Shown: positions 1 through 64,000 of the stretch, in pieces
How positions within the stretch are numbered: the stretch's first letter is position 1
Layout: every line of letters starts with the position of its first letter
Source of the DNA: a virus
Lineage: Duplodnaviria; Caudoviricetes
IMG/VR virus record: IMGVR_UViG_2864522212_000004
Location: 64,001-128,000 of that record
Reading direction: 5' to 3' (one strand)
DNA length: 64,000 nt
The notes under the pieces: generated by a model
Told to the model about the DNA's origin: nothing
Databases searched by the model: none
The model's input: the letters and a program-made list of their open reading frames with translations, nothing else
Translations under genes and position numbers: made by a program

Positions 1-445
1 CCGGCATGTCCATGTAATCGGCGCCCAGCCGCCGTCGCCCCCATGCACGGGTGAGCCCGGCGTGCGTGGCCAGAATGTTCCCATCCGACCAAGCCAGTTG
101 GAATGGGATATTTTGCATCAGCTCATGCACCTTGCGATGGGCGCCGGGTTTGAAGCCGGGCGCCAGTGCGCGCACTCGCGCATAGGAGGAGGAGCCTTGC
201 TTCAGGAAGTACGGCACATCGTGGTTGCCGAGCAGTGGAATCACCTCACGTTCCCCGGCTTCGCGCCGATACCATGAGGTGAACGTCTCGAAGAACCGGA
301 TCAGTCCATTGTTGGACACGTTCCAGTCGTCGCATACATCGCCCAACAGGACCATACGGTCAGTGTTCTCGCGTTGCGCCACCCGGCTGATCAAAGGTAG
401 CAGGTCGGCTTTTGCATGCAGGTCGCCGACGAACAATGTACGCAT
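1..445 (-). CDS. Calcineurin-like metallophosphoesterase (runs off the window edge)
   Basis: Manual translation from ATG 445: MRTLFVGDLHAK...VLLGDVCD...LLGNHD...THAG, i.e. the DxH, GD, GNHD and HAG motifs. TGATG overlap with the upstream ORF. Absent from the ORF track because it is open at the edge. Confidence 0.85.
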   Translation of the reverse strand, partial: MRTLFVGDLHAKADLLPLISRVAQRENTDRMVLLGDVCDDWNVSNNGLIRFFETFTSWYRREAGEREVIPLLGNHDVPYFLKQGSSSYARVRALAPGFKPGAHRKVHELMQNIPFQLAWSDGNILATHAGLTRAWGRRRLGADYMDMP

Positions 446-1106
446 CAAATTGTCTCCCTTAGGGTGGGCAGGATGCCCATGTCCGGTGTGGTCAATGCGA
501 TTCGACCCTTGTTGACTATGAGAATGGCGGTGTGGATGCGACTCTCCCTGCCGTCCGTATACCAGGCGACATACTGTCCGCCTTCGGTGATGACCCGGAC
601 TGGCTGGTTCATGTCGTCCGCATTCAGGAGACGGACGACCGCACACCGTAACCATGTTCGATGGTTCGACGAACGGTTTCCATGGGAGTCCAGTCGTAGG
701 TCGCAAGCCGCCAGCCGACGAATGCGATCAGGGCGAGCAGGCAGATGACCGCCAATGCGGTTTGCCTTGCCAGCAGGGATACGATGACCAGGATGAGCAG
801 TCCGGCGGCTTGCAGTAGCTGGGGGAGTGCCGCATGGGCCAGCTCCTGCCATGTGGGTTTCGGAATGATGCAGAACGGCCTTCCGGCATGAGGCTGCCAG
901 GTCTCTTCGGCCTGCTGTGATGGGGTTTCTGCAACGGTTTTCGTGTCCTCATCCGTTTTTCTCGGTGCCGGTGATGTGCGGTGGCGTTTCCCTGCTGGTT
1001 TCACCGAGGGTGGTTGCTGGTTGAAGTCTTCGGTCTTCGCGTTCGGGCCGGCATGCGGGTTTGATTCCGCGAGCCTACGTTCCATTTCGTTGATGGCCTC
1101 TGCCAT
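445..1106 (-). pseudogene. Membrane protein, probably frameshifted near 630-645
   Basis: ORF 624..1106 has two TM helices and an RBS (AAGGAG). The protein-like C-terminus (LLNADDMNQPVRVITEGGQYVAWY...) lies in another frame and ends at 445, coupled to the next gene. Confidence 0.55.
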
Positions 1107-1120
1107 GTGCTATCTCTCCT

Positions 1121-2131
1121 TTACCGCTTGTCGCCCGGTGTCGTGTAGTCGTGTTCGCGTACCTGTCGTTCACGGTTGAAACAGTTATGCAGCAGGTTGA
1201 CGGTGCTGAAGTTCGCGGACTCGTCGTCGCGGACTGCTTGCAGGATGCGCTGCCGGTTGTCCCAGATCAGCTTGTCAGCCTGTTTCTCGGTGAGGCCTTC
1301 CAAGTCGCCGTCTTGGTTGAAGTGCACGTACTTGTGCTTGTCGGGGTCCCATCCACCGTACTTGCGGGCCTCTTTGATCTGTTCCTCGCTCATGTCTTCC
1401 AGATGCAGGTCGTGGGGGTTGATGGATGGGGCTATGCGCAGGTCGCCGATCGTGGATTCGCCCTTGTTCTGCTCGTCGTGGTTGATGGTCTGCCATGCGG
1501 CGGCCTTCAACGCGGTCATGTTCTCCTCGTCGGGTTTGAAGAAGATCTGGTCTCGGATGGCGGAATCCATCATGTCGTGGCGTTTCTCCTCCAGTTCAGT
1601 GTCGAGGTCGAAGTCGTCATCCCCGGATTTTTCGGCGAGATCGTCCACGAGGTCGTTGTCGGTGAAGCCCCAGTCGTCGCCGTGGATTTCGGTCAGTTGG
1701 CCGCTGTCTATGCGTTGGCTGAGGTCTTCGGTGGTGATGAAGTCCATCCTGTGGTTCACGTACCCGTCATGGTCGATGGACAGGGTGGTTTCCCCGTCTT
1801 CGTCGCCGTCGCTTTCCATTACGGAGTAGGCGTGCCAGCCGGACGGCACCTTGTTGCGGTCGATTCGCCCATCGTCCAAGGCGTAGCCGTTGATGGTGGA
1901 TCCGTCGGGCATGTCGAATTCGATATGGCGTGCCTCGTAGGGGTCGTCGAATGCGCCGGTGGCTGTGAGCAGCTGGTTGAAGTCAGGCTCCGTGTCGTCG
2001 GTGAGGAGGCTGGCCACCTGTTGGATTTTTGTGTCGGAGGGGAGGCTGTCCTGCTTGTCTTCGTCCGCGAATCGTCCGTCCGAGCTGCGGCGTCGTTGGC
2101 GGGCTTGGGCTGACTTGTTTTGGTTGGTCAT
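1121..2131 (-). CDS. Acidic protein with an LPD28-like (polyvalent-protein) domain and a shared N-terminal leader
   Basis: RIDRNKVPSGWHAYSVMESD...VNHRMDFIT resembles the LPD28 pattern; RBS AAGGAG; Box A promoter directly upstream. Confidence 0.7.
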   Translation of the reverse strand: MTNQNKSAQARQRRRSSDGRFADEDKQDSLPSDTKIQQVASLLTDDTEPDFNQLLTATGAFDDPYEARHIEFDMPDGSTINGYALDDGRIDRNKVPSGWHAYSVMESDGDEDGETTLSIDHDGYVNHRMDFITTEDLSQRIDSGQLTEIHGDDWGFTDNDLVDDLAEKSGDDDFDLDTELEEKRHDMMDSAIRDQIFFKPDEENMTALKAAAWQTINHDEQNKGESTIGDLRIAPSINPHDLHLEDMSEEQIKEARKYGGWDPDKHKYVHFNQDGDLEGLTEKQADKLIWDNRQRILQAVRDDESANFSTVNLLHNCFNRERQVREHDYTTPGDKR

Positions 2132-2145
2132 TGGAACTCTCCTTC

Positions 2146-2176
2146 TATGTGGACATATTCAGTATAACAGGCATAT
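2146..2176 (-). promoter_or_regulatory. Box A promoter/operator, copy 1
   Basis: Sense sequence ATATGCCTGTTATACTGAATATGTCCACATA: extended -10 (TGnTATACT) plus the TATGT-N2-ACATA palindrome. Confidence 0.75.
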
Positions 2177-2247
2177 TGTCGTTCGGAGACAATTCTAGGG
2201 GTCCGGCCTCCCGTTTTGGCGAGAAGCCGTGATGTCGCGAAATCGGC

Positions 2248-2277
2248 AATACCTGTTATACTGAATTAGTCCACATA
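2248..2277 (+). promoter_or_regulatory. Box A promoter/operator, copy 2 (divergent from copy 1)
   Basis: AATACCTGTTATACTGAATTAGTCCACATA. Confidence 0.7.
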
Positions 2278-2339
2278 AAATTTTCGTAGAAGGCACCAAT
2301 CATGCTCGGAAAACATCAAACAACAGGGCAGCGAGCCTG

Positions 2340-2477
2340 ATGGCAATCGACCCAGGAACCACGCTCATCCTCATCACGTGCCTCATCTGCACGATAGTGC
2401 TCGCCTTCGCCGGAAAAGAAACAGGCGACAAGACGGACACCAAACACGACAACGAACAACGAAAGCGCAAACGTTGA
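2340..2477 (+). CDS. Small single-TM protein (45 aa)
   Basis: Manual translation MAIDPGTTLILITCLICTIVLAFAGKETG...RKRKR; below the ORF-track length cutoff. Confidence 0.45.
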   Translation: MAIDPGTTLILITCLICTIVLAFAGKETGDKTDTKHDNEQRKRKR

Positions 2478-2570
2478 AAAATCACTCGACCGTACGCGGG
2501 ACGCCGGGGAATGGACACTCTCCTATATCGGACAGCCCGGACGCCGGCGGCATGTGAAAGGCGGACGACG

Positions 2571-2867
2571 ATGAGGCACGGCGCATCATCCCGACACATG
2601 GGGGAGCCCCGGCCGGCGGCGGGCGTGGAGCCGGGACTGCTGGCAGCCAGCCTCGCCATGGCGCTCCTGCTCATGGCGTTCGGCGCCCTCGCCACCCTGG
2701 GCGGCGCGCTCCTGCTGCGGCTCCTGTCCGGCATCCGCATCATGACCGCCATCTCGCAGGCCGCCGCCGCCACGTTTTTCATACTGCTCATGCCGGCCGG
2801 CGTCTGCCGGCTCATCGCACGCATACGCGGATGGGATCCGGACCCGGATCCCACGGAAAGGAACTGA
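2571..2867 (+). CDS. Hypothetical membrane protein
   Basis: Two hydrophobic segments; RBS-like GAAAGG upstream; part of a tightly packed operon. Confidence 0.55.
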   Translation: MRHGASSRHMGEPRPAAGVEPGLLAASLAMALLLMAFGALATLGGALLLRLLSGIRIMTAISQAAAATFFILLMPAGVCRLIARIRGWDPDPDPTERN

Positions 2868-2869
2868 TC

Positions 2870-3211
2870 ATGGCATTCGACTACATGCATCCGCCGGAGG
2901 ATTTCGAATATCTGGGCGAATGGTGCAAAGCGTGGCGGGATCCCGCGACGGGGGATTGGACGATAAGCCAATTGCTCGACGGCCTGGAGACCGAGCAGAT
3001 CATCCTGTCCGGCGAGGAGGTCAGGGAATTGGCCCGGCTCGCCGCCCAACACGATCCGACCGATTACGAGCTGGAGTACGGGGAGCTGCGCCGACCCATG
3101 TTCGGCTCGCCGGACGAGAACGGGACGGCCGTCAACGCCGCGGAGGGCGCGGGCGGCGAACAGGCCCGCATCCATTCGGTCGAAGCCCTGCACCGGTTGG
3201 GGCGGTTCTGA
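2870..3211 (+). CDS. Hypothetical protein
   Basis: RBS AAAGGA, ATG 2870 (MAFDYMHPPE...), TGATG coupling to the next gene. Confidence 0.65.
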   Translation: MAFDYMHPPEDFEYLGEWCKAWRDPATGDWTISQLLDGLETEQIILSGEEVRELARLAAQHDPTDYELEYGELRRPMFGSPDENGTAVNAAEGAGGEQARIHSVEALHRLGRF

Positions 3212-3528
3212 TGGACGGGTACTGGTGGGGCGTGCTCACCCCGTTCGCGATCATACTGGGAATCCTGCTCCTGTATCTGACGGGCAATCTGTTCGGTGCA
3301 ATCGTCAGCTGGGCGTGGAAACGGGCGCATTACGGGCTGCTGAAGAAGGGGTGGATCGCCGAGGACTACGACGAGGATTCAAGGGAATGGACCACCCGCA
3401 CCGGCGCGGAACGCCTGGCGGCCGCGTTGACCCGGTCCGGCGAATACCGGATGCTCCCGTGCTTCGGCTGGATGATCTTCATCGTCCGCGACTACAAGAA
3501 TGAGAAACATGATGAGAAAAGGAATTGA
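3211..3528 (+). CDS. Hypothetical membrane protein
   Basis: MDGYWWGVLTPFAIILGILLLYL...; translationally coupled. Confidence 0.65.
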   Translation: MDGYWWGVLTPFAIILGILLLYLTGNLFGAIVSWAWKRAHYGLLKKGWIAEDYDEDSREWTTRTGAERLAAALTRSGEYRMLPCFGWMIFIVRDYKNEKHDEKRN

Positions 3529-4270
3529 TCCGCCCCATATCGTCGCGTTGACGATAGTCGTCTGCGCTGCCATCGTCCCCGCGTTCATGCTGTGGGGTCG
3601 GACGATCGGGGAATGGGCTGTCGGAATCGCCGTTTATACGCTGATTGCGGCAGTAGTGCTATCGCTGCTCGTCCTCGATTTTGTTATCGTCAGATATGAT
3701 GTCATGGCATTGCTGATACAAGCTCTGTCCGGTTCGGAAATCGTCGGTTCGGTATCGCGCCTGCTGTTTGTACTGGGCCAGATATGGGTCATCATCCTGC
3801 TCATACGGATTCCCCCATCGTTCTGGGAAAAGCGTTTGGCGGTATTGCCTTTCCAAGCGGATCCGGATAATTCCGCACTCGCGCTCTGCATTGGTTTAGC
3901 CTCAGGCGTTTTTCTTCTTGTCATAGTTGCGCGTTGGATGCCTGAAGACCTTCCGGGGGTCCCGGAATTCTGGAATGCGCAGGTTTGTATGGATTCGATT
4001 TTCGGGGTCGGTCTTCCATGGTCCAAGCCGGTCATATTCACCGTGTCTTCGAAAGGCTACACGATTATACGTCGGAATGGGATGCTGAAGCTGAACGAGC
4101 AGGCCGACGAGTTCTTGGACTATTGCCCAACATGGGTTTCGATTCGCAACGACCATCATCGGGGACTGCTCCTGATCGAACGGTACCACCCGGGCATGCA
4201 GGACATTGTCAACAGGTTGGATCGAGAGGCCGGTATCCGGCATCCGGCGGATAAGGAGACAGAAAATTGA
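3509..4270 (+). CDS. Polytopic membrane protein (4-5 TM), lower GC
   Basis: ORF 3500..4270 with several hydrophobic helices; start codon uncertain. Confidence 0.65.
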   Translation: MMRKGIDPPHIVALTIVVCAAIVPAFMLWGRTIGEWAVGIAVYTLIAAVVLSLLVLDFVIVRYDVMALLIQALSGSEIVGSVSRLLFVLGQIWVIILLIRIPPSFWEKRLAVLPFQADPDNSALALCIGLASGVFLLVIVARWMPEDLPGVPEFWNAQVCMDSIFGVGLPWSKPVIFTVSSKGYTIIRRNGMLKLNEQADEFLDYCPTWVSIRNDHHRGLLLIERYHPGMQDIVNRLDREAGIRHPADKETEN

Positions 4271-4509
4271 ACGAGGAGGAATACGAAGAGCTGGCACGCT
4301 GGCTGCCATGCCACCCCGGCCGATGGGTCGCATGGCCGGAACCGTTCGGAACCCGGGCCGAGGCCGACGCGTTGTTCGAATCGTTGCGCGACGGCGGGCT
4401 TGAATCATTCAAGGTCGATTCGGCCGCGCTCCGCTGGCGGATAGACGAGTTCAAATCGATTGTGGACGGGCGCGGGCTTATCTGGATGGAGGTGAGCTGC
4501 GCATGGTGA
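4267..4509 (+). CDS. Hypothetical protein
   Basis: TTG start overlapping the previous stop; RBS AAGGAG. Confidence 0.6.
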   Translation: MNEEEYEELARWLPCHPGRWVAWPEPFGTRAEADALFESLRDGGLESFKVDSAALRWRIDEFKSIVDGRGLIWMEVSCAW

Positions 4510-4852
4510 AAAGCCTCACAATCGGATTGGTCGATGATGGCGTTGCGACATGGAACCCGGTTTCCGATGGGAACCTACTGGTGACGGGTGGCGCGGGATG
4601 CGGCAAGACCTGGTGGCTGACACACACCCTGATACCTGATCTCAACGAAATGGGGCAACGGGTCTATATGTTTGACGGGTATGTGGATCGAGGTTATACC
4701 AAGCCCGTGCAAGGTGTGATTCCGGTGAACGATCCCACGTCCATCTTGGAAGAACCGGATTCCTTTCTGATTATCGACCATGTGAATCCGGGTCTTACGA
4801 CTAGTCACTTAAAGTATAGTATTCTGTGGTATTCTGTGTTATACTGGATGTC

Positions 4853-5440
4853 ATGAAACTATCCGAGTATGCGAAGCGTCACGACATCCAGTATCGTGCC
4901 GCGTGGAACCGTTACAAGGCAGGGCGGATTCCGGGCGCATACCAGGATGAGATGGGTGCGATCATCGTGCCCGACGATACGAAGGCCTCGGAGAGGGATG
5001 CCGTCATTTACGCGCGCGTGTCCGACCCGTCGAAACGCAAGACCCAATTGCCTGCCCAGCAGAAGCGCATGGAGGATTGGGCTGTCGCCAACGGGTACCG
5101 GGTCGTGGCCTCCGTGGCTGAGGTCGGGTCCGGCGTGAACGACAAGAGGCGCAAGCTAACCGCCCTGTTGAAGCGTGACGACTGGGGAACCCTGATCGTC
5201 GAACACAAGGACCGGCTGACTCGGTTCGGGTTCGAATGGTTCCGCCTGTTCGCCGAACAGACCGGCCGGCGCATCCTCGTGGTCAACGAAGCTGCGGATG
5301 ACCGGACGGACCTGATACAGGACCTCGTATCGATCATCTACTCGTTTTCCGCCCGCCTGTACGGGCGACGTCGTGCGGAGCGGGCCCAACGGATAGTCCG
5401 ACTGTTGGAGGAGGGAGGGTCTGATGGCGAGCAAGACTAG
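4853..5440 (+). CDS. tnpA: IS607 transposase (N-terminal HTH + serine recombinase)
   Basis: MKLSEYAK HTH; YARVS catalytic motif; EVGSG; EHKDRLTRFGF; FSARLYG. Confidence 0.95.
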   Translation: MKLSEYAKRHDIQYRAAWNRYKAGRIPGAYQDEMGAIIVPDDTKASERDAVIYARVSDPSKRKTQLPAQQKRMEDWAVANGYRVVASVAEVGSGVNDKRRKLTALLKRDDWGTLIVEHKDRLTRFGFEWFRLFAEQTGRRILVVNEAADDRTDLIQDLVSIIYSFSARLYGRRRAERAQRIVRLLEEGGSDGEQD

Positions 5441-6860
5441 CATGGCCTACCACGCGTATCAGGCGAAATCCCCCATGAACCAAGGCAAGGTTGAAGCCTT
5501 GCGTGCCCTGCTTCCCGTATGGCGGGCCGGACTCACGTTGGCGATGTCCTGTTGGACGCGCCCGTTCGTCCAATCCGGCGTCCTGCCGCGTTGGATCGAC
5601 TCCAAAGGCTTCCCTGACATGCTATCGCAACGCCAGTGGGATTCCGTGGACCGTCAGGCGCGCGCCGCATTGGACTCATGGATCGCGTTACGTGAGGACG
5701 AGTTCAGGAAGACCGTCAACGGCTCCACCCTCAGCCCCGATTTGAAGCATGCGCTACACCGGATCAACCTGCGTCACGCATGGTGGGAGTCCGTCGCCGA
5801 TGACGCGCACAAGATGGCGCGGCGCATCATCAAACATCTGCGCGAACGAGTCCCCTTCCCGGATATGAGGCGCTGCCGGACCATGAGCATGGACGGCAAG
5901 ATCGCACGCGTCGGAACCCCCGTGAACGCGTTTCACTTCCAATACTGGGCCGTCGTGTCCACCCTGGACAAGGGGCACCCCGTCCGCATCCCGCTGACCG
6001 TCGACCCCCGCATGAACGAGAACACCCTCCACGGCGACGAACAGGCGGCCAACCACCTGCAGGCCCGAATCAACAGGGACGGTTCGATCGACCTGCACCT
6101 GATGACCGTCAAAGCGAAAGCCCGTAAGCGTTCGTCCGGCATGGTCATCGGCATGGACTGGGGGTTGAAGAGCCTGTTCGCCACCAGCCAGGGACAACTG
6201 CACGGGCTCAAACTCTACACGTGGCTTCAGCAACGCGACAAGGAACTCACCGCCCTGACGCGTGCCCTGGCGAAAAGCGGGATACGCTACAGGCAGTCAC
6301 GCCGCTACCGCAACCTCAACAAGCGTATCCGCGACTACACACGCAACGAGGTCAACCGGATTCTTAACCTCCTCTCCCGGCAGGAGATCCGCGAGATCGT
6401 CGTCGAGGAACTCGACTTCCGCAACGGCGGCCTATCAAAGAAGATGAACAGGATCATCAGCCGGGCCGGACGAAACGCCGTCAAAGCCAAGCTCAAGGAC
6501 CTGGAGGACAACAAGGGGATCACCGTCACCAAGGTCAACCCCGCGTACACCAGCCAGGAATGCCCCAGCTGCGGCTACGTGAACCCACGCAACCGGCCAA
6601 CGCAGGAACACTTCCGCTGCACATGCTGCGGATACCGGTCACAAGCCGACATCAACGCCAGCCACAACATACTCGCGAGACGTTCCCGCGAGGACGGATG
6701 GCGTCGGATCGGCCGCAGACAGATCCTCGCCATGCTCCTACGGGAACACGACGAACGATTCCACCCCACCGGTGGACACGCCGCGAAGAGTGCGGCTACC
6801 CCACGGGTCGTATCCACGACACCGAGGGTCAAGGTTACCAGCGGTAGAAAATACCACTAG
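5424..6860 (+). CDS. tnpB: TnpB RNA-guided endonuclease
   Basis: RuvC-I GMDWG, RuvC-II VEEL, zinc finger CPSC/CTCC, RuvC-III ADINAS. Confidence 0.92.
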   Translation: MASKTSMAYHAYQAKSPMNQGKVEALRALLPVWRAGLTLAMSCWTRPFVQSGVLPRWIDSKGFPDMLSQRQWDSVDRQARAALDSWIALREDEFRKTVNGSTLSPDLKHALHRINLRHAWWESVADDAHKMARRIIKHLRERVPFPDMRRCRTMSMDGKIARVGTPVNAFHFQYWAVVSTLDKGHPVRIPLTVDPRMNENTLHGDEQAANHLQARINRDGSIDLHLMTVKAKARKRSSGMVIGMDWGLKSLFATSQGQLHGLKLYTWLQQRDKELTALTRALAKSGIRYRQSRRYRNLNKRIRDYTRNEVNRILNLLSRQEIREIVVEELDFRNGGLSKKMNRIISRAGRNAVKAKLKDLEDNKGITVTKVNPAYTSQECPSCGYVNPRNRPTQEHFRCTCCGYRSQADINASHNILARRSREDGWRRIGRRQILAMLLREHDERFHPTGGHAAKSAATPRVVSTTPRVKVTSGRKYH

Positions 6861-7113
6861 AAACCACACTCTTGAAGACGATTCAGCTTTGATGGAGACG
6901 GTAAGGGAGAGTGACGCCCGTATCCCGATTATCCTGTCCGTCCAACTGGTTCCAGACCGGGAGCAATGGTCCGCATGGGCAGAACTGGACATAATGGTTC
7001 CTTCACTACGTCCGAGTGCGGTGCCGCATACAACGGCAAGCCGTTCAGTCGTACGTTCACCGCAGAACAGGCGAAGCAACTGCAATTCATCCACTACTAG
7101 AAAGGACATTCCA

Positions 7114-7650
7114 TTGAAGGATGAGAAACTTGAAACGGTCGCCAAAGAGGTGTTCCTGAGCATTCCACCCGACGTCAGGACGGGCGTGTTCATCGACGTT
7201 TTCACGCCATGCGACTGGCATCACGCCGCCCGCTGCATGGTCGATTACGCGGGGATTCTAGACGACCCGCGCGAACCGTTCGCCCCCGCCTGCGACATGC
7301 CGGTCATCTGCACGACCACGGTCACGGAAAAGACCGTCGTCTCGGACGTGCGCCCGCTGGTCGGACTGCCGGACGACGCCTACGACGACATCGTGGCCGG
7401 CGAAATGGACTACGTTGGCGTGCGCAGCGGAACGGACGAACCCGTGTACGTCGAGGGAATCCGGCCAGACGACGTCGAACAGGCATACGACGAATACCTC
7501 GATATGATGACCGACATCATGTCCGGGTCGGGGAGGGCCGTGCTGCAGGACGCCCTGGAGGCCGCCCAGTGGCTGGCATACCGGCTTTCCGACCTGACCC
7601 AGCGGCATCTCGTCTTGGAAAGGAGCCGGACTTGGAAACTCGCGGAGTAG
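7114..7650 (+). CDS. Hypothetical acidic protein
   Basis: RBS AAAGGA, TTG start (MKDEKLETVAKEVF...). Confidence 0.6.
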   Translation: MKDEKLETVAKEVFLSIPPDVRTGVFIDVFTPCDWHHAARCMVDYAGILDDPREPFAPACDMPVICTTTVTEKTVVSDVRPLVGLPDDAYDDIVAGEMDYVGVRSGTDEPVYVEGIRPDDVEQAYDEYLDMMTDIMSGSGRAVLQDALEAAQWLAYRLSDLTQRHLVLERSRTWKLAE

Positions 7651-7949
7651 GAGTCAGGTTCTCCTCCCCCGCGCATGAGAACCACTACTGGTGGACGATA
7701 CTCGAATGCGACGAACGGTACGTGGTGTGCGTACGCGAACGTCTCGCCTTGCCGGACGGCTTGCTCGCGTACACGGTGGCCGACCGGCGGAACGGAACAC
7801 GCGGCCACGTTAAGGACGAACGTTCGGGCGTCAAGGGCGCGTGCCGTCCATCCGACGCGGCATGGCTGCTGGAACAGGCGAAAGCGCAGGGGATTACCGA
7901 CACCAAGCCACTGCATGTGGCCGAATACAGACAGGAGAACGACAAGTGA
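7632..7949 (+). CDS. Hypothetical protein
   Basis: RBS AAGGAG then TTG (METRGVGVRF...), in the frame of ORF 7209..7949. Confidence 0.55.
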   Translation: METRGVGVRFSSPAHENHYWWTILECDERYVVCVRERLALPDGLLAYTVADRRNGTRGHVKDERSGVKGACRPSDAAWLLEQAKAQGITDTKPLHVAEYRQENDK

Positions 7950-8073
7950 CCAGATTCGACCAGACGGGTGTAACACTCACCAAGCATCAGAACAACGCCG
8001 CGCTCGGCGTGAACATCCTCCCCGACGCCATCGGTCAGCGAAACCAGCACGAACTGCATTGGAGGTTCAGCTG

Positions 8074-8658
8074 ATGGAGCTTGTCGAATACGCTCAGGCG
8101 GTGGACCATTCGCGGATGCCATTGCTGTTGAGGGTCCTGAATGCTCTCGGTTGGTATGCCTTCCTCGCGGACATTCCGCTCATGGCGTATGCCTATTGCC
8201 TGGTGATGGCACGGAACGGCTTTCCTAATCTCACGATGGACGAGGTCAGGCTCGTCGGCGCATCGGTGCTGCTGCCGTTCGTCGCCCTCGCGCTCATGTC
8301 CCCGGCCGAGAACTGGAACCCCCGAGGCCCGAAGCCGAAGACCATGGACGAGTATGTGGGCGACGTGTGGAATCTCGATGGTCTCGCGATCGCCGAACCC
8401 GGATATATGGACCCGTTGTCCGGTTTCCCCCGAATCAAAGGATCCTACCGGGTTTCATGGAAGCGGAACGGGCGGCGCGTCGAAGGCACGCTGGACATCG
8501 ACGGGGCAAACGTCGAACTACGCGATAACCAAGGGATGATTGTTTCCCCGGTGAATCCAGGGACACCGGTGTCAACGACCGCAATGACGAGCATTGCGGC
8601 TTGTCCCTGTCCGGTAGTGCCAGTGAACGGCTGTAACCGTTCTCCTACCTTTAATTGA
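8074..8658 (+). CDS. Membrane protein whose C-terminus is replaced by the tnpB element at 8571
   Basis: RBS GGAGG, two TM helices; the native end is probably ...TPVWKPGAKHSKG* beyond 9963. Confidence 0.65.
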   Translation: MELVEYAQAVDHSRMPLLLRVLNALGWYAFLADIPLMAYAYCLVMARNGFPNLTMDEVRLVGASVLLPFVALALMSPAENWNPRGPKPKTMDEYVGDVWNLDGLAIAEPGYMDPLSGFPRIKGSYRVSWKRNGRRVEGTLDIDGANVELRDNQGMIVSPVNPGTPVSTTAMTSIAACPCPVVPVNGCNRSPTFN

Positions 8659-8700
8659 CGGAACATCATAGGGTGGTTGACTGCACCCTTACGCCGTCAG
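8571..8700 (-). ncRNA. Predicted omega/reRNA scaffold of the TnpB (3' end of tnpB to the right end)
   Basis: Position between the tnpB 3' end and the right end, with several hairpins; established TnpB architecture. 5' boundary unknown. Confidence 0.55.
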
Positions 8701-9862
8701 TCATGCTGGCGGCGTACTGCGAGTTCAAAAGGTCGTAGCCTTTGTGTCGCAGGTTCATCGCGGCTATCCGGTCGTCGTTGGACCGGTATCCGCAGTTGCG
8801 GCAGACATACAGGTGGCGTTTCTTGTCACGGTTGGCTTTGCGGATTTTCCCGCATTTCGGGCAGGTCTGGCTTGTGTAGGCCGGGTCAACGAACACGACT
8901 TTCTGACCGTTGCGTTTCGCCTTGTATTCGACCATCTGCTGGAATTGGTGGAAACTCCAACTGACCTGAACATACCTGTCCTTGACCCTGACCTGTTCGG
9001 TCGCATTGCGGATTCCCGTAAGGTCTTCGAGAACGAACATCGTATCCCTGTCGTAATGGTTGACGAGTGCCTTAGACGCCTGATGGTTCACATCAGTCAT
9101 CCAACGGTTTTCTCTGTCGCCTATGGTCTTGAGTCGTCTGCGGGCGCTTCGGGTGCCGCGTTTCTGCAACTGTTGACGGAGCCGCTTGTATTTGCCGCGC
9201 TTGCTTTTCACCTCCCCTCCATGTTGGAAGACGGTGGTTTCGCCGTCATAACTGGTGGCGAGCATTCGGATGCCCAAGTCCACGCCCACTATGTTTTTGG
9301 GGCTTGGGGTTGGGTCGGGAACCTGTAGGATGATGGGAATATGCAGGTACCATTTGCCTCGTTTCGATATCAGTCGGGCGGTACCGAAACGTGCCGTACG
9401 GTATTCGTCCGGGATTCCCTTCCATTGGGCTTTCACTTTGATTCTCCCGTCCATGACGGGAAGGCTGAACATTCCCGTCATGGACGAATAGGAGTAGTCG
9501 CGGTTCCACAGCAGGTCAACACCGGCGGACGAGTACTTTGGTCTGGTGGAATAGTATGCCGTCCTCTTTCTCTTGGGGTTTTCTCCGTTCCGGCGTTCCA
9601 TGCGCGAGTGAATTGCCTTGTAGGACGCGATGACCCGCCGTATCGAAGATTGGGTCATCTGGGCCAACAGTCCGTATTTGTCGCGTAGCGGGTGATAGAT
9701 AGCCTCGTTGATTTTCCTCTGGCTGAGGGTGTGGTGTTCTCCAATCCAATCGGATACTTCGTTGCAACAGGAGGTGTAATTGTCACATAGGCGGTTAAGG
9801 GCTTCAGACTCGTGTTTGTTGGTCGTGAGCTTGACTTTCATGGTCAATGCGAGTTCCATCAT
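8666..9862 (-). CDS. tnpB: TnpB RNA-guided endonuclease
   Basis: GVDLG, VLEDL, CPKC/CRNC, DDRIAAMN; RBS GGAGG. Confidence 0.93.
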   Translation of the reverse strand: MMELALTMKVKLTTNKHESEALNRLCDNYTSCCNEVSDWIGEHHTLSQRKINEAIYHPLRDKYGLLAQMTQSSIRRVIASYKAIHSRMERRNGENPKRKRTAYYSTRPKYSSAGVDLLWNRDYSYSSMTGMFSLPVMDGRIKVKAQWKGIPDEYRTARFGTARLISKRGKWYLHIPIILQVPDPTPSPKNIVGVDLGIRMLATSYDGETTVFQHGGEVKSKRGKYKRLRQQLQKRGTRSARRRLKTIGDRENRWMTDVNHQASKALVNHYDRDTMFVLEDLTGIRNATEQVRVKDRYVQVSWSFHQFQQMVEYKAKRNGQKVVFVDPAYTSQTCPKCGKIRKANRDKKRHLYVCRNCGYRSNDDRIAAMNLRHKGYDLLNSQYAASMTDGVRVQSTTL

Positions 9863-9999
9863 ATGCTTCACCTCCAATAAAAAACATTATATCATAATGT
9901 TAGTGGAAAGGAAAGGCATTCACCCACGACCACAAGGGTCGTGGGACCCTGCCTAAAAAATTATGGAAGCCGGGCGCGAAACATTCGAAAGGGTAGCCG

Positions 10000-10266
10000 A
10001 TGGAATTCACCGACAGCGGCGAACTGCGCCGGCAGATTCTCGCCAACCAATATCTGCCCGAACATCTGCGCGAACGGGCGAAGAACGATACAAGCGAATA
10101 CTGCCGTGCCGAGGATGCCGACAATCTGCTGGAAGTCGACCGGCTCACGGGCAACGGGCTCATCCGCTTCTATATGGAGGCCGGCAACGGTTCCATGCAG
10201 GTGGACGTGCCCGAGGAGACCGCCCGAAGCATCGCCCGGTGGATCCTCGACCATACGGACGAGTGA
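10000..10266 (+). CDS. Hypothetical protein
   Basis: RBS GAAAGGG; MEFTDSGELRRQILANQYL... Confidence 0.65.
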   Translation: MEFTDSGELRRQILANQYLPEHLRERAKNDTSEYCRAEDADNLLEVDRLTGNGLIRFYMEAGNGSMQVDVPEETARSIARWILDHTDE

Positions 10267-10571
10267 AGGAGGCAGAAACAAAGAACAGTGCTGGACACTT
10301 GCACAGCGACTCCTCTCTGAAGTCGACCTAGATTGTTCCGACGAATGGCATGAGTATTGGGGGGAGAATGCGCCGCTTTTGGAGGACTCTGCTGATCTTG
10401 CTGAAGCCGAGCAAGCTGAAACTGATCGGATTCGCAGCGAGCAGATGCGTGCTGCAGCCAAGCGGATTGCCGCCGGCATGCCGGAACCGGGTGGGGAGAT
10501 TCATGTCGATTCGTACCGGAAAGCGGATGGTACCGTTGTGCGGGGATACACGTCGGAGACGTTCGCGCTAA
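10267..10571 (+). pseudogene. Start-less gene fragment with a VDSYRKADGTVVRGY motif
   Basis: Protein-like frame with no start or RBS; apparent 1-bp shift before RRRSR*. Confidence 0.4.
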
Positions 10572-10599
10572 AAGCGGCGTGCAATCCGCTTGCCGATGA

Positions 10600-11022
10600 T
10601 TAATACTCCATGGTTTGCCCGTAGTCGTCGTATTGTTCTTCCGTCTCGGCTTTGCGCCGGCCTTTTTCCTGTATTTCGCTGGTTTGGTCGGCGCCGCTGA
10701 TTTCGGTGCGTCGGCCGATCCAACCGATGATGGTGAATGTGATGCAGAAGATGATGAGCAGTGTGCCGATGATGGCGATGATGCCGAGGATTCGACCGTA
10801 GCTGTGTGCTTGGCCGGTCAACCATTGGATGACATTCGCCGCTGTCATGTCGTTCGCGTATTCGGGACTGTCCAATAATAGTTCTGCACGTTGGTTGTTG
10901 ATGCCGAGAAAATAGGATGCGTAGCCGACTAGGGGAGCGGCCACTGCGGTCAGTATTCCTGCAGCCCACATGAGGAACTGGTATCGGTTATACCATTTAC
11001 TGATTTTCCAAAAAATACCCAT
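10600..11022 (-). CDS. Two-TM membrane protein
   Basis: 140-aa ORF with two hydrophobic helices. Confidence 0.65.
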   Translation of the reverse strand: MGIFWKISKWYNRYQFLMWAAGILTAVAAPLVGYASYFLGINNQRAELLLDSPEYANDMTAANVIQWLTGQAHSYGRILGIIAIIGTLLIIFCITFTIIGWIGRRTEISGADQTSEIQEKGRRKAETEEQYDDYGQTMEY

Positions 11023-11311
11023 GACCCCATTGAACCAGTCAAAGGCAAAGAGAAGCCCCTAAAGTCCTAAGATATTCAATCTTCCGTTTGAGCTTTAGCA
11101 ATGCCCTTTTTCATTCCTCTGGTCGGGCTCATCCTGTGGATGATCTGGAAGAACGACCGTCCAAGGGACGCGGGCATGGCAGGTCGGCTTCCCGGGACAA
11201 AACCGAACCAATATTCGAACAGATGTTCTATTACGGTGGGGGCGGACGCCCCGCACCGGCCGACGGGAACGCCACGGCCGACGCGGAGCACGCCGCGTTC
11301 CAGCAACATGG

Positions 11312-11330
11312 TGGTACAATTTCTTGTACA
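11312..11330 (+). promoter_or_regulatory. TA promoter/operator
   Basis: Extended -10 TGGTACAAT overlapped by the palindrome GTACAA-TTTC-TTGTAC; TGTACA-type cores are typical of YefM/Axe operators. Confidence 0.7.
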
Positions 11331-11345
11331 AATAGGAGGTGCGTG

Positions 11346-11612
11346 ATGACACAGGCCGTGGCCTACAGCAATTTCAGGGCGAATCTCAAGACCTACATGC
11401 GCAGGGTCAACGAGGACGCCGACACCCTTCTCGTGACCAACGCGAACCCGGAGGACAACGTGGTCGTCATGAGCGCCGACGACTACGATTCGCTCATGGA
11501 GACGCTGCGCGTCTACCAGAACCCATATCTGAGCGACAAGGTGATGCGCGGCATGGCGCAGGTACGGCAGGGCCAGACGATGGCCCACGACCTTGTCGAA
11601 GCGGGCGCGTGA
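11346..11612 (+). CDS. yefM: Phd/YefM antitoxin
   Basis: AVAYSNFRANLKTYMRRVNED...VVVMSADDYDSLMETL; RBS GGAGG. Confidence 0.92.
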   Translation: MTQAVAYSNFRANLKTYMRRVNEDADTLLVTNANPEDNVVVMSADDYDSLMETLRVYQNPYLSDKVMRGMAQVRQGQTMAHDLVEAGA

Positions 11613-11866
11613 TGCTGCTCTGCTGGACCGAAGACGCCTGGGCCGACTACCTGTACTGGCAATCCCAGGACCGCAGGACCCTCAAACGCGTCAACACGCT
11701 CATCCGGGACATGCAGCGTACCCCGTTCGAAGGCATCGGCAAGCCCGAACCCCTCAAATGGGGCCTGTCCGGCGCATGGTCGCGGCGCATCGACTCAGCC
11801 AACCGCATCATCTACACCGTCGCCGACGACAGGCTCTGCATCCTCTCCGCGAAGGACCACTACTGA
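11609..11866 (+). CDS. yoeB: Txe/YoeB toxin
   Basis: AWADYLYWQ...PFEGIGKPEPLK...WSRRID...HY; overlaps the yefM stop. Confidence 0.95.
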   Translation: MMLLCWTEDAWADYLYWQSQDRRTLKRVNTLIRDMQRTPFEGIGKPEPLKWGLSGAWSRRIDSANRIIYTVADDRLCILSAKDHY

Positions 11867-12035
11867 ACGACATGGGGCGGAACGGCTCGTGTGCCTTATC
11901 GACGCTTTCGCCAGGCCGCGAACAGTCCCGCCGCCAATGATTCTCCGAACAAAGCTTGACGCCGTCGGCAACGCGAAGAGGTGGCGCATTCCGCGAAGAC
12001 GGGAAGCGCCCACCCTTTTGGGATGGAAGAGAGAA

Positions 12036-13055
12036 TCAGCTGCAGGGTACCTGGACGCCTGGTTTGCCACTGGTATCAACCGCCCAGCAAATATCCTCGT
12101 ACCCGTCATCACCGCCGCCGCCCTGGGACGGCTGTGGCGCGGGCTGCGGCTGTGGCGTCGGCGTATAACCGCCTCCGGTCGAACCACCTGTGGACTGCTG
12201 TGGAGTGTACGTGTAGCCGCCACCGCCCTGGGATTGCGTGTAGCCGCCACCGGTGTATCCGGTGTATCCTCCGGTTGTTCCACCCATGTAGGAGCCGCTG
12301 TTATCCGCCTGCGCCTGGGCGGCATTGTCGGCCGCTTGCTCCTCCTTTTCGGCCTTGGCCTTCGCGTCCGCGTCCGACTTGGCTTTGATGGAGTCGTTGA
12401 CCGCCTTCACCGCATCCGAGATCGCCTTCCCGTCCCTCGATCTGATGGCGTCCTCCAATGCGGCGCGAACCTTGTCGTCCTCCACCCTGCCCTTCGAATC
12501 ATTCAGGATCTTGGTCGCGTCGGCAACGATCTTGTCGAGTTTCGAACCGTTCACGGCATCCGCCCTGTCCGCGACCTCGCTCACGGTCCTGGAATATGCG
12601 GTCGCAAGACCGTCGATCTCCTTCGTCATCGCCCTGATATCAGTCAGATTGCCGGAGGGGCATTCCGGAATGGTCGTCTTCGTCTTCTCGGCGGTCTTCA
12701 CGGTCGAGGTCAATACGGCGACCGTTTTCGCGTCCTTGACCTCCGAATCCTTGACCGTGATTGCGGTCTTCACCGCATCCGACTCCAGATACTCCGTCAG
12801 CTTCTTCTGCGCCTTCACCGCCTTGTCGTATGAGGTGGCGCATTCCTCTGAAGCCGCCGTCAACTGATTATGGTTCCAATACAGGTATCCACCGGTGCCG
12901 ACAGCCGCCAAAACAACGACGGCAGTACCCCCAGCAATCAACGGAACCAGCCACTTCGGATGCTTACGATCCGGAGGTAGGTGGACTTCGAATTCCGTCA
13001 CCGGCTCAACCGGTGGCGTGACGTTCATGTTCATAGGTTCTTCTTTCTCATTCAT
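12036..13055 (-). CDS. Membrane-anchored helical protein with a Gly/Pro-rich tail
   Basis: N-terminal TM helix, Ala/Lys-rich helices, GGYT/PQP tail, paired Cys. Confidence 0.75.
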   Translation of the reverse strand: MNEKEEPMNMNVTPPVEPVTEFEVHLPPDRKHPKWLVPLIAGGTAVVVLAAVGTGGYLYWNHNQLTAASEECATSYDKAVKAQKKLTEYLESDAVKTAITVKDSEVKDAKTVAVLTSTVKTAEKTKTTIPECPSGNLTDIRAMTKEIDGLATAYSRTVSEVADRADAVNGSKLDKIVADATKILNDSKGRVEDDKVRAALEDAIRSRDGKAISDAVKAVNDSIKAKSDADAKAKAEKEEQAADNAAQAQADNSGSYMGGTTGGYTGYTGGGYTQSQGGGGYTYTPQQSTGGSTGGGYTPTPQPQPAPQPSQGGGGDDGYEDICWAVDTSGKPGVQVPCS

Positions 13056-13200
13056 TTGTCTTTCCTTATACTATGTCGGTCAGGCTGAACCGTGTCTCCA
13101 ATACACGGTCGCCGTCCAGGCCTTGTTTCGTGGACAATTTCAGAATGCATCCAATGATATGCGCTTGCAAGCGCAACGGTAAGGTGGCCGCTCACAAAAA

Positions 13201-13254
13201 ATATCGGTCAATTTCAATAAAAAACCGGTTAATTACAAGATTTGACGTTATGGT
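13201..13254 (+). promoter_or_regulatory. Box B promoter (CGGT-N17-CGGT-N19-TATGGT)
   Basis: CGGT at 13205 and 13226, -10 at 13249; near-identical to the reverse complement of 36287-36340. Confidence 0.65.
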
Positions 13255-13319
13255 AAAAACCGCAAGAGTCCAGTGACCATCACTGGTGACAAAATATCCT
13301 TCCTATCAGAGGAGACGAT

Positions 13320-16289
13320 ATGGGGAGAAACAACAATCCCACTCGCGGTTCCACAATCCGACATGTGGTCCGCACGATCGCGGCGGCCAGTGCGGCCGTC
13401 GCCACTTTGGCGGCGGGGTTGCTCGTCGCGGGCACGGCCGACGCGGCCACCATGCGCGACCCGTTCGAACGCTCCATCCAGAACGGCAACCCCGGTTTGT
13501 GGACGAACGTGGGCACGATCACGTTCAGCAACGGGAAGAAGTACGAGAACATGGCGCAGTCGCTGGGCGTCGTCGACAGGGTCAACGGCAAGAACACGTA
13601 CTGCATCGAGGCCGGCACGCTCTACACGGGCACGACGGGCGACTGGGGCGACTGGACGGACGAGCGGACGAAACCGGACGCGCAGCGGCTCGCCTGGCTG
13701 GCCGACAGGTACAACGGGGACCGGGATGATCTCACGCAGGCCGCGATCGCGGGCCTCATCCACCAGAAGCTCGACCCGATGGGCAACGAATACCTGAGCG
13801 GCCTCCGGCAGCTCGGCTGGGCGGACGAGCCCAGCTGGGACGCGTACACGGCGAAGATGAACAGCCTGTGGACGGAGGCGGTCAACGGCACGCCCAAGGA
13901 CCTCGACATGCAATACCGGTACACGACCGGCAAAAGGAAAGGCCTAGTCACCCCGAGCATCATGAACGGGAACGGCGTCGAAATCGCGGGCATCCAGTAC
14001 ACCGTGACCCTGAAGGGCCCGGCCGTGTTCGACCAGACCGGCACGAACACGATCAGCGGCACCACCACGAACGAGGCCATCCACCTGTCATGGACCGCAA
14101 CAGGCAATGGCAAGGTTACTAGCATTGTTCAGCATAAGATCCCGAAGGCCACCAGACTGGAATCCCCGAACCAGAACCTGATGGGCCCGACCGACCCCCA
14201 GACCGTGTCGAAGAACATCCAGTTCGAGGTGCTGAACAACTTCAAGCCGACCATCCAGTCCGACCAGTCGGACCATCGCATCGAATACGGGCATGCGCCC
14301 GAGGATGATCTGACCTGGCATGTGGACCCGACGGGCGGCGACTGGATCCAGGGCGCGACCATCAAGAGCACCGGCACCCTCTACTACTTCGCGAAGAAGC
14401 CGGTCGAGGGCCGGACGACCGTCAAGGATGGGGTGAAGGCCGCGACCGCGACCGTCGCCGGCGACAGGGACGGTGCCACCAGTCATGTGGACGCCTCCTC
14501 CATCGCCATGGACCCCGGTTTCGTGAAGGCCCACCCGGGAGCCACCCCGTCGAGCCTGCCCGCCACCGGCTGGTACACGTGGGTGTGGGAGATCACGCCC
14601 GGCATGCAGGACGCCAACATGAGGCAGTACCTGTCCCCGGACTACGACTGGTCTGACAACGTGCTGGAAGCGGAGACCACGCTGCACGTGCGCGGCATGC
14701 AGCCGACCATCACGTCCAGCGTGTCCGCCGCCTACAGGACCGACCAGAGCAAGGTGACCGGCGCCGACGGCATCGAACGGCCCGCCGTCCAGATCGGCTC
14801 CGCGGCCGCGTCCGACAGGACCGATGTCGTCTACCTTGAAAAGGGCGGCGTCATCCGCGACAAGGTCACGCTGGGCGTGTCCGACGTGAACGGTGACGGC
14901 AAGACCGACACCGCCGACTGGCTGCACACCAAGGACGGCCAGGGCGAAGGCAGGGAAACGGAAGCCAACCAGATCACCATCCGCGTGAACGGCACGCTCT
15001 ACGGGGGCATGACCCGCGAACAGGCCGAACAGGCGCAGAAGGATACCGCCGCAGGCAAGACCGTCGAACTGCCCAAGCAGGCCGTGAAGCTCGCCACCAC
15101 CACGTTCACGACGAACAAGGCCGGCGACTACCTCCTGTCCAGCAGGAAGGGCGAGAGGCCTGCCGGCGTGTGGAAGGCCGAAAACGGGATCGACCTGACG
15201 AACCCGCCATCCGGATACGCGACGTTCGTGTACGACATCGCCAACAGGGACCAGGACACGAAAAACCAGACCGGCATCGAACCGTCCAGGGACTACCCGT
15301 TCGCCAAGGACGTGCACGAAGCCCCGTTCACGGCGGATGAGACCGTCATGTTCCGCCTCACCCCGAAGCTCGACTCCACAGTGTCCAGCAAGGAAGTCAA
15401 GGCGGGGGAGACCACCGTCGACAAGCTCGTCGTCGCCAAGACCAACGAAAAGGACGTGTGGCCCACCTACCCGGAGACCAACGTCACCGAAGGCGAAACC
15501 CCGAAGGGCACCCCGCTGAGCCTCGACTTCCACGGCGTCCTCTACAAGGTGAGTGACGACCCGTCCGCCGCGATCGAGGAAACCGACACCGTGCCCGAAA
15601 ACGCGGTGAAGGTTCACGAAACCGACATCAAGGATGTCACCAAGTTCGGCACCTACACGACCGACTCGTTCACCCTGACCGAATCGGGCACCTACGCTTG
15701 GCATTGGGTCATGACACCGAGCCTGACCGGCGACCAGAACCATAATCCGCTCGCCGCCCTCGCATGGCGTCAGCTCACCCACGGCAAGGTGCAGCACGCT
15801 TTCGGACTCGCATCCGAGATCGTGCGCGTCCGGAAGCCTGAAACACCGAAGTGCGAGGTGTCCACAAAGTCGCAGGGTGAGGTCACGTTCGAAAACGGCA
15901 AGGCCGACCTGCACGATGAGCTCCTGCTTAAGAACTGCTCGGATGCGGCCAAGGCTGAATTCGAATTGTGGAGGCAGGCCGACGGCGACCAGTCGGGAGA
16001 CGTGCTCATCACCGTCACCGGCAAGGTCGACGCGAAGGACGGCATCCACTCGCCGACCGTGACCGTGCATGAAACCGGCACCTACTACTGGCGTGAGAAG
16101 GTGTACGACCAGACGGGCAAGCTTATCTCCTATGGTGACGCGCGCAAACCGAACGAGACTGTGCTCGTCAAGGAGAAGGGTCTCGCCTCCACCGGTGTCG
16201 GCACCCCGATGCTCCTGTGGGCCGGGGTCCTCGCCGGAGCTGGTATCGCTCTCGCTCTGGCTGGTTCGAGGAAGCGTATCCGCCTGTAA
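13320..16289 (+). CDS. Sortase-anchored surface protein/adhesin (LASTG)
   Basis: Signal peptide ending ADA; YCIE motif; beta-rich body; LASTG + TM + RKRIRL tail. Confidence 0.88.
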   Translation: MGRNNNPTRGSTIRHVVRTIAAASAAVATLAAGLLVAGTADAATMRDPFERSIQNGNPGLWTNVGTITFSNGKKYENMAQSLGVVDRVNGKNTYCIEAGTLYTGTTGDWGDWTDERTKPDAQRLAWLADRYNGDRDDLTQAAIAGLIHQKLDPMGNEYLSGLRQLGWADEPSWDAYTAKMNSLWTEAVNGTPKDLDMQYRYTTGKRKGLVTPSIMNGNGVEIAGIQYTVTLKGPAVFDQTGTNTISGTTTNEAIHLSWTATGNGKVTSIVQHKIPKATRLESPNQNLMGPTDPQTVSKNIQFEVLNNFKPTIQSDQSDHRIEYGHAPEDDLTWHVDPTGGDWIQGATIKSTGTLYYFAKKPVEGRTTVKDGVKAATATVAGDRDGATSHVDASSIAMDPGFVKAHPGATPSSLPATGWYTWVWEITPGMQDANMRQYLSPDYDWSDNVLEAETTLHVRGMQPTITSSVSAAYRTDQSKVTGADGIERPAVQIGSAAASDRTDVVYLEKGGVIRDKVTLGVSDVNGDGKTDTADWLHTKDGQGEGRETEANQITIRVNGTLYGGMTREQAEQAQKDTAAGKTVELPKQAVKLATTTFTTNKAGDYLLSSRKGERPAGVWKAENGIDLTNPPSGYATFVYDIANRDQDTKNQTGIEPSRDYPFAKDVHEAPFTADETVMFRLTPKLDSTVSSKEVKAGETTVDKLVVAKTNEKDVWPTYPETNVTEGETPKGTPLSLDFHGVLYKVSDDPSAAIEETDTVPENAVKVHETDIKDVTKFGTYTTDSFTLTESGTYAWHWVMTPSLTGDQNHNPLAALAWRQLTHGKVQHAFGLASEIVRVRKPETPKCEVSTKSQGEVTFENGKADLHDELLLKNCSDAAKAEFELWRQADGDQSGDVLITVTGKVDAKDGIHSPTVTVHETGTYYWREKVYDQTGKLISYGDARKPNETVLVKEKGLASTGVGTPMLLWAGVLAGAGIALALAGSRKRIRL

Positions 16290-16318
16290 GGCGGTCACGC
16301 TGATCGGATAGAAACCTT

Positions 16319-16427
16319 GATGGGCTCATTCCGCCGTAGTGGAGTGAGCCCATCCTGCTAAAAGGGGTATGTCGGATTGGTATCAGGTTTTTCTCCTCTG
16401 TCCTGATGCTTATCCGACATGCCTTTT
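16319..16427. terminator. Two tandem stem-loops between the adhesin gene and the ssb promoter
   Basis: GATGGGCTCA/TGAGCCCATC at 16319-16354, and a longer imperfect hairpin at 16361-16427 ending in a T-run. Confidence 0.6.
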
Positions 16428-16433
16428 CTTCGT

Positions 16434-16465
16434 ATATGCTTGTTATACTGAATATGTTCACATAG
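16434..16465 (+). promoter_or_regulatory. Box A copy 3 (ssb/methyltransferase operon)
   Basis: ATATGCTTGTTATACTGAATATGTTCACATAG. Confidence 0.75.
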
Positions 16466-16491
16466 AAAAAAAATAAGGAGACCAGGAACCC

Positions 16492-17082
16492 ATGGCAGGA
16501 GAGCCGACACTCACACTCGCAGGCAATATCACAGCAAACCCCGAGCAGAGGGGAGATACGGTCACTTTCACCATCGCGCACAATACGCGTCGACGTGACC
16601 GTAACGGGCAGACCGTGGATGGGGATGCCGTATTCATGCGATGCGCAGCATTCGGAGACCTCGCCCAGAACATCATGCGCTCCTGCTATAAGGGCATGCG
16701 CGTGGTAGCCACCGGTTACATGAAAACCAACAATTGGACGGACAAGACCACCGGCCAACAGCGTAGCAATCTTGAAATGATCGTCACCGATTTGGGTGTC
16801 AGCCTCCGGTTCGGCGTCACGCAATTTCAGAAGACCAGCGGCCAACAGTCCAACGGCAACGGCTACCGGCAGAACAATTACGGCGGCGGATACCAGCAGC
16901 CGAACAACGGCTATCAGCAAGGCGCATACAACAACTACCAGCAGCAGGGTTACAGCCAACAGGCTCCCGCACAGACACCGGCGCAACCTGCAGCACCCTC
17001 ACAGCCCGCAATGGATCCGTGGGCTACGACCACGCCAGCCAGCACGGATCCGAACGGCGACGGCACCGACCCGGAATTCTAA
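16492..17082 (+). CDS. ssb: Single-stranded DNA-binding protein
   Basis: Actinobacterial SSB OB-fold (LAGNITANPE...KGMRVVATG), Q/G-rich linker, acidic DPEF tail. Confidence 0.95.
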   Translation: MAGEPTLTLAGNITANPEQRGDTVTFTIAHNTRRRDRNGQTVDGDAVFMRCAAFGDLAQNIMRSCYKGMRVVATGYMKTNNWTDKTTGQQRSNLEMIVTDLGVSLRFGVTQFQKTSGQQSNGNGYRQNNYGGGYQQPNNGYQQGAYNNYQQQGYSQQAPAQTPAQPAAPSQPAMDPWATTTPASTDPNGDGTDPEF

Positions 17083-17094
17083 ACGGTTCCGACA

Positions 17095-18225
17095 TTGATC
17101 AACCTGGAAGATCTGGGCGACAACCTCCGCCTATACAAGGGGGATTGTCGCCGGCTCATCGCCTCCTTACCGGACAACAGCGTGGATTCCGTCGTTACCG
17201 ACCCGCCGTATGAGATCGGTTTCATGAACCGCAGCTTCGATTCCACAGGCATCGCGTTCGACGTGGACCTGTGGAAGGATATCCTGCGCGTCCTGAAGCC
17301 GGGCGGGCATGTGGCGGCGTTCGCGGCCAGCCGCACCTATCATCGGCTGGCATGCGCCATCGAGGATGCGGGCTTCGAAATCCGCGACCAGATCGACTGG
17401 GTGTACGCGTCCGGCATGCCACACGGTTCGGATGCGACGCTCATGATCGACCGGGAACGCCGCGAGGATGTGGAGCCGACGCGATCCGAGACGGCGAAAC
17501 CGTTCAAAGGCTGGTACAGCCAGCTGAAGCCCGCGCACGAACCCATCTGTCTGGCCCGCAAGCCGTTGGACGGGAATCTCGCCCACAATCTGCTCGGACA
17601 TGGGACAGGCGCACTGCATATCGACGCATGCCGCGTCCCATTCCGCAACACGGCGGACGAGGCGGAGTCGAAGGGCAAGAACCAGCATGGACGGTTCGGC
17701 TCCGGGCCGAGAGACAACCATGTATATGGTGCGGACAAAGCGAATCGCACCGACTACACGGCTGCCGCCCGTTTCACGCCGAACATGCTGTTCGACCAGT
17801 CCACGGCCAAGGAACTCGACCGACAGTCCGGCGTCACCGTCAGTCGAAAAGGCAAACCACGCGCAAGCACGAAACCCGGTGACGGCTGGGGCATGACCCA
17901 TACCGGTGCCGAATATGACGATATGGGCGGCGCGAGTCGATTCTACCCGGTTTTCAGGTATTGTCCGAAAGCCTCATCGGCTGAGCGGCCGAAAGTCGAC
18001 GGCATCCTCCATCCGACAGTCAAACCGGTCGAACTCATGCGCTGGCTTGTCCGTCTCGTCACCCCGGCGGATGGTCTCGTGCTGGAGCCGTTCGCCGGCA
18101 GCGGCACCACATTGGAAGCATGCCTACTCGAACACATGCAATGCACGGCAAGCGAACTCGATCCCGACTACATCAAGCTGATCCACGCACGACTCAGCAA
18201 ACCAATACAAAACGAACTTTTCTAG
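17095..18225 (+). CDS. Orphan N4/N6 DNA methyltransferase (beta class)
   Basis: TDPPY precedes HPTVKP and EPFAGSGT; no adjacent restriction nuclease. Confidence 0.92.
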   Translation: MINLEDLGDNLRLYKGDCRRLIASLPDNSVDSVVTDPPYEIGFMNRSFDSTGIAFDVDLWKDILRVLKPGGHVAAFAASRTYHRLACAIEDAGFEIRDQIDWVYASGMPHGSDATLMIDRERREDVEPTRSETAKPFKGWYSQLKPAHEPICLARKPLDGNLAHNLLGHGTGALHIDACRVPFRNTADEAESKGKNQHGRFGSGPRDNHVYGADKANRTDYTAAARFTPNMLFDQSTAKELDRQSGVTVSRKGKPRASTKPGDGWGMTHTGAEYDDMGGASRFYPVFRYCPKASSAERPKVDGILHPTVKPVELMRWLVRLVTPADGLVLEPFAGSGTTLEACLLEHMQCTASELDPDYIKLIHARLSKPIQNELF

Positions 18226-18231
18226 AAAGAA

Positions 18232-18267
18232 GTCAACTACCTCATCCGTAAGGGCGAGGTAGTTGAC
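18232..18267. mobile_element. 36-bp palindromic IS200/IS605-end derivative (PATE-like)
   Basis: GTCAACTACCTC-N12-GAGGTAGTTGAC; the same GTTGAC terminus as the tnpB element at 8571. Confidence 0.55.
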
Positions 18268-18550
18268 GCATATAGGGAAAACGCAGTGCAAAAAACAAGC
18301 ATTGCCCTAAATCGTCTTTTAGCCGATAATGTAGATTATGTCAGATAAGAATCACTCTCAATAAGAAGTCCGCTCTCCCAGCTAGAAAGAACCCATGAAC
18401 GCAAACCAATGGAAACGAGCCCTATTCAGCCACTCCGAGGGAGAAAATACAAGGACAAGCGCCAGCACAGAATATCCTCAGCAGTACAATGCGCGGCAGC
18501 GGAAAACGAATTGGCGGAATCGAGGCCATCAAAGTGGGCATGGACGAAAG

Positions 18551-18868
18551 TCATCGTTCTGATTGGACAGTGTCGCCGACCGTATTATCAATGAGGACCG
18601 TCAGTCCGCTTTCGTCGAATTTGTCGTAGTTTTCAATGTCGTAATTCATCTGCAATTCCAGCCAGTATTCCGGTGATGTGCCCAACACGTAGGCGAGCTG
18701 GTATGCGAGGCTTGTGGTGATGCGTCTTTTCCCGCGTATTATTCCACTGATGGTGGTTTGTGGCAGGTTCATGGCTTTCGCCAGACGGTACATGGTGATG
18801 TTGTTTGGTTGCAGGTATTGGTGTAGCAGCACGTCGCCCGGGAGTGGCGCATGGCCCACATCGTTCAT
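18551..18868 (-). CDS. higA: HigA/VapI-family HTH antitoxin (no cognate toxin visible)
   Basis: PGDVL...LAKAM...ISGIIRGKRRIT...GTSPEYWLELQMNYD. Confidence 0.88.
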   Translation of the reverse strand: MNDVGHAPLPGDVLLHQYLQPNNITMYRLAKAMNLPQTTISGIIRGKRRITTSLAYQLAYVLGTSPEYWLELQMNYDIENYDKFDESGLTVLIDNTVGDTVQSER

Positions 18869-18954
18869 AGCCAGACCCTTTCACGCAATTCACTGACTTT
18901 TTTCTGATAGTAACAAAAGAAGCTACCGTTTTGCTTCGGTATGTGGGAATACGG

Positions 18955-18997
18955 TTTTGCCCGCCTCTCCCCTGTTTCGGGTCGAAGGCGGGCAAAA
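18955..18997. terminator. Stem-loop terminator after the CAP-protein gene
   Basis: TTTTGCCCGCC...GGCGGGCAAAA. Confidence 0.55.
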
Positions 18998-19017
18998 CAC
19001 GTTTGGTGCGGTGAGAA

Positions 19018-21966
19018 TCAGTCCTCGACTGCATGCCATCCATCGGCATGCTTGGCGGAACGTACACGCACGAGCACGCAGCCAGCACCGGCGATGGTCA
19101 TGATCGCCGCCAGCGTGGCGATTGCGGTGGTGTCCGATCCGGTGGAGGCCAGACCATTGTTCGTCACACCTGCAGCCTGCTTCTTGGCCTGTTCGGCCTT
19201 CTGCTTCTTGGCTTCGGCATCCTTCTTGGCTTGGTCGGCCTTCTTCTGGGCTTCCTGCTGCTTCTTGGCTTCCTCCTCGGCCTTCTTCTGGGCTTCGGCT
19301 TCGGCCTGCTTGGCGGCGGCGAGCTCCTTGTCGGACGCCTGCTTGTCGGCGAGCTTGGCATCATAGTCGGCCTTGGCTTTCTCGTATGCCTTGTCGGCCT
19401 CATCCTTGGCCTTGTTCGCCTCGTCGAGCTTCGCCTGGGCGTCGGCCAGCTTCGCGTTCGCCTTCTTGAGGTTCTCCTCGGCGTTCTGCAGACGCTTGAT
19501 GGTGTTCTGGGCGTCGTTGAGCTTGCCGGTGGCCGTGTTGAGGTCGTCCTTCGCCTTCGCGTATGCGGCCTTGGCGTCGGCGATGGCCTCGTCGGCGGCC
19601 TTGACCTGCTTGGCGGCGGCTTCAACCTTCGCGTCGGAAACGGTCTTGGCGTCGAGCGCGGCCTGCTTGGCCTTCTCGGCCTCGGCCTTGGCTGCCTTGG
19701 CGGCGGCCAGGTCGGCTGCGGCCTTCGTCTTGTCCGTGTTCGCCTGCTTGATCGCGGCTTCCGCATCCGTCTTGTTCTTGGCGGCGGTCTGGGTCAGCTT
19801 GTCGGCGGTATCGATCTTCGCCTGTGCGGCGGCGACTGCCGTGTTCGCCTTGTCCACTGCCGTCTGGGCTGCGGTCTGGGCGTCGGTGGCGGCGTCGGCT
19901 TCGGACCGGGCTTCCTTGGTGGCCTGCTGGGCGGCGGAGTACGCTTCGTTCTTCGCCGTCTGATCCTTCTTGGCTTCCTCCAACGCCTTGGCCTTGTCCT
20001 CGTTCGCCTTCACGGCCTCGTCATACGCTTTCTGCGCCTCGTCGGCGGCGGCCTGCAAATCCTTGGCCTTCTGCGCGGCCTGCTGGGCTTCCTCGGCGGC
20101 CTTCCGTGCGGACTGCTGGGCGGCGGCCAGCGCCTTGGCCGCATCGGAAGCGTCCTGTGCGGCCTGCTTGCTCTTGGACAATGCGGTCTGGTATGCGGCG
20201 TCGGCTCCGGTCAGGGAATCACGGTAGGCAGTCAAATCAGTCAGGTATGCGTCAACGTCCATGATGCGGCCCGCGTCGGAGCCGATTCCGTTAGCGTTTT
20301 CGGTGAACAGCTGACTATGGGTGTTCCCGCCGATACCCGTGATGTTGCCGTTCTGGCTGACGCCGAAACCGGTGAGGGTCAAATCGGGGTTGACCAGCGT
20401 GGTGTAATGGCCATAAGCGCAGGGTTTGACGGGCTTGCCGTCCGAGGCCTTGCAATCCAGGACACCGTCGGACATGTCCTTCTCATACATGGACTTCTCC
20501 GTGTCGTACCAGCCCTTAAAGGGATCAGTGTAACCCCAGGCGAGGTTTTCGCTGGCGGGGAATTGAAGTGGATGGTTCACGTTGTTGTTGGCATAATCCG
20601 CATCCGCCATGGCCTGTGCCATCAGGGTGTCACTGACCTTGAGGGGTTGCAGGCCTTCCTTCGCGCGAAGCTGATTGGCTTCCTGGATGAACTTCAGGGC
20701 CTCGATCATGTTGTCCAACGTGGTCGCATCACCCTTGGCACCATTATGAATGGCGTCAAGATACTCGGTGACGGTCGGATCGGTGAGAACCTTGACTGCC
20801 TGAGAGGCACCCTTGTCGCCGAAGTAGGCCACTGCGCCCTGAGACAGCTTGTCCTGAGCCTCGTCTGCCGCTTCCTTCTTGGCGTCGGCCTCGCTCTTGG
20901 CATCGGCGGCGGCCTGCTGCTTCGCCTCGGCGTTGGAAGAGGAGTCGGACACCGCCTTGTCGGCATCCTTCTGCGCCTGTTCCGCCTTCTGCTGGGCGGT
21001 GGCGGCGTCGGCTGCGGCCTTCTTCGCCGCTTTGAGCTTCGCGGCCAGGTCGGAAAGACCTCCATCGTCCTTGGACAATTGCTCGACCTTGGCGTCGGCC
21101 TTCTGCTTGGCTTCAAGCGCCTTGGCCTCGGCCTGCCTGGCCGCATCCAGCTTGGCCTGCGCGGCGTTCACCGCCTCGTCGGCCTTCGTCTTGTCGCCGG
21201 TCGCCGAAGCCTGCTGCCTCCTGGCTTCCGTCAGCTCCTTCTCGGCGGCGGCCTTGTCGGCCGCGGCCTGCTTCGCGTCCGCGTCGGCCCGGTCGGCCTT
21301 CTTCTGCGCATCACTGATGGCGGTATCCGCCGCATCGGCCTTCTTCTGCGCGTCCGTGGCCTGCCTGTCGGCCGCATCGATATCGGTCTGGGCCTTGTCG
21401 GCGTCCTGCTGATGGGAGGCGGATTCGGCCGTGGCCTCATCCTTCGCGGTCTGTGCGGCCTGCTTGTCGGCTTCGCCCTTCGACTGGTTGCTGGAGGCCT
21501 GCTGCATGGCCTTGTTGGCGTCGTTGATGGCGTTGGACGCGTCGTTCGCGGCCTGCTGCGCGGCCGCGATCTTGTCGGCCGTGCCGGTCGCATCCTGTGC
21601 GGCCTGCTGCTGGGCCTTGTTGGCGTCGTCGTAGTTCGCCTGCGCCTGCTGCTGGTTGTTTGCGGCTGTCTGCTGCTGGGCGGCGGCGGCGTCGAGGTTC
21701 TGCTTGGCGGTGTCCAGTGCGGCTGCGGCGGCGTCGGCCTTGGCCTGTGCTTCGGTCACGCCGGTCGGGGATGCCTGTGCGATGGCCTGGTTGGCTTCGG
21801 TGGTGCTCTGCTGTGCCTGCTGGATGCTGTCTTGGGCCTGTGTGATTGCCTGATTGGTTTGGTCGCCGGTGGTTGTGGTTTCGTCGGCCATTGCGACTGC
21901 CGGAGCGGCAAGGGTTGCCATCACGGCGGTGGTTGCCGCTGTGATCTTGGTGATGCCGTGTGTCAT
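19018..21966 (-). CDS. Coiled-coil surface protein with a central CAP/SCP domain, LASTG anchor
   Basis: Signal peptide; Ala/Lys/Gln heptads on both sides of NQLRAKEGLQPL...ENLAWG...GHY; LASTG-TM-basic tail. Start at MTHGITK inferred. Confidence 0.88.
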   Translation of the reverse strand: MTHGITKITAATTAVMATLAAPAVAMADETTTTGDQTNQAITQAQDSIQQAQQSTTEANQAIAQASPTGVTEAQAKADAAAAALDTAKQNLDAAAAQQQTAANNQQQAQANYDDANKAQQQAAQDATGTADKIAAAQQAANDASNAINDANKAMQQASSNQSKGEADKQAAQTAKDEATAESASHQQDADKAQTDIDAADRQATDAQKKADAADTAISDAQKKADRADADAKQAAADKAAAEKELTEARRQQASATGDKTKADEAVNAAQAKLDAARQAEAKALEAKQKADAKVEQLSKDDGGLSDLAAKLKAAKKAAADAATAQQKAEQAQKDADKAVSDSSSNAEAKQQAAADAKSEADAKKEAADEAQDKLSQGAVAYFGDKGASQAVKVLTDPTVTEYLDAIHNGAKGDATTLDNMIEALKFIQEANQLRAKEGLQPLKVSDTLMAQAMADADYANNNVNHPLQFPASENLAWGYTDPFKGWYDTEKSMYEKDMSDGVLDCKASDGKPVKPCAYGHYTTLVNPDLTLTGFGVSQNGNITGIGGNTHSQLFTENANGIGSDAGRIMDVDAYLTDLTAYRDSLTGADAAYQTALSKSKQAAQDASDAAKALAAAQQSARKAAEEAQQAAQKAKDLQAAADEAQKAYDEAVKANEDKAKALEEAKKDQTAKNEAYSAAQQATKEARSEADAATDAQTAAQTAVDKANTAVAAAQAKIDTADKLTQTAAKNKTDAEAAIKQANTDKTKAAADLAAAKAAKAEAEKAKQAALDAKTVSDAKVEAAAKQVKAADEAIADAKAAYAKAKDDLNTATGKLNDAQNTIKRLQNAEENLKKANAKLADAQAKLDEANKAKDEADKAYEKAKADYDAKLADKQASDKELAAAKQAEAEAQKKAEEEAKKQQEAQKKADQAKKDAEAKKQKAEQAKKQAAGVTNNGLASTGSDTTAIATLAAIMTIAGAGCVLVRVRSAKHADGWHAVED

Positions 21967-22072
21967 GGGGAGTTTCTTCTTTCTCGTGTATGTGTCTTCC
22001 TTTTCGGGTTTACCCCGATGTCGGGAGATTATGTGTTTTTGTTTCACAAACATATAGTAACACCTTTTTTTA

Positions 22073-23050
22073 CTAACGCAAATTGTCACTATCATGTGTC
22101 TGTGGCAAACCTATATGATGACCCACGGCACGCCGACTGCGACAAAGCGAAAATCCGACAGCCAATATCCCCGTCACGGTGACGCCCGAAACAAAAGCCG
22201 CCTTTTTTACGTCCCCCGTGGCATCTCCGGGCAAGGGGGCCTGATCGGGCATGCTGTTGCGCTCCCCCGTGACAAGCAGTCGCAGCGTATTGCCCTGCCC
22301 CGTACAGGTGAGGAGCGTGACCTCGTCCTTCCCCTTATGGACACGCAACGATTTCGTGTCGGTAGGAGAGACGATGCGTTTGCTGGTGACTCGATAGGCG
22401 AGCGTGTTACCCATGACCTTGATATAGAACGGGTCGCCGTCTTCGAGTTCACCGAGCCGGGTGAACAGGGTCGCGCCTTTCAGATTCGAATGACCGGTGA
22501 TTACGGCGCGCGTATTCTTGCCACCGATAGGCAGACTGGTGCCCGCCAGATGGCCGGCCGCATGTTCGAGCACATCTTGACCAGCTCCGTGGAGGATGGG
22601 CATGTCGACGCTGATCTTCGGAATCAGAATCTCACCCATGGCATCCAACCCATTCACGGACAGTTGACGCCGGTATTCGGCATCGCCCTCGAAATTGCCC
22701 TCGGTCTTCCCATCGAACACAGGTTCTCCTATCTGTGGCTGACCGCCTTCATAAAGACGCTGATTATATGCGATGGCAGATTGGATGACGCTTTGACGGG
22801 AGGATTCCGGAAACAGCGCGGCCGTCTGGCTGACGGATCGCGCCTGCTCGTCAACGGCGCGGTCGCCGAGCGTCTGCTGGATGCGGGGCATGGCGACAAG
22901 CACCATGCCCGCGATCAGGCAGATGACTGCGGCGACCGCGTAGATCCGGGAATGGCGGACGAGCCGGCGGGCGCGATTGTCGCGCGCCCGCTTGTCGCGG
23001 ACCGCATCCGCAACGCTCTCCCACACGTCGGTTTCGGCCGCTGCCGTCAC
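22073..23050 (-). CDS. srtC: Class C (pilin-specific) sortase
   Basis: ITGHS, TLLTCT, RLLVTGER; N- and C-terminal TM helices; adjacent to the pilin genes. Confidence 0.92.
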   Translation of the reverse strand: MTAAAETDVWESVADAVRDKRARDNRARRLVRHSRIYAVAAVICLIAGMVLVAMPRIQQTLGDRAVDEQARSVSQTAALFPESSRQSVIQSAIAYNQRLYEGGQPQIGEPVFDGKTEGNFEGDAEYRRQLSVNGLDAMGEILIPKISVDMPILHGAGQDVLEHAAGHLAGTSLPIGGKNTRAVITGHSNLKGATLFTRLGELEDGDPFYIKVMGNTLAYRVTSKRIVSPTDTKSLRVHKGKDEVTLLTCTGQGNTLRLLVTGERNSMPDQAPLPGDATGDVKKAAFVSGVTVTGILAVGFSLCRSRRAVGHHIGLPQTHDSDNLR

Positions 23051-26000
23051 TTCGCGTGCTTTCCGCCGGTGATCGGCATGTGCTTACCGGTGCGCTTGGT
23101 TGCGGCCATGCGCATGCGTAGCATCGGCATCATCACGCCGAGCGCGATCAGCATGAGCGCGAATCCGGCGTACAGCCAGATGGTCGGCACCTGGGCCTGT
23201 CCGCCCGTGAACGGCAGGGTGGTCAGGCTCGGCTCCCACTGGGCGTACACGGTGGTGCTGCCTTCGGCGGGCAGTGTGACCTTGCCTTCGCCCGGCTGCA
23301 GGAAAGTGCTCCCTGCGGGCGGGTTCTTCTCCGTGCTCCATCCGACGAACCGGTAGCCGGGTCGGGTGATCTTCGGCTCCTTCGCGTCACCGGGGATGGT
23401 GACGGTGGAGAAGGCGTCGCCGGTCACGTCATCGACATGGCCGATGCCGCCGTTCGGGTTGAACTTCAGGCTGGCACCGTTGATTTTCCACTGCGCGTAG
23501 AGCACGGAGGTGTTCTTCGGCGTGGACTTGTCGTTGGCCGTCAGCACGTAGTCGGCTCCCGTGGCGTATGCCTTGCCCTTGCCGTCGGCCTGCGTGTTCC
23601 AGCCGGAGAATGTGTAACCAGGACGGTCGAACGGGTTCGTGATGGTCTTCACGGTCTGGTCGACAACACCGTCCACCGTCTTGGTTTCCGAGCCGACGGT
23701 TCCGATGTTGCTGTTGTACACCAGGTGTGCGGGGTCGGCCTTCCATTGGGCCCACACGGTGGTGGTTCTCGGTTCAAGCGTGTGTTTGTCGCCCGGTTGC
23801 AGGCTTGGGTCGCCGCGTTTGCTGGTGCTCCAGCCGGTGAACGTGTAGCCTGGACGGTCGAAGCTGTTCTGGCTGATGGTCACCGTGTCGCCGGTGTTGC
23901 CGGTGGTGTCGGGTGTGCTGCCTGTGGTGTTCGGCCAGTCGTTGCGGTACTGGATGGTTGCCGGGTTTGCCTTCCAGATGGCGTACAGGTCGTTGCCTGC
24001 TGGCTTCATCACGTACTGGCTGACGCCGTTCTTGCCTTCGCCGTATGCGGTGCCGGAACCGTCCTTGGCGGTGTCCCAACGAACGAACGTGTATCCGTCG
24101 CGGGTGAAACCATTGGCGTTTGTGGTCAGTTCGTCACCGGTCTTGCCGGATTGTGCCGCCGTGTTGCCTCCGGTTGCGCCGTTGCCGTGATAGGTGAGGG
24201 TTTGTGCGTTACCGGCCCAGCAGGCATATAGGGTGCTGGAACCACGCAACGTCCACTCGCTGTTAGGTTTCACTGCATTGCCCTTGCAGTCGGCCTGAGT
24301 GTTCCACGTGACGAACGTGTAGCCGTCGCGGGTGAATCCGTTGTCGCGCACGTTGATCTTCTCGTCGGTCTTGCCAGTCTGCGGGTCGGTCTTGCCGCCG
24401 GTCGCCCCGTTGCCGTCGTAGGTGAGGCTGGCCTGGCCGGGCGTCCACTGCGCGTACAGGGTGAGCGTGCCGTTGGCCGTCCAACTGGCGCCCGGCGCGT
24501 ACTTCGTGCCGCTCCCGTCCGGGCTGGTGGCCCAGCCGGCGAACGTGTACCCGTCGATCGTCCAGCCGTTCTGGCCGATGGTCGGCGTGTCTCCGGTGTG
24601 GCCATCCCAGTTGGGGGTGCCCTGGCCTCCCGTGGTCTTGCCCGCGGGCGGGTTCGGATTGTAGCGGATGTGGGCCTCGTTGGCCGACCATTGGGCGACC
24701 ATGGTGACGATCCCGTTCGGCTGCGTGGTCAGGTTCGTGACCCACTGGCCGTCGCCGTACGCCTGCTGGTTGTCGGCGCGCTTCCACCCGGTGAACGTGT
24801 ATCCGTCGCGGACGAACCCGTTCCGGTGCAGGTTCTGGCCGATGTTGTATTGGAACGCCTGGTCCGGGGTGCCGCCGCCGGTCGCCCCGTTGCCGGCGAA
24901 TCTGACTGTGTACCCGTTGCCGACCCAGTGCGCGTACACGGTCACGTTGCCGGTGAGCGGCGTGTTGAAATCGTATTTGTTTCCGCCGTTCGGGGCCGTG
25001 TACCAGCCGTCGAACCGGTAGCCGGGAATCTTGCCCGTGTCGCCGGCCGCCCAACCGGATTTGTCGGCGGCGGCCGTGTTGTAGGGCACGGTCTGCGATG
25101 CGGGCGTGCCGGGCGCGTTGCTGCCGGCGGGCGTGTTCACGTTGTACGACAGGGTGGGGTTGATGGCCCACAATGCGTATACGGTCTTCGCCCTGGCGGG
25201 CATGACGATTTCCGTCCTGACGTTCGCGTTCAGCGTGTTCCGGTCCATGGTGTCGCCGACGGGCACGTCCCTGTCGTTGGCGTCCGTGTTCGCGCTCCAA
25301 CCGTAGAACGTGCGGTTGGTCTTGCCGATCTGGCTGGAATCCCAGCAGTCGGAGTCGGCCTTCGCGGTCGCCAATGTGATCCTGGTGCCGGCCGGATAGT
25401 AGACCTGGCAGCCGGATACGGCGCCCGTGTCGGCGATCGTCTCCACGCGCACGGAACCGTCGGATCGGGTGATCGTCCGCTGGCTGGTCCCGTCATCCTG
25501 TCTGGCGGTCGTGTCGGTCAGCACCCTGCGGTCGTCCGCGATGGTTCCGGATTCCGGTTCGGCGCTCTTGTCGGCCGCAAGCCTGACCGTGCCGTCCGTC
25601 CCGGATGCGGCGGTTTCGGTCCTGCCCGTCTCGGTGCGCGAGGGCACTTGGCCGGTTCCGCCGTTCCCGTCGTAGCCGAGCCTGTAGGCCTTGGTGAAGC
25701 TCAGATCGTCGAGGATGTTGCCGTTGACGTTGTTGCTGGAGCTTACCGACTTGAAGATGAAGCGGGTGACCGTCCCGGTGGCGATGTACGTGCCGGTGTA
25801 GGTCTCCCACTGCCCGTCATGGTTACGGCTGGAATGGTTCGACTCGGCGTCGTTGCTCACCTTCGTGGAGATGACCTTGCCGACGTCGCCCGGCTGGTCG
25901 CCGTTGCCGTTGACGGTGGTTCGCCTCGCGTCCTGGGCGGATTCCTTGCCGGGTTCGCCGATCATGACGCTCATCCCGTCGAGGTGGTTCCTGTCGAGGC

Positions 26001-29000
26001 TGGCGTGCTTCAACGTCCAGCGGTAGGACACGCCCGGGATGGTGGCGATGTCCTGGTAGATGGCGGTGCCCGCCTGTCCCGCGACGAGTTCCGCGTACTG
26101 GTTGCCGGTCTTGGAGTCCTTCTGCAGTTCGACTCCCTGTGCGATCTGCTGCCAGTCGGTTCCCTTGGTCTGGGTCGACTTCCATGCGAATTTGGAGGCG
26201 TCCCATCCCGGGATTGGCGCCCAGGGGTCCTTATCGATGCCGATGTGCCGCGCGTATCTGCCGTTGATCGGGTCGACGACGGTCCAGTCGTCCCACGGGT
26301 ATTTGGTGGAGACACCGGCGATCAGGCCGGCCGGATAGTCGAACGAGCCGTTGACCAGTTCGGTCGGCAGACTGTCGGTCTTGCCGGCGATGGTCTTCAC
26401 CTTGCCATCGGTGGAGGCCTTGATCTGCGACGTGCTCTTCTTGGCCCCGCCGTTCGCGTCGTAGCTGAGCTTGTAGGCGAGGCGGAAGCTCAGGTCGTCG
26501 ATGATGCTGTCATTGGCGGAGGCAGTAAGAGTACCGTCCTTGGCGACGCCCCTGTAGGCGATCATCGTGCGGGATTGTCCGGCTGGGATAATGACCGTGC
26601 CCTCGTAGGATTCCCAGTCGTCGGAATGGTCCCACGGTTCGTGGCTGCCTTCCGTGGCATCCATGGAATCGGAGTGCGTGTAGGCGACGGTTCCCACATC
26701 GCCGGTCTTGTCCCCGTACTTCTGGCCGGTCTTGGAGACCGTGGTGCGGGTCAGCCTGACCGGGGTGAGATGATCCTTGTCGGGGCCGGTGAGCAATGTC
26801 ACGCCGCCCGCGTTGCCTTTGGAGCGGCCGGAGTGGCGGATACTGAACGTGTAGCTGGCTCCGGGCGTCGTGTTCACGGTCTGGGCAACGGTACGGCCCG
26901 CGTGCACGTCGGCGGCCGTGTTCCCGTCCTTCTCCCGGTGCAGTTCGAAGTTCTGGTTGCTGCCGATGGCATCGAGATCCTGCCAGGCGAACGTGGCGGC
27001 GGTCAGGCCGCCGGCCTTCACGCCCGTCTGTCCGGCCATGGCCTGCGCGTAGGAGCGGATCGTGCCCGCATTGGGCTTCACATACACCCAGGGCAGGCCC
27101 TGCCCCTCCTTCGCGATGCTCCACTTCGGGGTGTCGAACCCGCCGTTCACGGCCAGCTCATCACCCGCGGCCCTGGAGGCGATGGTCTCCACCTTGGCGC
27201 CCGGAGCCTTGAACGCGGCCGGCTGCGTGGAATCCGCCTTCGAACTGGAGGACACCTTGCCCTTGTCGTTCTTCTTCAGATCATGCACCGTCAGACCGGA
27301 AACGGTTTTGTCAGCCGCGAGTCCGACACTGCCCGTGGTCTTGGACTTGGCGGGCTGGACGGTGTTCTCCTTGCCGTATTGATTGGATGGCACGCTGCCG
27401 GTCGCGTCCGAAGCATTCTTGTCGTAAGAGAGCTTGTACGCCTTGTCGAAGCTTAGGTCGTCGACACAGTTGCCCTCGGCGGTGAAGTCGAGGCCCTGAC
27501 CGTTGGAGTCCCTGACGCTCCTGAACGTGAAGCGGGTCGTGGTCGAGGTGGCGAGGTAGTCGCCGGTATAGGTCTCCCATCTGCCGTCCTGCGCGGTGCC
27601 GTGCGTGGTGATCGTGGTGCCGACGCTGCCGGTCTTGTCTGACCCGTTGGATGTGGTGCGGGTTGCCTGCTGTGCGACGGTCTTGCCGGGTTCGCCGATC
27701 ATGACCTGCATGCTGTCGTCCTGGTCCGCGTTGCGGGACGCGTGCTTGAGGCTCCACTTGTACACGACGCCGGGCGTGGTGGCGATGTCCTGGTAGATGT
27801 ACTTGCCTCGCTTGGCTGCGGCGATCTCGCCCCACACGTTGCCCGCGTTGGTCGGATACGGGGTGTGGTTGCGGCGCTGCACCTCGACGGTGTCGGCGCC
27901 GGCGGTGTCGTCGTTGGATTTCCAGCCGAATTTGCCGGAATTCCAGTTGTCGAGCTTGCTGTGCAGCGGGTTGCCGATGATGCCGGTCTTCGCGCTGATT
28001 ATGGCGAGGTAGGTTGTGTCGTGACTGCCGTAGACCCTCTGGTTCTCGTTGATGATCTCGTTGCCGCGATAATCGAACGTGCCGTTCACCAGATGGTCCG
28101 GCAGATTCGACGTATTATCCGCCACCGTCTTCACGTTTCCGGTAGTCTTCGATTCGGCGGGCTGGACGGTGTTCTCCTTGCCACGCTGATTCGACGGGAC
28201 CTTGCCGGTCGCGTCGGATGCGTTCTTGTCATAGGTCAACTTGTAGGAACGGGAGAATTCGATGTCGTCCACGAGATTGCCGACGTTGTTGCCGGGCAGG
28301 GTCTCAACATCTTTGAACCCTTCGAGGCTCTTGAACATGAATACCGTGTTCTTCTGTCCTTCGGGCACCTGGTAATAGCCTTCGTACGTCTCCCACTGGC
28401 TGCCATGGTCTCGGGGATCGGTGTTGGATACCTTTGTGGTGATGGTGGTGGACTTCCCGCCCACCTTGTCGCCATGGCCGTTAGAGGTGACGCGGGTCAT
28501 CTCCACAGGCGTCGCGTGGGCCGTGTCGGAGCCCACGAGGACCTGCATCTTGTCGGCATGGGAGGATTGGCGGCTGGCGTGCTTGAGCCGGATCTTGTAC
28601 AGTACTCCGCCGTTGCCGGTGGACACGTTCTGGTAGATGCTGGTGTTGTCCTGTTGGGCGACGATCTCCGCATACGTGTTCTTGGTGTTGCGGTCCTGCT
28701 GCAATTCGACCCTTGAACCGTTCTCGGTACTGGACCATGCGAACCTGGAAGAGTCGAAACCGGGGATCTGCCCGATCTTTCCGTACTTGGAAAGATCGGT
28801 GGTGGACATGTTGTACCAAAGCGTGCCGTCATCCGATTTGAGGAACGTGCGCAGATCGGCATAGGTTCCCTGCTCGTTCTCCTGAATGTCGGAGAACGAG
28901 GGGTAGGAGAAATCGCCATTAGCGAGGGAACCGTACCGGACGTTCTCGTCCGCGACGGTCTTCACGCCGCCCGTGGCACTGGTTTTGGCGGGTTTGACGG

Positions 29001-29886
29001 TGGCGGTGTCGTTCGGGGTCTGGCCGGTCGCCTCGTCGGAGTTCCTGTCGTAGTCGAGTTTGTACGCCTGGGTGAACACGATGTTGTCGAGCAGGTTGCC
29101 GCTGGTCGTGTTCACGCCGGATACCTGCCTGAATGTGAACCGGGTGACGGACTGGCCTGCGGGGATCGTGTAGTAGCCGACGTAGTGGCTGAAGTCGTCC
29201 TTGCTGGACTGGTTGCCGAACGGGTTGGTCGAGTGCGTGGCGATGGTGGTGGACTTCTCGCCGATCTTGTCGCCGTACTTGTTCGAGCTGGTGCGGGTCA
29301 TTTCGACGGGCCGCTCGTGGCCGGGCGCGCCTACCATGACCTGCATCTGGTCAAGGTGGATGCTGTAGCGGCTCGCGTGGTCGAGCTCGATCCTGTAGAG
29401 CGTGCCGGGCGTGGTGGCGATGTCCTGGTAGATCGCGGTGCCTTTCTGGCTTGCGCACAGTTCGCCCATCTGGGTGGTTTCGCCGGTGGCCTTCTGGAGT
29501 TCGACGGCGTTCGCGCGCTGTTCGGACATGGCGCCCTGTGTCTGGGTGCTGGACCAGCCGAATCTGGTCGTGTCCAGTCCGCCGGGGATGTCGGACCATT
29601 TGGCGAGGTCGTCTCCCTGTCCGTTGCTGATCCACTGGCTGCGGTTGCGGTCGATGCCGGTGAAGTAGTGTTGCAGGCTCTTCATGCTCGGGTATTCGAA
29701 GTCGCCGTTGACGAGCTCCCTTGGATACGTCGTGGCGGCCGATGCCGTCAGGCTCGTGATGGTCTTGCCGATATCGGGCATGCGGATCTCGTCCGCGTTC
29801 GCGGTGCCCGCCATCAGGAGCCCGCTGCCCATCAGGGTGCCCGCCGACACGATGCCGGCGACCATCCGTTTCAGCCATGTGCGCAT
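23047..29886 (-). CDS. Giant pilus tip/ancillary adhesin: five NGxF modules + InlB-B (Listeria-Bacteroides) repeats, LPFTG
   Basis: Signal peptide; five divergent modules of about 270 aa; about 8 GYTFxGW repeats; LPFTG-TM-basic tail. Confidence 0.88.
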   Translation of the reverse strand: MRTWLKRMVAGIVSAGTLMGSGLLMAGTANADEIRMPDIGKTITSLTASAATTYPRELVNGDFEYPSMKSLQHYFTGIDRNRSQWISNGQGDDLAKWSDIPGGLDTTRFGWSSTQTQGAMSEQRANAVELQKATGETTQMGELCASQKGTAIYQDIATTPGTLYRIELDHASRYSIHLDQMQVMVGAPGHERPVEMTRTSSNKYGDKIGEKSTTIATHSTNPFGNQSSKDDFSHYVGYYTIPAGQSVTRFTFRQVSGVNTTSGNLLDNIVFTQAYKLDYDRNSDEATGQTPNDTATVKPAKTSATGGVKTVADENVRYGSLANGDFSYPSFSDIQENEQGTYADLRTFLKSDDGTLWYNMSTTDLSKYGKIGQIPGFDSSRFAWSSTENGSRVELQQDRNTKNTYAEIVAQQDNTSIYQNVSTGNGGVLYKIRLKHASRQSSHADKMQVLVGSDTAHATPVEMTRVTSNGHGDKVGGKSTTITTKVSNTDPRDHGSQWETYEGYYQVPEGQKNTVFMFKSLEGFKDVETLPGNNVGNLVDDIEFSRSYKLTYDKNASDATGKVPSNQRGKENTVQPAESKTTGNVKTVADNTSNLPDHLVNGTFDYRGNEIINENQRVYGSHDTTYLAIISAKTGIIGNPLHSKLDNWNSGKFGWKSNDDTAGADTVEVQRRNHTPYPTNAGNVWGEIAAAKRGKYIYQDIATTPGVVYKWSLKHASRNADQDDSMQVMIGEPGKTVAQQATRTTSNGSDKTGSVGTTITTHGTAQDGRWETYTGDYLATSTTTRFTFRSVRDSNGQGLDFTAEGNCVDDLSFDKAYKLSYDKNASDATGSVPSNQYGKENTVQPAKSKTTGSVGLAADKTVSGLTVHDLKKNDKGKVSSSSKADSTQPAAFKAPGAKVETIASRAAGDELAVNGGFDTPKWSIAKEGQGLPWVYVKPNAGTIRSYAQAMAGQTGVKAGGLTAATFAWQDLDAIGSNQNFELHREKDGNTAADVHAGRTVAQTVNTTPGASYTFSIRHSGRSKGNAGGVTLLTGPDKDHLTPVRLTRTTVSKTGQKYGDKTGDVGTVAYTHSDSMDATEGSHEPWDHSDDWESYEGTVIIPAGQSRTMIAYRGVAKDGTLTASANDSIIDDLSFRLAYKLSYDANGGAKKSTSQIKASTDGKVKTIAGKTDSLPTELVNGSFDYPAGLIAGVSTKYPWDDWTVVDPINGRYARHIGIDKDPWAPIPGWDASKFAWKSTQTKGTDWQQIAQGVELQKDSKTGNQYAELVAGQAGTAIYQDIATIPGVSYRWTLKHASLDRNHLDGMSVMIGEPGKESAQDARRTTVNGNGDQPGDVGKVISTKVSNDAESNHSSRNHDGQWETYTGTYIATGTVTRFIFKSVSSSNNVNGNILDDLSFTKAYRLGYDGNGGTGQVPSRTETGRTETAASGTDGTVRLAADKSAEPESGTIADDRRVLTDTTARQDDGTSQRTITRSDGSVRVETIADTGAVSGCQVYYPAGTRITLATAKADSDCWDSSQIGKTNRTFYGWSANTDANDRDVPVGDTMDRNTLNANVRTEIVMPARAKTVYALWAINPTLSYNVNTPAGSNAPGTPASQTVPYNTAAADKSGWAAGDTGKIPGYRFDGWYTAPNGGNKYDFNTPLTGNVTVYAHWVGNGYTVRFAGNGATGGGTPDQAFQYNIGQNLHRNGFVRDGYTFTGWKRADNQQAYGDGQWVTNLTTQPNGIVTMVAQWSANEAHIRYNPNPPAGKTTGGQGTPNWDGHTGDTPTIGQNGWTIDGYTFAGWATSPDGSGTKYAPGASWTANGTLTLYAQWTPGQASLTYDGNGATGGKTDPQTGKTDEKINVRDNGFTRDGYTFVTWNTQADCKGNAVKPNSEWTLRGSSTLYACWAGNAQTLTYHGNGATGGNTAAQSGKTGDELTTNANGFTRDGYTFVRWDTAKDGSGTAYGEGKNGVSQYVMKPAGNDLYAIWKANPATIQYRNDWPNTTGSTPDTTGNTGDTVTISQNSFDRPGYTFTGWSTSKRGDPSLQPGDKHTLEPRTTTVWAQWKADPAHLVYNSNIGTVGSETKTVDGVVDQTVKTITNPFDRPGYTFSGWNTQADGKGKAYATGADYVLTANDKSTPKNTSVLYAQWKINGASLKFNPNGGIGHVDDVTGDAFSTVTIPGDAKEPKITRPGYRFVGWSTEKNPPAGSTFLQPGEGKVTLPAEGSTTVYAQWEPSLTTLPFTGGQAQVPTIWLYAGFALMLIALGVMMPMLRMRMAATKRTGKHMPITGGKHAK

Positions 29887-29995
29887 TATCGGTTTTCCTT
29901 CCCCATCCCTCGCAATGTCTTCCGACGGATGAGCCAAGACCCGTACGAACCCCTCGTGGCGGGCCGGATAAAAAAGAATCATTCGGTGATGAGAG

Positions 29996-30029
29996 GCCGA
30001 TAGGGGACGCGACCCCGCCCCCTATCGGC
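29996..30029. promoter_or_regulatory. Intergenic stem-loop between pilin and adhesin genes
   Basis: GCCGATAGGGG...CCCCTATCGGC. Confidence 0.5.
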
Positions 30030-30060
30030 GGAACCCCGGCCTGGAGGGCCGGGACATGTG

Positions 30061-31848
30061 TCAGGCGGCCGGATTGCCACCGTCATGCGTGAGCGTCAGC
30101 GCGTCGCGGCGGTTGCGCGCGCCGCGCACGGCTATCATGCCGCCGATCGCGAACAGGGGCATGGCGCAGGCCAGCCAGAACGCGAACGCGAGCACGCCGC
30201 CCGTCTGCGGCAGTTGGGTCAGGTTCGCGACGTTCTTGACCTGGACGGTGTTGTTGTCCAGCCTGCTGGTCAGGTTCGGCACGGTGCCGGTGCCCCTGTA
30301 CTGGATGCTGGTGCCCGCGTCGTCGATGGTGACGGTGAACGTCGGTTTCGCGTAGCTGGCGTAGCCGGCCGGCTCCCGGGTTTCGGTGACCGTGTACGTG
30401 CCGTAGCCGAGGCCCTTGAACCGGATGAGGCCCCTCTGGCTCGCGTCATCCCTGTTGTTTACCGTCCCGTCATGGTTCGTGTCGCCGGTCACGAACACGG
30501 TGGCGGAACCCTGGTTGGCCGCATCCGACCATTTGCCGGTGTTCCAGTCGAGATTCATCCACTTGCCGTTGCGCTGGATCTGGAACTGGGCGCCGTCGAG
30601 CAGCGTGTTCACGTTGCCCGCGTCCACCTTCCGCAGGGTGAAGTCGTAGGCCTTGATGTCGGCCTTGTCCTGGTCGGTGATGGTCGTGAAGTGGATGCCG
30701 TCGGTGAACGTGCCGTACGTGTGGATGGTGTTGTTGGCCGGGTCGGTGACGCTGGCCTTGTCGACGGTCATGCGGTAGGTGATGACGATCGTCCTGTTGG
30801 AGTATTTGTCGAGAAGTTTCTTGCCGTCGATGCCCCAGCCGCCGGCCGGGATCGCGAGATCCGGGTCTGCGGGCCGGTTGTCGGCGGTCTTCAGGGTCGG
30901 GTCGCCGGGGATGCTTTTCGCGTTGTTCTGCGTGGTCCCGTCGTAGATGACCGCGTCGGCCGTGATGTCGGTCTGCGGCGCGTTCTTCAGCCGGACGCTC
31001 AGCGAGCCCTTCACGTACGTCTGGCCCTTCGGCTGGTCGACGAGCTTGAACTTGACGGCGGATGCGGCCTGCTTGTTCGGCACGGTCACCTCGACCGTGT
31101 TGGTGACGGTGTCGCCGACGGTCACGCCGACCGGATCGTTGGTGGTGCCGTCCTTGCCTACCGTGGCGCCGTTGCGCTGCACCTGGACCTTCTTGTCGAC
31201 CCTCACGCTTTTCGCCTTGATGACCGCGGTGCCGAGGGTCCGCCACTGCGGGTCCTTCGCGTCGTTCTTCATGATGTTCGCGTTGCCGGATTTCGTGCCG
31301 ATCATGATCGGGTTGCCCGCGGAATCCGTGATGTAGTAGAAGCCTTCGGCGGGCACGTTGATGGTCAGCGTGTTCCGGGTGGTCGTCAGGTTCGCTCCGC
31401 CCTGGATGGCGGCCGGCTTCCGAGTGGACTGGGACAGGGCCTTGCTGATGTTGCGCAATTGACTGGTCTGGGAGTCCATCTTGATGTTGGCGATGTTGCC
31501 CGCGTCATCGTAGCCGTACACCTTGGCGATGTCGTCGCCCGTGCCCGGATCGTACGCGTTGGCGATGCCGATCGCGTCGGCCGCCCACGCGTTCGACGCC
31601 GTGGTGCCGCGCACGCCGAGACTGCTGATCTGCGTGCCGTTCAGGATCTGGTCCGTGTACGTGCCGATCTGGTACACGTTGAACGTGTGGCCGGCCAGCG
31701 AATTGCCGTCCGCGCCGTTCAGGGTGATGGTCGCACCCGCCGCCATCGCGGATGGGGCCAGCGCCAGGCCGGCCAGCATGCTCGCGGTCGCGCAGGCCAT
31801 TGCCGTCACGATCATTGGCATGCGCCGTGTCGTTTGGTTGTCTCTCAT
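30061..31848 (-). CDS. Major (backbone) pilin, SpaA/FimA-like
   Basis: Signal peptide, candidate pilin-motif Lys (VIKAK), E-box YTVTETREPAGY, LPQTG; RBS AAGGA. Confidence 0.88.
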   Translation of the reverse strand: MRDNQTTRRMPMIVTAMACATASMLAGLALAPSAMAAGATITLNGADGNSLAGHTFNVYQIGTYTDQILNGTQISSLGVRGTTASNAWAADAIGIANAYDPGTGDDIAKVYGYDDAGNIANIKMDSQTSQLRNISKALSQSTRKPAAIQGGANLTTTRNTLTINVPAEGFYYITDSAGNPIMIGTKSGNANIMKNDAKDPQWRTLGTAVIKAKSVRVDKKVQVQRNGATVGKDGTTNDPVGVTVGDTVTNTVEVTVPNKQAASAVKFKLVDQPKGQTYVKGSLSVRLKNAPQTDITADAVIYDGTTQNNAKSIPGDPTLKTADNRPADPDLAIPAGGWGIDGKKLLDKYSNRTIVITYRMTVDKASVTDPANNTIHTYGTFTDGIHFTTITDQDKADIKAYDFTLRKVDAGNVNTLLDGAQFQIQRNGKWMNLDWNTGKWSDAANQGSATVFVTGDTNHDGTVNNRDDASQRGLIRFKGLGYGTYTVTETREPAGYASYAKPTFTVTIDDAGTSIQYRGTGTVPNLTSRLDNNTVQVKNVANLTQLPQTGGVLAFAFWLACAMPLFAIGGMIAVRGARNRRDALTLTHDGGNPAA

Positions 31849-32060
31849 TCCAGTGTTTTCCTTTCCTTGTTTGCACGTCCTGTCGAGGACGGGAAGCGAC
31901 CCCACCGGTAGATGCGGCATGGTTGGCGTCCAACGGGTCGAATCCGGCGACTTTCACCGCGGACGGCCTGTATTTGCCCGGCTTCAGACCGAACTCGCTT
32001 ATCGGCTTCGGCGTACGGCTGATGGGAATGGTCGTCTTCGTTTCCTTCAACGTACATGCA

Positions 32061-32095
32061 AAATCGGTTTATTCCAACATTTTTTCGGTATTTAC
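32061..32095. promoter_or_regulatory. Box B motif upstream of the pilus operon
   Basis: CGGT at 32065 and 32086 (21-bp period, AT-rich spacer); opposite orientation to the pilin gene. Confidence 0.5.
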
Positions 32096-32110
32096 CAAAG
32101 TTTTTGAATT

Positions 32111-32138
32111 AAAAATAGGGATGCCTTTCGGCATCCCT
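32111..32138 (-). terminator. Rho-independent terminator
   Basis: AGGGATGCC-TTTC-GGCATCCCT with a T-run on the minus strand. Confidence 0.7.
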
Positions 32139-32255
32139 TGTTGATGTCATGCTATAGGAGCCGGTTTGCAGGAGGGTCCCGCATGGCATCAAGATTCAAC
32201 GTGGGGTTTGACAGGGGAGGGTGTTTGCCTCTCCTGCCAAACCTTCGATGGGTGG

Positions 32256-33803
32256 TCAGGAGTTTAGCGGCTGATCGGATGACGCTTCGCTGTCATCGGC
32301 TTCCGGGGCCGGGGTCTCGTCCGTGGCCTTGCCCTTCGGCTTGCGGACAGCGACCGTGATTCCCAATGCTCCGCCGATGATGGCGAGAATGCCGATGAGC
32401 CAGCCAACCCAGCCGATTCCCACGCCGGTGGAGGCGAGCGGGTTCGCGCCGTTCACCGGCGGCTTGGAAGTCGTGCCGTCATTGTTGTTCTGGCTTTTGT
32501 TTCCGGCATTGTCACCAGGGTTGATGGTGGCTCCGCCATCATCCTTGCCTTGGTATTCGAACGTCCAGGTGACGGTCGTGCCGTCCTTGGAAGCGGCGAA
32601 CACCAGCTTCGAGTCGGATGCGGTCTTGTCAAGCTTCCAATCGGACGGGACGTTCGAGATCTTCACCTCGGCGCCTTTGGCGACCCTGTAGGTGCCGGAT
32701 TTCGTCGGGTCGAAGCTCGGGAGCGGTTTCCCGTCAACGGTGGCCACCACGCCCTTCAACGCGTCCACGCCCGTGACGGGCTTGTCCGGATCGGTCGTGG
32801 AATCGTATGTGAACGTCCACGTGACGACGGTGACGTCGCCCTTCTTGATGTCGTAGGACAGGGTGCCGGGTTTCGCGTCAAGATTCTTATAGCTCGCCCA
32901 ACCGTCGGGCAGGCCGGAGAGTTTCACCTCCGCGCCGTCGGGAATGGTCCATGTGCCGGTCTTCGTCGGGTTGAACCCGTCGACCGGTTTCCCGTCGGCG
33001 GTGGCGGTCACCCCCGCCAGTTCGCTTGGATCGGCCTTGTCCCCGGTGCTCGGCGTGGTGGTTCCGTCATCGTACTTGAACGTCCAGGTGACGGTCACAT
33101 CATCCTTCGTGCAGGTGAAGGTGAGCGTGCCGGTCTTCGAATCCGCCTTATGGTCGAGCTTCCATCCGTCGGGCACGTCGCCGATCTTCACCTCCGCGCC
33201 GTCGGGCACGGTGTATGTGCCGTCCTTCACCGGATTGAAGTCCTTGACGGCGGTGCCATTGGCGGTGGCGGTCACGCCCTTCAGCTCGCCCGGATCGGCT
33301 TTGCTGCTCGCATCCTGTGAGGCGGTGTGCAGCGTGTAGGCGACGGTGCCGCCGCTCTTCTTGCCCTTGATCGTGACCCGGTACGCCAGGTCGCCGGAGG
33401 ACGGCTTGTCCTTCGCGATCTTTCCGTCGACGAGCCAGCCGGTGGCGTTCGTGTCGATCTCGAGCGGCGCGCCCATCGGCTTCAGCAGTCCCGTGTTCGA
33501 GGTGGGGATCTTGCCTGCGACCGTGTCGAGTGCCGATTCCTTGACGCCGTAATAGTCGGTGGTGGATGGGTCGAACCCGTCGATGCCCAGGGCGGATGCG
33601 ATCTTGTCCTTGTGATTGTTGAGGAACGCCTTCTCTTCGGTGCTGAACTTGTCGAGCGGATTCGGAGCCGTCGAACGGGCCGAAATCGACGAGGACGGGT
33701 TCCCCGATACCTGATCCGCGAAAGCGGTGGGCAACACGATCATGGGGCTTACGGACAGGGCCAGGCCAAGCGCTACGGCGACAATCCGTTTTTGTTTCAT
33801 CAT
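32256..33803 (-). CDS. LASTG surface protein with three tandem repeats of about 75 aa
   Basis: Signal peptide; repeats LxGVxATxxG...F.P.K.GT...VTWTF; LASTG-TM. Confidence 0.85.
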   Translation of the reverse strand: MMKQKRIVAVALGLALSVSPMIVLPTAFADQVSGNPSSSISARSTAPNPLDKFSTEEKAFLNNHKDKIASALGIDGFDPSTTDYYGVKESALDTVAGKIPTSNTGLLKPMGAPLEIDTNATGWLVDGKIAKDKPSSGDLAYRVTIKGKKSGGTVAYTLHTASQDASSKADPGELKGVTATANGTAVKDFNPVKDGTYTVPDGAEVKIGDVPDGWKLDHKADSKTGTLTFTCTKDDVTVTWTFKYDDGTTTPSTGDKADPSELAGVTATADGKPVDGFNPTKTGTWTIPDGAEVKLSGLPDGWASYKNLDAKPGTLSYDIKKGDVTVVTWTFTYDSTTDPDKPVTGVDALKGVVATVDGKPLPSFDPTKSGTYRVAKGAEVKISNVPSDWKLDKTASDSKLVFAASKDGTTVTWTFEYQGKDDGGATINPGDNAGNKSQNNNDGTTSKPPVNGANPLASTGVGIGWVGWLIGILAIIGGALGITVAVRKPKGKATDETPAPEADDSEASSDQPLNS

Positions 33804-33864
33804 GTTCTTTCCTTTTCTTGTTTTTTGCCCGACATTTCACGCCGAGTCAGAAAAAATAATGGAA

Positions 33865-33892
33865 GGCTTGCGACCGCATCAGGTCGCAAGCC
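33865..33892 (-). terminator. Terminator hairpin
   Basis: GGCTTGCGACC-GCATCA-GGTCGCAAGCC with a T-rich tail on the minus strand. Confidence 0.65.
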
Positions 33893-33899
33893 GTTGCTA

Positions 33900-36245
33900 T
33901 TAGAAGCTGCGTCCGCGCTGGCGCCGACGTGCAACGAGTCCGAGAACCGCTCCCATAGCCATCAACGCCATCGACAGGAACGCTACGGTTCCGCCGCCGA
34001 CGCCCGTGGAGGCGAGTCCGAGCGCATTGTTCCCGTTGCCGCCGAATGGTTTGCGGGTGACATGCACCTTGTAGGTGGTCTTGACCAATCCGTCACCGGA
34101 TGTGACAGTAATGGTGGCGTCCGCACCCTTCTTCTCGGTGCTGACGGTCATGCCGCTTGCCTTGTCGTACTGCGGGGAGACCATCCATTCGTCCGGATCG
34201 TTCACGGATGCGTTGTACTCGTGTCTGGCCGGGTCGAAGCCCTTGACGGCCGTACCGTCCACGAGGATGCCTGTGAGCTGCGCCTTGTGCGTGGCCGCCG
34301 TGATGTAGGTGACGGTGTACGTGTGTTGCGCGAAGGTCGAACCGTCCGGCGCGAGCACGTTGACCGTGTACGTGTAGGTCATGCCCTCATGTGCGACGGT
34401 GACGGTCGCGGATTGCCCGTTCTTCGGCTCATAGGCGAATGTTCCACCCTCGGGAATCTCGTAGGAACCCTTGTCTGATACGACGTATTTGCCGTCCTTG
34501 CCGGTGTAGCCGTGCGATGCAAGATTGGTGTCCTGCTGGCTTTCCGGGTCCACCGTGGAATCCTGCTTCGCTGGGTCTGCCGGCTTGAATTCGGTGACGG
34601 CGGTTTTCACCGGCCTGGTCACTGTCAGGCTGTAGGTGCGGCTTACGCCGGTTGCGGTGTCGGTGACGATCCATTCCTGGCGGGTGGATTGCGCGTTCTG
34701 CGTGATGTTGCCGCCCTTGATGGTGACTCCGTCAGGCGCTTCGGGCAGCACATACGGGCTTGGATCCTTCTCCCCCAGTGCGAGCACGTAGTCGAGCCGG
34801 TTCGGATCCCAGTTGTCGATGAGCTGGCCCTTCGTGTTCTCGCCGGTCTTGTTCACGTACAGTCCGGTGAGTTTCGCAGGGGAATCTGCTTTCAGGTCGG
34901 CCGGCTGGAATTTCACGTTAACCGTGTAGTCGGCTCCGTTCACGTTCACCTTGAGCACGCGGGAGGCTCCCTCTCCGAGCGCGAGCGTCGGCTTGGATGC
35001 CTGGGCGTCGACACCGTGGGTGAGGCCCAGCGTGTAGCTGTCGCCGACCGCATCGGCCGGTAGGGTCAGCGTGTATTCATGGGTGCTGGGGTTGAATTTC
35101 GCATTGAAGTCTTTGGCCCCGTCGTATACGGTGGTTTCGCCTTTGGCGTTGGTGCGGGTCACGGTCAGGCCGGTAAAGCTCTTGTCCTGGGCTCGATCCG
35201 CGGTGACATCCACTTCCACCGGCACGGTGACGCTTTTCTTGCTGGCGTCATCCTGGATGGTGACTTCGCCGGAAGCTGTTCCGGTGAGGCGTACGAACTT
35301 GCTGGCGGTGTCGCCGGTTCCCTTATCGACAACCTGCACGTCTTTGCCCCATTGGATGGGCAGTGTGGTCTTGATGCCGGTGAGGGTCACCGTGTCCGTG
35401 CTGGGCTTGTTGGATTCGTCCAATGTCGGACCGGCGTAATCCGCATGGTATTTTCCGTCATCAGACTTGGTGAGTTCCGTTTCGGTGCCGTCCACGGTCA
35501 CCGGGTTGCCCGAGGTGTAGGCGAACGGCAGTGTCACGTTGAATGCCGGAGTGTTCTTCGTCGCGTCGGCGGCCTGCTTGTAGACGGCGGTGCCGGATAC
35601 GTTCAGCTGGCCCAGCTTGTCGCCGGATTCCACGGTGACGTTCTGGTAGACGGGTGTCAGCGTGATGGTGGTTGCTCCGTTGGTGACGGTGATGTCGCCC
35701 GGGTAGGAGGCGCTTTGGTCCAGGACCGCGGATGCGGTGTCGCCTTTCACGCCGAGGGGGTATGTCTTCTTGCCGTCAACGGTGGCGTTCCATGGTTGGG
35801 TCGGCTGGTCGTCGACGATTTTGTCGACGATTTCATAATCCGTGACGGTCAACGTGAACTTGGGCGCGGAATCGGCGGCGCTGGTGTAGACGACGGGGCC
35901 GCTGATTTTCCCGTCCGTAGGTTTCTGGCTGGTGGTCAGAGTGATCTGGGACTTGTCTGTGCCGGACACGATCACCTGGTTTTGGAACTTGCCTTTGACC
36001 TTGGGGACGGTTGCCGTGTAATCGCCTTTGCCGTCCTTCGTGAAGTCGACTGGCGTGCCTGCCACGGTGGTCGTGTATTTGACTTCCTGCGTGGCTTGGG
36101 CGGCGCTGGTGCCGGTGTTGCCGTTCGCGGTGTTTTCGTCGGCGGTGGCCGTCATGACGCCGGGCCCCGCCATGCCGAGGGTCAATGCCGCGACGGTGGC
36201 GATGGTGCCCGCATTGCGCAGACCGCTGCTGTTACGTTTGGTCAT
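33900..36245 (-). CDS. LASTG surface protein with cadherin-like beta-sandwich domains
   Basis: Signal peptide; LTGL.V...F.P...EY repeats; LASTG-TM-RRRQR. Confidence 0.85.
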   Translation of the reverse strand: MTKRNSSGLRNAGTIATVAALTLGMAGPGVMTATADENTANGNTGTSAAQATQEVKYTTTVAGTPVDFTKDGKGDYTATVPKVKGKFQNQVIVSGTDKSQITLTTSQKPTDGKISGPVVYTSAADSAPKFTLTVTDYEIVDKIVDDQPTQPWNATVDGKKTYPLGVKGDTASAVLDQSASYPGDITVTNGATTITLTPVYQNVTVESGDKLGQLNVSGTAVYKQAADATKNTPAFNVTLPFAYTSGNPVTVDGTETELTKSDDGKYHADYAGPTLDESNKPSTDTVTLTGIKTTLPIQWGKDVQVVDKGTGDTASKFVRLTGTASGEVTIQDDASKKSVTVPVEVDVTADRAQDKSFTGLTVTRTNAKGETTVYDGAKDFNAKFNPSTHEYTLTLPADAVGDSYTLGLTHGVDAQASKPTLALGEGASRVLKVNVNGADYTVNVKFQPADLKADSPAKLTGLYVNKTGENTKGQLIDNWDPNRLDYVLALGEKDPSPYVLPEAPDGVTIKGGNITQNAQSTRQEWIVTDTATGVSRTYSLTVTRPVKTAVTEFKPADPAKQDSTVDPESQQDTNLASHGYTGKDGKYVVSDKGSYEIPEGGTFAYEPKNGQSATVTVAHEGMTYTYTVNVLAPDGSTFAQHTYTVTYITAATHKAQLTGILVDGTAVKGFDPARHEYNASVNDPDEWMVSPQYDKASGMTVSTEKKGADATITVTSGDGLVKTTYKVHVTRKPFGGNGNNALGLASTGVGGGTVAFLSMALMAMGAVLGLVARRRQRGRSF

Positions 36246-36286
36246 TTCGAGGGTTCTCCTTGCCTGAGTTTTCTCAAACAGTTCCC

Positions 36287-36340
36287 ACTGTAACCTCAGG
36301 GTTTGTAATTAACCGGTTTTTTATTGAAAATAACCGATTT
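36287..36340 (-). promoter_or_regulatory. Box B promoter (CGGT-N17-CGGT-N19-TACAGT)
   Basis: Sense AAATCGGTTATTTTCAATAAAAAACCGGTTAATTACAAACCCTGAGGTTACAGT. Confidence 0.65.
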
Positions 36341-36386
36341 TCTTCCGTTGCCGCATGGCCCGGCATCGACGGCAACGGAAGAAACT

Positions 36387-36827
36387 TCAGCCAACCGTCG
36401 CATCGTCCGCGGTCCAACCCATCAGCTTCAAAGCATCAGACACGTGGCTTCCGGCGCATTCGAGATCCTTGAACGTCTGACGTACGAGCTCCCGGACCTG
36501 CGGGTCGTCGAAATGCTGGCAGTCCAGCATGGTGCGTGCCAGTTCCGACGTGTTCATCGCATAATCATGCACCAGTCCCAGCATGTCTCGCTTCTGGTCC
36601 TCAGTCAGCTGCTCGTCTTCCAAGTCCGGTTCGCCGTAGTCGAATTCGTCCACTTCGCCCGGTGCGTACTGGAATCCGACCGGAGGTGTCGGCATGTCCG
36701 GTTCATGCCCTTCGCGCTGCCTGTCCAGCCATGCGTTCCAGAACTCCTCCCCCTCCTCGCGCGTCACGTTTTCGGGAAGGTTGTCCAAGAAGGTGTCTCG
36801 GATTGTTTGTGTGGTGATGTCTGCCAT
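36387..36827 (-). CDS. Hypothetical acidic protein
   Basis: MADITTQTIRDTF...; RBS-like GGAG upstream. Confidence 0.65.
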   Translation of the reverse strand: MADITTQTIRDTFLDNLPENVTREEGEEFWNAWLDRQREGHEPDMPTPPVGFQYAPGEVDEFDYGEPDLEDEQLTEDQKRDMLGLVHDYAMNTSELARTMLDCQHFDDPQVRELVRQTFKDLECAGSHVSDALKLMGWTADDATVG

Positions 36828-36898
36828 TTGTTTTTTTCTCCAATCGGTTTTTTCTGATGGCGTTTTTTTGATTCGATGTTCTTGCGATGTCCGGGGGG

Positions 36899-37435
36899 CT
36901 ATTCCGCCCGATGCGGCCGAGCCGAGAGTCCGCCGATGATGCTTTGGACGACGGTCGTGACCGGGGCCGGATCGCGTGGATCGGGGTTTCCCCCCGGCCG
37001 TGTCTGCGGCAGGCTTTTCGTCGCCCCGTCCCTCGGGCCGCCCAGCATCGGGTGACGGGACAATTCCAACGCACGCTGCACCGCCTGCGTGGCGGGACGG
37101 CCACGGCCCAATGATTTGAGCAGAGAGCGTCGGAACTGCCACATCTCGTCGGGGTCGGAAATCTGGTTCTCCTCCATCAGCCGGGTGATGGTCGCCTCCG
37201 ATGGCATCGACTGCCGTCGTTTCCTTCTCACGGCGAGGTTGATATCCCCCACCGTCATCCATTCGCCGTGAGGATGCAATGCGTAGAATTCCCGTACCGC
37301 GGCGTTGGCCTCGTCGAACGACACCGATCTGGACAGCTCCTCGTAGAAGCATTGGGCCTGCGCGTCGCTGATTGGCGCGTTCCCGTGATGTACGTTGATG
37401 CGGCGCAGCACCTGCAGAGCTTCGTTAAAGTTCAT
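36899..37435 (-). CDS. Putative helicase loader/inhibitor (phage G39P-like)
   Basis: MNFNEALQVL...SFDEANAAVREFY...GDI pattern; overlaps the end of the initiator gene, as in actinophage replication modules. Confidence 0.55.
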   Translation of the reverse strand: MNFNEALQVLRRINVHHGNAPISDAQAQCFYEELSRSVSFDEANAAVREFYALHPHGEWMTVGDINLAVRRKRRQSMPSEATITRLMEENQISDPDEMWQFRRSLLKSLGRGRPATQAVQRALELSRHPMLGGPRDGATKSLPQTRPGGNPDPRDPAPVTTVVQSIIGGLSARPHRAE

Positions 37436-38474
37436 CGAATTCCTCCTCTCGCGGATGGGCTTCGTCCCAGGCGGCGGCCCGCGCTTGGACTTCCGCATTG
37501 TGCATGTCGTTCAGCATGCTCTTCGGCAGCCTGCCGTTCGCCGGCAGGTTCTCCGGGTGTAGCGCGATGTTGTTGGGGTCGCGCCCCATTTTCAGGTTTT
37601 GGATGTCCCGTTCGAGCCAACGCCTGTATGTGGCATCCCAGTTGGCGCTGCGGTGTTCGGGTTTCTCCTGCGTGTAGTAGGCGACGAACAGGGTGACTTC
37701 GCGGATCAGGTTGACTCCCGCCTTGGCCGTGGCGATGCGCAGTTCGGGCGAGGGCTTCCAGTCGGGAGCCAACACGGTCTGACGGGTCGCGGGCTTCTTC
37801 TCTTTTTTCGGAACTTTTCTCTTCTTCGAAGAAACCGCGGACGGTTTCTTCTGAATCGGAGAGGTTTCCTCAACCCTGCTGGAACTCTGAGAAGCTTCGA
37901 AAGAAGCATTCTCGTTTTCAGGCTCTGAGGCGGACTCGTCCGCCGATTTTTCGTTTTTCTCCGATTCTGGATTTTGAGGGGATAGAGAGGAGTAGATATC
38001 CTCTGTTCCTCTGTTCCTCTGTTCCCCTGTTCCCCTGTTCCGGGCGTGGAAATCTCGATGGGGTCTCGCGACACTCTCGCGACAGTCTCGCGAATCTGGG
38101 TCTGAACCGTTGGAATCATTGGGTTCTGCCATCTCATGAGACGGATACCTCGACTTGCCTGGCTTATCGATTCTCTGGTGCCTTGACCATGTCGCAATCT
38201 CCAGATATGGGGTGCCGTCGAACTCGTAGCGATATATCAATCCAGCTTCAGAAAGACTCGCGAGGGCTCGCGACACTCTCGCGACAGTCTCGCGAGGGTC
38301 TTTGATGAGATCAGCCGCGAACAGGTCTCCGATGATGTCGTAGTCGATATCCTTGCCTACCCCGTTATCATCCACGTAACTCCATAGACCTATGAAAACC
38401 AGTCTGGCGTCCCAGTTGAGATTCGCTATATCCCGGCTGCGCCAGAACTCCGGCTTGATGCTCCTGATGCGCAT
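37425..38474 (-). CDS. Phage-type replication initiator (replisome organiser)
   Basis: MRIRSIKPEFW...ARLVFIGLWSYVDDNG N-terminus; disordered linker carrying DNA repeats; C-terminal NWDATYRRW (DnaT-like). Confidence 0.8.
   Translation of the reverse strand: MRIRSIKPEFWRSRDIANLNWDARLVFIGLWSYVDDNGVGKDIDYDIIGDLFAADLIKDPRETVARVSRALASLSEAGLIYRYEFDGTPYLEIATWSRHQRIDKPGKSRYPSHEMAEPNDSNGSDPDSRDCRESVARPHRDFHARNRGTGEQRNRGTEDIYSSLSPQNPESEKNEKSADESASEPENENASFEASQSSSRVEETSPIQKKPSAVSSKKRKVPKKEKKPATRQTVLAPDWKPSPELRIATAKAGVNLIREVTLFVAYYTQEKPEHRSANWDATYRRWLERDIQNLKMGRDPNNIALHPENLPANGRLPKSMLNDMHNAEVQARAAAWDEAHPREEEFDEL
38003..38295. repeat. Intragenic iteron-like repeats (candidate origin)
   Basis: 5x CTGTTCCY (38003-38042); TCGCGA at a 10-11-bp period (38066/77/88 and 38258/68/79/90); identical 29-mer at 38065 and 38267. 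Confidence 0.7.
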
Positions 38475-38501
38475 GGCTCTCTTTTCTTCCGAAGAACCCG
38501 G

Positions 38502-38762
38502 TCAGACGGTCTTGGATAGGGGAACGTTCTTGTTCATCTCGGCGAGGGCTCTTGCATAATCGCAGAGGCCGAACATGTCCGTTAGTCCCAGTGCCTTGCC
38601 TACGATGTCGAGTTCGTTGCTGTCCCATATGGTGTGCTGGTTGAGTCTGCGGCCCGTTGCCTCTCGCGTGGTTCCTAGATCTTTGGCGAGTTGTTTCACC
38701 TGGTAGTTCTGGGTTGCCATGCGAGCGAGGATCGCTTGGGAGATGATTTCGTTTGATGACAT
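38502..38762 (-). CDS. Cro-like HTH regulator
   Basis: QVKQLAKDLGTTREATGRRLNQHTIWDSNEL; divergent from the XRE repressor. Confidence 0.8.
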   Translation of the reverse strand: MSSNEIISQAILARMATQNYQVKQLAKDLGTTREATGRRLNQHTIWDSNELDIVGKALGLTDMFGLCDYARALAEMNKNVPLSKTV

Positions 38763-38780
38763 GCGATAAAAAACCTTTCG

Positions 38781-38877
38781 TATCTCATGGGAGATATTAG
38801 GGGTCGATTGGAATAGTGTCAATCTCTATGGAGATACGGCGTGTTTTATAGCGTGAAAAATGTTCTCTCAAGAGATA
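38781..38877. promoter_or_regulatory. Three operator palindromes (ATCTC-N4-GAGATA)
   Basis: 38781 TATCTCATGGGAGATA; 38821 AATCTCTATGGAGATA; 38862 GTTCTCTCAAGAGATA. Confidence 0.8.
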
Positions 38878-38887
38878 GAATGACAAC

Positions 38888-39472
38888 ATGGTACGGAATG
38901 ACAGACTTAAGAAGACCGGGGAGAGCACCAAGCTCATAGCGGAGTTCGTTGAAGAACGTCGGCGAGCAAAGAGTCTGACCCAAAAGCAGATTGCTTCGGC
39001 CTTGGGCGAGAAGACGAGCCAATCCTACGTATCCGTCCGATTGCGCGGAAAAGCTGCATGGACGATGGATGACCTTGATGCCATTGCACCTCTCATAGAT
39101 TTTGACAATGCCATCGAATTGATCGGAAACCTAGCCCGAAAACGAGCTACCGAGGAAAACGAGCCCGGGCTGCTTGCCCGTCAGTTCGTAGCCATCATGG
39201 ATGGGGACAACGTCGTTCAGATTATTGATGGGCCATCCTCTTCCATTCCGGTCTCCGGACTTCCCCATGACACATCAGTCGATACGGGCGTTACCTCCGA
39301 TAAGAGAGGCACGGTTCCTGTTCCTCATGCACGTTCGGTTAAACCCTCGTCTCTATCCGATGAAGAGCGTAAGCGTATCGTTTTGGAGAAACTACGTAGG
39401 GGTGACGTGTCCTTGCCGGCGAACAAGGATCCGCATAAGCTCGCGGAAATGGAAGGCGGTGACGGCCGCTAG
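38888..39472 (+). CDS. XRE-family repressor (cI/ImmR-like)
   Basis: LTQKQIASALG...SQSYVSVRLRGKAAW HTH; C-terminal LPANKDPHK tail. Confidence 0.85.
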   Translation: MVRNDRLKKTGESTKLIAEFVEERRRAKSLTQKQIASALGEKTSQSYVSVRLRGKAAWTMDDLDAIAPLIDFDNAIELIGNLARKRATEENEPGLLARQFVAIMDGDNVVQIIDGPSSSIPVSGLPHDTSVDTGVTSDKRGTVPVPHARSVKPSSLSDEERKRIVLEKLRRGDVSLPANKDPHKLAEMEGGDGR

Positions 39473-39990
39473 TGACGACTGCTCGCCCCTGTTCTGTCAG
39501 AGTATCCTCTTCTCGAACCGATTCGATAGGAGGATATTCAACCGTGTTGACGGCCGCACCATTCGACCGCCACATGCCCATCAACCGTGGCATGACCTAC
39601 GAGCAGATGCTCGATGCCGTGGAAACCCAGCCAGTCCACGTCATCGAAGCCACGCTTGACGATGACACTTCAGGCCTCTACTGTGAGGCTATCCAGACCA
39701 TAATCATCGACGAGCATATGACCGACGTGCAGAAACGATGCTCTCTCACCCATGAATTGTTCCACTGGCTGCACGCCGATGATTCGCATGCGGAATACGG
39801 GAAAAGCCATGCCGAATGGCGTGTGCGCCGTGAAACCGCCATGTTTCTGATCGACCCGGCGGACTATGTGCAGGCCGAACGGGAATATGATGGCGAGATC
39901 TATCAGATGTCCTGTGAGATGGATGTCACGGTATTCCTTTTGGAGGACTACCGTCGGATTTTGGAATATAGCCAGCCATTGCATAGCTGA
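39472..39990 (+). CDS. ImmA/IrrE-family metallopeptidase
   Basis: GLY...IIID...KRCSLTHELFH (HExxH)...AEWRV; follows the repressor. The true start may be downstream. Confidence 0.85.
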   Translation: MTTARPCSVRVSSSRTDSIGGYSTVLTAAPFDRHMPINRGMTYEQMLDAVETQPVHVIEATLDDDTSGLYCEAIQTIIIDEHMTDVQKRCSLTHELFHWLHADDSHAEYGKSHAEWRVRRETAMFLIDPADYVQAEREYDGEIYQMSCEMDVTVFLLEDYRRILEYSQPLHS

Positions 39991-40003
39991 GGAGAGATAA
40001 ATC

Positions 40004-41317
40004 ATGGGACATCTGGACCCGTTCCTGCAAGACCTCAATGGTATCGGAATCATCGCCATGATGGTAGGCATCAGTGCAGTGATAGTCCGCGTGGTTTTCT
40101 GCAAGACCATGCGGGACAGAATCTATACGGGCGTGGGGGGATTAATATCCGCGATCGTCATGTCGCTGGGTATTGATTATGCGATACGGCCATTCGCCGG
40201 TACTGGTGAATCGACTGCGACGAATGGACTGGGGTTCGTCCAGCTCATGATAGGTGTGGTTATCGCGCTTATCGGAGGTGCCGTTTTGCGCGGCATCCTG
40301 AGTCTTGACGATGGCGAACCACAGCCGACAAGCAATTCCCTCATTATGGACACGCAGACGGAGCTGAACCGTCTTGCACCCCGATACGGGCTGGTGGCCG
40401 CCATGAGCAACGAGGACTCCTATTATGGCTGGTTCGTGATAGACCACGACAACGGCGGCTCCCCCGACCCGTTGTATGAGGCCAGTCTCAACGCGAACCT
40501 GCAACAGGAACGCCAGCTCGGGAAACTGTACGGCGATCCGGGTTCCGGCTTGGACTATTCCGCTTTCGGAAACACGGCCGTACAGGCCGGCCAGCAGGGC
40601 GAATCCGCATTGGCCAGAATCATCGCCTACATGCGGCTCAACGTCATCTCCTTCTGGTCCCTGTACGGGCTCAACGAGAACCGCCAGCCCATCAACGCGG
40701 ACATCGACTGCGTGCTGGTCGGCATAGACCCGCAACAGCAGGTGCATGCCTGGTTCGTGGACGCGAAGAACTACAAGGGCGGCAGCGACACCAAATACGT
40801 GAACCTGGATCCACGAAACCTGGTGCGCATGAGCATCAGCCGTCGAGCCCTCATCAAAGGCTCGGACGGAACACCCGTGGTCAAGATGAGCGAGAACATG
40901 GCAACCCAACGCGATAATTGGGCGTCCACGCTCGAAACCTATCACGTGGCAGCCCAATGGATGGTCTGCATGGTACCGGGCGGACATAACGGCAACCCGG
41001 ATGTCAGCGAAGCCGTCTGGCCGGGCAATGTTCGTGTCGTGACGCCTGGACAGTTGGTTGCGGAAATCCAATCCCTGAGCCTGCTGCCGGTGGACAATAT
41101 TCCGCCACGTGTCGTCAGACTGTTCACCTCGGCAGTCAAACAACAGGCTCCTGCGCCAGCAGCGCCGGTGACGAACACTGTGCCGATGCCTGTGACCTCA
41201 CCCGTTCCAGCCCCTATCCCCCAGCCGGCAATAACGAACAACTGCCCCAAATGCGGTCAGCCATTGAACGGACAAACCAACTTCTGCCCGAACTGCGGCA
41301 CACCGCTCAACGCCTAA
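40004..41317 (+). CDS. 3-TM protein with a NERD-like PD-(D/E)xK domain and C-terminal zinc ribbon
   Basis: GQQGE...DIDCVLVG...VDAKNYK; CPKCG/CPNCG; RBS AGGAG. Confidence 0.75.
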   Translation: MGHLDPFLQDLNGIGIIAMMVGISAVIVRVVFCKTMRDRIYTGVGGLISAIVMSLGIDYAIRPFAGTGESTATNGLGFVQLMIGVVIALIGGAVLRGILSLDDGEPQPTSNSLIMDTQTELNRLAPRYGLVAAMSNEDSYYGWFVIDHDNGGSPDPLYEASLNANLQQERQLGKLYGDPGSGLDYSAFGNTAVQAGQQGESALARIIAYMRLNVISFWSLYGLNENRQPINADIDCVLVGIDPQQQVHAWFVDAKNYKGGSDTKYVNLDPRNLVRMSISRRALIKGSDGTPVVKMSENMATQRDNWASTLETYHVAAQWMVCMVPGGHNGNPDVSEAVWPGNVRVVTPGQLVAEIQSLSLLPVDNIPPRVVRLFTSAVKQQAPAPAAPVTNTVPMPVTSPVPAPIPQPAITNNCPKCGQPLNGQTNFCPNCGTPLNA

Positions 41318-41391
41318 TCAGGAGGTCAGGCTCAGTGTCGCGGGCACCCATGTCCACATGCTTTGCGGCCTACCCCGAGTCCGGCAAGATT

Positions 41392-41448
41392 ACCGTTGTA
41401 GATGACTTCGCTCTAGCGACAAGCTAAAACAAAGTCATCTACAACGGT
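41392..41448. mobile_element. 57-bp MITE/transposon scar with 17-bp terminal inverted repeats
   Basis: ACCGTTGTAGATGACTT ... AAGTCATCTACAACGGT. Confidence 0.6.
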
Positions 41449-41511
41449 CTCCCAATCGTCCTTGTTCGAGGTCATCGCAGCCGCACCCGCCTTGTAGAAG
41501 TTGCTTGCCAT
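41413..41511 (-). pseudogene. N-terminal stub of a phage Dam-like N6-adenine methyltransferase
   Basis: MASNFYKAGAAAMTSNKDDWET matches the S..DDWETP start of phage Dam proteins; cut off at the MITE. Confidence 0.5.
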
Positions 41512-41547
41512 TACCGTTTTTGTTTTGGCGAGAAAGCCTCGTCATCT

Positions 41548-41985
41548 TCAGTGTCGCGGATGAATCGCCTCCGCTTGTCTTTGGTTGTCTATGTAGCGTT
41601 CGACTATACTTTCGCTGTTCCTTCCCACGGTTTCGCAATAGTATCCGGCGGACCATAGCTTGTGGCGCTTTCCCCAGTAGTAGCGTTTGAGATGATCGGG
41701 GTGCTTGCTCCACAGTTCACGTGTGGTGAGCTGTTTGATTCGGCTGACTGTCCCGCTGATGGTCATGTCGGGTGGGATGCTGACGAGCATATGCACGTGG
41801 TTGCCGTCGCCCGTGTTGATTCGATGGATTGCGAACCGTGAGCGTCGTTCGGCGTCGCGGATGCTGTCGAGCACGTCCGCCTCTATTCCTGCGAGAGCGT
41901 GTTTGCGGTATTTCGTGACCAGCACGATATGGTATCTGGTCCGCACTTTCGCGGAAGCCTTTGGCTTGTATTCGTCGGGTTCCAT
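41548..41985 (-). CDS. tnpA: IS200/IS605 Y1 (HUH) transposase
   Basis: YHIVLVTKYRK, NHVHML (HUH), LWSAGYY, YIDNQ. Confidence 0.95.
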   Translation of the reverse strand: MEPDEYKPKASAKVRTRYHIVLVTKYRKHALAGIEADVLDSIRDAERRSRFAIHRINTGDGNHVHMLVSIPPDMTISGTVSRIKQLTTRELWSKHPDHLKRYYWGKRHKLWSAGYYCETVGRNSESIVERYIDNQRQAEAIHPRH

Positions 41986-42046
41986 GTCGCACACCTCTAT
42001 GCTATAATCATGCTAACAACAGTTTAGCAGATTCGGAGGTGTTAGC

Positions 42047-43381
42047 ATGACGGTCAGTCTCATCGGCTCGCCACGCAGAACCTCCGAAGAGGCGAGACTG
42101 GACAAGAACCGAAGAATCAAGGAATCCATCAAGGCGACCAAAGCCAAGAGGAAAACCCAGACCTGTTCCACGTTCGACCTGAAAATAGTGGGCAACAAAC
42201 TCTCCAGCACCCAACGCGAGGCACTGGTTCGCGTGTTCTTGGAAGCCAAATGGCTATGGAACGAATGCATCGCCAGCGGAGACCCGTTCTCCTACAAGCC
42301 AAGAAAAAACGTCCTCGTGAAAACCAAGGACGACACGATGGACGAACGCGAATACCGCGTGCTCGGCTCCCAGATGAAGCAGTCCCTCGTCAAGACCATC
42401 CGATCCAACATCAAAACACTCGCAACCCTCAAGAAACAAGGCCGCAAGACCGGAACGGTCGGGTTCACGAGCAAGGTCAAGTCGCTCGGACTCCCACAAC
42501 CGGAGACCACGTACCGCATACGCGGACAGAAGGCGAGGATACAGAACATCCCCGGCTGGGTCCGGGTGCGCGGCGTCGGACAATTGGAGGGATGGGAACA
42601 GGCAAAGGCCGTTCTCACCAGCGAAGCGGACGGGTGGCATCTGCATGTCACCTGCTACATGGACAAGGAGGAACACCGCAAGCGACGTGAAGCCAAGAGA
42701 CTAGCGCCGGTGAAGAACACCATCATCGGACTGGACATGGGCGTGAAGACCGCCATCACATGTTCGGACGGAACGGAATACGACGTCATGGTTGGAGAAA
42801 CCGACCGCCTCAAACGGGAACAGCGAAAACTGAACCGCAAGAAGAAGGGGTCGAACAACCGGCAACGCAATCGCATGAGAATCCGTCGGGCATATACGAA
42901 ACAGCAGAATCGACTGAACGATGCCGCCAACAAGACAGCGGCGGAACTGCTGCGCAATGAGACCATCTTCATGCAGGATGAACAGGTCAAAGCATGGCAC
43001 CGCCGTTATGGCCGAAAAATACAGCACAGCATCCTCGGCCGCGTCAAAAACAGACTGACCCGCCACGCGGGACAGGTGGTGGTGCTCTCCAAGTGGGAGC
43101 CGACCACGCAACTGTGCCCTGTCTGCGGGACGAAAACCAGAATCCCGCTGGGACGGCGCATATACAAGTGCGCCGACTGTGGTTATACGGCCCCAAGAGA
43201 CGTCAAAGCCGCTCAGACCATGGTCTGGCTTGGACAATCCGAATATTCGGACAAAATACCCTTGGAACGAGGGGAATACAAGCCTGTGGAGAGCGCATCG
43301 GAGTCATACGTGGACAATCTGCGTATGTTCTCCATGCGTTCGGCGAAGCAGGAAACCGTGACGGCTTCAGCCTCACGGTAG
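42047..43381 (+). CDS. tnpB: TnpB (atypical RuvC-II)
   Basis: GLDMGVK; FMQDEQV; CPVCG/CADCG; PRDVKAA. Confidence 0.9.
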   Translation: MTVSLIGSPRRTSEEARLDKNRRIKESIKATKAKRKTQTCSTFDLKIVGNKLSSTQREALVRVFLEAKWLWNECIASGDPFSYKPRKNVLVKTKDDTMDEREYRVLGSQMKQSLVKTIRSNIKTLATLKKQGRKTGTVGFTSKVKSLGLPQPETTYRIRGQKARIQNIPGWVRVRGVGQLEGWEQAKAVLTSEADGWHLHVTCYMDKEEHRKRREAKRLAPVKNTIIGLDMGVKTAITCSDGTEYDVMVGETDRLKREQRKLNRKKKGSNNRQRNRMRIRRAYTKQQNRLNDAANKTAAELLRNETIFMQDEQVKAWHRRYGRKIQHSILGRVKNRLTRHAGQVVVLSKWEPTTQLCPVCGTKTRIPLGRRIYKCADCGYTAPRDVKAAQTMVWLGQSEYSDKIPLERGEYKPVESASESYVDNLRMFSMRSAKQETVTASASR

Positions 43382-43382
43382 T

Positions 43383-44240
43383 TCATAATTTGCTCTTTTC
43401 GTTAAGGATTGATGGTTTGGTATCCAGTTGGGCGGATTCGAATTTTTCCGCAGCTTCTCTCTGAGAGGGAAACGAGTATCTGGTGCGGGTTTTGCAGTAT
43501 GGGCAGCCGACCCGCCACCATGTTTTCGTATGAGTGATCGGGCTGACGGCTTTCCGATATTCGCCTTTCATCCCGCAGTTAGGGCATAGTAGCGTCGTGT
43601 CGAACACGTCAACGTATTTGTCGCCCATGCGATCCAATGTCCGTTGCATGGCCAGGGTGTCCACGAGCTTCGAGTCGAAGCCGAGCCTTTTGACCTGCTC
43701 CGCGCTCCAATGTGCTAGGTACCGGAGGATCTGCTGTTCGATACCGTATTGCGAATAGTGGTAACGTTTGCCGGTTTTCAGTTCGATGAAATCGTCTTCG
43801 TGGGCGAAGTCTCCGGCGCAGAACCGTTCGACGGCTTCCTCTCTGCTTTTGCTGGGGAAAATATTACAGGCGATGCACCGTTGGTTCGAACAGGAGCAGA
43901 AGTACGGGTGGCACCAGAAGCCGTCCATTTGTCCGTCACGTTCGCCACCGTGTATGAACCCGAGGGGAAGGAACGTGTCGCAGTCATGCGGTTCCGCATG
44001 ACCAGTGGAGCAAAGCGGGCACGGATACTGTTCGCGCATTATCTTCGCTTCGGCTTTCCTCATGCTACGTTCCGCGGCATCCACCGCATCCTGCTCCGCC
44101 AGACGTTTGGCGATAGGCTCGTTGATCTGGCGAACGATATCGACGGGCAAACCGGTCTGCTTGGCGACGGATTCCACCGTGGAACGACGCGACTGGAGCA
44201 GGTCGGCTGCTCGTTCGGCTCGACTGTGATATCGGGGCAT
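43383..44240 (-). CDS. Protein with an N-terminal HTH-like segment and two Lar-like zinc ribbons
   Basis: CPLC...CSNQRC...SREEAVERF and CPNCG...VGCPYC...SQREAAEKF. Confidence 0.6.
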   Translation of the reverse strand: MPRYHSRAERAADLLQSRRSTVESVAKQTGLPVDIVRQINEPIAKRLAEQDAVDAAERSMRKAEAKIMREQYPCPLCSTGHAEPHDCDTFLPLGFIHGGERDGQMDGFWCHPYFCSCSNQRCIACNIFPSKSREEAVERFCAGDFAHEDDFIELKTGKRYHYSQYGIEQQILRYLAHWSAEQVKRLGFDSKLVDTLAMQRTLDRMGDKYVDVFDTTLLCPNCGMKGEYRKAVSPITHTKTWWRVGCPYCKTRTRYSFPSQREAAEKFESAQLDTKPSILNEKSKL

Positions 44241-44242
44241 GG

Positions 44243-44329
44243 TCAGACAGGGTCTTTTGCCAGATGGAAGGCGACTGCGATGATTGCGGCCAGCATGATG
44301 CTGAGGCTGATAAGGATTGGATGTTTCAA
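44243..44329 (-). CDS. 28-aa hydrophobic peptide
   Basis: RBS AAAGGA + TTG: MKHPILISLSIMLAAIIAVAFHLAKDPV; fills the gap in the operon. Confidence 0.5.
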   Translation of the reverse strand: MKHPILISLSIMLAAIIAVAFHLAKDPV

Positions 44330-44344
44330 GATTCTTTCCTTTTG

Positions 44345-44773
44345 CTAGTTTTCAAGAATGATTTGCGTGCCACTGAAGAATGCGAGACGGTCTGCTTCAC
44401 GGATTTTCTTCGGATCGGTCACATCCCGCATGAACTGTTCCCTGAAGCGCCGGTATTCGGCATCGTATCCGGAACCAGTGTTCTTCTTCTTTTGTGCCGG
44501 TTTCTGTTTCGGTGTCGGCCGACCTTTCTTGGAGGAGAGTCGTTCTCGGCGTCGCTTGTCTGCTTCGACCACACGGTTGATCTGTCTGGCACAGGAGACA
44601 ACCGTTTTCCTGTCACCTACCAGATGAGCGGATACGGCTTTACGCCGCAGTCGTCCGATATTCCGGCAAGCGTCAGCCGACAGTCCCGGCAACAGTTCGA
44701 ACTCGTTTAGATACAGGATTCCACCCAGCAGAGTGAAAGGTGCAATGCTCTCATTGGCTTCCGGCATCAGCAT
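44345..44773 (-). CDS. Basic hypothetical protein
   Basis: ORF overlapping its neighbour within the operon. Confidence 0.6.
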   Translation of the reverse strand: MLMPEANESIAPFTLLGGILYLNEFELLPGLSADACRNIGRLRRKAVSAHLVGDRKTVVSCARQINRVVEADKRRRERLSSKKGRPTPKQKPAQKKKNTGSGYDAEYRRFREQFMRDVTDPKKIREADRLAFFSGTQIILEN

Positions 44774-45128
44774 CTTCCTCCTCTTCAAGTCCAGTCAGCA
44801 CTCCTGCATAGGCGTCTTCGATTTGCTGGCACCACTGTTCCATCGTCGTATCCAAGGAAATGAACATGGTCGGAGTGAACCCGCCGGTCATGTATTCATC
44901 AACGACTCGTCCCGCCAGGTCAAGGTCATACAGTTTGATTTCACCGATCAGCCTATTGTCCCGGAAGAAAGCCAAACGTCGTTGCGAATATTCCACCACA
45001 CTCATGCCGCTGATAGCCCAACCGTTCAACCCGTTACAGGAACAGGCCAGAGTGTGTTCGTTCTCCTCGACAATCTTCCAATCATCCTTTTCGACGATTA
45101 TTTTTAATGGTTCGTAGAATTTGCTCAA
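44751..45128 (-). CDS. Hypothetical protein
   Basis: RBS AAGGAG, TTG start. Confidence 0.65.
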   Translation of the reverse strand: MSKFYEPLKIIVEKDDWKIVEENEHTLACSCNGLNGWAISGMSVVEYSQRRLAFFRDNRLIGEIKLYDLDLAGRVVDEYMTGGFTPTMFISLDTTMEQWCQQIEDAYAGVLTGLEEEEDADAGSQ

Positions 45129-45137
45129 ATTTTCTCC

Positions 45138-45422
45138 TTAATGACATTCCGGGCACAGCCACTCGTCTGTGGCGCAGTCCCATCCGTTTTCAATGAGTTC
45201 GTCATGGTTTCCCATTGCTGTTTTCCCGCATTTGCTGCAGGTCAGATGCCAGTGTTGCGGACAGTAGTGGTTTTCGTCTCCATCCAATTGCCATCCGTCG
45301 GAACTGGCGTCATCGTCTGCGTCGTCTTTGTCTGTGTAATAAGCGCTGCCGTCTTCGGGGTCGTATTGTTCATCGCATTCGTCGCAGTGGATTGCGACGA
45401 ATTTCTTCTCGGTGAAACTCAT
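45138..45422 (-). CDS. Small double zinc-finger protein
   Basis: CDEC...GW...HYCPQH and CSKC...GW...CPECH. Confidence 0.65.
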   Translation of the reverse strand: MSFTEKKFVAIHCDECDEQYDPEDGSAYYTDKDDADDDASSDGWQLDGDENHYCPQHWHLTCSKCGKTAMGNHDELIENGWDCATDEWLCPECH

Positions 45423-45748
45423 AGCGTCCCCTGTTCTTGCGTCATGTCTCGGATGGCGTCCTCGAGCAGGCTTCTCGCGGCCTTGCATCCTTGAATGTAT
45501 GCGCGGGATGGTTCCGTTCGGGCGTGGGCGTCGCTTGCATGTTCGAGTTTGAGTTCGCTGGAGATTCGTTTCCCTGCTTCGGTTTCCGTTTTGGCCAGCA
45601 GTTGGCGATCATGCTCGGTAAGCCAGGCGTCAAACAGTTCGGCTACGTTGGAGAATTGCGGGTTTGCCGACAGTGAATAGAAGTCCTCCGCGCCGTTTAT
45701 GAAGATGTTCCTGGCTTCGCTGTCCGTCAACGGTTGGTTCACGCTCAA
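45419..45748 (-). CDS. Hypothetical protein
   Basis: Coupled TTG start; FDAWLTEHDR motif. Confidence 0.6.
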   Translation of the reverse strand: MSVNQPLTDSEARNIFINGAEDFYSLSANPQFSNVAELFDAWLTEHDRQLLAKTETEAGKRISSELKLEHASDAHARTEPSRAYIQGCKAARSLLEDAIRDMTQEQGTL

Positions 45749-46152
45749 TTGTTTTCCTCTCTTTGATGATGCTTGTCTTCGATGACCCGGATGCGTTGAA
45801 TGCCGTCGAGATGAATGTGCATGGGTGTGCCGGTGATCCAATTCCAATACACGTGATCCAACACGACGGGAATGGTTGAGCCGTCTCTGATTCGTGCCGT
45901 GATTGTTCTCTCCCACCAGCATCCGGTGTTGTGTTCCAGAATCTGAACGGGCGCGGTGACTGTAAAGCCTTGCAGTGGCTTCGGGGCTGTGTCATTGAAT
46001 TCGACTTCTACCGTTTTCCCTTCGAATCGGATACGTATGTCATTGATCGCCGCATCAAGGAGTGGCTTGTGCCGTCTCCCGTATTCGCCGCATCCTTGAC
46101 GGTCTCGTAATTCGTTCTTGTAAGGGATGTTGATCGATGATGCCCCGTTCAA
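45745..46152 (-). CDS. Hypothetical protein
   Basis: Overlapping start and stop codons with both neighbours. Confidence 0.6.
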   Translation of the reverse strand: MNGASSINIPYKNELRDRQGCGEYGRRHKPLLDAAINDIRIRFEGKTVEVEFNDTAPKPLQGFTVTAPVQILEHNTGCWWERTITARIRDGSTIPVVLDHVYWNWITGTPMHIHLDGIQRIRVIEDKHHQREENN

Positions 46153-46574
46153 GATTCCAGCTCCTGGTTAATATCGTCGATATTCTTTCCTTCTACCAGT
46201 CGAATCATCAACGCGATAGCCCGGCACATCTTCGGATAATCTCCGAACCGTAAGGCATTCCAGAACTGGAATTCGTATTGTTCCGTCTGGGATTGATGCT
46301 GCAGCGCATTGATGATGCCAAGCTGACGGCAGGTCAAAGCGACAGGCTCGTTCCTGTTTTCCGCATAATGCGTATACCAGAGAGCCTTTCTCAGGTCTTC
46401 GACCGGCTTGTTCTTCGACCGGTATCTCCACACGTATTTGACGGCGTTGCCCATGCAGAAGCTCATGCCGGCGGTCAGGTCAATACATTCCAGACCGGGA
46501 TGGGATAATTCGTAGTGTGCGGGATGTTCTACCGGATCGGCGTCACCGACTCGCGTCACTGTTTCATTGCTCAA
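46149..46574 (-). CDS. DUF3310 family protein (SaV/T7 gp1.7-like)
   Basis: DPVEHPAHY...ECID...FCMGNAVKYVWR...EDLRKALWY. Confidence 0.85.
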   Translation of the reverse strand: MSNETVTRVGDADPVEHPAHYELSHPGLECIDLTAGMSFCMGNAVKYVWRYRSKNKPVEDLRKALWYTHYAENRNEPVALTCRQLGIINALQHQSQTEQYEFQFWNALRFGDYPKMCRAIALMIRLVEGKNIDDINQELES

Positions 46575-47119
46575 TTGCTGCTCTTCTTTCCTGCGAACAC
46601 GTGCAGGTCGTACACGTTCTTGTTGACGCCGTGGATGGAACCGTCCGGCCAGACTTCCAACACGTAATCCGTGTCGTAATCCAGGTCTCGAACGCTGAGG
46701 TCGCTCATGCCGTTGAATTGGAGTGTCCCGGCTTTCGGCTCGCCTTTCCACGTGAAGATGACAAGGCAGCCTTCCAGCTCATGACAGTTTCGGCCAACAA
46801 GGTTGGTCAGTTCGACGAGTCGCCGGTCATCTTCGGTCCCGAACCTGTCGTAAGCGTCATGCAAAGCGGTTTGAATATCAAAATAGATGCAGGAACACTT
46901 GCTGGTCAGATTGTCTTCATCCGATTCTTCCAAGTGGAAGATGGAACGCATGCGTCCAGACATCGTGACGGCCGCAACATGTTCCTCTTCCTGGCTGGGC
47001 TGACGGTAGGCGTGAGCGCGATAACCTTTGATGAATGCTTGTCTGAGGCTGTTACTTCCAAGGCCTGCATCCTTCAAGGCATTCAATGCTTCCTGCTGCA
47101 GGTCGATTTTCTCGGACAC
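46571..47119 (-). CDS. Hypothetical protein
   Basis: GTG start MSEKIDLQ; coupled to the next gene. Confidence 0.6.
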   Translation of the reverse strand: MSEKIDLQQEALNALKDAGLGSNSLRQAFIKGYRAHAYRQPSQEEEHVAAVTMSGRMRSIFHLEESDEDNLTSKCSCIYFDIQTALHDAYDRFGTEDDRRLVELTNLVGRNCHELEGCLVIFTWKGEPKAGTLQFNGMSDLSVRDLDYDTDYVLEVWPDGSIHGVNKNVYDLHVFAGKKSSN

Positions 47120-47121
47120 GA

Positions 47122-47502
47122 TTAGGCTTCTTCTTCGATGTGGGCTGATGGATGCGAATCCGTTTGAATCAATGCGAATTCGAGTTCCACGCCAGGGTTG
47201 CGTCGCAGATAGGATTGCACGGATTCCACTCCGGCGACGATGCACGCGGCCTCACCACGTCGAACATCATGGCGCCCGTTCTGGTTGGCGATACCGGTCG
47301 CATACTCGTGAAGCCGAGTCAGCACGTCAACGTCAACGGGGGTTGTTCTGGTGTCCTTGCTGTAGTCCGTGTGTTGCCGGATCCAATCCAACAACGTCCA
47401 GTTGTCTCCCCATAGCATCAACGTTCCGGGATTTGGGTAAGCGTCATCGCCGGTGCCTTTAATCCGAATGATTTGTTTGAAGTTTCGTACTGGTTCACTC
47501 AT
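47122..47502 (-). CDS. Hypothetical protein
   Basis: Overlaps the stop of the upstream gene. Confidence 0.6.
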   Translation of the reverse strand: MSEPVRNFKQIIRIKGTGDDAYPNPGTLMLWGDNWTLLDWIRQHTDYSKDTRTTPVDVDVLTRLHEYATGIANQNGRHDVRRGEAACIVAGVESVQSYLRRNPGVELEFALIQTDSHPSAHIEEEA

Positions 47503-48247
47503 TGTTTTCTGGTTTCTTGATTCCGGTCACGGCTTGCACGGTGACGTATCCGTCCGTGTCGAAGTAGTCGACCATGGCGTTGTTGTTCTGATACGTGTAC
47601 TGGTCGCCGACCTGCTGGCAGAGTTTCTTTGCGTTGCGGACTTTTGGAGTTTCGATGACGCAGGCTTGCTCTTCTACGGTCAGCTGTTCGTTGTTCTGGA
47701 TTTTCTGGTTGATTCGCCGTGCTGTTTCATCCCATTCGTCGGAGGAGGCGCTTCCTCCATGAGCTTCGATGATTCCTCGTCCGGCCCTGTGTTCCGGACC
47801 GATGATCCGGTCTTCGGAATCCGCAGCCATATATTCGGCGTGGGTCGGCACGTATGTGGAGGATTCGCCTTCCGGCAGTTGGATGGTGAATCGGGCTCTC
47901 CAACTTGCGGAACCTGTACTTGTTCGGACTCCGATCTTCCAATCTTTTGGAAGTTGACCGTTCTTCTGCAATGCTTTGATGTCCGCGCGCATGAGTTTCG
48001 CGTTTTCCGCCGGACTGCGACTGGCATCGTATTTGCCGCCGGTGATGGCGGTGGATCCCATGTAGCCTTCCGACTTCACGGAGGGCTTGATGATCGGCTC
48101 ATCAACGGTCGCCGAGCTTTTCGCTAACAATTTGGAGGCACGCTGAATCATGTCGTTGGAGGGAAGTCCCGCATTCTTGTTCTCGTTGGCGAATGTGCCA
48201 TCGCTGTTTCTGAGCTGTTGTTTCGCTTGCGCTGACTTAATGGACAT
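47495..48247 (-). CDS. LPD29-like (polyvalent-protein) domain protein with the shared N-terminal leader
   Basis: AENAKLMRADIK...KIGVRT...YTYQNNNAMVDYFD resembles the LPD29 pattern. Confidence 0.7.
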   Translation of the reverse strand: MSIKSAQAKQQLRNSDGTFANENKNAGLPSNDMIQRASKLLAKSSATVDEPIIKPSVKSEGYMGSTAITGGKYDASRSPAENAKLMRADIKALQKNGQLPKDWKIGVRTSTGSASWRARFTIQLPEGESSTYVPTHAEYMAADSEDRIIGPEHRAGRGIIEAHGGSASSDEWDETARRINQKIQNNEQLTVEEQACVIETPKVRNAKKLCQQVGDQYTYQNNNAMVDYFDTDGYVTVQAVTGIKKPENNE

Positions 48248-48264
48248 GTTTTCGTTCTTTCTAT

Positions 48265-48555
48265 TCAGATGACGGGATTCGCGGGAACTCTCGTTGGATT
48301 GCCTGCTGCGACATACTGCCCATAGTCCGGGTCGTCTTTGCAGAGTGTCCAGTCTCCGCTGCCGTCATCGTGGTAGGTCATGTGTGATTTCACGCCTTGT
48401 TCGATGAGACATCCATGGGAGCAGGTGTTGAGACGGTTTTGTTCGGGTAGTTTCATATAGCCGTCGAGGCTGTTGCGGTCTGCTTCGGGACGGAGCACGA
48501 AGTCTCCTATTCCGTTTTGGATGTCTTGGATGCTTGTGTTGGCTGCGTGGCTCAT
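48265..48555 (-). CDS. Hypothetical protein, first gene of the operon
   Basis: RBS AAGGA; directly downstream of Box A. Confidence 0.6.
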   Translation of the reverse strand: MSHAANTSIQDIQNGIGDFVLRPEADRNSLDGYMKLPEQNRLNTCSHGCLIEQGVKSHMTYHDDGSGDWTLCKDDPDYGQYVAAGNPTRVPANPVI

Positions 48556-48577
48556 TGGTGGGTCTTCCTTCAATTCT

Positions 48578-48609
48578 CTATGTGGATATATTCAGTATAA
48601 CATGCATAT
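48578..48609 (-). promoter_or_regulatory. Box A copy 4
   Basis: Sense ATATGCATGTTATACTGAATATATCCACATAG. Confidence 0.75.
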
Positions 48610-48713
48610 ATCGTAGAAGATAATCCCAATGAAAGATATTCACGGTTTAAGGCAGGCGCCTGGTGCCGAGAAAGCCGAACCGACGTCCGCAGATTCTCCA
48701 GCCTCTATCCACT

Positions 48714-48986
48714 TTAGGCATTCTCGAAAGCCTCCTGATCGAACTTGGTATCCACGTGGACGGTCCATCCGCTGCTGATCACCTCATTGCAATAGTGCTT
48801 GCGGGATGCGACCACCTGGGATTGCAGGTACCTGTTGTCCCTCAGCTGTTCCGCAGTGGGGTTGCCGAACAGTGGCGTCGGTATTCTTTTCGACCCGGTC
48901 TCCGTGACGAAGTACAGGTTGAGCACCGTGTCGTCTTTTACGCGGCGCATAAAGTCGCCGAGTTTTTCGGTCTTGTCTTCAGACAA
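48714..48986 (-). CDS. Hypothetical protein
   Basis: RBS AAGGAG + TTG (MSEDKTEKLG...). Confidence 0.6.
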   Translation of the reverse strand: MSEDKTEKLGDFMRRVKDDTVLNLYFVTETGSKRIPTPLFGNPTAEQLRDNRYLQSQVVASRKHYCNEVISSGWTVHVDTKFDQEAFENA

Positions 48987-49011
48987 TGGATCTCCTTGCT
49001 GTTCCATACTT

Positions 49012-49042
49012 TATGTAGATATATTCAGTTTAACAGGCATAA
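49012..49042 (-). promoter_or_regulatory. Box A copy 5
   Basis: Sense TTATGCCTGTTAAACTGAATATATCTACATA. Confidence 0.7.
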
Positions 49043-49243
49043 CAGAATTGTTTCAGAAAAAAGAAAAGGTGCGGCTCACCCAAAAAGTCCACAAAGGAAA
49101 GCCGCACCATAGGAGAATCCGAGGAAAATCAGGATTGCCATCGAGAGGATTCGGGTCGAGAGAACGTAGGCCCTCATCCTGATATCTCAACCTACCGTAG
49201 TGTTTCCGAAACAACAGGCGATATATTGAAACAATCAGATGGC

Positions 49244-50236
49244 TTAATTTTCTTTCGCCTGGCATTGCTGCAGGAACCCGATCGTCTCGCTTTTCTCCCA
49301 ACTGCTCATGGAAAGTCCATACTTGTCTTTGATGTAGACGCGCTTGGCCATGTAGGAGCACTGGTAGCCGCTGTTGCTCGGCAGCCAGACGGATGGGGTG
49401 GATGCGGCCCATCGTCCGACGGACTTCTTGGGGACACCGCTCCCGTACAGGTTGATGCCCTCGCTTTTCGCATTGTTGGCATCCCCCTGGCTGGCAAGCA
49501 GCACGTCCGGATCGTTCGCGTATTTCACGCGATCGTTTTTCCTTGAGTTCTTCCACAGGCCGGAGGCCCATGCGTCGTTCAAGGCGACCACATGGTCGAT
49601 CTGCACTGCGGTGCTGTCTCCGCTGACGGTCTTCCCGTTCTTCACGACGCTCTTCCGGAAGTTGATGGTCTGGCCCGTATAGGGGTCATGCAGTGTCCCG
49701 GATTGCACCTTGCAATTGGAGTCCATGACTGGATCGGTCAAGTCACGGTTGAGTATGTAGTCGCGGGTGGTTCCGTATCCGCAAAGCTGGTCGCTGTTCT
49801 GCCAGTCCCCGAAATCCTCGGCGCGATTGTAGCCCTTCGTATGGGGTGTTTCGGTCGGGAGGTTCCGGGTGGCTGTGATGGCTTCGGACACGCTCATGGG
49901 GCTTGCTGCGGAAGCCGGCAGTCCGCTCGCTCCCATATCCGTGTTCGTGGAATCCTTTTCTCCGGTGTTCCCCGAGGAGGTCAGACCGTCTTTGATCTGG
50001 CCTTCGATTTTCGACAGGTCCGGTTTTTTCAACCCCAAGCCGATGTTTGTTTTCTGCATGGAGTCTTCGCTCGGAAGTATCTGACTGATGCTGGTTATTG
50101 CAGGCAACCCGAATTGTGGGGCGACCGTGGCCCATACTCCGGTTTGGATGATGACGATGATGGTTATGAGCACGATGGCCAAGCCGCCAAGGATGCCGGC
50201 GACGGTTATGCCGGTCTTGTTTTTTCTCGATGCCAC
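49244..50236 (-). CDS. Membrane-anchored extracellular HNH nuclease (DUF1524-like)
   Basis: N-terminal TM helix; DPYTG, QIDHVVAL..AW.SG, ANDP..LLA...N..KS, WLP...C.Y. Confidence 0.85.
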   Translation of the reverse strand: MASRKNKTGITVAGILGGLAIVLITIIVIIQTGVWATVAPQFGLPAITSISQILPSEDSMQKTNIGLGLKKPDLSKIEGQIKDGLTSSGNTGEKDSTNTDMGASGLPASAASPMSVSEAITATRNLPTETPHTKGYNRAEDFGDWQNSDQLCGYGTTRDYILNRDLTDPVMDSNCKVQSGTLHDPYTGQTINFRKSVVKNGKTVSGDSTAVQIDHVVALNDAWASGLWKNSRKNDRVKYANDPDVLLASQGDANNAKSEGINLYGSGVPKKSVGRWAASTPSVWLPSNSGYQCSYMAKRVYIKDKYGLSMSSWEKSETIGFLQQCQAKEN

Positions 50237-50250
50237 GACGGTTTCCTTTT

Positions 50251-50385
50251 CTAGAACAGTCCGCTGATGATGGTCCAGACGACCGCGATGACGAATAGGA
50301 TGACGATGATCGCTCCGAACAGGTCGGCGTTGCTGTTGACGAATTCCGCAAATGGGGGAAGTTCCGGTTTCTTGTCATTGGCCAT
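50251..50385 (-). CDS. Small membrane protein
   Basis: RBS AAGGAG; single TM helix. Confidence 0.6.
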   Translation of the reverse strand: MANDKKPELPPFAEFVNSNADLFGAIIVILFVIAVVWTIISGLF

Positions 50386-50395
50386 GATGGTCTCC

Positions 50396-51541
50396 TTAGT
50401 TGTTCTGTCCATTGTTTTGGCTGTCGGATGCCGTACCATCCGACGATGTGCCGTCTGAGGCGTTATCGGACGAGGTGTTGCCGGTCTCGTCGTCGGAGTT
50501 CGCCGAGGTCACGTCGCTTTTGTTCAGTGCGTTCGCATAGGGTCTCAACGTCCTGACGCTGCCATCCGCTCCCCAGTCGATGATCTTCGCGTTACCGGAT
50601 GTAGGGTTCTTGACCAGTACGGTGATGTTCGTCTTGACGGTCGAGCCGCCGGTGTTGTCCGAAGATGACGTGTCGCTTCCCTTATCGGAACTGTCTTGCA
50701 TCGCGGCATACGGTTCGAATGTGATGCTGATCGACGCCGCAGCATAGGGAGGCGTGTCGCTGGATTGTTCCTTTGGTACGGATTGCCCGTTCTTGTCGCA
50801 CTCCACAAGCCAGTTGATGCTCACGTTTTTGAATGTTCCGATGGCTGCTGGCTGGTAGGCGTGCTCGCTGTTCGGGTCCCCGACCAGCACGGTGAACGCG
50901 TTGCTGTCTTTCCCGATGTAGGCTTTCGCCCAAGCGTTGACGACGTTCTGGAAGCTGGACGCCTGGTCGATGCGAGAGTATCCGGATGGCGTATAGGATT
51001 GGGCTCCGCCAGCGCCGCTTGCTTTCAACGGCAGCACTGTTGGCTCTCCCACGGCGGTGGCCACGTTGTTCTTCCATGAAATGAGCTGGGTTACGTCGCG
51101 GGTGGATCCGTCGGACAGGTCGGTCAGGGAGAACTGGTGGCTCCACCAGTCGGTATGTTCCTTTCCTGTTCCGGTGTCCTCGTCACTGGATCCGACTTTT
51201 GTCGCCGAATCCCATAACAGGTTCGTGGTCCCGTAACGGAATGGTCCTTTGTTTGTGTCCAACCATTTGTTGACGGACGCCAAGGCTGCCTGTTTTCCTG
51301 GTTTGTCTACGCTGATCTCCTTGTATTTCGCGCTCAACATGGAACCCATGTCCTGCAGCGTGCTGATTGCGCGAATGCTGATGACGGGAGCGACGATTCC
51401 GGCGATCATGAACACGGTGATGAAAACTTTCCACCAGCGGGTGTTTCGCATGGCGCGTTTGATTGCCGTCAGTTCGACTTCGTTCTTCCGTTTGTCTTCG
51501 GTGATGTCCATTGGAGATTCAACGGATGCTTTTCGTGCCAC
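50396..51541 (-). CDS. Bitopic conjugation protein (TcpC/VirB8-like)
   Basis: One N-terminal TM helix plus a large external domain, in transfer-region context; family assignment is inference. Confidence 0.5.
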   Translation of the reverse strand: MARKASVESPMDITEDKRKNEVELTAIKRAMRNTRWWKVFITVFMIAGIVAPVISIRAISTLQDMGSMLSAKYKEISVDKPGKQAALASVNKWLDTNKGPFRYGTTNLLWDSATKVGSSDEDTGTGKEHTDWWSHQFSLTDLSDGSTRDVTQLISWKNNVATAVGEPTVLPLKASGAGGAQSYTPSGYSRIDQASSFQNVVNAWAKAYIGKDSNAFTVLVGDPNSEHAYQPAAIGTFKNVSINWLVECDKNGQSVPKEQSSDTPPYAAASISITFEPYAAMQDSSDKGSDTSSSDNTGGSTVKTNITVLVKNPTSGNAKIIDWGADGSVRTLRPYANALNKSDVTSANSDDETGNTSSDNASDGTSSDGTASDSQNNGQNN

Positions 51542-51624
51542 TTCGTCTCCTTGAGAATCTGAACGTGTTATCTAGTGTCAGACTATCCGGAGTCTCAGCG
51601 TGAAAGCGGTGGAAGTCGGGAAAA

Positions 51625-51661
51625 GAAAAAAGAGACTCGGATACTGCCGAGTCTCTTTTTT
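51625..51661. terminator. Bidirectional terminator
   Basis: AAAAAAGAGACTCGG-ATACTG-CCGAGTCTCTTTTTT. Confidence 0.8.
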
Positions 51662-51664
51662 GTG

Positions 51665-52048
51665 TCAGCGGGTCTGCGCGTATTTTCTGGCCAGCTCCAT
51701 GTCAAGTCCTCCGTTGACGAAGCATTGTTCCACCGCGGCGTTAAGAAGAGCCTGCGTGGTCATGTTCGTCTCGACCGACTTGATTCGCAGCGCGAGATAG
51801 TTTTCATCCGTCAGGTTCGTGCCGAGCCTCCGGTCGAACGAATACACGGGCTTCCTCCGGCCGGCCCTCCCGGATGCTTCATTCGTTTTCGTCTCATGAT
51901 CTTCCGGGATTGCTTCAGAGACTGCTTTCTGCTCGGGAGCCTCGACCGTCATCTTCGGTTCGGGGGGTTCGGATAGGAGAGGCCGACGCCCCATGTCGCG
52001 AGTGTCCTGCAGGCCGCGTCCGAAAGCGCTGTTGATATTCTTTACCAT
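51665..52048 (-). CDS. Type Ib partition partner (small centromere-binding protein, RHH-like C-terminus)
   Basis: Follows parA; flexible N-terminus then RRLGTNLTDENYLALRIKS...TTQALLNAAV (beta-alpha-alpha pattern). Confidence 0.65.
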   Translation of the reverse strand: MVKNINSAFGRGLQDTRDMGRRPLLSEPPEPKMTVEAPEQKAVSEAIPEDHETKTNEASGRAGRRKPVYSFDRRLGTNLTDENYLALRIKSVETNMTTQALLNAAVEQCFVNGGLDMELARKYAQTR

Positions 52049-52058
52049 GTTTCAACTC

Positions 52059-52721
52059 CTACTCGATGCCGAACTGTTTGACGAGGTCAATGAGCTCTTG
52101 GGTGACGGAAGCGTAATCCCTGTTGTCTATCTGGTTGGTTCCGTACAGATTCTTGATGGCTTCCCTCTCGTGGATGACCGTTTCGAATCGTGTTGCCTCC
52201 AGCTCATCCAATTGTTTCACTGCGTCACGCGCGAGTTTGGTTCGCGCTTTCACTCGCGTGAGCAGGATGATGCCGTTTCTGGCGGCCGCATAGGTCTTCC
52301 CTGCATGGCTCAAATCGCTGATGGACGGCTGGCAGGGGATGATTGACACGTCGGCCGCCTGGAGTGCCGTCTGCACCGTTCCCGCATCGGATGGAGGCGT
52401 GTCGATGATGACCCATCCTTTGTAGCGTTCGCGAATCCTGTCGGGCATTCCGAGGATCACGTCATTGGTTTGGATCACGTCGAAACCCAGCTTGTAGGGT
52501 TTGTGCGGAGTCCCGTTGGCTTCGTCTTCTTTGCGACGACGATCGTCCTCGATTCGCACGTATTCGTCCCAGAGCGTCGCGCCACCGGTGTTGTCGGCGT
52601 CCAGAACCGTGACGTGTTCGCCGCGCCGGGCGAGGCATCCGGCGATGAGCATGGCTGTCGTCGTTTTTCCGACGCCGCCTTTGATGTCGGCGACCGCGAC
52701 AAGAATCGTGCTTTTCAGCAT
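52059..52721 (-). CDS. parA: ParA Walker-type partition ATPase (type Ib, no N-terminal HTH)
   Basis: KGGVGKTT, LDAD, IIDTPP, IIPCQPS. Confidence 0.92.
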   Translation of the reverse strand: MLKSTILVAVADIKGGVGKTTTAMLIAGCLARRGEHVTVLDADNTGGATLWDEYVRIEDDRRRKEDEANGTPHKPYKLGFDVIQTNDVILGMPDRIRERYKGWVIIDTPPSDAGTVQTALQAADVSIIPCQPSISDLSHAGKTYAAARNGIILLTRVKARTKLARDAVKQLDELEATRFETVIHEREAIKNLYGTNQIDNRDYASVTQELIDLVKQFGIE

Positions 52722-52783
52722 GCTGTTTTCTCCTCTGTTCACGTTTTCCGCCGCCAAGGTGGAGGCGTGGGACGCGCTTTTTT

Positions 52784-52812
52784 TATGTGGCCACATTCAG
52801 TGTAGCAGAGGC
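52784..52812 (-). promoter_or_regulatory. Box A copy 6 (parA promoter)
   Basis: Sense GCCTCTGCTACACTGAATGTGGCCACATA. Confidence 0.6.
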
Positions 52813-52943
52813 GCATTTTTTTGTGGAACCAGCTCTCCCCATCAACAGGAAAACAACACAATGCGGGAATGATCAGGCAGAGAAACGCTTCCGCATTCAT
52901 CTGCCAAACCATTCCCGCATTTCCACAGTTCTTTGCGAAAATT

Positions 52944-53288
52944 TTAGGATGCCGTAAACAACAGCCTCTCCAAAAACGCTTTGAGCAACACGCCCAAATC
53001 CGGGAGCTGACTAGCAATCCCCTGCATCCATTCACGGATGGGAATGCCCATCGCCTCCAGGACACCGCTGATGACCCACACGAAGAACAGGCCCGCGCAT
53101 ATCCTCGCCGCAACGGACAACATTCTCATCGAACGTCCCATGATCCTCATGAATACGCTGACGCCGCCGACCGCCAACAGGAGCAGGGTCAGCACGGCTC
53201 CCGTTGGCGTGAACATCCAAGCGAACAGGACGGTGAGAAAATCGGCGGCTCCCTGCCCAGCCGTCTGAGTAACAGTGCCGGTGTCCAT
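52944..53288 (-). CDS. Small membrane protein (transfer region)
   Basis: Two to three hydrophobic helices; TGATG coupling. Confidence 0.7.
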   Translation of the reverse strand: MDTGTVTQTAGQGAADFLTVLFAWMFTPTGAVLTLLLLAVGGVSVFMRIMGRSMRMLSVAARICAGLFFVWVISGVLEAMGIPIREWMQGIASQLPDLGVLLKAFLERLLFTAS

Positions 53289-56200
53289 CAGAATGCATCT
53301 CCATCCGTTTCGAACTCATCAGACGTTTTCTGGCGAGGTGGGTTCTTCGGCGCGTTGAGGTTCGCATGGTATTTCGCCGCTGCTTCCTTGACCTCTCCCG
53401 TGATACGCGCGCTCTCCAATGCGTCGGCGGCTTCCTGTTCGCTCATGTGGCCCTGTTGCCGGAAGTTGTGCATCATGCTGTTCTCCACCACCCCGAACGC
53501 CTTGTCTCCATCGGAGTTGAGACTTCCGTCCTCGGAGTGCATTTCGTTCAATGATTCATCGAGATCGAACGGATTGTCTTCGACCGGAGCAATCGGAGTC
53601 ATGACCGTCGTGGGCCTGTTGCCTAGGCTTAGGATTTCGTTGCGGCTCTTCTCCGCTCTAGCTCCCAGTGCGCCGATTCCGACCTTGGCTCCATGCCAGA
53701 GGTCACGGTTGGTGGCGAGCTTACCCAATGCGACTGCACCTGCCGGCAATGTGATCGGGTTGGATGTGAGTGCGGCAGCGGCGATACCGGTCGCCGCGAC
53801 TTTGGCGCCACGCTTGACCACGTCACGCAACGGTTGGGATTGCATGACACCTAGGGCTGCCTTGCCTGTCGCGCCCAACAGCATAGCTCCTCCGCCCAGG
53901 CCGCGTGCGGTCTGATTAAGCAGGCTTGCACCTTTTGCCATGGTACGGGCGCGGCCGAGCGATGCGCCGGGATGGCGGGCCATATAGTTCTTGACGCGAT
54001 CATCGTAGGACATGCCGCCCGTCATGAACGCCTGAGCTCTGTCGGCTCGGTTGGTGAAACGTGCGGCGACTCCTGCGAGGGACCCGCGTACGGTGCCTTC
54101 GTTCATGCGCCCCCATCTATAGCTGAGGGAGTCTGCTCCGCGGGCTGCGATCGCATCGTATTCTTTCGCGTTGCGTCCGTACAGGTTGCGGTCGCCGCCG
54201 TCGAGGTCAAGATTCTTCCTCTCCGAATCGAGCATGGAGTCGAGTTTGCTTTCGCCGGCGGTGGGACCGAACATCCTGTGGCGCGGTCCGGCGTTGCGAC
54301 TGGACATGCCGCCGTGGTTTCGGCTTGTGAGGAGCCGTCTCATGAGGAGACCGCTGCCTATTCCTCCGCCGATTCTCCTGAGGCCGGCCAGCACTCCGCC
54401 TGCCATGGCTCCACCGGTGGCGATTCCCATCATCGCTTTGAAACTGAACGGGTTGCCGACTTTGAGCACGCTGGTGCAGAACAGGCTGATGGCCGCGATT
54501 GCAAGCACCGGACTGAAACCGCTGATCACGTTGTACATGAAGCTGCTGCTCATTTCGGAACAGAACTTCAACATGAGCTGGCAGATGAATGAGGCGATGG
54601 CTCCCAAAGCCGAATACAATCCGCCGGTCATGCTCAGGTTGCACGTGTATTTCACCCAGTTCTTCAACACGTTCTTCGGAGCTTCGCCTATGGGGAAAGC
54701 TCTCACGAGGAATGCTACGACGAGGAACAGCACCATCAGGACGAGCATGAGCTTGGTCATGATGAGGATGACGCTGAGTAATCCCCAGACGATCATGTTG
54801 CAGATGCCACCGAGCACGGATCCGAATGCGCCCAGATTGTCAGGTGCTGAATTGCCGTACAGGTTGTCCAGGGTGATTCGCATCGCTCCTTGTCCGGTCG
54901 AAGAATCCTGCGTGTCACCAAGGTTGGCTTCACGCCAGGTTCCGCCGACGTTGGGGATATCGAAACGCCAGCCCAGGTTCGCGGCATCGGCGATGTTCGT
55001 GTTCTGGACGTTGCCGCTCGAATCACGGAAGTCATTGTCGTTGTGAAAGGCCCGATACTGGTCGCCTGTGAATTGCTTTGTGCCCAAAGCCACATTGCAC
55101 AATTGGAGTATGTTCTGGTCTATCTTGTCATCGTCCCCGTAGAAGTGGGCCCCGTTCCCGCCTGAGATGTCGCTGAACCCATCCTTTTTCAGTCTGACGG
55201 TGAGCTTCCCGTTTTTGATGGCACCTGTATCCTTGTCCCCCATGTTTTTGACGAGGATGTTCCAGCCGTCACGGCCGTACACCTTCCCACTGCCGTCGAT
55301 ACCGCAGGTCTCCCAAAAGATCCCCGCTCTGGTCAGTCGAACATATTTATCCCGATCGTTCTGCTCCTTTTCCTTGTCATTGACGGAACTGTCTTGAGGG
55401 TCGATCCAACCGTGTTCGCTGAACAACCATTCTGCTGTGTCGGAATCGATACTCAAACCGGTTGCCGCATTCGTCAATGTCATTTGCACCGCAGGATCGG
55501 TGTTCGTGTTCATGTCAAGCACATGGCAGTACGCTTGCTGTGCGTTGTCGGCCACGCCTGATGGCGTGTTCGGCCCCGCTGACGGATTACCCCATTGCAT
55601 CGTCACCCACGATCGGAGAGCTGTTTCCTCCCACATGCGGTTCACGGCCTTGGTGATAGAGGATGTGTCTCCCCCGTTGCCGCTGGTCGCGGTGTCGTAC
55701 TGCTGGTGCATGGCATACAGGTAATCCTGGCAGTTCGTATTACGGTTGAGTGCTTTGTTGCTGAACGCCATCATGTTCGATTCGCCGTCGTTCAACCCGT
55801 CCAGATCAAGTCCGACGGTGAGCTTGTTGACTGCGCCGTTGATGGTGTTGACGACCCACCAGGGACTGCCGGTCGCCGGTTCGGTCGCATTCTCCGCGGT
55901 TTTCGAGGCTCCTGTCCCCAACACGATGAGAGCCGCAAGGCACAGCACTGTGGCAAGCAGTCGTTTGCTCGCCTCTTTCGTGGTCCCGATGTCGAATCCC
56001 GCCGCGAGAAGCCATACGACGATGGCGGTCACCATCAACGCCGCGGGAATACCGCCGGCCATGACATTGTCGATAAGTTTCGCCGTGGCGTGGTCGACCG
56101 ACGCTCCGGCGGTCTTCAATGGGGTGAAGCTTGCCGCGAACTGGCTTAGAGAAAGGGCGGATGACCAGCAGAGCTGTGTGATCTGCATCAGCATGTTCGG

Positions 56201-56530
56201 CAGGATGTCCCTCGTCGTATGGCTGATCAGGGCGGGCACGTTGGCGAGGAATCCGATAATGCCGCTCGATGGTTCGATGCGGCTGGTTATGCTGCCGACA
56301 TTGCTTCCCCATCGGCCGGACGGAAGACATGTCGTGTAATCGACTTGGGTGCTTGTGGTCGTAGCGCATGCCGGCGCGCTCGCGCCTCCGTCGTTTTCGA
56401 CCATGGCGAATGCTTGGGAGGGCAGTACGGCCACTGTCATCAGAACGACGAGCAGAACAATGAACAGCATGTTCCGTCGCGCTTTCATCCTGACCGGGAG
56501 GCTGGGCTGCATCTGGGTTGAAGCGCTCAC
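53288..56530 (-). CDS. Large polytopic membrane protein, VirB6-like
   Basis: Two TM clusters separated by an external loop, Gly/Ala-rich tail; GTG start coupled to the upstream stop (ORF open to 56641). Confidence 0.65.
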   Translation of the reverse strand: MSASTQMQPSLPVRMKARRNMLFIVLLVVLMTVAVLPSQAFAMVENDGGASAPACATTTSTQVDYTTCLPSGRWGSNVGSITSRIEPSSGIIGFLANVPALISHTTRDILPNMLMQITQLCWSSALSLSQFAASFTPLKTAGASVDHATAKLIDNVMAGGIPAALMVTAIVVWLLAAGFDIGTTKEASKRLLATVLCLAALIVLGTGASKTAENATEPATGSPWWVVNTINGAVNKLTVGLDLDGLNDGESNMMAFSNKALNRNTNCQDYLYAMHQQYDTATSGNGGDTSSITKAVNRMWEETALRSWVTMQWGNPSAGPNTPSGVADNAQQAYCHVLDMNTNTDPAVQMTLTNAATGLSIDSDTAEWLFSEHGWIDPQDSSVNDKEKEQNDRDKYVRLTRAGIFWETCGIDGSGKVYGRDGWNILVKNMGDKDTGAIKNGKLTVRLKKDGFSDISGGNGAHFYGDDDKIDQNILQLCNVALGTKQFTGDQYRAFHNDNDFRDSSGNVQNTNIADAANLGWRFDIPNVGGTWREANLGDTQDSSTGQGAMRITLDNLYGNSAPDNLGAFGSVLGGICNMIVWGLLSVILIMTKLMLVLMVLFLVVAFLVRAFPIGEAPKNVLKNWVKYTCNLSMTGGLYSALGAIASFICQLMLKFCSEMSSSFMYNVISGFSPVLAIAAISLFCTSVLKVGNPFSFKAMMGIATGGAMAGGVLAGLRRIGGGIGSGLLMRRLLTSRNHGGMSSRNAGPRHRMFGPTAGESKLDSMLDSERKNLDLDGGDRNLYGRNAKEYDAIAARGADSLSYRWGRMNEGTVRGSLAGVAARFTNRADRAQAFMTGGMSYDDRVKNYMARHPGASLGRARTMAKGASLLNQTARGLGGGAMLLGATGKAALGVMQSQPLRDVVKRGAKVAATGIAAAALTSNPITLPAGAVALGKLATNRDLWHGAKVGIGALGARAEKSRNEILSLGNRPTTVMTPIAPVEDNPFDLDESLNEMHSEDGSLNSDGDKAFGVVENSMMHNFRQQGHMSEQEAADALESARITGEVKEAAAKYHANLNAPKNPPRQKTSDEFETDGDAF

Positions 56531-56895
56531 AGTATCCACATCTCCTTCAGACTGCTTAGATGCTCTGGCTGATTCGAATTGGGGTAGAAAACCTCTCCGG
56601 CGATGTTCCGGCTCTGCAATCTCCTGAGGAGTCTTTTCCATCGGACCTGCTGGGTCCGGTCTTTGACTTGGCCGACCATGAGGAATGGTGCGGCGACCAA
56701 GCCGATGAGGATGAACACCACGCCGAATGTGATGCCGATGATCGGGGCGAGCATAAGACAGATCAACAGTCCTATAACACCGCCGATGATTGTCGAGAAC
56801 ACGGTCTTGGATCGGGCTTCCGTGCTTTTCGTGATCATGAACGTGTTCTTACGTTCGATTGATGCGGTGGATGAGACCTCGGTGATGTCATCCAT
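56527..56895 (-). CDS. PrgI/VirB3-like two-TM protein
   Basis: Size, two adjacent TM helices, position after the pilin-like gene. Confidence 0.5.
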   Translation of the reverse strand: MDDITEVSSTASIERKNTFMITKSTEARSKTVFSTIIGGVIGLLICLMLAPIIGITFGVVFILIGLVAAPFLMVGQVKDRTQQVRWKRLLRRLQSRNIAGEVFYPNSNQPEHLSSLKEMWIL

Positions 56896-56946
56896 GGTTT
56901 CCCTTGGATGCAATTGTCTTTGCTCGCCCATGAATATGTTCCCCGA

Positions 56947-57294
56947 TCAGATTCCGAGGTAGTCTTTGCCCTGGCTGCCCACGGCGTTGACGATCCAGTC
57001 AAGAGCTGTCAGCAATGCCGGGATGGTTATGGTCGGGCCAGCGAAGATGAAGATGACGGCGAGAACGACGATGACTCGTGTGACGCTTGGACAGAACATG
57101 GAGACCAGCTGGTTGCTTCGCCCCATCGCCTTGCTGATTCCTCCCAGGATAAGCCCCAAGGCCAAGATCACTGCGGCAGCGGCGCCCACCTTGGTGATGA
57201 GCTGTCCGGCGGTCGAGTTGAGGATGCCGTCGAACATGGCGTGATAGCTTCCGACAAGATTGCTGGAAGCGGCGATTTCTATGGTGTTGCCCAT
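56947..57294 (-). CDS. VirB2/pilin-like membrane protein
   Basis: 115 aa with two hydrophobic helices at the head of the T4SS-like operon. Confidence 0.5.
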   Translation of the reverse strand: MGNTIEIAASSNLVGSYHAMFDGILNSTAGQLITKVGAAAAVILALGLILGGISKAMGRSNQLVSMFCPSVTRVIVVLAVIFIFAGPTITIPALLTALDWIVNAVGSQGKDYLGI

Positions 57295-57356
57295 TATTGG
57301 ATTCCCTTCGAATTTGGTTTGAAGGAACCCTCCTGCGTTTCCCGAGTGTATCAACG

Positions 57357-57392
57357 GAATCGGTTGATAACGATAGGTTTTCGGTTTTTAAC
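57357..57392. promoter_or_regulatory. Box B motif at the transfer-operon promoter
   Basis: CGGT at 57361 and 57382; minus-strand extended -10 TGATACACT at 57345-57353. Confidence 0.5.
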
Positions 57393-57438
57393 AAAGTTTC
57401 TTGCATTCTCAGACAACACGGGGAACACAGATTAAGAA

Positions 57439-57473
57439 AAACCCATCCGGCATCAATGGAAGCCGGATGGGTT
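57439..57473. terminator. Terminator hairpin
   Basis: AACCCATCCGGC...GCCGGATGGGTT. Confidence 0.65.
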
Positions 57474-57491
57474 GGCATGTTTTTTTCGGTC

Positions 57492-60107
57492 CTACTTGTC
57501 GCCGGGGCGATAACCGTCGTCGAAGTCTTTCACGCTCACGATGAACGCCGGCTGGATCTGTTCCATGTTTCTGGTTCTTACAGCGGCATGGTATTTGGGG
57601 AGGTTCGTCACCGCTCCTCCAGTCCACCCATCCAATCCCTCATTGTCGGTCAGACGTGCCGCGGTCAGCGTGGCTATGCGCGGAATCGACGTGTTGTAGC
57701 TGATGAACGTCGTGTACCCCAGGAACGAATCCAACAACGTGTCGGACAACTGGGTCGGGTATTGGGTGGCGAACACGAGAATCAATCCGAACGAACGCCC
57801 CTGCTCCCTCAGATTCTTCAACACGTCGTCCGACCCGTTCGCCAGCAGGCTCAGCTCGTCGCAGACGAGCATCGTGTGTTTGCCAAGCGTTAACCAGTCC
57901 TTGCAGTGTGCGAACACCGTGTTCCAGAACCGGTACATGAGCCACGAGCCCAGAATCTTGTCCATGAGTTCGGGAAGCGAGTGGCCATTGTGCGGGGCGA
58001 GCACGATGTGATAGTCGCCCGGGTGATCCAATATCCACTTCCATGTGACGGTGCTGCGTCGCGGTGTGAACATGTGTTCGATGGCGAGGAACTGGTTGAC
58101 CTTGTTCACCGAGGCGTTGGTACGCTGCAGTATTTCACGATCGCTTCGCGCCGCCTGCCCCTTCTGATCCGGTCGTCCGTACAGTTGTTCTGCGGCACGC
58201 GCGGCCAACGTCATGTCTATTCCGAGAGGATCGTCCTTCAACTCCAATGCGAGAGCCCTGCATACCTGTCCAAGCGCTCTGGCTGATCCGGTTTGACCAT
58301 CCGACCCACACAATGCGACCACGGCCCAGCCGATAGGTGACTGCTGTTGCCTGAGTTGACCGGCCCCGGGATACTGTTGCTCGAGTTGTCTGCATCTTCT
58401 TAGGATGTCCCCCGGCTTGTGTTGGTCGTATCGGCTTGCGGCCACGCCGATGGTCATGGATTGGGTGATGATGTTTTGGGAGTCGTTCTGAATGTCGCCG
58501 GCATTGAATGCGTATCTCATGGTTTTGGCGACGCTTTCCGCCGTCTCCTGGGCGTTCCTTCCCTCCTGCATTCCGAGCAAATCGAGACCGATGCTGGAAG
58601 GATCAGTGAGATATATGACACGTGGATGGGAGTCAATCCCCTGCGTTTGCCGATACCGGTCCAGCACTTCCACTCCGGTGTCGTCCTTCATCCAGAAGTG
58701 GATGAGTCGTGAATCCGTTCCCCACACGTCACGGCTGGTATCGTTGCGATGGCTGATGGCCCATTGGCTGATGCCGTGGGTCAGAACGGTTTTTCCTGAT
58801 CCGGCTTCACCGCTGATTGCGATTCCGCCATAGAGCTGTGTCGGATCCAAGTATCCGGGACGTCCGGAATCGTCCAATCCGATCAGGACGCCTCCATGGG
58901 ACAATGGTTCGGGCACCGGGTGAAGGTCCTGTTTCACCGCCGTGGATTTCTGCACCGGCATGAACAGTGTGGTCGTGGTCATTGGGCTGAAGACCAAAGT
59001 GGTGCGTTGCGGGCCATATCCCGTCGCATACACTCGTTTGTCTTTCATGCCGAGTTTTGTTTCGGTGTCACTGAGATTCGCCTTGCGTTTGCGGCGAAGC
59101 CACCAGTATCGGCGTGGGCGTTGGAGAATATCATCCCATAGAGTGTTCCTCCACCATCTGATTCCAGCTGCAACGGTGAAGGCAAGAGGAATGATCCACA
59201 ACCATGACGGTATCGGCAACAGCATCAAAGAGCAGTACGCCAACAGTCCAAGACATGCGAATTTGTAGTGCGGCGGTACTCGGAAGTACATTCGAGTGCT
59301 GTTGTCGTCGTTCAGCATGGCTTTCGCGTTTGCGGAGAGTAGTCCACTCAAAACCCAAGGCACCAGCAGCATCGCCGCTACCGTTCCCGCCAGCCAGAAG
59401 AATGTGGCAAGACGAATCGGAGTGATGACGGACAATACCATCGTCAACAGGGTGACAGCCAAGGTCACGATGAGTCCGCCCAACTTTGGGTAGCTGGGAT
59501 GACTGCTCATGTTGGAGAGCAGCGGGAACATGGCCTGTCCAGCCCGTTGTGCGAGTTCTGCGTTCCGGCGGCTGTCGGCGCATGCTGCGGTGACTCGCGC
59601 GCAGAGCGTGTGTGCTGCGACAAATTCGTTGCCGTCCTCGACGGTGGAATGCTCGTCGGCAACCCAATCTCGAATTCGGGCCTGTTCGAAATATCCTTGC
59701 CTGCGGAGCGTTACGCTGACATAACTGTCTGCCGGCATCAATGCTTCGACGCTTTTCCGAATGCCGGCGGAATCGGTGCGCATCTTCTCCATCGTCGCCT
59801 TTGAATTCAAGCGGGCCCGCCATGGCACAAGAGAGTGAGCTGATCTGCTGATTCCTTCCGGCAGTTCGGGTTCGCCGTTCCCTGGCAGTGGGCTGATGGA
59901 AAAGCCGGCGAGATCACCCGCCTTGCGTATGCCTTCGCCATCGCCATGCACATATTCACGGACCGGCTCGTTTCCCACTCTGACGAGCAGCAGCGTGCAG
60001 TCCTCCAGATTTCCTGGGACATCATCCGCGATGGATCTCAACTGGTCGCCATCGAGTTGGCTGATGCTGCGAGTCACCTCGTACCATGCTTTTTCTTTTT
60101 CGCTCAT
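57492..60107 (-). CDS. VirD4/TraD-like coupling ATPase with a multi-TM anchor
   Basis: GEAGSGKT; LVCDE; EQGRSFG...ATQYPTQL; NLPKYHA. Confidence 0.8.
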   Translation of the reverse strand: MSEKEKAWYEVTRSISQLDGDQLRSIADDVPGNLEDCTLLLVRVGNEPVREYVHGDGEGIRKAGDLAGFSISPLPGNGEPELPEGISRSAHSLVPWRARLNSKATMEKMRTDSAGIRKSVEALMPADSYVSVTLRRQGYFEQARIRDWVADEHSTVEDGNEFVAAHTLCARVTAACADSRRNAELAQRAGQAMFPLLSNMSSHPSYPKLGGLIVTLAVTLLTMVLSVITPIRLATFFWLAGTVAAMLLVPWVLSGLLSANAKAMLNDDNSTRMYFRVPPHYKFACLGLLAYCSLMLLPIPSWLWIIPLAFTVAAGIRWWRNTLWDDILQRPRRYWWLRRKRKANLSDTETKLGMKDKRVYATGYGPQRTTLVFSPMTTTTLFMPVQKSTAVKQDLHPVPEPLSHGGVLIGLDDSGRPGYLDPTQLYGGIAISGEAGSGKTVLTHGISQWAISHRNDTSRDVWGTDSRLIHFWMKDDTGVEVLDRYRQTQGIDSHPRVIYLTDPSSIGLDLLGMQEGRNAQETAESVAKTMRYAFNAGDIQNDSQNIITQSMTIGVAASRYDQHKPGDILRRCRQLEQQYPGAGQLRQQQSPIGWAVVALCGSDGQTGSARALGQVCRALALELKDDPLGIDMTLAARAAEQLYGRPDQKGQAARSDREILQRTNASVNKVNQFLAIEHMFTPRRSTVTWKWILDHPGDYHIVLAPHNGHSLPELMDKILGSWLMYRFWNTVFAHCKDWLTLGKHTMLVCDELSLLANGSDDVLKNLREQGRSFGLILVFATQYPTQLSDTLLDSFLGYTTFISYNTSIPRIATLTAARLTDNEGLDGWTGGAVTNLPKYHAAVRTRNMEQIQPAFIVSVKDFDDGYRPGDK

Positions 60108-60123
60108 ATCCGATGCCCTCCTG

Positions 60124-60579
60124 TCAATTCGATTGTTCTGCGGTTGCCGGTTCGGTGGAGTAGAGCATGGCCAAGGGGAATCCTTCCGGCAAGTCGAACT
60201 TGGTCAGCTTCTCTCTTTCCAACAGTTGATATAGCCATGTGGTCATGCGGACCGTCGCATCCTTGTCTGCCAACGCCCATCCCAAATCCGCATACCCGTC
60301 CTTGACGGTGCTCTGGTCGCCGATGGTTTCCCTCATCCGTCGTATGGTCTTCACCGCAATGTATTTGGAAACGTCGAACATGATCGCATCCAATTGCCAG
60401 AGTCGTATTTTTTTCAAAGCCGGATTGCGTTGCAGGTTGACCATGAGGAACGGGACCACCAGCGAACGGCGTCCTGTTTCGCAAAGCGTCCGTATCTTCT
60501 GCAATGCACGGTAGCGTTCGGTCTTGGCTTCCTCCAAACGCTGCTGGTTGGTTGCGAAATTTTCAGGAAGAGAGTTCAA
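60124..60579 (-). CDS. Hypothetical protein
   Basis: RBS GGAGG + TTG (MNSLPENF...). Confidence 0.6.
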   Translation of the reverse strand: MNSLPENFATNQQRLEEAKTERYRALQKIRTLCETGRRSLVVPFLMVNLQRNPALKKIRLWQLDAIMFDVSKYIAVKTIRRMRETIGDQSTVKDGYADLGWALADKDATVRMTTWLYQLLEREKLTKFDLPEGFPLAMLYSTEPATAEQSN

Positions 60580-61765
60580 CGCTTTCACCTCCGATATACC
60601 CGTAGAATCCTCCCCGGTATGCTTCCGGCTTCCGCCATCCACTGACATCCCAGCCCCATTGGTGTCTGATTGTTTCATCCATGACCGTCCATCCCCAGTC
60701 ACGGATTGTCGTCACAGGTTTTGTTGATGGGGTGCATCGGCTCCAGTCCGGTGAGAACATGCTGCGTTCGACGTTCAGCATGTCCCGGTATGTTCCGATC
60801 CCGCCGGTCGGGTTGCCTTGCTCGTCGAACCAGTCGTCCCATAACGCGAATCCCATACGCGACGCCACGGATGGGTCGCCGACCAACATCTCGTCGGCAT
60901 GGCTTGCCGTTTCGATGATGCTGCCCAATGCCGGGTACTGCCATTGGCTGGTGTCGCGTATGAGCAACCAGATACAGATGAGTCCACGTCGTTGCATCGG
61001 CGAGTAGGCGAGCAGCTTCGACCAATTGGAGATTTTCTGGCTCATGTTATTTGGGTGGACCTGCACTTCGATTCCCGCAAGCACGTTGTTCGATGCGAGT
61101 GCGGTGATGTCCGTCGAACAGCTGTGAGGCAGTCCGGCTTCGCTGACCGCCTGCGGGTCGATGAGCCGGAACGCTCCCCAACCGTCGCCGCCGACGAGTT
61201 TGATGTCCGGATTGACACCGAGATGCAGTCCGACGTGCGCCGCATACGTATTGTGGCGCACGTGGCGTCTCATTCCGATCAACTGCTTGTCCGAAAGCAT
61301 TCTACGAAGCCAAGTTGCTGAATTAAACAGGCCGAGCGTGTTTCGGATGAGTTTCTTGTCGGAGCTCAACGACAACCAGGTTTGCGGGATTATCTGCCCG
61401 GAAAATCTTTCGTAAGGACTGAAGCCGATGTCGATGACTCCCAGCCGACACAACGCGCCGTACAGGTTCGGTTCGTCGCGATGGAATTCGGGAGCTCCTT
61501 TCACGGAGAGTCCCGCCCGAAGCTGGTCGACGGTGCATGTCCTCCATGAAAGCAATGCGCCGATGATGCTCGTAACCAATTCACTGTTTGCCTTGACCAT
61601 GCTTTCCGCGAACAATCGGTTCGGGACGATCCACTGATGACGTTGCGCCAACACTCCGGGGTGTTCGTTGTTCGCCACGTCGCTTCCGCGAATCCAATCG
61701 GCGTCGCTACCCATCGGCCATAGAGCACGGTCATCGGGATTCGGTGTGAGTGAGAGATCAACCAC
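60563..61765 (-). CDS. Replication-relaxation (Replic_Relax)-like wHTH + PD-(D/E)xK protein
   Basis: TVDQL...L..LGVI wHTH; HVRHN; TD...IEVQ...K; located near the coupling protein gene. Confidence 0.55.
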   Translation of the reverse strand: MVDLSLTPNPDDRALWPMGSDADWIRGSDVANNEHPGVLAQRHQWIVPNRLFAESMVKANSELVTSIIGALLSWRTCTVDQLRAGLSVKGAPEFHRDEPNLYGALCRLGVIDIGFSPYERFSGQIIPQTWLSLSSDKKLIRNTLGLFNSATWLRRMLSDKQLIGMRRHVRHNTYAAHVGLHLGVNPDIKLVGGDGWGAFRLIDPQAVSEAGLPHSCSTDITALASNNVLAGIEVQVHPNNMSQKISNWSKLLAYSPMQRRGLICIWLLIRDTSQWQYPALGSIIETASHADEMLVGDPSVASRMGFALWDDWFDEQGNPTGGIGTYRDMLNVERSMFSPDWSRCTPSTKPVTTIRDWGWTVMDETIRHQWGWDVSGWRKPEAYRGGFYGYIGGESVELSS

Positions 61766-62915
61766 GATGGAACCACCCTTTTTTCTTTTTCACTTCGAAC
61801 TTGGCCGGTTCGAATCCTTTATCGGGCAGAACCCATTCAAGGGTCTGCTCTCTCGCCAAGTCCAGATTCGAGTCAGCCCAATTCGATTTACCGGATGCGA
61901 TCAGATTGCCGGCCTCGACCGTCTGGTACTCGACTCCGAGAAAAATCCCGTATCTTGAATAATCAAGTGGCCGGTAGTCTGTCATTCCGACCGGGACCGT
62001 GTCTTTTATTCCGATACATTCTCGGGGCAAACCGTAACGGGGAAACGCGCTGAGCAGATTCAACGCATCTCCTTGCGTTTGCACGCCGGCTTTGACGATG
62101 ACCAGGCAAAGGTCGCCGGCGAGAACGTAGGGGACGACCATTCCTCCGGCGGCTGTGGTGCTGTCCTGCAGATCATCTGCGCTGATACGGTCGAGATCCA
62201 AGACGACGAAGTCCCAGAGCTTGCGTGCTTCCTCGATGTATGCGCGGTAGTGGTCCCACGACACCATCGCACCGGCCGGTGGAGCGAACGAAACATCGTA
62301 ACCGATGTTGAACATTCGTCCCGAATTGGCGCCGTATTGTGCCGCCATGCCGGGACGCCAGTCGGCTATGGTGCGCGCCGGCATACGCTGCCCAGGGTCG
62401 AAGAAGGAACGTTGCGATGACTGTCTCATGTTGCCGTCGATAAGGAGGGGGCGTAGTCCTTTTTCTCTTGCCCGCTCGCATAATCTGCGTGAGGAAACCG
62501 TCTTTCCCACGCCTCCAGTGTTCGATGTGACAATGATCATGGGTGCCGTCTGGCGGGTCCTGTTCAGGATGATATCGCCTACCAGACGCTTGTCGATTGT
62601 CTGTATCCGCCAGAACTCGTGGACGAAATCCGTGATGCTTCGGTCCATGAAATATTCGGGGAGGGCCTGCGCTCCGATGGGTATCTGTCCGCGGTCGATC
62701 CAGTAGATTGTCCAGCCTGCATCGGCGACCGGCATCCAGTTTCCCGGGAGGTTCGTGAACACGATTCCCTGACGGCCTGGACGCACCGGGTGCCTTGTCA
62801 GGAAGTCTGCCTGGGCTGCGAAATCCTCTCCTGCGGGCACCCTCCAACGCTGTTCGGGGACCTTGGATCGCAGCACGTCGAGGATGCCTCCATGTCCGAT
62901 TATCAGACTTGCCAT
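61758..62915 (-). CDS. MinD/CpaE-like ATPase
   Basis: TGGVGKT, LIDGN, DFVVLD; N-terminal extension; basic KKKKGWF tail. Confidence 0.75.
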   Translation of the reverse strand: MASLIIGHGGILDVLRSKVPEQRWRVPAGEDFAAQADFLTRHPVRPGRQGIVFTNLPGNWMPVADAGWTIYWIDRGQIPIGAQALPEYFMDRSITDFVHEFWRIQTIDKRLVGDIILNRTRQTAPMIIVTSNTGGVGKTVSSRRLCERAREKGLRPLLIDGNMRQSSQRSFFDPGQRMPARTIADWRPGMAAQYGANSGRMFNIGYDVSFAPPAGAMVSWDHYRAYIEEARKLWDFVVLDLDRISADDLQDSTTAAGGMVVPYVLAGDLCLVIVKAGVQTQGDALNLLSAFPRYGLPRECIGIKDTVPVGMTDYRPLDYSRYGIFLGVEYQTVEAGNLIASGKSNWADSNLDLAREQTLEWVLPDKGFEPAKFEVKKKKGWFHRG

Positions 62916-62919
62916 CTTT

Positions 62920-63450
62920 TCTCCAAGTTCCTTTGAACTGTTTTTTGCTTGTTCCGGGGGTTTGCTCCGGAAAGAGACCATTTTTGACGAAACAACACTG
63001 ATTTAGTTTTATTGACTGTTTTTTGTTTTTTGTTGCTTGTTCGTCAATCGTCCTGTTTGTTCATTTCTTGATATTACGTCATATCTTGTTATGTGCCGAA
63101 TATTTGTTGAAATTAACCATTCAGGATGATGACTTTGCTGATGTATGGGTTGTTGCGGTTCGTTGCTTTGTTGCGTTTTCGTTCCGTAGGTTCGTTGCTT
63201 TGTTGGCAATGTTGCGGTTCGTTGCTCTGGTTTTACCCTGCTGTGATGTGGTAATGGTGTCTTGGTGTTTGTGTGATGTGTTGCGGGTTGGCTTCTTTCT
63301 CTTGTTCTCGGATTGTCTTTTTCTTATTTTTTCTTCTCTTCTTTTTTTCTGACTTTTCTTGGTTGCCTGTCTGCTCTTTTGTTTTTGTCCGTGATTTTTC
63401 TGGTCCGCTAGTTTGCATGAGAAACGGCGGCCGCGCGACGCCGCGCCGAA
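62920..63450. repeat. AT-rich, strand-skewed non-coding region with direct repeats
   Basis: GGTTCGTTGCT x3 (63157, 63189, 63216); T-rich plus strand; GC hairpin at 63425-63448. Confidence 0.6.
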
Positions 63451-63453
63451 GTC

Positions 63454-63507
63454 AAAACGGTTAATTTCAATATTTTTTCGGTTATTCGTTGTTTGCTCGG
63501 ATACAGT
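63454..63507 (+). promoter_or_regulatory. Box B promoter (CGGT-N17-CGGT-N19-TACAGT)
   Basis: CGGT at 63458 and 63479, -10 at 63502. Confidence 0.6.
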
Positions 63508-63558
63508 CGTTGAAGACGGTTCACTCGAACGGTCCTGCCTTGACGAAGGGAGTTAACG

Positions 63559-64000
63559 ATGGCAGATTTTCCATGGAACAACAATTTCGGCACCCCGACC
63601 CCAGCCCCGGCGCCGGTCGACGATTCCAAGCCGGTGAACGAAGCCGGGCAAGCGGACGATTCTGAGAACTGGTCGGCATCGGGCGAGGATTCTCAGCCTG
63701 ACGTCCAGCCGGAAGAGACGGATTCCGTCGATGAGACAACGCCCGACCGTGAGGAAGAAACCTCCGTCAAGGGTGCCAAGACCACGCGGCGCAAGACCGC
63801 GAAGAAAAACTCGTCCTTCCCTCATTTGGAAGCCGCCTCGTACGCGAAGATCAAGGACATGCTCGACGTTCTTTCCGATGACCGTACCGCGAACATCGCC
63901 AAGATTCTGTGCGAGACCAGCAAGACCGACGCTCCGGTTCTGCTTGAGGTGTTGACGGAAACCAAGACGCGGAAGCGGGTCGCCGAATTCTCCAAGTTCG
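63559..64000 (+). CDS. Hypothetical protein (runs off the window edge)
   Basis: RBS AAGGGAG; manual translation MADFPWNNNFGTPTPAP... open to the edge. Confidence 0.7.
   Translation, partial: MADFPWNNNFGTPTPAPAPVDDSKPVNEAGQADDSENWSASGEDSQPDVQPEETDSVDETTPDREEETSVKGAKTTRRKTAKKNSSFPHLEAASYAKIKDMLDVLSDDRTANIAKILCETSKTDAPVLLEVLTETKTRKRVAEFSKF

Follow-up and report, generated by a model that had tools for sequence, protein, structure and literature searches.

A start-site box conserved within the dispersed promoter motif of pMP7017-family megaplasmids in Bifidobacterium

Introduction

Operators dispersed over many promoters of conjugative plasmids are known from the IncP-1 KorA/KorB regulon and from the IncN CUP repeats with ArdK. 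In both systems they overlap the -10 element or the transcription start site, provide plasmid-wide co-regulation and consist of palindromes that known plasmid proteins recognise, a ParB homologue among them. The stoperators of mycobacteriophage L5, an actinobacterial mobile element, are approximately 20-30 short asymmetric sites in one orientation relative to transcription, and lie mostly inside transcription units, where they block elongation. A further system is the Reg576 / EGeRS2 establishment regulon of Bacillus plasmid p576 and the pLS20 family (Val-Calvo et al. 2018, PMC6294495; 2021, PMC8708921). Its operator in p576 is a dual TTATCCC heptamer, to which a ribbon-helix-helix repressor binds as two dimers; the repressor is autoregulated and itself encoded in the regulon.

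The closest described system is a 34-bp motif reported by Dineen, Bottacini, O'Connell-Motherway and van Sinderen (2024, Microb Biotechnol 17:e14405; PMC10832533) as the basis of a 'presumed pMP7017-specific regulon'. On pMP7017 it occurs in 19 copies, is associated with 56 genes and was called a 'likely transcription factor binding site'; it is present in homologous plasmids and absent from bifidobacterial chromosomes (PMC10832533). The motif first came to light at six pMP7017 genes with high expression in steady-state log-phase cells and overlaps the -10 of active promoters, with transcript starts mapped approximately by RNA-seq, and the highly expressed genes have longer 5' UTRs with a possible regulatory role (PMC10832533). 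Megaplasmids of the pMP7017 type were detected in around 10% of screened gut metagenome samples, mostly from infants and mothers (PMC10832533).

Here we analyse Box A, a repeated motif in a 64,000-nt stretch of DNA (the window) recorded in IMG/VR as a 'virus', which is half of a 136-kb (136,254-bp) pMP7017-family megaplasmid of B. longum type. The original prediction knew of no description in bifidobacteria; Box A is, however, the promoter motif already published in 2024 for pMP7017 and its relatives. The two agree in sequence, overlap with the -10, position before start codons and copy number (19); both belong to one plasmid family, have orthologous genes downstream and are absent from chromosomes. 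They differ in that the present plasmid is a 136-kb B. longum-type relative, that four of its boxes precede other cargo, and that the 5-8 nt upstream of the TG are lineage-specific in pattern, none of which is a difference in kind. What is new here is the conservation of the box between orthologous promoters and the comparison with a distant relative; otherwise this plasmid is one more instance.

Results

At the DNA level the plasmid is 95% identical to a B. longum megaplasmid and 76% identical to pMP7017, which has homologues for 138 of its 167 proteins. Box A spans 24-30 bp and was scored as a 29-nt consensus, a 24-nt core or a 15-nt core. With at most 3 mismatches permitted, a scan of the window with the 29-nt consensus returned five matches, and 100 shuffles returned none; a sixth, degenerate copy directed at parA has an unchanged layout (Table 1). 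All six copies originally reported were therefore recovered at positions that were exact or 1-2 nt off, and each one, claimed to be oriented towards the first gene of an operon, points at a start codon 14-62 nt downstream. The number six holds for the window and not for the element, since the whole plasmid carries 19 copies (10 on the minus and 9 on the plus strand, with three divergent pairs), all in sense orientation and 2-150 nt before a start codon. The 24-nt core is matched with at most 3 mismatches in 14 of these 19 and perfectly in four. A look-alike at 4837-4851(+), which directly adjoins the start of an IS607-type transposase gene (4853-5440), was rejected as a seventh window copy because it has only the extended -10 and no GTCCACA box.

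Table 1. Box A copies and the genes behind them (positions in the window)
Feature	Position	Strand	Remarks
Box A copy 1	2146-2174	-	Perfect 29-mer
Copy 1 operon: LPD28 protein	1121-2131	-	Pfam
Copy 1 operon: 160-aa protein	624-1106	-	
Copy 1 operon: 55-aa protein	445-612	-	
Copy 1 operon: phosphoesterase homologue		-	Extends past window start; annotation of 95%-identical plasmid
Box A copy 2	2249-2277	+	Up to 3 mismatches; divergent partner of copy 1
Copy 2 operon: 12-codon mini-ORF	2302-2340	+	
Copy 2 operon: 45-aa protein	2340-2477	+	
Copy 2 operon: 89-aa protein	2598-2867	+	
Copy 2 operon: 113-aa protein	2870-3211	+	
Copy 2 operon: 105-aa protein	3211-3528	+	
Box A copy 3	16436-16464	+	Up to 3 mismatches to 29-nt consensus
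Copy 3 operon: ssb	16492-17082	+	Pfam
Copy 3 operon: N6_N4 DNA methyltransferase	17095-18225	+	Pfam
Box A copy 4	48579-48607	-	Up to 3 mismatches to 29-nt consensus
Copy 4 operon: up to 11 small genes	48555 down to 43383	-	Without family, except DUF3310
Copy 4 operon: DUF3310	46149-46574	-	Pfam
Box A copy 5	49012-49040	-	Up to 3 mismatches to 29-nt consensus
Copy 5: one 90-aa gene	48714-48986	-	
Box A copy 6	52784-52812	-	Degenerate; 4 mismatches to 24-nt core, 3 to 15-nt core
Copy 6 operon: parA	52059-52721	-	Pfam ParA
Copy 6 operon: 127-aa ParA partner	51665-52048	-	C-terminus ribbon-helix-helix-like, judged by eye
Copy 6 operon: 381-aa protein	50396-51541	-	
Copy 6 operon: 44-aa protein	50251-50385	-	
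Copy 6 operon: GmrSD_C/HNH-like protein	49244-50236	-	Pfam

The downstream genes named in advance were confirmed in part. Pfam supports LPD28, SSB, the N6_N4 methyltransferase, DUF3310, ParA and the GmrSD_C/HNH-like protein, and the metallophosphoesterase is supported by annotation of the 95%-identical plasmid only; the 'LPD29-like', 'tandem Lar-like' and 'dam stub' proteins could not be reproduced in the window at E<=0.01. Beyond the window, one Box A operon does contain a genuine Lar gene. The proteins of the copy 2 operon have no Pfam or PHROG family in any case and share 95-98% identity with pMP7017. Across the plasmid, the Box A gene set comprises ssb, an orphan methylase, Lar, an ssDNA-binding protein, nucleases and many small acidic proteins. 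A terminator-like hairpin (49067-49081(-)) is located just upstream of copy 5.

For 15 of the 19 boxes, the gene that follows has a pMP7017 orthologue (40-98% protein identity) with a box of its own. In these orthologous promoter pairs, identity is 82% in the extended -10, 73% in the spacer and 84% in the start-site 9-mer, compared with 32-35% in the upstream flank and 38% in the leader, both at the random level. At the level of sequence, purifying selection on Box A is evident between this plasmid and pMP7017. Box A had been described as an extended -10 followed by a TATGT-N2-ACATA palindrome over the start site, acting as an operator. The extended -10 is borne out and the palindrome as operator is not: conservation is lower in its left half than in its right, only 9 of the 19 copies have it intact, and a distant relative lacks it in all 46 of its copies. 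Repeated or symmetric half-sites of the operator type were not found in Box A.

This distant relative (G024), from another Bifidobacterium species, shares 61 of 167 proteins at 25-75% identity. Its copies keep TATACTG-N5-GTCCACA, lack the TG extension, have a different spacer and possess their own lineage-private -35-region box. Since TATACTG-N5-GTCCACA is all that G024 copies keep, the invariant part, as far as sequence comparison can tell, is the asymmetric start-site box and not the palindrome. A few GTCCACATA copies, one of them kept in pMP7017, stand alone without a -10, within operons and just before the ribosome-binding site. Because G024 swapped basal elements yet kept TATACTG-N5-GTCCACA, and because such stand-alone boxes exist, the start-site box can be separated from basal promoter recognition. 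The register between -10 and box is fixed in approximately 90 copies. Within the 9-mer, positions 1-2 are poorly conserved and position 3 is G in most copies, and conservation extends 2 nt beyond it (TA in this plasmid, CA in G024).

The Box A motif is private to the plasmids. An exact 21-mer occurred once in 185,579 species genomes, compared with 65 loci on 31 IMG/VR contigs, and 142 of 151 Bifidobacterium genomes had no match at up to 3 mismatches; the exceptions were one species genome with a related element and eight single matches (reversed control: two). A relaxed -10-plus-box pattern was not enriched in 40 host genomes, with 28 matches against about 60 in the reversed control. The claim of a dispersed promoter motif defining plasmid-private operons agrees both with the published reading of pMP7017 and with our conservation tests. 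In the genomes of two other Bifidobacterium species, contigs with complete box-plus-leader modules ahead of glycosyltransferase genes were also observed.

The search for a cognate regulator identified none. Neither the first-gene products of Box A operons nor the small proteins matched a DNA-binding family in Pfam or PHROG, the sole exception being a 121-aa HTH_Tnp_2 protein encoded before dnaB. Of the potential readers, the ParA partner differs from that of pMP7017 in its DNA-contacting strand region though the box is identical, an ImmR-like XRE protein has a diverged helix-turn-helix, and a 215-aa XRE protein, although well conserved, was not found in G024.

Discussion

Taken as a whole, the explanation that we lean towards is a pMP7017-family promoter with a start-site control box read by a protein. 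On the evidence of its sequence and of the pMP7017 transcripts (PMC10832533), Box A is a promoter for host RNA polymerase, of the extended -10 type (TG-n-TATACT) and without a conserved -35, in which a G and 5 variable nt set a constant distance between the -10 and the asymmetric GTCCACA(TA) at about +1 to +9, with a short A-rich leader and then the ribosome-binding site downstream. Nineteen operons of this plasmid, six in the window, begin with it. The start-site box may act as a DNA-level control site, where a sequence-specific protein sitting on the transcription start would damp the promoters. Roughly a quarter to half of the plasmid genes could thereby form one co-regulated set, made up of phage-like DNA-metabolism genes, anti-restriction genes and many small genes without assigned function. 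That the putative reader is a plasmid-family-specific repressor is a tentative proposal. If a plasmid repressor exists, transient de-repression (an 'establishment' burst) in new transconjugants would follow automatically; the establishment (zygotic induction) idea is compatible with the Box A gene content, which does not prove it. Because the motif is found at six highly expressed steady-state pMP7017 genes, any repression of these promoters would be partial, and tight repression in a resident cell is disfavoured. The fixed -10/box register and the invariance across 30-55%-identical lineages would also fit a promoter-intrinsic or RNA-level role, or a host-encoded reader.

Like the p576 regulon, Box A is one sequence repeated at the promoters of multiple operons, mostly of genes with no assigned function, and both sets consist of variable genes with anti-restriction functions among them. 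Unlike the p576 operator, Box A is single and asymmetric and no repressor was found for it. It departs from KorA/KorB and CUP/ArdK in that the plasmid has no ParB and that neither the palindrome nor the ParA partner's DNA-contacting strand region is conserved, and from the L5 stoperators in that each site is joined to a -10 with constant spacing. On pMP7017-type plasmids, about a quarter or more of the genes, mostly without assigned function, lie behind this one motif. Knowledge of the box reader, and of whether plasmid entry turns the set on, would offer a functional handle on dozens of unannotated candidate anti-defence/establishment genes and would supply Bifidobacterium genetics with a regulated promoter.

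The motif could alternatively require no dedicated regulator at all. It would then be a portable cassette for high constitutive expression, composed of an extended -10, a favourable discriminator/initial transcribed sequence, an unstructured A-rich leader and a strong ribosome-binding site, and would double as a recombination joint for swapping gene cassettes between megaplasmids. Such a cassette would account for the motif at highly expressed genes (PMC10832533), for the likeness of leader and ribosome-binding site among copies (especially in pMP7017), for the fixed register in approximately 90 copies and for the glycosyltransferase modules in two other species genomes. Behind 4 of the 19 boxes the first gene lacks a homologue in pMP7017, in keeping with cassette junctions, and the 8 nt immediately upstream resemble each other more within a plasmid (0.42-0.49) than between plasmids (0.32), a hint of concerted evolution. 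We nevertheless consider the cassette unlikely: nine invariant bases at +1 to +9 are not normally needed for promoter strength, host promoters do not use the box, the distant lineage retained it while losing the TG extension and gaining a -35-region box, and boxes without a -10 occur. It is improbable, too, that the conserved bases act in RNA, as a shared mRNA 5' end (GUCCACAUA, then an A-rich tract) serving as a stability, translation or processing signal or as the target of a plasmid RNA-binding factor. The most conserved block does lie at or after the predicted +1 and always in sense orientation, processing at the stand-alone intra-operon copies before ribosome-binding sites would recreate the same 5' end, and the longer 5' UTRs that genes with high expression have may be regulatory (PMC10832533). 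An untranscribed G at -6 from the predicted start and the spacer length are conserved as well, however, and no structure or complementary RNA was found, all complement occurrences being the same set of sites.

Within the preferred reading of a protein-read box, the protein could be host DnaA, either bound at +1, which would tie much of the plasmid's transcription to the host initiator, or titrated by about 20 sites. As a sub-case, this possibility is contained in the likelihood of the protein-read box and adds nothing to it; in itself we regard it as doubtful. In five Bifidobacterium genomes TCCACA is 2-4 times over-represented in dnaA/oriC regions, mostly as TTATCCACA and sometimes as TTGTCCACA; the Box A 9-mer shares this core and matches the two at 7/9 and 8/9 positions, respectively, and the commonest G024 variant is exactly TTGTCCACA. 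A highly conserved, host-encoded reader would explain why the box does not vary between plasmid lineages that share 30-55% protein identity, and a three-box cluster, including one perfect host-type box, is found in the dnaB operon of both this plasmid and pMP7017. Box A differs from host oriC boxes, however, in its first three positions (1-2 poorly conserved, 3 mostly G instead of mostly A) and in conservation that continues 2 nt past the 9-mer, and DnaA boxes are not characterised by a fixed register with a -10. That host DnaA occupies the transcription start of about 20-46 megaplasmid promoters (of ssb, methylase, anti-restriction and recombination genes and of many without assigned function), coupling at least a quarter of the genes to the state of the initiator, seems quite unlikely; if true, it could entail an expression burst once the plasmid becomes double-stranded in a new cell, for example, and would burden the cell with DnaA sites by the dozen. 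That Box A sites are promoters of the Frpo / pLS20 EGeRS1 type, firing as single-stranded DNA on the incoming strand, is most improbable and largely refuted for single copies. The four single window boxes fold no better than shuffles on either strand (z -1.0 to +0.7), one transferred strand cannot serve boxes on both strands (10 minus, 9 plus), and the promoters are active in resident double-stranded plasmids (PMC10832533). What speaks for such promoters is the divergent arrangement, present in three pairs on the plasmid, of which the pair at 2146/2249, as single-stranded DNA, forms a long hairpin and thereby restores a box in double-stranded form (-36.5 kcal/mol, z = -8.5).

Box A is a published promoter motif of a megaplasmid family

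The window covers bases 64001-128000 of a 136,254-bp contig. Its first 25 kb share 95% identity with a 169-kb Bifidobacterium longum plasmid and 76% with the Bifidobacterium breve conjugative megaplasmid pMP7017, and pMP7017 homologues exist for 138 of the 167 proteins that our own rough gene calls predict across the whole contig; the element thus belongs to the pMP7017 family of megaplasmids and is no phage. Although catalogued as an IMG/VR viral contig, it is by content a conjugative megaplasmid, one that carries many phage-like genes for replication and recombination.

The original prediction described six copies of Box A, a repeated promoter motif made of a TG-extended -10 and a box at the expected transcript start (the start-site box). 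All six were recovered: five match the 29-nt consensus with at most three mismatches, a threshold at which shuffled controls gave no matches, and the sixth is degenerate and has the same layout as the other copies (see table). In all, the plasmid carries 19 copies of the 24-nt core TGTTATACTGAATATGTCCACATA (14 with at most three mismatches, four of the 19 perfect), every copy being intergenic and sense-oriented with a start codon 2-150 nt downstream, and three divergent back-to-back pairs are present. When co-directional genes are counted until the strand switches or another box is reached, at most about 85 genes lie behind boxes plasmid-wide, with 28 within or touching the window. Immediately downstream of the second copy lies a mini-ORF of 12 codons, whose stop codon overlaps (TGATG) the start of a 45-aa membrane-like gene, and the arrangement in pMP7017 is identical. 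Elsewhere in the window, a TG-extended TATACT resembling the first half of Box A heads an IS607-type transposase gene; the gene starts about 6 nt after the TATACT, which suggests a leaderless transcript.

The motif is already known and is not new with this plasmid. The statement that no description was known in bifidobacteria is wrong, because the pMP7017 consensus published by Dineen et al. 2024 (PMC10832533) includes the 24-nt core, and the identity of Box A with this pMP7017-family promoter motif is firmly established. Motif copies in pMP7017 are predicted to drive 56 genes, or ~24% of its coding capacity, and in steady-state cells six of the motif promoters lie before genes with high expression (PMC10832533).

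Features of the plasmid discussed in the text (window coordinates unless a locus label, L, or the plasmid is given)
Feature	Position	Strand	Remarks
Box A copy 1	2146	-	at most three mismatches
Box A copy 2	2249	+	at most three mismatches
Box A copy 3	16436	+	at most three mismatches
Box A copy 4	48579	-	at most three mismatches
Box A copy 5	49012	-	at most three mismatches
Box A copy 6	52784	-	degenerate
Inverted repeat	2136-2287		copies 1 and 2 with flanks
Mini-ORF	2302-2340	+	downstream of copy 2
Look-alike TG-extended TATACT with gene	4837-5440	+	without GTCCACA box; IS607-type transposase
Acidic protein, CxxC ... CP-A/Q-H ... CxxC	45138-45422	-	Box A operon
Acidic proteins, CxxC ... CP-A/Q-H ... 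CxxC	L002:14746-15102, 15592-15906	+	Box A operons
Direct repeat CAGAWAACTGCGT	L001:3239-3333		copies 82 nt apart; intergenic, 215-aa XRE gene / Enc34-type ssDNA-binding gene
TCCACA cluster	L005:7695-7735 (plasmid 134,695-134,735)		outside the window
ImmR-like XRE protein and ImmA	38888-39990	+	
XRE/ImmA cluster	38888-41317	+	includes zinc-ribbon protein
Run divergent from XRE/ImmA cluster	36387-38762	-	

Restriction to the plasmid family

It is likewise firmly established that Box A is private to the pMP7017 plasmid family. An exact 21-mer of the motif occurs at 65 loci across 31 IMG/VR contigs and only once in 185,579 species genomes, a single match compatible with chance (expectation ~0.3 by our own arithmetic). 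That match, on a 5.5-kb contig of a 'Ruminococcus' MAG, falls within a protease-like ORF, has neither TG extension nor leader, and was rejected as a true Box A. Among 151 Bifidobacterium species genomes, gathered via a 16S probe, the motif at up to three mismatches was absent from 142, present once in eight (against 2 in the reversed control) and present ten times in G024, a genome with a distant relative of the megaplasmid. The box proved not to be used by host promoters: across 40 other Bifidobacterium genomes, the relaxed pattern '-10, six bases, GTCCACA' showed no enrichment (28 hits vs ~60 in the reversed control). With the ssb protein as query, genome loci were not retrieved.

Contigs from two other Bifidobacterium species genomes (loci L200 and L203) carry a full Box A with leader before a gene assigned by eye as a family-2-type glycosyltransferase. 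No plasmid genes were found within 3 kb of these modules, which look like a plasmid-family promoter that has moved to these contigs.

The start-site box is conserved apart from basal promoter elements

For 15 of the 19 boxes, the first gene behind the box has an orthologue in pMP7017 that is likewise preceded by one, even at 40-50% protein identity. Upstream of the 24-nt core, whose first base sets the numbering, the promoter pairs are 32% identical between -40 and -11 and 35% between -10 and -1. Identity rises to 82% for the TG-extended -10 and 84% for the start-site 9-mer, with 73% across the 6-nt spacer, then drops to 38% over the 20 nt that follow; the box values are slight underestimates because one of the 15 pairs is mis-registered by 8 nt. 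Strong purifying selection on Box A is thus firmly established. Information content has maxima at TG, at TA-ACT and at the G following the -10, and is highest at GTCCACATA, which occurs 15 times on the plasmid against ~1 expected, a few of these without a -10. The proposed TATGT-N2-ACATA palindrome over the start site did not survive as the conserved unit: its left arm is weaker in information content than its right arm, only 9 of the 19 copies, and 10 of the 24 in pMP7017, keep it intact, and it is absent from the G024 lineage, which together rule out a palindromic operator in that role.

The contigs of G024 (C4, C23, C27 and C36; loci L220-L234) have 61 of the 167 proteins in common with the plasmid, at 25-75% identity, and represent one or more large distant megaplasmid relatives. 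They carry 46 copies of TATACTG-N5-GTCCACA, all without the TG extension and most with CGGCGTGTC, a box private to them, 16 nt before the -10; the spacer differs (mostly TAATT), CA instead of TA follows the box, and the layout is G-N5-GTCCACAC. Although this lineage exchanged its basal promoter recognition elements, it retained the start-site box at the same distance from the -10, which is our main argument for a function of the box that can be separated from basic promoter recognition. We infer, with confidence slightly better than even, that a protein binds the start-site box as a control site, and this reader would be either plasmid- or host-encoded.

A possible DnaA reader and alternative readings of the box

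If host-encoded DnaA were the reader, this would account for why the box is so deeply invariant. The host DnaA box, derived from the dnaA regions of five Bifidobacterium, is mostly TTATCCACA and sometimes TTGTCCACA; the Box A 9-mer agrees with the former at 7/9 positions and with the latter at 8/9, and the commonest G024 start-site form is exactly TTGTCCACA. However, G is preferred at position 3 of the 9-mer, positions 1-2 are poorly conserved, conservation runs past the 9-mer and the register between box and -10 is fixed, and from these sequence comparisons we consider it unlikely that the start-site box is a DnaA box. It is also rather improbable that Box A would be a purely constitutive promoter-leader cassette, and action of the start-site box at the RNA level appears quite unlikely. 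Single-stranded folding was weighed as well, the divergent pair of copies 1 and 2 with its flanks forming a 152-nt inverted repeat (ssDNA fold -36.5 kcal/mol, z = -8.5). This strong hairpin follows trivially from the presence of two inverted copies. The four single boxes fold no better than shuffles on either strand, and Box A copies lie on both strands; a single-stranded-DNA promoter is rejected for the single boxes and as a general mechanism.

Three consecutive TCCACA repeats lie, without a -10, between two dnaB-operon genes; the first is a perfect host-type DnaA box (TTATCCACA) and one is a stand-alone GTCCACATA. A conserved counterpart lies near 60,374 in pMP7017, and the cluster may bind DnaA or act as an origin-like site.

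Candidate readers of the proposed control site

Regarding a protein that would bind the control site, no reader came to light: no DNA-binding family was found among the small first-gene proteins of Box A operons, and PHROG and Pfam scans of 10 of them returned no match. The 127-aa ParA partner, with a C-terminus that is ribbon-helix-helix-like by eye and 45% identity to its pMP7017 orthologue, was rejected as a KorB/omega-like global regulator: its strand region differs from that of the orthologue despite the same box, and the parA box is the most degenerate Box A copy. The ImmR-like XRE protein with ImmA was set aside on a diverged helix-turn-helix and 39% overall identity, and RepB iterons on their published critical bases, GGnCnAnnR, which do not match the box. 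A 215-aa XRE protein beside a variant box has a conserved helix-turn-helix; it was dismissed as the reader, not being found in G024 with that query and having its own repeat, CAGAWAACTGCGT, in the intergenic region. The second copy of this repeat abuts the variant Box A (TATATT -10); the repeat is conserved in pMP7017 and is probably the operator of the XRE protein itself.

Gene content of Box A operons

Behind the window boxes, Pfam confirmed LPD28, SSB, an N6_N4 methyltransferase, DUF3310, ParA and a GmrSD_C/HNH-like protein, in agreement with the ssb, methyltransferase, parA, LPD28 and DUF3310 genes first placed there; behind boxes elsewhere on the plasmid, it confirmed an RNase T-type exonuclease, an Enc34-type ssDNA-binding protein, Lar and DnaB. 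The remaining products are mostly without family and include several small, very acidic, cysteine-rich proteins; those with the tabulated cysteine pattern had no Pfam match and may be the 'tandem Lar-like' proteins of the original prediction. The T4SS-like ATPase cluster, adhesin and pilus genes, rep genes, toxin-antitoxin pairs and IS elements are not behind Box A, a split that fits an 'early / DNA-handling / anti-defence' set. 'Establishment regulon' would be a reasonable hypothesis for this set, though one we rate as clearly less likely than not; tight repression in resident cells is argued against by the six motif promoters heading highly expressed genes in steady state.

Adjoining the adhesin/pilus genes is a cluster encoding an XRE helix-turn-helix protein, an ImmA/IrrE-type peptidase and a zinc-ribbon protein, divergent from a minus-strand run, which is a candidate ICEBs1-like ImmR/ImmA switch separate from Box A.
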